Positions 1-21,284 of a stretch of DNA of 21,284 bases are shown one piece after another (position 1 is the first letter of the stretch; every line of letters starts with the position of its first letter). Source of the stretch: Amoebophrya sp. A120. Lineage: Eukaryota > Protista > Dinoflagellata. The translations under genes and the position numbers were made by a program. The stretch covers positions 1-21,284 of the forward strand of contig CAJINV010000033.1 of the NCBI GenBank assembly GCA_905178155.1, in the 5' to 3' direction. Below the pieces are notes generated by a model. That model was not told the origin of the DNA, did not search any database, and saw only the letters and a program-made list of their open reading frames with translations.

Positions 1-82
1 GTTGCGTTTGCACTTGCTTAGCATATAACTGTCACTACTAGTGCTTGTGCTACTACTTGCGCGATGCTATTTTTGAAATTGA

Positions 83-2167
83 TACAACAAGACCGGCAAC
101 GGTAAGGGAAAGGGTGCTGCTGCTAACAACAACAAGTCCAAGAAGGTGGAGACCTTGTTGCCCCCCGAGGAAGAGGATGATGAGGAGAACAACAAATCGT
201 CGAACAAGAAAAACCAGAACAAAAAGGGGAACAAGAACAACAATTCCAGTGCCGCTGCTTCTTCCAACGCGAATAAGAAGATGTGCAAGAAACAGGGGAA
301 GAAGAATAAAGAAGTAGATGCGGATCTGGACTTGGACTTGAACGACGACCCCATGGACGTGGATGAGGAAAATGCCGCTGGAGCTGGGGAGGACAAAAAC
401 GGGGAGTCGGGTACGAAAAAGAGGAAAACCTGCTCGGGCGACGCGGTGATTGCCTCCGAGGTTGCGGCCGAGGACGTAAGAATTTTTTTTTGCCTTGCCC
501 TCGCGCAAGAAGAAGAACTATTTCTGCGTGTCAGACTGCAAGTGCAAGTAGCTGCTGTATTCGGATTTTTTTTTGCATTTGTCGTTCATGCTCGACAAAA
601 ACACCGACCTAGACCCAAACGTTAACGTATACGTAAGCCAAGTCCCGAAGAAGCATAAAAATTTCAACAGGGGGCAAACGTGGCTGCGATGTCTAATTGC
701 ACTTCTGTGCTTTTGGAAATGGTGTCGAAAAACCAGTCTTTCGATCTGACGAAGTTTCTGGACAAGGAATATGCCCGCCTGGAGCTCTCCAAACTGGGAG
801 ATGAGCCAGACCAGACGGACGGTAACGACGAGGAGATCGATGGGGTGAAAAACAGCGACGGGGACGTGAACAACAAGAGTACCAGATTCGACTTTTCCAC
901 CGCGCCGAACTACAAAGAACTGATGGACCACCTCGAAGAGCAGGACCAGGAGATGCTTGCGACGCTCACGGGCATGAAGATGTACAAGTTTGCCGTCAAG
1001 CACCTGTGCGGAAACGGGCGGGCCCTCGCAACGGACTCGATGAAGAAGGCCAGCCAGGCCAAGGCGTACCAGCAACTGGTCGCGGGGAAATCGGCGAAGG
1101 AAAAATCCCTCGAGTACCTCAACCGTAAAGGAGCCAGCAGCCCGACGTGGTGCCAGGTAACAAAGCCGAACGATCCCGACGCGACGCACTACAAGCTGCG
1201 GCACCTCCTGGAACTGGACGTGCAGGCGTACGAGCTGTCCGAAGCGGAGATGACGGGAGAAACCACTTTTCCGATTTCCAAACTGCAATTTCCCTTGACC
1301 TATCCTGTGCAAAAATATCGTGCCCTTGCAAGTACTAACGTAGACCTAGAGATATAGATGCATCAGTGTCGTTTTCTGTTCTTGTGCCTTAGTCCTTGCT
1401 GTGATGCTGATAGTAGTGGATCTGGATGCGGATCTGCGTCCGGAACTGGATGCGCTCGTGGAAGTAGAACAGCAACAGCTACAGGGACTGCAAGCGCAAC
1501 TCGGTCTGGGCGTGGATGTGGATCTGGTAGTAGTTCTGATTCTGCTTCTGGATCAGGAATAGGAACGAGAAGCAGCGCGATACTTTTGCAATGCATATTA
1601 GGGACATCAAGATGGGCGGCGATTATCAGTACGTCTTTGCGCGGCACTACCCCTTCCCGAGCAAATACTTGGTCATGAGATGGAAGTGGGCAAAGAAATC
1701 CGGGGCGAGTGGAAACAAGGTCGCGGACGACAGCTTGCAAATTACGATGAAGAAATTTGTGATGGTATATTTTTGAGGTTTTCGTTTTTGGTTTTGAAAC
1801 ATGAAATTTGTGATGCGCATTTTCAACATGGACATCGACATCAGCAGCTGCGCCTGCAGCAGCAGGTGCAGCAGTAGCACCAGCAGCTACAAGCTCACGA
1901 CTGGTGTCAAGATAAGGTAGAAGTGCAAGGGCAAGAAAAATGATAAAGACACAAAAAAAAATCACTCAGCCTTCCACGGGATCGGGAGCCATGTTTTTCT
2001 ACGCCCCGATCCGACTCGAGTCGGACAAGACGTACTTGAAGACCCTTTCGAACGCCAAGGACACCTTGAACAGGGTCGAGAAGTCGGAGCAGCCGGGTGG
2101 TGGCGACAAGTCGGGTGGTGGCAGCGCGGACACGAATACCCACCTGGAGGACGACGAGGCGTTCTAA
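83..2167 (+). CDS. Multi-exon hypothetical protein, 5'-truncated by the window. Inferred exons ~83-475, 671-1311, 1596-1764 (or 1758), 1970-2167
   Basis: ORFs 146..625, 680..1357, 1591..1776 and 1940..2167 join in frame via phase-0 GT-AG introns 476-670 and 1765-1969 and a 284-nt TIR/DR intron. Codons are GC3-rich; the N-terminal part is K/N/D/E low-complexity; stop TAA at 2165-2167. No family recognised. Confidence 0.75.
476..670 (+). other. Canonical GT-AG intron, phase 0
   Basis: GAC|GTAAG ... TTCAACAG|GGG GCA AAC GTG; frames on both sides match; AT/T-rich interior. Confidence 0.8.
1308..1591 (+). other. Intron with 16-nt terminal inverted repeat and TGCA direct repeat (probably non-canonical)
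   Basis: TGCAAAAATATCGTGC (1308-1323) pairs with GCGCGATACTTTTGCA (1575-1590), 14/16. Removing 284 nt at the TGCA repeat gives ...YPVHIRDIKMGG. A GT-AG alternative (1307-1575) is also in frame. Confidence 0.65.
1765..1969 (+). other. Canonical GT-AG intron (donor 1765 or 1759)
   Basis: ATG|GTATAT ... CACTCAG|CCT TCC; phase 0, in frame with the last exon. Confidence 0.7.
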
Positions 2168-2621
2168 ACGCTAAGAGGAAAAAAGAAAATTGAACACTCA
2201 AGCTTCGGCTTCTTTGCGTGGTCGCACTTCTTCCGGTTGGAAATGAAGAAAAATCAAAATACTAGAAATTCATGTAAGATGTAAAATGAAAATGTAAATC
2301 TAAATGATAAAGATAATGGGTAAGAGTATGAAACTCAGATTTTGTTTTTTTACCCATAAATTATGCGAGTGCAAAAGAAAATGAAAAAGTAAAATTTAAA
2401 GTAGATGATGTTGAAGTTGATGATGTACATGTAGCAGTAGTTGTAGAAGAAACAGTAAATGTAAAAGCTAAAGCAAAACTAAAAGTAAATGCAAGTGAGA
2501 GTGTTTCTCTTTTGGTTTTACTCATAGTGATTGAAAACAAAAAGACAGAGATCAGGTGGCTAATCTAAATCCTGGCGCTGACGTTCATGCGCAGGCTGGT
2601 CTTGATGTAGAAGTAGATGAT

Positions 2622-2648
2622 CATCATCATCATCATCATCATCATCAT
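2622..2648. repeat. (CAT)9 microsatellite
   Basis: Nine perfect CAT units in low-complexity intergenic DNA. Confidence 0.95.
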
Positions 2649-2921
2649 GATCTTGCTGCTCAAGTTCATCTTCATCATTATGATATGGCTACGCCTTCTA
2701 CGAGTACGACTATCATGAGGGGTAAACCGCTACTGGTACTAATTCGGAAGATTCGGAATCGCAATCAATTTCAATTTCAAAATTTCAAATACAAACTCAA
2801 TACTAAAAAAATAATATGTTTATTACTATGAAAGTGAAGACGTAGATGAAGGGGAAAGCCAAAACTTTCAGGGTCACTATCAGACGAAAAAAATAGATTT
2901 TAGTTTTACTGAAAAAGAAAG

Positions 2922-4476
2922 CTCGAAAATGGAAATCCTAGTGAAAGCGAGCGCGAGCATCTTTACTAGTAGTGGTAATGTCATTGCCCATGCCTATCTC
3001 GATTCTATTCGTTGTTAAATTTAGAAAGTAATACACTCCATATCGAAACTGAGTATGGAAAGCAAATTTCAATCCAGTTCGGGAAAGAGTGCGTGTGTGG
3101 CTAGTATTGCTTTCGCGGTCCTGGTCGCGCACACACAATTCCAAAAACCAATCTGCCTACAACTAGAAATAAAAAAATCACCGACATGATAGTACAAGGT
3201 CAAGGACAGCACTACTCCATCTAGCATGAGCCAACTGCTACCCTCTTGGCCCTGGTCGCAGACCCCTGTACGCTGCATATGACTAGGCTCAAGAAGGAGG
3301 GCAGCGGCTAGAAAAGTCCCTTCGAAGCGAGCAAGAAAATCAAAGCCATCGTGTCCATCTATCCTTATCGTAAATAAAATTTTGTTTTTGTCGCTATCAG
3401 ATTCAGAAGTTCTAGTTCAAGTTTCAATCTCAGTAGTTTCAGGCACAGGCACACACAGCGTCACATATGCATAGAAATAGGCACAGGAATATCAGTATCA
3501 GTATGAAAATGAAAATGAATAGCAATAGGTATAGGTCTAAGCAGCATAAGTTTAAGTCAGCGCGGAATCAAAATCAAAAAACAAAAAGAAAACGTACAGG
3601 AAAAACAAAAATCAAAAATATGAATGAAATTATTACTATGTGCTGTTGCTAGCACATGCACAGCCACAAGCACCGCTAGTACCAGTAGCACGGCGCTACA
3701 AGTACAATTCGTAGGAGTAGGAAGTTAAAAACTGCACAGGAGACGATGACCAAATAACAGCAAGGCTAGAACGTGAACCATGGGACTGATGCAAACTTCT
3801 GAAACTAGAGCGGAATTCAAAGACGAAGACGAGCAAGTAGATTTTCAGTTTGATTTTCTATCAAGAACCAAGCCCGGCGTTAGGCGCAGGCTTTGGCTCA
3901 GGCTCGTGCTCAGCAAGAGCTAGAGCAAGCTGGAGGTGAAGCAGAAGCTCAAGCAGGGGCAGAACATGAAGTTGACGATGAGAATAAAGAATCATTTTTA
4001 GAGTTTGACGCGACTGTGAAAAACAAAAAAAACGACCCGAGGGGTGGCGCCTTCAAGCGAGCGTCATGCCCTGGTGAGTGCGGACTGAAAAAGGAAATGG
4101 CAGTCGCAGTGGCATTGATCCAGCAGCCAATGGAACTGGCTCCAGCTCCAAGTGTTCCCTCGTGTTGCAAAGCATCCCTATTCCCGATGCGACACTCAGC
4201 TGCTTGAAAAAGGTTTTGTACCCGCGGGGGCCAACAAAGATCAAAGGCTTCACTTCGTAGACTAGCTTCTGACTTCGAGATGGATTTTTTTGCCCTTTGT
4301 TTTTCTTGTTTTCGTTTTCCGATCATACTCTCGATTATGTCCCCGCGGCTAGAGTTACGCCTACGGCTAAGGTCAAACACCAAAAAGAAAAACACAAACG
4401 CAAGCTCCTCGAGTCAAGGCGTGCGCTTTTCAATTTCAAGCACAAGCTCGCGTCTACCTTTTCGCCCAAGAAATAA
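2922..4476 (+). pseudogene. Possible decayed multi-exon gene
   Basis: Higher-complexity blocks (~2922-3369, 3740-3878, 4035-4073, 4200-4476) alternate with intron-like blocks with GT..AG ends (3370-3739, 4074-4199). Candidate frames are interrupted by stops and the correct frame is ambiguous. Confidence 0.3.
4074..4199 (+). other. Intron-like segment, GT-AG with short TIR
   Basis: CTG|GTGAGTG ... CACTCAG|CTG: strong donor consensus, TGAGTG/CACTCA inverted repeat, CTG flanking direct repeat. Confidence 0.5.
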
Positions 4477-4821
4477 AAGATCAGCATCCGCACCACCACC
4501 ATCACCGCACCAACACCTACGCCATTAAATTTAAAATGCGAATGTAAGATCAAGATCAACAAGTAGCACGAGCACTAGAAGAAGAAGCAGACCTAAACTT
4601 TTTTGCTCATGCCTACACCTGCGTCTGCAACTGGATCTGGATCTGGAACTGCTACTGCAACTGCATCTGCAGCCCTAAGCTTTACTCATGCCTTTACCTT
4701 AGCGTAGCCTTACCCTCAGCCTAGCCCTAAGCTGTGGGCTGAGCCTGCAGCTGGACAAGCAGGAAGACAGAACTTTTTCTTTTTCATCAATTCCAAAAAA
4801 AATTAACTTAGTAGGAGGAAC

Positions 4822-6300
4822 AGCGGGCCCGGGCCCGGGTTCGGCCGGGCGCAACGAGATCCCCGCCTGGTGCCGGCCCTACTCCGCGCTGTCGAGCGGG
4901 GAGCAAAGCGCTGGCCCGCGTGACATGGGGCGGCTGCTGCGCAAGCTCCAGCGCCAAGGAGAGTTGGGCGAGAACTGGAAGAACGGGCCGGGCCTTGGCG
5001 CAGGTCTTCGAACAGCAGCAAGATGGGGCGCGGCGAATCCAAGACGAAAGTGTAGGAGCCGGAGGAATGTGCAGCCGATGGGCGAGATGAAGAAGAGGCC
5101 GCCCCACTTGGAGAAGCCTGACCTGCGGAAGAAGCCAACGGGGAAATGCGTCTGTGTGAAGGCCGTCGCCGCGCAATTTCTGCCCGCCGCGCCCGTGCGC
5201 GCCCCCCCGCTAGGCGCCGCGCGGGGCGCGCCCGGTTCGCGAGTCCGGGCCCACGCGGGCATGGGGCACTGGAGAACATTGCAGGCGCTGGTAGATGATC
5301 CGGAGTTTATCACAAGGTGGCCGATTTCGAAGGACCCCTGCCGCACGCGACGGCGCCCGCCTTTCCCTTCGAGTTCGATGGAGACAGCGCGGCGGCCGTC
5401 CACATGGTGAAGCCCCGGAAGCCCGTTATCCTGGGCAAGGTGCGCGCGCGCGGCCCCTTTTGCCGGTATCTGTCCGGGAAGTTGGCCGGCAATGGGCGCT
5501 TCTTTCGGCTGCGCATCGCCTCCCGCGCCCTTCCTTCGGGTCCTTCCCGTGGTCGCAACTGGCGGACGACAGCGCGTTGTTTGCGCTGCAGGCGTGGTTC
5601 GACAATGGCGCGGGCAAAAGTCGAAAGCGCGGAGCCTTTCACCGTGGAGGTGGTGAAGCACGGGCCGGCCGAGAATTAGCGGCCGAGAAGCTGTTCTGGC
5701 GGGCAGCGGCATTACCCTCAACAAGAATGGAACGGCGAAGGTGCACGTCGATGAGGGAAACTTGGGCCGAAGCGGAGCGACGGCATTGGGGGCCTGCCTC
5801 GTTTCGTCTTCTGGACCAGCCGCACGCCCGCGCCCTTCTCCAGATGCAGTGGTGGGAAAACCGGCTGGAGAAGGGGAAAAAGAACATCCGGCCCGGAGGC
5901 GGGGAAGGGGCTAGTGTGGCTACAACCGGACAAGTCGATCGTCGACCGGGACCACAAGAAACTGGCCCGCCCCGCCTTCTTTTTTTTCTGGCCACCCTGG
6001 CCCCCCCGGCGGCCGGGCCCGGGCCCCTCCGGCCGCCGTTTATTCTCTGGGCCCCACGAAAGCGGGGGGTGGCGCGGCGCCCCGTCCGTATCGTATACCT
6101 AGGCCTGCCCTGCGTCGCTCGGGCGCATTGGGCGGGCCGCTTTCGCTGCCGCGCAGGCGCCGGAAAAGCAGCAGCTATTCCGGTGCCATAGTTAGGGGGG
6201 CCACTGGCGCCGGCACTGGCACGCACAGCCACTGCTTTCCGCGCCCCCCTGCGCACGCTTCGCCGCGCGCTTCCTGTTCATGTACCTGTCGGGGGCGCCG
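4822..6300 (+). mobile_element. Degenerate LTR-retrotransposon-like integrase remnant (frameshifted)
   Basis: Abruptly GC-rich block with no intron-like filler. Collinear motif remnants in different frames: HAGMGHWRT (~5251), VADFEGPLP (5317), WFDNG (5595), HYPQQ-NGTA (5710), VWL...KKLARP (5914). They resemble the His pair, D, D and PQxNGxxE motifs and the C-terminal region of rve integrases. Boundaries approximate; no LTRs seen. Confidence 0.5.
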
Positions 6301-7071
6301 CTAGCTACAGGTGCAACGCACTGCATGCGGCAGCCCAGAAAGAAAACAGTAATCACTTCGTGGCGCCACACGCGACAGCACGGAAGCGCGTGGCAGCCCT
6401 TGCGGCCCTTGCTGCAAATATAATTTTCGCCACGCAGTTGCGTGGCAGGTGCCCTGTCGCAGGGCGTAGCAAACTTCAACTCCAACGATGGACTCCTCTC
6501 CATCGTGTCGCCCGCGGTTCCTTTCCTAAGGCCGGGCGCGCCGCAAAGTCGGACACGGACTCATGTTCGGGGGGGGGAGCTGGAGCTGGTGCTGGAGCAT
6601 CATCATTTACATTTTCATTGGGAGAGAGATGCAGGTAGGCTGTGTTGTCGTTTTTGCTTTTCGGCATCGAGTTCGAGTTTGAGATCGTGTTGCACTCGAT
6701 GGCGTTTTTTGTGAGCGCAGCAGAGAGGGCGAAGTTTACGAGTGGAGAGTTAAATGGCCATGCCGAGGTACTACGTTGTCAGCGAGCGAAACGCAATGTA
6801 TGAGACCATTCGTAAACTCTTGCTTCTGCGGTCTGGTGATTGTTGTAGTGTTGATCTAAAGTTAAAGTTTAAGTTTAGGGTGGTGGTAATACAGCAGCTT
6901 TTTTGTTCTTTAAACACGATGCCCTTTTGTGCGCTGACGCCTCGTTCTTCCGACCGACACAATCTTCGGTGAGTGCAACGCCCCGCTCACAATCTATTGC
7001 CGACGTGTTCTCTTCTACTTCTTCGCAAGAAGAAAAGATGACGGTGCTCCCTAGCCCTACTCCCACCAGGG

Positions 7072-7110
7072 GGACCGCGATAGCCACCTCCGCCGGACCG
7101 CGATAGCCAC
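7072..7110. repeat. 16-nt direct repeat with 23-nt period
   Basis: GGACCGCGATAGCCAC at 7072-7087 and 7095-7110. Confidence 0.95.
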
Positions 7111-7635
7111 TGACTACGGGTACGAGAAATGGAAGCGGGAGAAATTGGAAAATTTTTTTCGTAGAAGTAGTTCAACAGCAGAAATACATCCTCAAGGGGC
7201 CGCCAAGGGGATGAACAGCGAGGGGAGTAGTAGAAACAGCCACAAGAACACGACAGAAACAGATGTTGAGCCTAGTAGACCACATGATCAAGGAGCACGA
7301 CGAGCCGCCGGGCGAAGCAAGGCTGCACCTGTTTCACCATCTTCGATGCAGCAGGACCACGACAGTACGAGGGTGCTGAAGGAGCAGGAGCGACAAGAAA
7401 TGAATGACGAGGAGGCTGCAAATCAACGACGTCCCAAAAATGCGGAGGATGAACTTCTACTGCGAGAAAGAATAGAGTTGTCATCTTTAGAGGACGACAA
7501 CGCGCTGGGCCCGAGTGTTTTCCTGTACCCGGACTATTTGCAAAAACACATCGGGCCGTTATGGGTGGATGCGCTTACGGTTACGGCCGACGGGGTAGAA
7601 GATGCGGATCAGAACAGGAACCACTTCCTTATGGC

Positions 7636-7990
7636 GTTCTCAACTGTTACATTCTCTTTCTCAACTGTTACACGATTTCGATTTGTGATGCAAGAATGGG
7701 AAGAATGAAAGGGGCCCCCTTTGCGCGTCTTGCATGACAGATTTGGCACAGACTATAAGCCCGCGTGGCCCTTCCAGAATTTGTCATGCAGAACAGCTCG
7801 ATCGTGTTCGTCATCGTCTTCGTGTAGAAGTAGAAGTAGATCTAGATCTACATCTAGAACTAGATGACTGTGCAGCTGCAGTGGTGCTTTAACTTTTGGC
7901 TTTGCATGACAAATTGAAACTCATGTAACAGTTGAGCTTGAGAATGTAAATGTATATGTAACATTTACATTTGAGTTTGACTTTGAGAAT
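7636..7990 (+). other. Probable non-canonical intron with nested inverted repeats
   Basis: Ends GTTCTCAA / TTGAGAAT. CTCAACTGTTACA (7639-7651, 7660-7672) pairs with TGTAACAGTTGAG (7924-7936); AATTTGTCATGCA (7778-7790) pairs with TGCATGACAAATT (7903-7915). Removing 354 nt gives NHFLMAPTFLVPREQPVDF in frame. Confidence 0.6.
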
Positions 7991-10900
7991 CCCACATTCC
8001 TAGTTCCACGAGAGCAGCCAGTGGATTTCGCAGCAGGAGGCGATGATCTTCCGCGCAGTGGAAATAAACCATCAAATAAAGCGACTACTCCGTGCAAAAG
8101 TATCGCACACGCATGAAACCGACTGCGTACCATTTGCAAGACAGCGCGGTGCGGACCGACTACGACGGCCTATCCCTGGCGAGCGAGACTCTGGCCATGT
8201 CCTCAGCTGGCGGAGGGACGAGGAGGAGTGGTGCGTCTAGTAGTACATCTTCCCGTAGTTCCTCATCTTCTCCTGCGGCATCGTCCTCGGGGCCGCGTAC
8301 TAGCAGCCCGGTTCAAACTGCGACGAATTGGATAGCCGCCAAGACGCAGAAAGCTTTGGGTGATTTGGACCGCGCATTTTCGGAAAAGCATGGATTGGAC
8401 CATTCGCGGTTCAATTCATTCAAGGAGGAGAAAATGAAAACGTAAACGCCAGTAGAAGAACTGCGCGACGACAATGGCAACATGGAAGTAGGAACAGCAA
8501 CAAATGAAGAAAAAGAAGTAGAGATGAGATTAAAGCAGCATCCGTACAACCTGCACCTGCTGGAGCGCACGGGCCGTGGAACTACTGCGCATCATGATGC
8601 GAGTATTGGTGCAGGAGCGAATGGTCATGAGGGGCCAGCACGTAGCGAAAGCGAAGAAGCCTCGTTCTATCCACGACAGGAACAGTACCAGACCGCGCCA
8701 TCTCCTGAACAACAGCAAGAAGAAGTAGACTATCGGGCCCAGACTGAGGCGAGCAGCCGGCAGTTCGAGGGAATGCTGGGGTTTCGCGAGGGGCTGATGT
8801 CGGGTGCGGCGAAGGCGGTTGCGGTGGATGCGAGAAGAAAAGCGATGTATTTATACAAACAACGACGGCGCCGGGAGGTCCTCGGGTGACGGTGAGTACG
8901 GCGTCATAGGTTCTGACGCAGAAGGAGAAATAAAACGGGCTGCAGCGGAGGTGGATGAAGAATATCAAAAACGAAACGCCACCTCCTCGACCACGACCTC
9001 AAAAGCGCCAGCGCGGAAGGAGAATGGTAAGAACATGAACAATCTTAAAAACCACGGGGACAGCAAGAAGAAGAAAAGCGGCGTAGTTGTGCCACTCTCC
9101 GAGGCGGCCACCCAATTGCCCCGCGTGCTGCTACTGCAAGAAGTAGAAGAGCAAAGATCTGAGAATGTTGACAACGCTGAACCTGAAACACCACGAGCAG
9201 GGGGACCACCACCTGCTGCGACTACAGGGCCAAGTGACAAGCAAAAAACGAAAGAAAGTGTGCGTCCTGCGTGGAAGCAAGACCTGACCTACCGGTAGCG
9301 ATTTGAAATGGAAGAGCGCATGTTTGTGTCCGACTTTAGGATGAAGATGTCGAAAAACTATAACACAGCTTCGAATTGCTATTACATGTTTTGTTTTTGA
9401 AGTCAAAATGTACATGTACCGGAAAAGTTGAAACCACGAAGAAGGAGAAGCGAAGAAAAGAAAAAGGAAGACTACGATGTTCATTTAGAGGGAGACAGAA
9501 GAAGACGGGCGCTTTTTGTAAATTGAAAATTCCTCCGGGACCCTGTTACGGTGTGAAGTGAATGTGTATGAAAAGACCCTCGTGAAGTTGCCTTGTCCAA
9601 GATCTGGAAAACTAAGCGGCGTGTTTTTCTTTTTGAAGTGTCGACTACGCAGCTCCATAAATATGCAGCACGGAAGCATTTGTAGGTCTAAGTTTGTTTT
9701 TGAGACTCATTCCTCTGCTTCCGGACATCTCGTGATCTCAAAGCAGATAGAAGCTTTTTACGTTTCCTTTCGTTTGTCAGGGTGAGGCGAAGTGGTTTCG
9801 CTTCCCTAAGCGTCTTCGTCAAAAGGCGGACCTGCTAGTTGCAGCGCATGCGCAGATCAGGTTCATTCGCGCCATGTCTTCTCATCACTGTTTTGCGCGT
9901 GCAGTTGTAGATGTTGATGTAGTTGTTTTGGTTCTGGTGCATAGTGAAAGTACCCGCTTGCGTCTTCGTTTTGTCTTAGCCAGCGGCATGGATCAAGCCG
10001 CCTCCCCGGGCGGAATACAAATACGGCACGCGTGGTCGTGATAATCGTCTGTCGTTGCGAAATCGCTGTCGTGAATATCGTGCTCAGTCGTGTTGCCGCC
10101 ATCGTTCGAACAGGTCGTGGGTGCCGGATATGAAAATACACACGAAATGATCAATGAGAAACGCATTGATTTTTTTTCTGAAAATTTATCACTACAGTCT
10201 AGCCCTTCACGTTCATTTTTCACTAGAGTCATTTGCTGCGCACCAGGGCCACAAGCACAAGCAGGAGACAATCGAAGGTAGTCGTCCTCGAACGGGTCAT
10301 CGTGATCATCATCGTCGTCGTTTTCTCCTCGCTCTTGTGCCGCATGGTCCTGCCAGCTGAACTTCGCAGGCCGTATCCACGAATCGCAGGCAAAAGTCCA
10401 GACTTGTCTGGCGGGCTCTGTGGATTCGATGAGATCTTCTACGCTCCTTTAGGGCAGGGCTTAGCGTCGTGTGTAGATATGAAGGCTCCTGGTCTAGTCG
10501 TAGTCGTGCACGTTCTCACCACCAGTCGCGTCGCCGCCTCCCTGGGCGGGATAGAAGTGCAGGATGCCCTCGTGCGATCAGATCAAAATCAAGTAGGTCA
10601 GCGATCGCGATCGAAATGGTAGTGCTAATGCTAGAGCCTGGTTTCAGATATGTGCGTTTTCTGCGTCGTCGTGTGTAGTGCAAGTATAGTGAGAAGCTCC
10701 GGCTTTAAGGCGTTTTCCGTCTCGTAAGAGGCTCGTGGCATCGCATCAAGGTCGTCGAAATGTCGTTCAAACTCCGTGCGTTCGTTGCCGCTGACGGCAG
10801 AAAACGACGTCGGTTTTGCGCGGCGAGAAAATCGAAAAGAAAAAAAAATATTTGGAGATAAATATTTTTGGAACTACCGTAAGGTTGATGTATAGGAATA

Positions 10901-12528
10901 GCGTCCCCCCATACAAGAAAGTGACGGCCACGTCGAAGGCAACGCGTGTGGACAAGAAGGCGCGCGAACAATCTCAAGCTGGTGCTCACCAAGACGACCA
11001 ACCGCAAAGCTTCAGCACGCGTAGCCCGAAAGAATTAGAAGCCCAGCTGTATGGTTCAGAGGATTTGAAGGCGTCCCTCCGACGCGTTCTAGACGTGGAT
11101 AACGTCAACGTTAGCCCGTCTGAAATGGTGCCGAGCGTGAGCAATCGAATTCGCAACTTTGTCACTGCCGAAAACTTTGGTCAACAGCGAACGGATCCGG
11201 ATGGCCAGGGCTCACTTCCTGCTGGTGAACCGGGAGCAAATCACTAAAAGTGTTGTACTTTCACTGGTCCGCTTCTGTTCGTCTTTTACTCGCAGTTTTT
11301 TCTGCCATGTTTTCCACAAAATATTTCATCACTACAGAATTATATCACTAACTAAGCCTCCTATTATACACGCCGTGTTGAATGCTGTTTACATTTGCAA
11401 AAAACCCGCACCCGGAACAAAAGACGCGGACACTTCTAAGAGTAAGAAACTTTGAACTATATTTGATTTTTACGATGTCCTCGATTTGCTCAGCCTCCAT
11501 CCAGGCCCAGGCCGCCGCGACAGTTCGAGCGTCCACCTCCATGCTACCACGAGAGATACTAGAGCACTTTCAATCATATTGCCCGCCTTATCCAGGCGCG
11601 TGGTCGTGCCACAAGGGAAGTCATTCTCTTCTGTGGGTAAGACGACCAAGAACCTCCCAACCCGTGGAGGCATGACCTACTTAATATGAATCGTTCTCGC
11701 CTGCTACCCAAAGAAGTAAGTAAACCTTAAATCTTACCTGAGCCTTATCCAGGCTGCCGAGATAAAAAGTTGCAGCGCCAACAAGAACAATTTAGATGTA
11801 TTGTGCCGTGAGTCATCAATCAGGATTAGGAATAAACAAGGGACACACAATTCTTATGCGCAGCTCTAGTTTATTCCCAACACACCACGATGAAGATGAA
11901 TGAGTCACGATATAGTACATGAAATTTTGTTTTTGTTGTACCACGCAACTTCTGTGACACCAAATTTTTCCCGGGGAAGATGATCATGAGGATGAAAGTC
12001 CGTCGCTTTGTCGTTTGCTGTAACAAACGTAAAGTCTCCTGTATGTTGTTCTTGGAGGAAGATTTGCTTTTTGATGTTCGTGCGAAAAAAAACACAAATT
12101 TTTGTTGCAGAGGCATGTGGCCGCGGTAGTTTAGTGGCAAGATCCAGGTTTCGTTTCATATGTAAGACCATGAAGATGAATGGGCTTCCACCGATTTCCT
12201 TGATTAAAAGTTTTTACGGTAGGAGCAATGGCAGCCGATCCAAATGTGATCGTTGTGTGCCGTAATAAAGATCTGCTTTTTGATTGTGGTCGTGTGCATC
12301 ATGATAGTATCGTTTACGATCTTTCGTATGCCGCGTTTTGGCTTTCGAGATCGTGACGAGGATCATCACCTCGTTAAAAAAATTCCTGAACTTTAGCTTT
12401 CTCCTTGTGTGACATGAAGAACGGCGATAATTTGTTCCCCGCGTTTTTGCCGTCGACAGTCGCGTAAAGAAAAAGAAGAAATCGAATAAAAAGCAGTCTG
12501 CTAAGTTGTAGGCGTAGCAAAAATTATT

Positions 12529-15290
12529 ATGGCCCCACGACGACAAGTTCAACTTCAGATAGGGCGCGTCAAGCCCAAGATGATACCTTTGATAAAAAGG
12601 ACGCGGGTTGTTGGGTTTGGGGTAGCAGCATCTTCCTCGTCTGTGCCGTCGCTTCTGCTCCCGAGAAGACACAGTTCGAGTTACGTCGGTTTTTCCAGGT
12701 TGTGCAAGAAACCCTGTAAAAATATATCCAGCACCGCAAGGGGCGGCAAGAACTTTTCCGTCTTGCCTCCCGCAGGACGACTTGGGAAAGCACCCCGAGG
12801 GGGCCGGCTTCCCTGCCACTTCTCTACCACGGCACCAAGAAGTTCATTTTCTGTTGCGGCAGTGCAGCCGCATGTGCGCAGCTCCTGCTACAGTGTTCAT
12901 CTCCAACGAGCAGTACCACTACAACTACCTCCGTTTTTTACCGTCGGTTCTTTCCGCCAAAATTATGTTCTTCGTACGGGCGGAGCCGGAGGTGGAAGCA
13001 GTGCCGTCGGGCTCCGGAGCCTGACTTCGACGACCGCACAGCTGCTCCTAGATCACCAACAGCGACAACGAAGGCACTTCCGCGCCGAGGCCTCCGCCGC
13101 GGGGAAAAACGCCGCCTCCGTACGGGAGCGCACGCGACCCAGCGGCCAGAAAACCGACGTGCCCTCGGTGGTCGACGATCTGGTGGAGGACTTTCGGCGC
13201 AAGTTTTCCCCTTTGGGGCAGAACACGAGCAATGCGAAGCTGACCGACTTGTATCCGATTTTTGCGAAGGCGCGCACGCCGGACGACTATCACGTGTGCC
13301 TCCACGCCCTGAACATCGCCTACAACTTCGGATTGCTCCGCAACCCCATCGCAGACGTCGAGGACACTGAAGGAGCATCCGCAGGCAGAAAACCTGCCGA
13401 TAAAGCCAGCAGGGATAGAGGCGGGTCTCTTACCCTTTGCAAAAGTAGCGTCCCACCCGTACAGATTCTTGCAGTTTGGCGCGACAGATGTTCTTTCTAT
13501 ACCTGCATCTGCATGGCAAATGTGAGATTCAAATTTCACCTTTCCTTCTGATGAAATCTGAATTGCAAAAATTTATTTTACCTATTACGCAAGTTGTGCG
13601 GTAGTACTTCTGCAATGTGCATATCTTTCTCCAGCTCCACTTCAATTTCGACCTCAACCACGACCTCCGCGCCCAACACCGGGCGGCGGAGCGCCCACGC
13701 GTGCCACACGAAGGCCCTGGCCGCGTCGCGCACTCTGACTACGAGGCTGCTCGCGTTAGCCATGAACTGCCAGAAAATGAACGAAGCGGTGGACCTGGTG
13801 GCCAAGTATCGTGCGTTCCTACCGCAGCCCCCGCACGCGCAGTTGGTCTACGTGCTGCTGGGCTGCCTCCTGTACCGCAAGCAGTACCAGAAAGTCGCCC
13901 ACGTCGTCCAAGCCGTCCGCGAGGACTGGCTCCAGCAGCCGCGACCCAATTTTTACGTGCTCTGCATCGAAGCGCTGCTGCACCTGGACCCGAGCGGTAG
14001 ATCGGCCGTTCCAATCGTCCGCGACGCAGCGCGGTTCGACATCGATTTGCCGCTCAAGATTCGACTGTTGGTGGCCGAAGCAATGCTGGCGGACCGGAGC
14101 GAGGGCTTCGTTTTATCACCTCATCTGTTGCTTTGTCAACAGAATGATGGTCAAAAAGAACCTCGTCCACAAGAAGGCTCTGATTCTGCAAGTACAACCA
14201 CGGTAGAACAAGTTCTTGCCGCGGAGGAAGAAAATAATACGAGTACAGAAAATAAAGCTCCTGTGGCAACAAAAATAAATCCAGATGCTCGTCCCAGTAC
14301 GGCCGCCACGTCCACTGAGCAGCAAGAGCAGCGTGATGATCTTCAGCACACGAACAAGAGTCCCAGTTGCGAGAAAAGCATGGATAATCACTCATCAGTG
14401 ATTTTTGAGGCTGCGTTTCGCGGGCTGCTTCCAGAGCGCGAGTACGTGACTAGCGACGGAATCCGCAGAGCCATGTGCCTGTCCTGGCTGCGCCTCCTGC
14501 GGAACGACGACCCGGACTGGCATCTTCCCTTCCGACAGAGCTGGCGAAAGTATGCGAGTGCACAATTGTTGCCCGTTGTTCCTGTCAAGATTCATCTGGC
14601 ATGATCTGGTAACCAAAGCGTGCGCACGACGAATCTTTTACACATATTGCTGTCTGGGGCCGACGTCTCGATACGAGAACGTGTCATGCATGATGTTGAT
14701 AAAATTCAAACTCAAAGGCAATTATAGAGAGTGAAATTTGCGTTTTGCATGAGAAATGACAACGACGCGGAATCCTTGTGCACTCGCATAGCAACCGTCG
14801 CCTTCGCAACTGGGCCGTACAGACGCGTATCAACTGGAAATACGTCTCGGTCAGTACCACTTTTGGGAAGACTGCAGAACTTTGTCATGCACCTTACATC
14901 CAGACAGTTTCTGTTTCTGATGTAAGCGAAAACATCCGCACCTTCACATGTTGGGCTTAGGCTTCTCAGTGTGCTGGCCCATCTTCCATGGCATGTTCCA
15001 CGACCATTCCGTGCACTGATGCAAATAAATTTGCAATTTTGGCATTTTTACTACGTGTGCAAAAGAACTATTTACACATAGAGATTCTATCTTGCGTCAC
15101 GCAGATTCATGTGCAGAGTCAGAAGGTTGCAGTTTCGATCCAGCTGACCCAGTAGACGTACTATTTGCATCGCATAATGCGGCTGCCGGCCGCCTTTTTC
15201 CGTGTTGTGCCGGCTGAATTTCGGCGAGAGTGCGTAGCGCGTCTGGGCATGCACGTTTGTCCGGAGGTGGAAGAAACGGATCCCGTGTGA
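12529..15290 (+). CDS. Multi-exon protein, putatively mitochondrion-targeted and alpha-helical (possibly PPR-like). Inferred exons 12529(or 12580)-13458, ~13582-14567, 14619-14680, 14764-14849, 15156-15290
   Basis: ORFs 12529..13551 and 13594..14604 share a frame. The long N-terminus is R/S/L/G-rich and nearly free of acidic residues. The amphipathic helical core reads LTTRLLALAMNCQKMNEAVDLVAKY...PNFYVLCIEALL. Downstream exons join in frame to ...RECVARLGMHVCPEVEETDPV* (TGA 15288-15290). The function call is weak. Confidence 0.75.
13459..13581 (+). other. Intron with imperfect TIR (GT...AC; GT-AG alternative ends at 13593)
   Basis: ATTCTTGCAGTT near the 5' end pairs with AATTGCAAAAAT (13561-13572); 123 nt keeps the frame and removes the stop at 13549-13551. 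Confidence 0.6.
14568..14618 (+). other. 51-nt GT-AG intron with short TIR
   Basis: GTTGCC ... GGTAAC CAAAG; removes the in-frame TGA 14602-14604 and keeps the frame. Confidence 0.6.
14681..14763 (+). other. Non-canonical intron (GT...AC) with AACG direct repeat and TGTCAT/ATGACA TIR
   Basis: Splicing at the repeat gives SGADVSIRERRGILVHSHSNRRLRNW. No slipped register ends in AG, and the nearest upstream AG is followed by an in-frame TGA (14757). Confidence 0.65.
14850..15155 (+). other. GT-AG intron with short TIR
   Basis: TCG|GTCAGT ... GCTGACCCAGTAG|ACG TAC; phase 0; GGTCAG/CTGACC inverted repeat. Confidence 0.65.
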
Positions 15291-16068
15291 AAAGAACGAA
15301 ACATATTTATCATTTTCCAGTCATCACATTCAAGAGGTGCCCGTGACGCATAATTCACTTTCGGCTCTACTTCGCGACCTGCTTTACACTAGGATCAGAG
15401 GGGGCACTGGTGGCGCGCACCACAGAACTGTTGCCGCACCCAAAAATCGCGTTCCTGCTTTGTTTTTCGACGCTGCCACCATGTGTTGGCAGAAAAGAGA
15501 TGAAGATCAAGAAACTACTCTCACAGCGTTACTAAATGTGTGTGGCTGGTGCGAGATGGTACGATTAGCTGCTAATCATGTTCTTCTGCCTGCTGTGTGG
15601 TCTTCTGTTTTAAGCGTCACCTTGGTCCCATTTATCGTTAGAAGAAAAATGAATTGCTTTTCTTCTTTCTGTAAATCGGCAAAAAGATGAAAGAACTATC
15701 ATCCGAGTTCATGAAAAAGCCCAGCACAAGAACTTTTGTTTTCGTTTTGCGTCTATTTTCATTCTCCCTCTCACCTTAAGAAGCGCACACGCAATTCATT
15801 TTCATTCTCATCATGGAGCGAGAAATCAATGCTTGTAAGATCCGTATGGATACTAAAGTAGAACATTTTTGTGTGTGGTCGGAGGCTTGGGGGGTGGCGC
15901 TATGTCAAGTAGCTGTGCAGTAGCAGTACAGCACTCCGGGGGGGCGTCCGGTCTTCGGGAAGGTTTGCTGCCTAAACTAGTATTGCTATGGGAAAATTAT
16001 AAACCCTAGTAGAATGAAATAACGGGTTGACCTCCACGAAGATAAAAAAGGGATCACTCCGAAGATTT

Positions 16069-19000
16069 ATGCAGCTTCAACTTCCCTGTAGAAGTTCTCG
16101 TTGGCCAAAAAGTTCCATGTGCTGCCCCTTGTCCACAGGTTTTTTCGTTTTTGTCTTCTTTCTCACTGCCGGCGTCGAGCAAGCCGCTGGGGAGGAGGCA
16201 AGAGCATCGGCCAAGGCTTGCGTTGACACGACCTGGGCGGAGTGGTCGGCGTGCAGCAAGACGTGCGGCGCCGAGAAGGGCACGCGGCGGCGGACCAGTA
16301 ACTGCGGGACCGAGCAGAGCGAGAGGTGCGCCGCGGACTTGAGGACTTGCCCCGCGCCGGCCAACGTGGACTGCGTCCAGCAGCAGGGGAGCTGGGGAGA
16401 GTGCAGTGCCACGTGCGGGTCGGGGCTGCAGGTCCGGGTGAATCTGGTCACGCAGCAGCCGGAGGGGACGGGCACGCCGTGCGGCCCGCGGTCGGAAACC
16501 AAGCCCTGCAATACCCAAGAGTGCCCCCTGCTGGACTGCAAGGTGGGAGCGTGGTCCGACTGGACTCCTATCAATTGCAAAAATGTCTGGCTCTGGAAGA
16601 ATGCAACTTGTGCTGCTGCATTTCAATTCCAAGAAAATAAAAATCTGTATTGCATGAGCAGCAAAAGGAGGCTAATTCTTGCTACGCGGAAAGGACATTT
16701 GTCATGCGGAATAAGCATCAAGTTCAAGCAGCCCTCAAAAGATCTGTGATGCTAGGGCCTGCATCACAGACATCATGGGTCGTACAAAACGTGAATGAAA
16801 AGTCGCAGAATGTTCCAGACTCAGACATATTTGCATTTGATAACGCCCACGTGTCGGCTAAAGTGCACCACCCCGCAGCCCCTCTACCAGCGGATTGGGA
16901 ACACGTGGCAGTCCAGCGGAACCGTCGTTTCCGACTGGGGTTTTAAGATGCGGATGCGGAGAATAACCCACCCACAAAGGCTACGCGAGTGTCAGGTTTG
17001 AAATCGACACATGTTGGCGCAACTACAGGGGCTGCTGATCCACCTTATGGTATGCTCTCTAGCTGCCCAACACACTCTACTTGCTTCCAATTGGGCTTAA
17101 GTACATCATACGCCTCTACAGAGATTTTCATTTTGTGCAGTGCATTTTCTGCCATCACAACAATATTCGTCGCTTTCAAACCTGACGGCTGCATGAAAGC
17201 CGGGCGGCCAGCCTTGTCCGCGTTTGGTGGAGAAGACTGCCTGCGACTATGCGTTGCAAATATGTCTGGTTTGGATTTGTGATGCAAATTTTGAAGGACA
17301 ACAAGATCTGTGATGCGTGAGTACAAGTGGCGGTTGTTCGTGTCACGCTGGATGAAGCCAGTTTGTGGTGCGAAATACGGTAGAAGTCGCAATGAGATGT
17401 GAGAAGCTTTTGATGCGTTCGCGCCATGCAAGAGGCCGTTTTGTCATGCATTGATCACCCGGCATGTTGACAATCACAACTTCGCGTGCTTTTATCCAGA
17501 CTCCGACATAAAGTTTGTAATGGATAGCGACGGGAACGGCGCTGAGAGGTATTTTGCGGAGAAGCGAAATGCTTGGAGCGACGCAGACATCGAGAAGCTG
17601 CGTCGGTTTAATACGTATTCGGAGAGGCAGACGGATCAGCACAAGCTGGTGGAAGTGGACCGCTTTCCCACGGGAGATAACGGCCACGAATTGCCTGCCC
17701 CCTGCCCGCGGGTAGACCCTCCGCCGGTGGACTGTGTGCAAAACCCGATGACGCAGACAGGAGGGGGACCCGTTTACAAGTTGTGTGACGTAGGACTGCA
17801 CAATGGGGTCGACTACACCGATGTGGGAGGGGGAACCGATATTTTCTACCAAAATACAATATTCTTCCCCCTCCCCATATTCAAAACGAAGTTTCTCATA
17901 CTGGATGTGCGTTCACAAATAAGCTCTGTGTTGAGGTAACGGATTACGGCTAGACTCTAAGGCTGGACGAGGGGGGCGTTCAAGTCTAGTCGTTCTGCAC
18001 GGCAAGCGACTGCCCTGTAGGGCCGGCTCATGACAAATCGCTACCACAATGGAGCTGAAGCAGCTGCAGGCTGCCTTCTTGCAAGACAAATAGCTCCTGA
18101 CTGGTGTAGTTGTACACAATCAGCATCTTCACAAGCGTTCTTTTTGATTATGGGTGGGGGACTACTTCTTCACACAATATTTTTCCTGACGGAGCTAGAG
18201 CGGGGTATTGGAACGACTTTAACTGTGCAGCCGATTGTGAAGACAATCTCGAGTGTTGGCACTACTCGCAGTTGCATTGCATGGATGGAAACTGCGAATT
18301 GAAGCGCAACACCGGCGCGTGGCATAATCCCGCTCCCTGGTATTGCAAGCGCTCAGGCTTCACGAACAGCGGTGATTGTCACCAGCCAGCGTGGTGTGCG
18401 AGCCCGTGCGGGCCATTTTGCGAAGTCTATCAGTGGGCCGAAATTACAACCTTTCCCGCCAACGGCGGGCGGGTGTGCGGCACGCTGTGGCAAGTGTCGC
18501 CGGGTCCAGACGCATTGGGCTACCAGGGCCAAAAAAAACGGTGTCCGCCGGAAATTCCGTGCCGCCAGGAGGATAATAACGACTGGAGTACGTGCAGCGC
18601 GTCCTGCGGCCTAGAGGGGAAGCAGTACCTGAAGCGGCGAGTGATCACGCATCCGCAGTGGCTGACAACTGAAGCGAATCGCTGCCGGGACATACAAAAA
18701 GCGCGGTCCTGCACTCCGCCGCCTCCCCCGTGTCCGGTCGATTGCGAGATGGAGCCGTGGGGCGATTGGGGCGACTGTGACGTCTCCTGCGGCCCGGACG
18801 GCCGCCAGACGCGGACCCGCAAAGTTCGGGTGGACATGAAGGCAAATGGCTACCCCTGTCCGCCCGCGGATCAAAACACGCAGACCATCAGCTGCCAGAA
18901 CCCGCCACATTGCCCCGTCGATTGCGTGCTAGGGGATTGGACGCCGTGGAGTGACTGCTCGGCGACGTGCGGGCCGGCTCACCGGTACCGTGCCCGGGCC

Positions 19001-21284
19001 GTGGCGGTGGAAGCAGCCCACGGGGGGAACGCGTGCCCCAAAAAGGGCGACCACAAGTATCACCAAAGTCGGTTCTGCCACGAGAATCCGGTGTGTGACG
19101 AAGATTGCAAACTCTCCGATTGGACGCCCTGGTCGTCTTGCTCGGTGATACCCTGTTGCAAACTGCTAGCGCACTAGCATATTTGTCATGCTGTAGTACA
19201 GTAGGGATAACATGATAAATTAAAGTATGATATACAATGCGTATTTTATTTTACCATAAGTATATCCTCGCGGTAAGTTGTATGTAGTGAGGTCACGAAC
19301 GTTCTAATCTAGCGATCTTTTTGACATGTCTTATCCAAAACGACCGGCAGTTTTCAAGTGGCCGGAGGTGTTTCTGAGCATAAAAGATTTCCATTGATCA
19401 AGCGGCCGGGGCTTTGTTGTCAAAAAAGCCCGAGCCAATTCTATCGATTCGCGCTTGATAAAACGACGCAGCGGAGCCGGCAAAAGGGGCACCCTTCTGA
19501 GGCGCCCGCCGCATCTGTTTCCGTCGATTTGGGGCGCCCAAAAAGGGACGCCCAAAAAGCAGCACTCCGAAAAAAACAGCGAATCCGCATAGTATGGGCC
19601 TCATTTTGGCCCACATTCGGGCCTCGCAAAAGACGCCACCAAAATCCGCCATTTCAGAGGCGGACTGAAGGCCAGAAGATGCGGCATTTTGCCAAAAAAA
19701 GAACAAAAAAACCAAGTCCGCCAAAAGCAAAAAGCCAACTCGCATGCTATGGGCCCGATTTGGGGCTCCCAAGGGTCCGTCCCTGGCGCGGGCCCTGGCG
19801 GGGCCATAGCATGCGGGGAAGGTTTTTCGATTCGAAACCAAATGGAGGCCAGCTCTGGAGTGAGATTTTTAGCGACCGCCGTGCCGTCGTGCATAGCATT
19901 ACCCGCGATGGCATGGTGGGCAGAGAAGTTGCGTCTTTTTTGGCGTGAAGACAAAAAGACCGCCATGACCTCACTACCTCCGCGGACGCGGCTATTATTG
20001 GTAGATGGTGCACGTGCACCGGCTTGGAGTACTTTTTTGGATCGGTCTGCGGATGACGTAGGGTTTTATGTGTGCCTCCGGGGAACCTACCTCTTTGTCT
20101 CGGAGGGACACCAGATCCGCATTAGGTGTACGTAAAAGTTGTAGATTGGCGTTTATCTTCCCAGCATGACAATAAATATCGTTCGCTAGGAGTTTTCCGT
20201 ATGATAGGTGACCTGTGGCGACGGGGGCACGCAACGTCGCGAGCGGAAGGTACTGTCCGCGGGACCTGCCGCACAAGGAACGGCTTGCGGCCCCCTGCAC
20301 GAAGTGCGGCAGTGTCCGAGAAAGGAACCCTGCCCGATCACGTGTGCGCAATACGAGTGCCACACGCACAACTTCTCCGGGCCCCGCTACATCAGTGCCG
20401 TGACGGACCAGGCCACGGGTGATGCTGCGAACGTACTGAAGTATCGCAGGGAAAAAAGCTGGCAAAGCATATGCGTAAAAAACCAAAATGAAAATCTCTG
20501 TTGCGTATGCTGAGTAGCATGTTATGGGCTCGCCCTTTTCAAACATGTCTGCGTAGTCATTCTTACAGGATACAAGCATGCGATGCTAGCTTTTTTCTGT
20601 GTGATATGAAGCCCGCGACGAGGATAGGGACGTACCTGTACACGCTTGCAACCACGTATCGCATGAAAAAACGCTTATGAAAAAGTTGAACATGCGACGC
20701 AGAGCCCGCATGATCCAACAGGAGTGCAAGTACTAACTGTTTGAGATGCAGCATTCTTGCTACGAAAAATGTTGCACGTACAGATCGATGGTCAGTTATG
20801 TTTCAGCCGTTGCAGGGATGCGTAAGTGATTTTCTGTGGTATGTAGGAATCAAATAACGTTGTATCGTGAAAGGAGATTGAGATCATGTTTCGGAAGTTG
20901 CACCACTAATAAGGTCGTCGCAGTGAAGTAAACTTTTTGAAACGATACGTCGGATCCGTGTGACGCTTCCGTGGATGTGACGGACCCGCAGAGCTGTGAG
21001 CAAGTCTGCTGTGCTGCGACGTACTGCGTCAACGACGACGAGTGGCCCCGCTATCCCTGGACGGAGTTTGACCACATCAAAACGGTCTATTACATTGAAA
21101 AATGCCCCCCACTCCTGAAATTGCAAAAATTTGTGATGCGAAGTTTCCAAATGAAAACTTTTTATCATGCCGGCACGGGATGGCTGTCGTCGCGACCGTC
21201 TCACCTACGATCTACGCCTTCTCCTGCTGCACAAGTTCGATCCGGAAAGGGTTTAGGTTAGGTTTCAGGGTTTAGGATATCCAC
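16069..21284 (+). CDS. Secreted or surface protein with about 7 thrombospondin type-1 (TSP1, spondin-like) repeats and Cys-rich spacers; multi-exon, probably 3'-truncated by the window
   Basis: Hydrophobic signal-peptide-like segment (STGFFVFVFFLTAG). Repeated VDC...WxxWxxCSxTCG...RxR...GxPCP motifs in ORFs 16027..16749, 18110..19177 and 20208..20513. The splice 19144|20208 reconstitutes WSSCSVTCG. Start could be ATG 16069 or 16117. Confidence 0.88.
16570..16842 (+). other. Intron with ~30-nt TIR (probably non-canonical)
   Basis: TATCAATTGCAAAAATGTCTGGCTCTGGAA (16569-16598) pairs with TTCCAGACTCAGACATATTTGCATTTGATA (16813-16842), 26/30; 273 nt keeps the frame. Confidence 0.7.
16991..17199 (+). 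other. Intron containing an 18-nt near-terminal inverted repeat
   Basis: GTCAGGTTTGAAATCGAC (16991-17008) pairs with GTCGCTTTCAAACCTGAC (17169-17186), 17/18. The TSP1 frame resumes at PGGQPCPRLVEKTAC (17200); GT-AG 16996-17199 is in frame. Confidence 0.65.
17253..17449 (+). other. Intron flanked by ATGC[G/A]TTG direct repeat
   Basis: Removing 197 nt joins ACDYAL to ITRHVDNHNFACF. The 5' end TTGCAAATATGTCTGG resembles the TIR of the 16570 intron. A GT-AG alternative (to 17434) exists. Confidence 0.6.
19145..20207 (+). other. 1063-nt canonical GT-AG intron with GGTGA direct repeat
   Basis: TCG|GTGATA ... GATAG|GTG ACC TGT GGC; restores the CSVTCG motif. Confidence 0.85.
19284..19977. mobile_element. 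MITE-like insertion inside the long intron
   Basis: Perfect 12-nt inverted repeat GTAGTGAGGTCA (19284-19295) / TGACCTCACTAC (19966-19977). Interior is GC-richer than the flanks with A/T runs and a 12-bp internal IR (19741-19752 / 19804-19815). No target-site duplication seen. Confidence 0.5.
20441..20610 (+). other. Intron with 24-nt TIR and TGAAG direct repeat
   Basis: GTATCGCAGGGAAAAAAGCTGGCA (20441-20464) pairs with TGCTAGCTTTTTTCTGTGTGATAT (20584-20607): 19 Watson-Crick pairs, 4 G-U, 1 mismatch. 170-nt removal is in frame. Confidence 0.7.
20656..20948 (+). other. Non-canonical intron (GT...AC) with ACGT direct repeat and ACGTATCG/CGATACGT TIR
   Basis: 293-nt removal gives TYLYTLATTSDPCDASVDV in frame. 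Confidence 0.7.
21248..21276 (+). repeat. Degenerate telomere-like (TTTAGGG) repeats
   Basis: AGGGTTTAGGTTAGGTTTCAGGGTTTAGG, about four imperfect units, followed by non-repeat ATATCCAC. Confidence 0.6.

What the first reader, a model, noticed from the sequence alone, without database searches (positions are those of the whole stretch)
1308..21171. Window-wide class of introns defined by terminal inverted repeats and short direct repeats rather than GT-AG
Seen: at least ten interruptions in four gene loci have self-complementary ends of 6-30 nt (1308, 7636, 13459, 14568, 14681, 14850, 16570, 16991, 18041, 20441, 20656). Many also have 3-5 nt DRs (TGCA, AACG, TGAAG, ACGT). Three more have a DR only (TAAAC 6813/6911, CGCAT 10162/10341, ATGCC 21102/21167). 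Cutting at the repeat restores the frame in all but the 16991 case, with ends such as GT-AC, AT-TA and CT-AG. Known: IR/DR introners with non-canonical ends are described in Amoebophrya, and to my knowledge their splicing mechanism is unresolved. Inference: a structure-guided splicing system coexisting with ordinary GT-AG introns in the same genes.
Basis: partly seen in the sequence, partly recalled or inferred. Interest (0 to 1): 0.8.

Follow-up and report, generated by a model that had tools for sequence, protein, structure and literature searches.

The report
Amoebophrya transposon introns cut by ruler
These are the already published transposon-derived odd introns of the marine parasite Amoebophrya; transcripts lack each element plus exactly five bases without normal splice signals, likely because a relaxed spliceosome measures from a few letters at the element's ends, which would make the open question of how they are removed directly testable.

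Summary
The window encodes an Amoebophrya sp. A120 protein (790/790 identical). Two RNA-like runs from one sample give 10 joints in two genes, and 9 of 10 have no GT-AG, GC-AG or AT-AC register.

Each intron equals a TAY…RTA inverted-repeat element plus 5 nt of a decayed 5-bp target duplication. The only cut fitting all ten lies 1 nt before and 4 nt after the element (chance 0.049).

Evidence argues against strict hairpin guidance: arms show no G·U excess (112 vs 130 A·C), three spliced introns pair weakly, and changed end letters break terminal pairs. They spare intron U+2, A+3 and A−7 (window 6/6; related loci 12/14). Best reading: a relaxed spliceosome, candidate branch A at −7 (about 50%).

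The class is Farhat et al. 2021. This scan already noted the −1/+4 register on other pieces of this genome. I found the end asymmetry in neither the papers nor the scan notes searched.

The parts
12529..15290 (+). Gene with 3 introner introns; 654-aa ORF after RNA-defined joins; no Pfam family in the two exons scanned
13430..13627 (+). Intron 198 nt = element 13431-13623 (TAC..ATA) + 5; duplication TCTCT/TCTTT; ends TT..TT; weak arms
14550..14794 (+). Intron 245 nt = element 14551-14790 (TAT..ATA) + 5; GAAAG/GCAAC; GT..AA in the common register
14827..15180 (+). Intron 354 nt = element 14828-15176 + 5; ACGCG/ATGCG; weak arms; follows a 32-nt exon
16069..21087 (+). Thrombospondin type-1 repeat gene, first 790 of 1142 aa of P0002 (Amoebophrya sp. 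A120); continues beyond the window
16568..16846 (+). Intron 279 nt = element 16569-16842 + 5; ACTCC/ACGCC; high-copy family
16981..17199 (+). Intron 219 nt = element 16982-17195 (TAC..ATG) + 5; AAGGC/AAAGC; seen in X2 only
17247..17530 (+).
17846..18183 (+). Intron 338 nt = element 17847-18179 (TAC..ATA) + 5; TTTTC/TTTTT; end motifs match those of relatives
19148..20210 (+). Intron 1063 nt = element 19149-20206 (TAC..ATA) + 5; perfect GGTGA; the only joint with a GT-AG register (19145-20207); holds a nested repeat at about 19281-20004
20441..20610 (+). Intron 170 nt = element 20442-20606 + 5; perfect TGAAG
20656..20951 (+). Intron 296 nt = element 20657-20947 + 5; CCACG/CGTCG; the ACGT repeat (293 nt) is not used
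21088..21284 (+). Left part of an element (TAT start) of a 308-312-nt family; RNA leaves at 21087; right end lies beyond the window
7630..7996 (+). Element (TAT..ACA) with perfect TTCCT duplication; predicted 372-nt intron gives HFLVPREQPV, in register with the 81%-identical relative P0001 (HFLVLREQPV); host locus has frameshifts and an in-frame stop
   Evidence: no RNA cover
1301..1597 (+). Element (TAT..ATA), arms 78% complementary, duplication decayed (2/5); predicted 302-nt intron keeps the frame, as do two other cuts; unverified
   Evidence: no RNA cover, no homolog

Best explanation
These are small TAY…RTA inverted-repeat elements with 5-bp target duplications that are missing from Amoebophrya transcripts as the element plus five bases, and they are likely cut out by a relaxed spliceosome that measures from a few end letters rather than reading GT-AG or a perfect hairpin. 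Shown: intron length is element + 5 in 10 of 10; the duplication is 5 bp with no evident target preference; a related family sits in both orientations; and one cut (1 nt before, 4 nt after the element) fits all ten joints. Inferred: a transposase (not identified) inserts the elements. The 5' splice site would read N-U-A-Y, keeping the U+2 and A+3 of ordinary donors while +1 is free. The A of the 3' RTA at intron position -7 would serve as branch point, with the 3' cut counted a fixed distance from it and no AG needed. Because the element is symmetric, either orientation supplies both signals, and because the cut removes exactly one duplication length, a new insertion anywhere would be silent, which would let the elements spread through exons. 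The hairpin may help bring the ends together but would not define the cut.
For: RNA joints and frames. Flank identity is 41/50 at the 5-nt offset versus 12-18/50 at eight other offsets; the common register has chance 0.049. In related loci, 82 of 111 paired copies have a perfect 5-bp duplication and 100 have >=4/5, while other lengths sit at background. Only 13 of 181 oriented elements have any GT/GC..AG register, and positions +1, -2, -1 show no clear G/A/G enrichment. Orientation is 26 vs 21. In the ten RNA introns U+2, A+3 and A-7 are each 10/10, while their pairing partners vary: +4 is C in 4, -5 is G in 1; 7630-7996 has C at -6. Independent test in loci: 7 of 8 end changes (p=0.035), or 12 of 14 with a looser scan, fall at +4, -5 or -6. 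G·U 112 vs A·C 130 in arms. All nine top A120 non-canonical classes in Farhat Table S4 have T at +2, and A120 keeps nearly all spliceosomal proteins with U2, U4, U5 and U6 but no detected U1 RNA. Fixed branch-to-end distances (branch A at -6 and -8 by my count from their motifs) occur in Yarrowia, Trichomonas and Giardia.
Against: No lariat, snRNA or knock-down data: the spliceosome step is inferred. The register rests on three informative joints and one RNA sample. On the best ungapped arm axis alone the same offset fits only 7 of 10; all ten fit only when ends are anchored on the TAY/RTA letters. A codon-usage test of the register had no power at positions 1-3, and at position 5 it favoured the upstream base in 5 of 6 cases, against the rule, though the join used was biased that way. 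No strand asymmetry at -9, where U2 pairing would favour U. One confident locus has C at +2, and one doubtful call changes A-7. The strand caller was right in 4 of 5 confident window tests. Losing both G+1 and the terminal AG is a larger departure than in the tunicate case.
Confidence: 0.5

Rival explanations
1. Structure-guided excision: the paired arms form a stem with a 1-nt 5' and 4-nt 3' overhang that a non-spliceosomal nuclease and ligase, or an altered spliceosome, recognises, releasing a circle as in euglenid nonconventional introns.
For: 7 of 10 introns have arm duplexes reached by <=1 of 200 shuffles. The offset from the arm axis fits in 7 of 10. Euglenid introns are a precedent (passages). 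U1 snRNA was not detected in A120.
Against: 13431, 14828 and 20657 pair weakly (36, 64 and 7 of 200 shuffles as low) yet are spliced. Terminal pairs are predicted at <=0.1 in 4 of 10. No G·U excess. Four of ten have a C·A mismatch at the third terminal pair.
Confidence: 0.25
2. A sequence-specific protein (for example a domesticated transposase-like or novel U1-replacing factor) binds the shared end motif TAT-N4-TGCAAA or the internal TTGTSATGC repeat on the RNA and sets both cuts at fixed offsets.
For: The end motif is shared across 236 elements in several sequence clusters. Farhat et al. suggest a divergent protein subunit.
Against: The motif is the same on both arms, and the 9-mer occurs on both strands (168 sense, 131 antisense), as expected for a DNA-level transposase site. 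No candidate protein was sought or found.
Confidence: 0.17
3. The cut floats within the 5-nt duplication from intron to intron (each uses whichever register suits it), so the common register is a coincidence.
For: Chance of a common register is 0.049, not negligible. Farhat's Fig. [quoted passage not shown] 19145-20207 could be spliced as plain GT-AG.
Against: Three joints bound the register from both sides, and Table S4 has T at +2 in all nine top classes.
Confidence: 0.06
4. The joints are reverse-transcriptase template-switch artefacts at direct repeats beside hairpins, or DNA-level excisions, not splicing.
For: Short repeats plus hairpins are the recalled signature of that artefact. X1 and X2 are only guessed to be RNA and come from one sample.
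Against: Five of 10 joints have <=2 nt of microhomology, and longer repeats nearby are ignored at 4 of 10. Every joint restores the frame. The DNA-like run X5 passes unbroken through 8 of the 10 introns (only 15 of 106 joint rows were shown). X1 and X2 have no depth over 1250-9920, unlike a genomic library.
Confidence: 0.02

Closest known systems
Introner elements among the non-canonical introns of Amoebophrya sp. A120 (Farhat et al. 2021, PMC7789003)
   Same: Same organism (P0002, 100%); TAT-starting inverted repeats; short direct repeats at the boundary (5 bp in their Fig. S19 legend); repeated families; non-GT-AG ends.
   Different: The paper's text gives 3-5 nt repeats and variable splice positions. 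Here the duplication is uniformly 5 bp, one register fits all joints, and the end letters are conserved asymmetrically. Its figures (3, 4, S19-S23) were not visible to me and may already show the register; the S23 legend says IRs lie '1-5' nt from splice sites.
MITE-derived introners of Aureococcus and Micromonas (as described in PMC7789003 and PMC11282704)
   Same: Non-autonomous TIR elements with target duplications that act as introns.
   Different: Aureococcus introners keep canonical splice motifs; here only 13 of 181 related elements have any GT/GC..AG register.
Euglenid nonconventional introns (PMC11282704, passages)
   Same: Non-canonical ends, terminal pairing with a fixed offset, duplication-like repeats, unknown machinery.
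   Different: Their CAG/CTG pair at +4..6 / -8..-6 is absent here. Circular release is shown there and untested here.
Non-GT/AG introns of the tunicate Fritillaria borealis (bioRxiv 10.1101/2025.08.15.670264)
   Same: Genome-wide non-canonical introns handled by a modified spliceosome: the precedent for the favoured mechanism.
   Different: Fritillaria keeps defined terminal dinucleotide classes and duplicated U2AF subunits; here +1, -2 and -1 are free.
Fixed branch-point-to-AG introns of Yarrowia, Trichomonas and Giardia (Irimia and Roy 2008, PMC2483917)
   Same: The 3' end sits a fixed short distance from the branch A.
   Different: They have a strong CTRAC branch motif and a terminal AG; neither is present here.

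Membership tests
Amoebophrya A120 introner elements | Located in A120 genes | tested here: met
   P0002, named Amoebophrya sp. A120, 790/790 identical
Amoebophrya A120 introner elements | Transcript-supported intron without GT-AG | tested here: met
   9 of 10 joints; one sample
Amoebophrya A120 introner elements | 8-20 nt inverted repeats at the ends | tested here: met
   Strong in 7 of 10, decayed in 13431, 14828 and 20657
Amoebophrya A120 introner elements | 3-5 nt direct repeat overlapping the boundary | tested here: met
   41/50 identity at 5 nt; 82 of 111 perfect in relatives
Amoebophrya A120 introner elements | IR starts TAT and runs to an A stretch | tested here: met
   5' TAT 6, TAC 4; 3' ATA 9, ATG 1; A at +13 and +14 in 9 of 10
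Amoebophrya A120 introner elements | Repeated family | tested here: met
   Relatives for 16569, 17248, 17847, 7630 and 21088 among 138 loci; none there for the other eight; very high summed depth at 16409-16785
Non-autonomous TIR DNA transposon (MITE) | Constant-length target duplication and TIRs | tested here: met
Non-autonomous TIR DNA transposon (MITE) | Cognate autonomous transposase | not tested
   No genome held; two ORFs in the 1058-nt element had no Pfam hit
U2-type spliceosomal intron | GT/GC..AG termini | tested here: not met
   1 of 10; 13 of 181 in relatives
U2-type spliceosomal intron | Conserved U+2 and A+3, and a conserved A near the 3' end | tested here: met
   10/10 each; end changes avoid them in 12 of 14
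U2-type spliceosomal intron | U2-pairing branch motif (yUnAy, recalled) | tested here: inconclusive
   U two bases before A-7 in 3 of 10; no arm asymmetry there
U2-type spliceosomal intron | Lariat product and snRNP dependence | not testable with these tools
   Only contigs mapped; the raw-read run X7 hit repeats only
Euglenid nonconventional intron | CAG/CTG pair at +4..6 / -8..-6 | tested here: not met
   Position tables
Euglenid nonconventional intron | Release as a full-length circle | not testable with these tools
   Needs RNase R / back-splice reads

The most novel reading that the evidence does not exclude
Amoebophrya A120 runs a spliceosome that has dropped G+1 and the terminal AG altogether: it reads N-U-A at the 5' end, branches at an adenosine 7 nt from the 3' end and counts to the cut. 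The symmetric TAT…ATA ends of many transposon families encode both signals in either orientation, making every insertion a perfect intron.
Probability: 0.4. Interest if true: 0.85.

Novelty: already known. Interest (0 to 1): 0.45.

Why it matters
Most introns of this organism are non-canonical, and the papers read leave their removal open. A fixed register converts an apparent chaos of end dinucleotides into one rule (N-U-A-Y…A-N6). The asymmetric conservation names one base, A-7, as a candidate branch point, which lariat sequencing can confirm or kill in one experiment. If true, it shows how far a spliceosome can relax and how a transposon can become harmless at any exonic site. It also gives annotators a rule for placing boundaries that motif-based aligners misplace.

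Tried and rejected
No whole genome is held. The run search listed no holder on record as RNA. I laid 4 of the 9 runs (X1, X2, X5, X7). X7 gave 86 partial reads on repeats only, and X5's repeat joints filled the 15 of 106 rows shown. No RNA cover over 1250-9920, so 1308, 6813 and 7636 are untested by RNA. No homolog for 659-1297 among longer proteins; two weak hits to unrelated long proteins in the representative library. The TIR pattern had no match in viral contigs. No Rfam family in the window. Codon-usage test of the register: no power, with an adverse 5/6 at position 5. The ungapped-axis test gave the offset in 7 of 10. A nested 'Russian doll' reading of 7630/7648/7669 was rejected: relatives show one family with an internally repeated long TIR. 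DR-guided cutting rejected. The unconstrained element scan was noisy (84 control vs 458 real calls in 60 loci) and was used only after filtering to TAT-class ends. In one search, 36 of 152 matches had no partner or too little flank, and 14 of 111 were set aside as likely compound or mispaired (97 kept) before the first strand scoring. In one search, 41 of 62 deviant calls overlapped exact calls and were dropped; 12 of the remaining 21 had a confident strand. The two calls with changes at both ends (L049, L057) may be false; both are counted in 12 of 14. Not in print: six paper searches showed no paper stating the register or a branch point; Roy et al. 2023 (Curr Biol) and the Farhat figures were not seen. 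One scan look-up for the asymmetry returned nothing.
Full report
Source. A unique exon of the thrombospondin gene retrieved P0002, named Amoebophrya sp. A120, at 100% identity. A second locus retrieved an 81%-identical A120 protein, P0001. No whole genome is held.

RNA evidence. Nine runs were listed, none on record as RNA among the holders; I laid four. X1 and X2 (contigs, one sample, guessed RNA) match the window with no listed differences at likeness 98, skip discrete segments, and have no depth over 1250-9920. X5 runs unbroken through 8 of the 10 skipped segments and is broken by repeats in the other two, so it behaves as DNA. One search lists 12 joints; I dropped two with sides under 30 nt that link repeats. 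Nine of the remaining ten are in both runs, and eight carry the tool's flag 'between: not known'. The joined thrombospondin frame is 790/790 identical to P0002 and continues with the residues encoded by the loose end at 21087. The gene model may derive from similar RNA, so it checks my joins, not the biology. The other gene gives an open 654-aa frame. Nine of ten joints have no GT-AG, GC-AG or AT-AC register.

Two of nine testable starts fit; the rest are 1 to 195 nt off. Of three DR-only introns, one is contradicted (21102), one is unsupported (10162) and one is untested (6813). The two GT-AG rivals in covered sequence are unused. The locus at 6754-9298 has frameshifts and an in-frame stop and is probably a decayed copy; the locus at 83-2167 is unverified.

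Anatomy. Every RNA intron equals an element starting TAT or TAC and ending ATA (once ATG), plus five bases (10 of 10). The five bases before and after each element match at 41 of 50 positions, against 12-18 at eight other offsets. I chose the element ends with the joints in view. For 17847 and 17248 relatives support the ends; for weak-armed 13431 and 14828 they rest on the triplets and the duplication. Mismatches inside the duplication show which copy the mRNA keeps: 13431 requires a crossover after base 4 or 5, while 14551 and 17847 require it at or before base 4. The only register that fits all ten puts the intron start 1 nt before the element and its end 4 nt after. Independent random registers would agree in 4.9% of 200,000 trials. 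On the best ungapped arm axis alone this offset fits 7 of 10. Farhat's Table S4 lists nine top A120 classes, all with T at +2, as the rule predicts.

Relatives. Of 111 paired copies, 82 have a perfect 5-bp duplication and 100 have at least 4/5; repeat lengths 1-4 and 6-10 are at background. A wider scan gave 236 TAT-class elements, 181 of them with a confident strand by a codon score that was right in 4 of 5 confident window tests. Only 13 of 181 have any GT/GC..AG register, and +1, -2, -1 show no clear bias. The family lies in both orientations, 26 versus 21. Insertion therefore does not depend on splice dinucleotides.

Hairpin or letters? Seven of ten introns have strong arm duplexes, three are weak, and terminal pairs are predicted at >=0.7 in four. 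Arm mismatches show no G·U excess: 27 vs 20 in the window and 112 vs 130 in loci. Each of the three terminal pairs has one fixed and one free partner: U+2, A+3 and A-7 are 10/10, while +4, -5 and -6 carry all six changes in the window. I formed this idea on the window and tested it on the loci: 7 of 8 changes conform under the strict filter (p=0.035) and 12 of 14 under a looser one with 1 control call. The exceptions are one C at +2 and one doubtful call at -7. Both A>G and T>C occur on the sense strand, so a simple strand mutation bias does not explain the pattern (inference). Against: no asymmetry at -9, and an underpowered codon test that leaned against the register at position 5.

Mechanism. 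Shown: geometry, duplication length, orientation freedom. Inferred: transposase-driven insertion, and removal by a spliceosome that keeps U+2 and A+3 and a branch A at -7 but ignores G+1 and AG. That U+2 and A+3 matter to ordinary spliceosomes, and that C is tolerated at +2, is recalled and comes from no call. A120 retains nearly all spliceosomal proteins and U2, U4, U5 and U6 but no detected U1 RNA. Fixed branch-to-end distances exist elsewhere, and tunicates show a retuned spliceosome. I put this at 0.5, hairpin-guided excision at 0.25, a dedicated end-binding protein at 0.17, a floating register at 0.06 and artefact at 0.02.

Papers seen. PMC7789003: abstract, passages, sections 11, 12 and 16 whole, supplement passages and part 3 of 5; figures not held, and Fig. 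3, 4 and S19-S23 may bear on the register. PMC12130899, PMC11282704, PMC2483917 and PMC11453091: passages. Other titles were seen as search listings only.

Earlier scan notes. Nineteen notes match, eight were shown, and several report the same -1/+4 register on other pieces of this genome. My register was recorded before I read them. The relaxed-spliceosome, branch-adenosine wording of one note shaped what I tested next. They are unreviewed and are not counted as support.

Verdict. The feature is real and the class already known. The value lies in the corrected boundaries, the fixed register and a single-base prediction for lariat mapping. Interest 0.45.

Noticed in passing
window 10342-11984: Unbroken RNA-like contigs at depth 51-81 versus 6-12 for the neighbouring genes; longest ORFs about 150 aa, no Pfam hit for the two scanned.
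   Followed up: partly
window 19281-20004: A high-copy repeat starting TATGTAGTGAGGTCA with a matching arm near 19967-19980 is nested inside the 1063-nt intron and removed with it; no clear duplication.
   Followed up: partly
window 21170-21284: A second repeat with telomere-like GGTTTAG units interrupts the 21088 element where the window ends; the gene continues beyond.
   Followed up: partly
window 6754-9298: Probable decayed copy of an A120 gene (P0001, 81%): a short tandem duplication near 7070-7110, a frameshift at 8084-8112 and an in-frame stop at 8443-8445.
   Followed up: partly
window 7630-7996; L025, L034, L051, L079: Element family whose TIR is built from repeated TTCTCAACTGTTACA-like units, mimicking nested insertions.
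   Followed up: yes
window 14793-14824: 32-nt exon between two introner introns.
   Followed up: no
window 4700-6640: GC-rich stretch (0.63-0.67) with long ORFs, no RNA cover and no Pfam hit for three ORFs.
   Followed up: partly
window 7684, 7781, 14882, 16699, 17441, 19183 and related loci: Internal motif TTGTSATGC recurs in unrelated element families on both strands (168 sense, 131 antisense in 164 elements); perhaps a transposase-binding site.
   Followed up: partly
window 476-637: GT..AG candidate intron flanked by a 7-nt direct repeat (ACGTAAG); none of four GT-AG joins tried reads through to 1297.
   Followed up: partly

What the first reader, a model, noticed from the sequence alone, without database searches (positions are those of the whole stretch)
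1806..21139. Recurrent intronic 11-mer AT[TC]TGT[CG]ATGC
Seen: exact matches at 1806, 7681, 7779, 16697, 16742, 17275, 17306, 19181 and 21129 (+) and 7732 and 7904 (-), plus near-matches at 1755, 14880, 16761, 17439, ~18029 and 20164. Uniform-composition expectation for this 4-fold degenerate 11-mer on both strands of 21 kb is about 0.04. All exact copies fall in inferred introns, both canonical and TIR-type, in three different gene loci, and 9 of 11 are in sense orientation. Inference: a cis-signal shared by otherwise unrelated introns (splicing-factor site, transposase subterminal binding site or integration seed). The reverse strand of the C variant followed by A contains TGCATG.
Basis: seen in the sequence. 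Interest (0 to 1): 0.75.

Follow-up and report, generated by a model that had tools for sequence, protein, structure and literature searches.

The report
Shared binding site inside jumping introns
The repeated 11-base word is a conserved, evenly spaced site inside many families of small transposons that became introns in a parasitic dinoflagellate; it is likely where their shared, still unidentified transposase binds DNA, and it shows no sign of being a splicing signal.

Summary
The motif is real: 11 exact copies against 0.07 expected. The window is from an Amoebophrya of the A120 type. All ten RNA-supported introns equal one inverted-repeat element plus 5 nt. Ten of the 11 copies lie in five such elements.

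I tested the motif in 624 kb from a close relative, fetched with a pattern for the element end, not the motif. There, 410 of 418 copies lie in element families covering 20% of the bases. The fuller consensus is RYYT[GC]T[ACG][AT]TGC, present in 358 of 367 elements. Families with unalignable interiors keep the sites better than the spacers. Tandem sites are 31-33 bp apart in 11 of 12 families.

The sense bias disappears (213 vs 197), and sense and antisense sites decay alike (odds ratio 1.0). Four empty sites lack the element and one 5-bp duplication copy.

Best reading: helically phased binding sites for one transposase that serves many introner families. The protein was not found. The elements are published; I did not find the internal site in the papers searched.

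The parts
1806..1816 (+). Exact motif copy, 40 nt inside a TAT at 1766 in an inferred GT-AG intron (1765-1969); probably a decayed element end
   Evidence: offset. No family HMM hit; 31 of 37 nt match an element stretch in L068. DNA depth near single copy. Intron inferred from reading frame only.
7630..7996 (+). Introner element (family F5), exact 5-bp duplication TTCCT, four exact sites at 7681+, 7732-, 7779+, 7904-
   Evidence: HMM E 2e-39. Flank sequence printed; the right end 7996 was read from that print. Removing it plus 5 nt joins HFL to VPREQPV, as in P0001. Depth 2867 and 1438 against about 45 in run X5. No RNA support.
13431..13623 (+). Introner (F1 type) in RNA-supported intron 13430-13627; no strict site, two one-mismatch sites
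14551..14790 (+). Introner (F7 type) in intron 14548-14792; site at 14747-
14828..15176 (+). Introner in intron 14825-15178; one-mismatch site at 14880+
16569..16842 (+). Introner (family A/F0) in intron 16567-16845; sites at 16606+, 16643+, 16697+, 16742+, 16761-
   Evidence: joint; 99 full-length relatives, six consensus sites
16982..17195 (+). Introner (F8 type) in intron 16980-17198; no site within one mismatch of the refined consensus, yet spliced
17248..17526 (+). Introner (F11/F0 type) in intron 17243-17526; exact sites 17275+ and 17306+ are 31 bp apart; near-match 17439+
17847..18179 (+). Introner (F4) in intron 17839-18176; sites at 18028- and 18081-
19149..20206 (+). Introner with exact duplication GGTGA, spliced at GT..AG; sites 19181+ and 20164- each 32 nt from an end; carries a nested repeat of about 0.7 kb
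20442..20606 (+). Introner (F12) in intron 20437-20606; site at 20494+
20657..20947 (+). Introner in intron 20655-20950; no strict site
21088..21177 (+). Start of an introner (F10), exact site at 21129+; followed by another repeat up to the window end
   Evidence: HMM E 1.5e-17; loose ends at 21169
1301..1597 (+). Element with high-copy F1-type ends and a low-complexity interior; no site
   Evidence: Intron status inferred from frame only.
16066..21087 (+). Host gene: thrombospondin type 1 repeat protein, open after removal of seven RNA-supported introns
   Evidence: Pfam TSP_1 and TSP1_spondin
12529..15286 (+). Host gene of unknown function, open after removal of three RNA-supported introns
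   Evidence: no Pfam hit for its longest exon

Best explanation
The 11-mer is the commonest form of a site, RYYT[GC]T[ACG][AT]TGC, repeated two to six times in both orientations inside Amoebophrya introner elements, and it is likely the double-stranded DNA binding site of a shared transposase that mobilises these non-coding elements in trans.

Shown: the elements have TAT...ATA inverted ends and a 5-bp target duplication; transcripts lose exactly the element plus 5 nt; the sites are confined to the elements, conserved relative to spacers in families with unalignable interiors, preferentially 31-33 bp apart when tandem, and indifferent to the transcribed strand.

Inferred: 31-33 bp is three turns of B-DNA, so bound protomers would sit on one face of the helix and help bring the two ends together. 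Copies with intact sites would leave more descendants, while sites decay after insertion. Splicing would rely on the terminal hairpin, not on the sites. Untested: the identity of the protein; an integrase-like DDE enzyme is a guess from the 5-bp duplication and the published family 38.
For: Confinement: 410 of 418 exact copies in element families covering 127,801 of 624,161 bp; 315 of 418 in elements defined by ends and duplication alone, 88,168 bp; 192 copies in the 233 elements outside the family used as bait.

Sharing: 358 of 367 elements and 33 of 39 cluster representatives carry a strict refined site; no masked-interior BLAST hit among 12 families.

Conservation: family A sites 0.89 against spacers 0.72 (100 rows); sites above spacers at p<0.05 in 11 of 12 families.

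Spacing: 36 of 87 same-orientation pairs at 31-33 bp against 5.5 by random placement, maximum 14 in 2000; 11 of 12 families have such a pair against 2.6, with dissimilar spacers.

Strand neutrality: 213 vs 197; family F0 inserts 52 vs 56; site intactness sense vs antisense odds ratio 1.005, p=0.98; 43 frame-interrupting elements have only antisense strict sites and 8 have none, of 284.

Tree pattern: core-site changes 77 terminal to 12 internal, against 963 to 494 in spacers.

Mobility: exact 5-bp duplication in 143 of 189 elements; four empty sites.
Against: No transposase or integrase domain in the 227 locus ORFs scanned; 226 of 454 ORFs of 170 codons or more were left out as antisense or poorly scoring, and one selected ORF was not sent. 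No long element with an ORF was found. Farhat et al. report no transposase in A120 and argue against general transposase mobilisation.

No binding was measured, and a host DNA-binding protein would give the same patterns. Sites fill the interior and are not only subterminal; the end-most site points inward in only 42 of 74 family ends.

A weak sense excess appears among frame-interrupting elements (491 vs 425, p=0.03), and F1 is skewed 36 vs 20 (p=0.04, one of 12 families). F4 sites are not more conserved than its spacers (p=0.16). The terminal-to-internal contrast also arises under any purifying selection or from spacer homoplasy. Empty sites could also come from precise intron loss.
Confidence: 0.65

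Rival explanations
1. The site is bound on DNA by a host or domesticated protein, either an accessory factor for transposition or a chromatin factor that marks the element so that it is cut out of the nascent RNA. It would act in both orientations because it reads double-stranded DNA.
For: It predicts the same strand neutrality, phasing and conservation. No transposase was found here or in A120 by Farhat et al., and U1 snRNA was not detected in that study. Families with different inverted-repeat sequences share the site.
Against: Spliced window introns have lost the site: 16980-17198 has none within one mismatch, and three more have no strict site. Site number does not differ between frame-interrupting and other elements (3.2 vs 3.0, p=0.14). 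A splicing role predicts constraint after insertion, but core changes pile up on terminal branches.
Confidence: 0.18
2. The site acts on RNA, as a splicing-factor site or as complementary plus and minus copies that fold the intron interior.
For: Copies occur in both orientations and can pair in the predicted fold of the family A consensus. There is a weak sense excess in one count. One of seven column pairs tested showed excess matching, 49 vs 35.
Against: No sense bias in stratified tests. The one covarying pair is matched or exceeded by 10% of 1287 arbitrary variable column pairs; the other six show no excess. A fixed 31-33 nt spacing between same-orientation copies is not needed for pairing. 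Family F6 has two plus sites and no minus site, and interrupts frames in both orientations, 6 vs 2. The motif is near background outside elements.
Confidence: 0.08
3. The motif is a neutral relic: a piece of one ancestral repeat, copied by internal duplication and carried along without function.
For: All carriers belong to one structural class of element. Some window elements share homology beyond the motif (16569 with 17248, z=7.2 after masking). Some sites fall inside extended inverted repeats (7647-7693 with 7902-7949).
Against: Sites stay conserved while the spacers between them do not align across families. The same positions are degenerate at each site. Core changes are about ninefold rarer than spacer changes on internal branches, 0.40 vs 3.74 per column.
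Confidence: 0.09

Closest known systems
Amoebophrya A120 introner elements (Farhat et al. 2021, PMC7789003)
   Same: Non-canonical introns with inverted repeats starting TAT and a run of A, 3-5 nt direct repeats, about 240 nt long, many families. The window elements fit this description.
   Different: The passages and the supplement text I read describe terminal repeats only; no internal shared site is mentioned, and the motif strings are absent from the supplement text. The paper treats families as largely unrelated and argues against transposase mobilisation. Figures, including the S25 logos, were not visible.
A120 introner family 38 and other TIR families (Gozashti et al. 2025, PMC12130899)
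   Same: Family 38 is annotated '5-bp TSD, TA/TA Termini' and has integrase-like homology. Many A120 families have lengths like those found here.
   Different: Most A120 families are left as 'TIR DNA, Unknown'. No internal site is mentioned in the passages seen; 'subterminal' occurs 0 times. I could not test whether family 38 carries the site.
Subterminal transposase-binding arrays of eukaryotic DNA transposons (piggyBac and piggyBat, PMC11707139; Tol2, Tag1 and Ac cited there)
   Same: Short repeated motifs inside the ends, bound by the transposase and thought to aid synapsis (passages). The multi-site ends with 5-bp duplication of Tn7 and phage Mu are a recalled parallel, from no call.
   Different: Here the sites fill elements only 110-350 bp long, are shared by families with different terminal repeats, and show a fixed three-turn spacing. 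No binding has been shown.
Ginger DNA transposons (PMC2836005)
   Same: Integrase-like cut-and-paste elements with long TIRs; TDD-4 and TDD-5 make 5-bp duplications.
   Different: Ginger ends are TGTNR and most make 4-bp, target-specific duplications. These elements begin TAT and show no target consensus.

Membership tests
Amoebophrya A120-type introner element | Inverted repeats starting TAT with a downstream A run | tested here: met
   Left ends TAT or TAC in 10 of 10 RNA-supported introns (chosen by eye); computed right ends read TAT in 9 and CAT in 1
Amoebophrya A120-type introner element | Short direct repeat at the exon-intron boundary | tested here: met
   5-bp duplication exact in 3 of 10, 4/5 in 5, 3/5 in 2; exact in 143 of 189 in related loci
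Amoebophrya A120-type introner element | Removed from mRNA at mostly non-canonical junctions | tested here: met
   Ten skips in contigs of runs X1 and X2, one of them GT..AG; spliced frames open. The tool marks these runs as RNA by guess only.
Amoebophrya A120-type introner element | Repeated in the genome | tested here: met
   Depth about 60 times background over element 7630 in X5; 99 full-length relatives of element 16569 in a related assembly
Non-autonomous TIR DNA transposon (MITE) | TIRs, fixed-length target duplication, short and non-coding, empty sites | tested here: met
Non-autonomous TIR DNA transposon (MITE) | Cognate autonomous element or transposase | tested here: inconclusive
   None in 0.67 Mb; whole genome not available
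Subterminal transposase-binding repeat | Several conserved copies in both orientations inside the ends | tested here: met
   end-most site mostly 25-50 nt from the end, but further sites lie throughout the interior
Subterminal transposase-binding repeat | Bound by the transposase and needed for transposition | not testable with these tools
   Needs the protein and a binding or transposition assay
Ginger superfamily | TGTNR termini | tested here: not met
   Ends are TAT; Ginger definition
Ginger superfamily | Gypsy-like integrase encoded by the element or its partner | tested here: inconclusive
   No partner found
Intronic splicing-factor site (e.g. UGCAUG type, recalled) | Sense-strand bias and stronger conservation on the sense strand | tested here: not met
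Intronic splicing-factor site (e.g. UGCAUG type, recalled) | Enrichment in introns generally | tested here: not met
   8 exact copies outside element families against 2-4 expected; that sequence pools exons, other introns and intergenic DNA

The most novel reading that the evidence does not exclude
One DNA-binding protein, reading an 11-bp site in a three-turn helical register, serves hundreds to thousands of seemingly unrelated Amoebophrya introner families. In the boldest form it is a domesticated transposase-derived factor that both mobilises the elements and marks them on DNA for precise, orientation-independent excision from the transcript in a lineage where U1 snRNA has not been found.
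Probability: 0.1. Interest if true: 0.9.

Novelty: new variant of a known kind. Interest (0 to 1): 0.55.

Why it matters
How Amoebophrya's tens of thousands of non-canonical introns spread is stated as unresolved in Farhat et al., who found no transposase in A120. A conserved, phased site shared across families suggests that one trans-acting protein serves them. It also gives two direct handles: a bait for DNA pull-down and a signature for finding autonomous elements. Separately, it argues that mobility depends on internal sites while splicing depends on the terminal hairpin and removes the element plus 5 nt, which narrows the search for the splicing mechanism. If it is only a transposase site, it is a new detail of a published system, not a new kind of biology.

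Tried and rejected
No whole genome is held for the window, and the related contigs could not be searched as whole records, so no genome-wide count exists for the window's own strain.

Earlier findings of the scan: none returned. Element-end patterns: two coding-sequence matches in viral contigs, read as chance, and none in prokaryote genomes. Raw RNA runs X7-X9 laid 4, 3 and 0 reads, so they are no test. X3 and X4 gave no gene coverage in 1-10000. A protein search for ORF 689-1297 found nothing.

Dropped rows and counts. Five of the 15 joints were set aside as repeat chimeras (short sides of 21-35 nt between repeat ends). The family A orientation counts (99/97, 120/119) and the duplication count (261/344) counted palindromic elements twice; replace them.

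A post-insertion decay test first gave core 0/171 against spacer 44/1293, which would go against my reading, but it included non-orthologous alignments. Restricted to 8 shared insertions it gave core 0/141 and spacer 5/1155, which is inconclusive.

RNA pairing between plus and minus sites: no covariation above background. A resemblance to Sm-binding sites (recalled) was considered and dropped, because there is no strand preference and C is tolerated in the U run. Literature search for the motif strings returned no relevant paper among 20 listed of 1,867.
Full report
OBSERVATION. The pattern occurs exactly 11 times at the stated places, against 0.07 in shuffles, and 19 times with one mismatch against 1.42. 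The pattern was chosen after seeing the window, so I tested it in independent sequence (below).

ORGANISM AND GENES. No genome is held for the window. A window exon matches an Amoebophrya sp. A120 protein at 80%, and the element ends fit the TAT...AAA pattern published for A120 introners. I therefore call it A120-type; whether it is A120 itself is not shown. Contigs of runs X1 and X2, which the tool marks as RNA by guess, skip ten stretches in 12-21 kb (five more joints were set aside as repeat chimeras). Removing the ten gives two open frames, one a thrombospondin-repeat protein. Each skip equals one element plus 5 nt. Taking the left end at TAT or TAC and subtracting 5 from the intron length lands on a TAT end in 9 of 10 cases and on CAT in one, with 3 to 5 of 5 flanking bases duplicated. 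Even the GT-AG intron at 19144 is such an element.

WHERE THE COPIES LIE. Five exact copies are in RNA-supported introns. One is in an element starting at 21088. Four are in element 7630-7996, which has an exact 5-bp duplication, about 60-fold depth in run X5, and whose removal restores the junction seen in P0001. The copy at 1806 matches no family model. It sits 40 nt after a TAT, like first sites elsewhere, and resembles an element stretch in L068, so I read it as a probable remnant. The first 10 kb have no RNA support.

INDEPENDENT SAMPLE. A pattern for the ends of element 16569, without the motif, returned 146 loci from one assembly (the scan stopped at 14 of 64 parts). A protein of L011 is 90% identical to its A120 match and 37% to A25, so this is a close relative of A120. 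I dropped 8 overlapping loci and trimmed 4 (one fell below 200 bp). That left 137 loci, of which the 67 of 2 kb or more (624,161 bp) were analysed. About 30 kb is still present twice as homologous segments, and the sample is enriched for the bait family. The 11-mer occurs 418 times, and TGTCATGC is the most enriched 8-mer (788 against 49 expected).

CONFINEMENT AND SHARING. A finder using only inverted ends and the duplication gave 378 elements (14 and 5 in shuffles); the 367 of at most 500 nt form 39 clusters. These elements cover 14% of the bases and hold 315 of the 418 copies. With family HMMs added, 20% of the bases hold 410, and 8 lie outside against 2-4 expected (HMM hits can be helped by the motif itself). 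The bait family does not explain this: the other 233 elements hold 192 copies, and 25 of 39 clusters have an exact copy. The refined consensus RYYT[GC]T[ACG][AT]TGC occurs in 358 of 367 elements. After masking sites and 32 nt at each end, the 12 families with three or more members have no BLAST match to each other at E<0.01.

CONSERVATION AND GEOMETRY. In 99 full-length family A copies plus the window copy (71% mean identity), six sites average 0.89 conservation against 0.72 for spacers, with the same positions degenerate at each site. Sites exceed spacers in 11 of 12 families, F4 being the exception; sites were defined on the consensus, which favours this result somewhat. Same-orientation pairs peak at 31-33 bp: 36 of 87 pairs against 5.5 at random, and 11 of 12 families against 2.6. 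Opposed pairs peak at 17-19 and 13-14 bp. That 31-33 bp is three turns of B-DNA is established knowledge; that it reflects protein phasing is my inference. Shared ancestry of the spacing is possible, but it would still need selection to outlast the spacers.

DNA OR RNA. Gene strand was called for 63 of 67 loci with a self-trained codon model. It is supported by Pfam hits in 28 of 227 called-strand ORFs (the opposite strand was not scanned) and by frame restoration on excision with +5 (211 of 370, against 29-48 for other offsets). Exact copies are 213 sense and 197 antisense. F0 inserts 52 to 56. Stratified by family and site, intactness is equal on both strands (odds ratio 1.005, p=0.98). Of 284 frame-interrupting elements, 43 have only antisense strict sites, 49 only sense and 8 none. 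One RNA-supported window intron has no site within one mismatch, and three more have no strict site. Against this: refined sites in frame-interrupting elements are 491 sense to 425 antisense (p=0.03), and F1 is skewed 36 to 20. Covariation between plus and minus sites is at background.

MOBILITY. The duplication is exactly 5 bp in 143 of 189 family-A-model elements, with no target consensus in 297 exact duplications. Homologous segments give four empty sites, each lacking the element and one copy of the duplication, with flank identities of 85-100%; precise intron loss would look the same. On the family A tree, core-site changes fall 77 on terminal and 12 on internal branches, against 963 and 494 for spacers. 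This is expected if copies with intact sites are the ones that multiply, but it is not unique to that. A direct test on 8 shared insertions had too few differences. A cruder count pointed to constraint after insertion but mixed in non-orthologous pairs.

MECHANISM. Shown: element anatomy, excision of element plus 5 nt, and the sites' confinement, conservation, spacing and strand neutrality. Inferred (0.65): binding sites for a shared transposase acting in trans. Rivals: a host or domesticated DNA-binding factor (0.18), a neutral relic (0.09), an RNA signal (0.08). No transposase was found in 0.67 Mb, a small part of a genome of about 115 Mb, and the ORF filter could have removed a foreign gene.

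WHAT IS KNOWN. Farhat et al. 2021 (PMC7789003): I saw the abstract, passages, part 3 of Results, section 16 and a term search of the supplement text. It describes these introners and their terminal repeats and argues against transposase mobilisation. Gozashti et al. 2025 (PMC12130899): passages, a term search of the supplements except files 13 and 14, and all 58 A120 rows of dataset sd07. It lists family 38 as 5-bp TSD with TA/TA termini. PMC11453091, PMC11282704, PMC11707139 and PMC2836005: passages only. Roy et al. 2023 was seen only as a reference. The elements fail the Ginger terminus test. I did not find the internal site described in searches or in these passages. Figures, the two unsearched supplement files and the authors' alignments could still show it.

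VERDICT. A real feature, and stronger than the window alone suggested, but a property of a published class of intron-forming transposons and not a general splicing signal. New variant of a known kind; interest 0.55.

Noticed in passing
window 19278-19997: A repeat of about 0.7 kb nested inside introner 19149. It has high depth and loose ends at 19281, a 79% relative in L075, short inverted repeats near its ends and a GC hairpin at the 3' end; Helentron/HINE-like by recalled features.
   Followed up: partly
window 21169-21284: A repeat that follows other flanks elsewhere (loose ends) and ends in TTTAGG-type telomere-like units; it cuts off introner 21088.
   Followed up: no
window 8086-8105: A lone stretch like an F1 element end coincides with a frame change relative to A120 protein P0001; possibly a footprint or remnant, and this gene copy may be broken or spliced differently.
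   Followed up: no
window 10342-11984: An unspliced, high-depth contig in runs X1 and X2 (50-81) over short ORFs only.
   Followed up: no
window 1301-1597: An element with high-copy F1-type ends whose interior is replaced by six-base-period low-complexity sequence and has no site; similar tracts occur at 2280-2690, 4620-4740 and 7820-7970.
   Followed up: partly
window 13430-20950: All ten RNA-supported introns remove the element plus exactly 5 nt, although the cut shifts relative to the hairpin and the duplications have diverged; this constrains models of non-canonical splicing.
   Followed up: yes
L021:4932-5081, L021:17276-17558, L009:6529-6790, L009:11706-11967: Filled and empty versions of the same site, with a 5-bp duplication; the L021 pairs have 97-100% identical flanks, pointing to recent gain or loss.
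   Followed up: yes
window 21136; 16720 onward: Sibling copies in runs X1 and X2 differ inside the motif: another letter at 21136, and a degraded site in the loose end behind 16720.
   Followed up: partly
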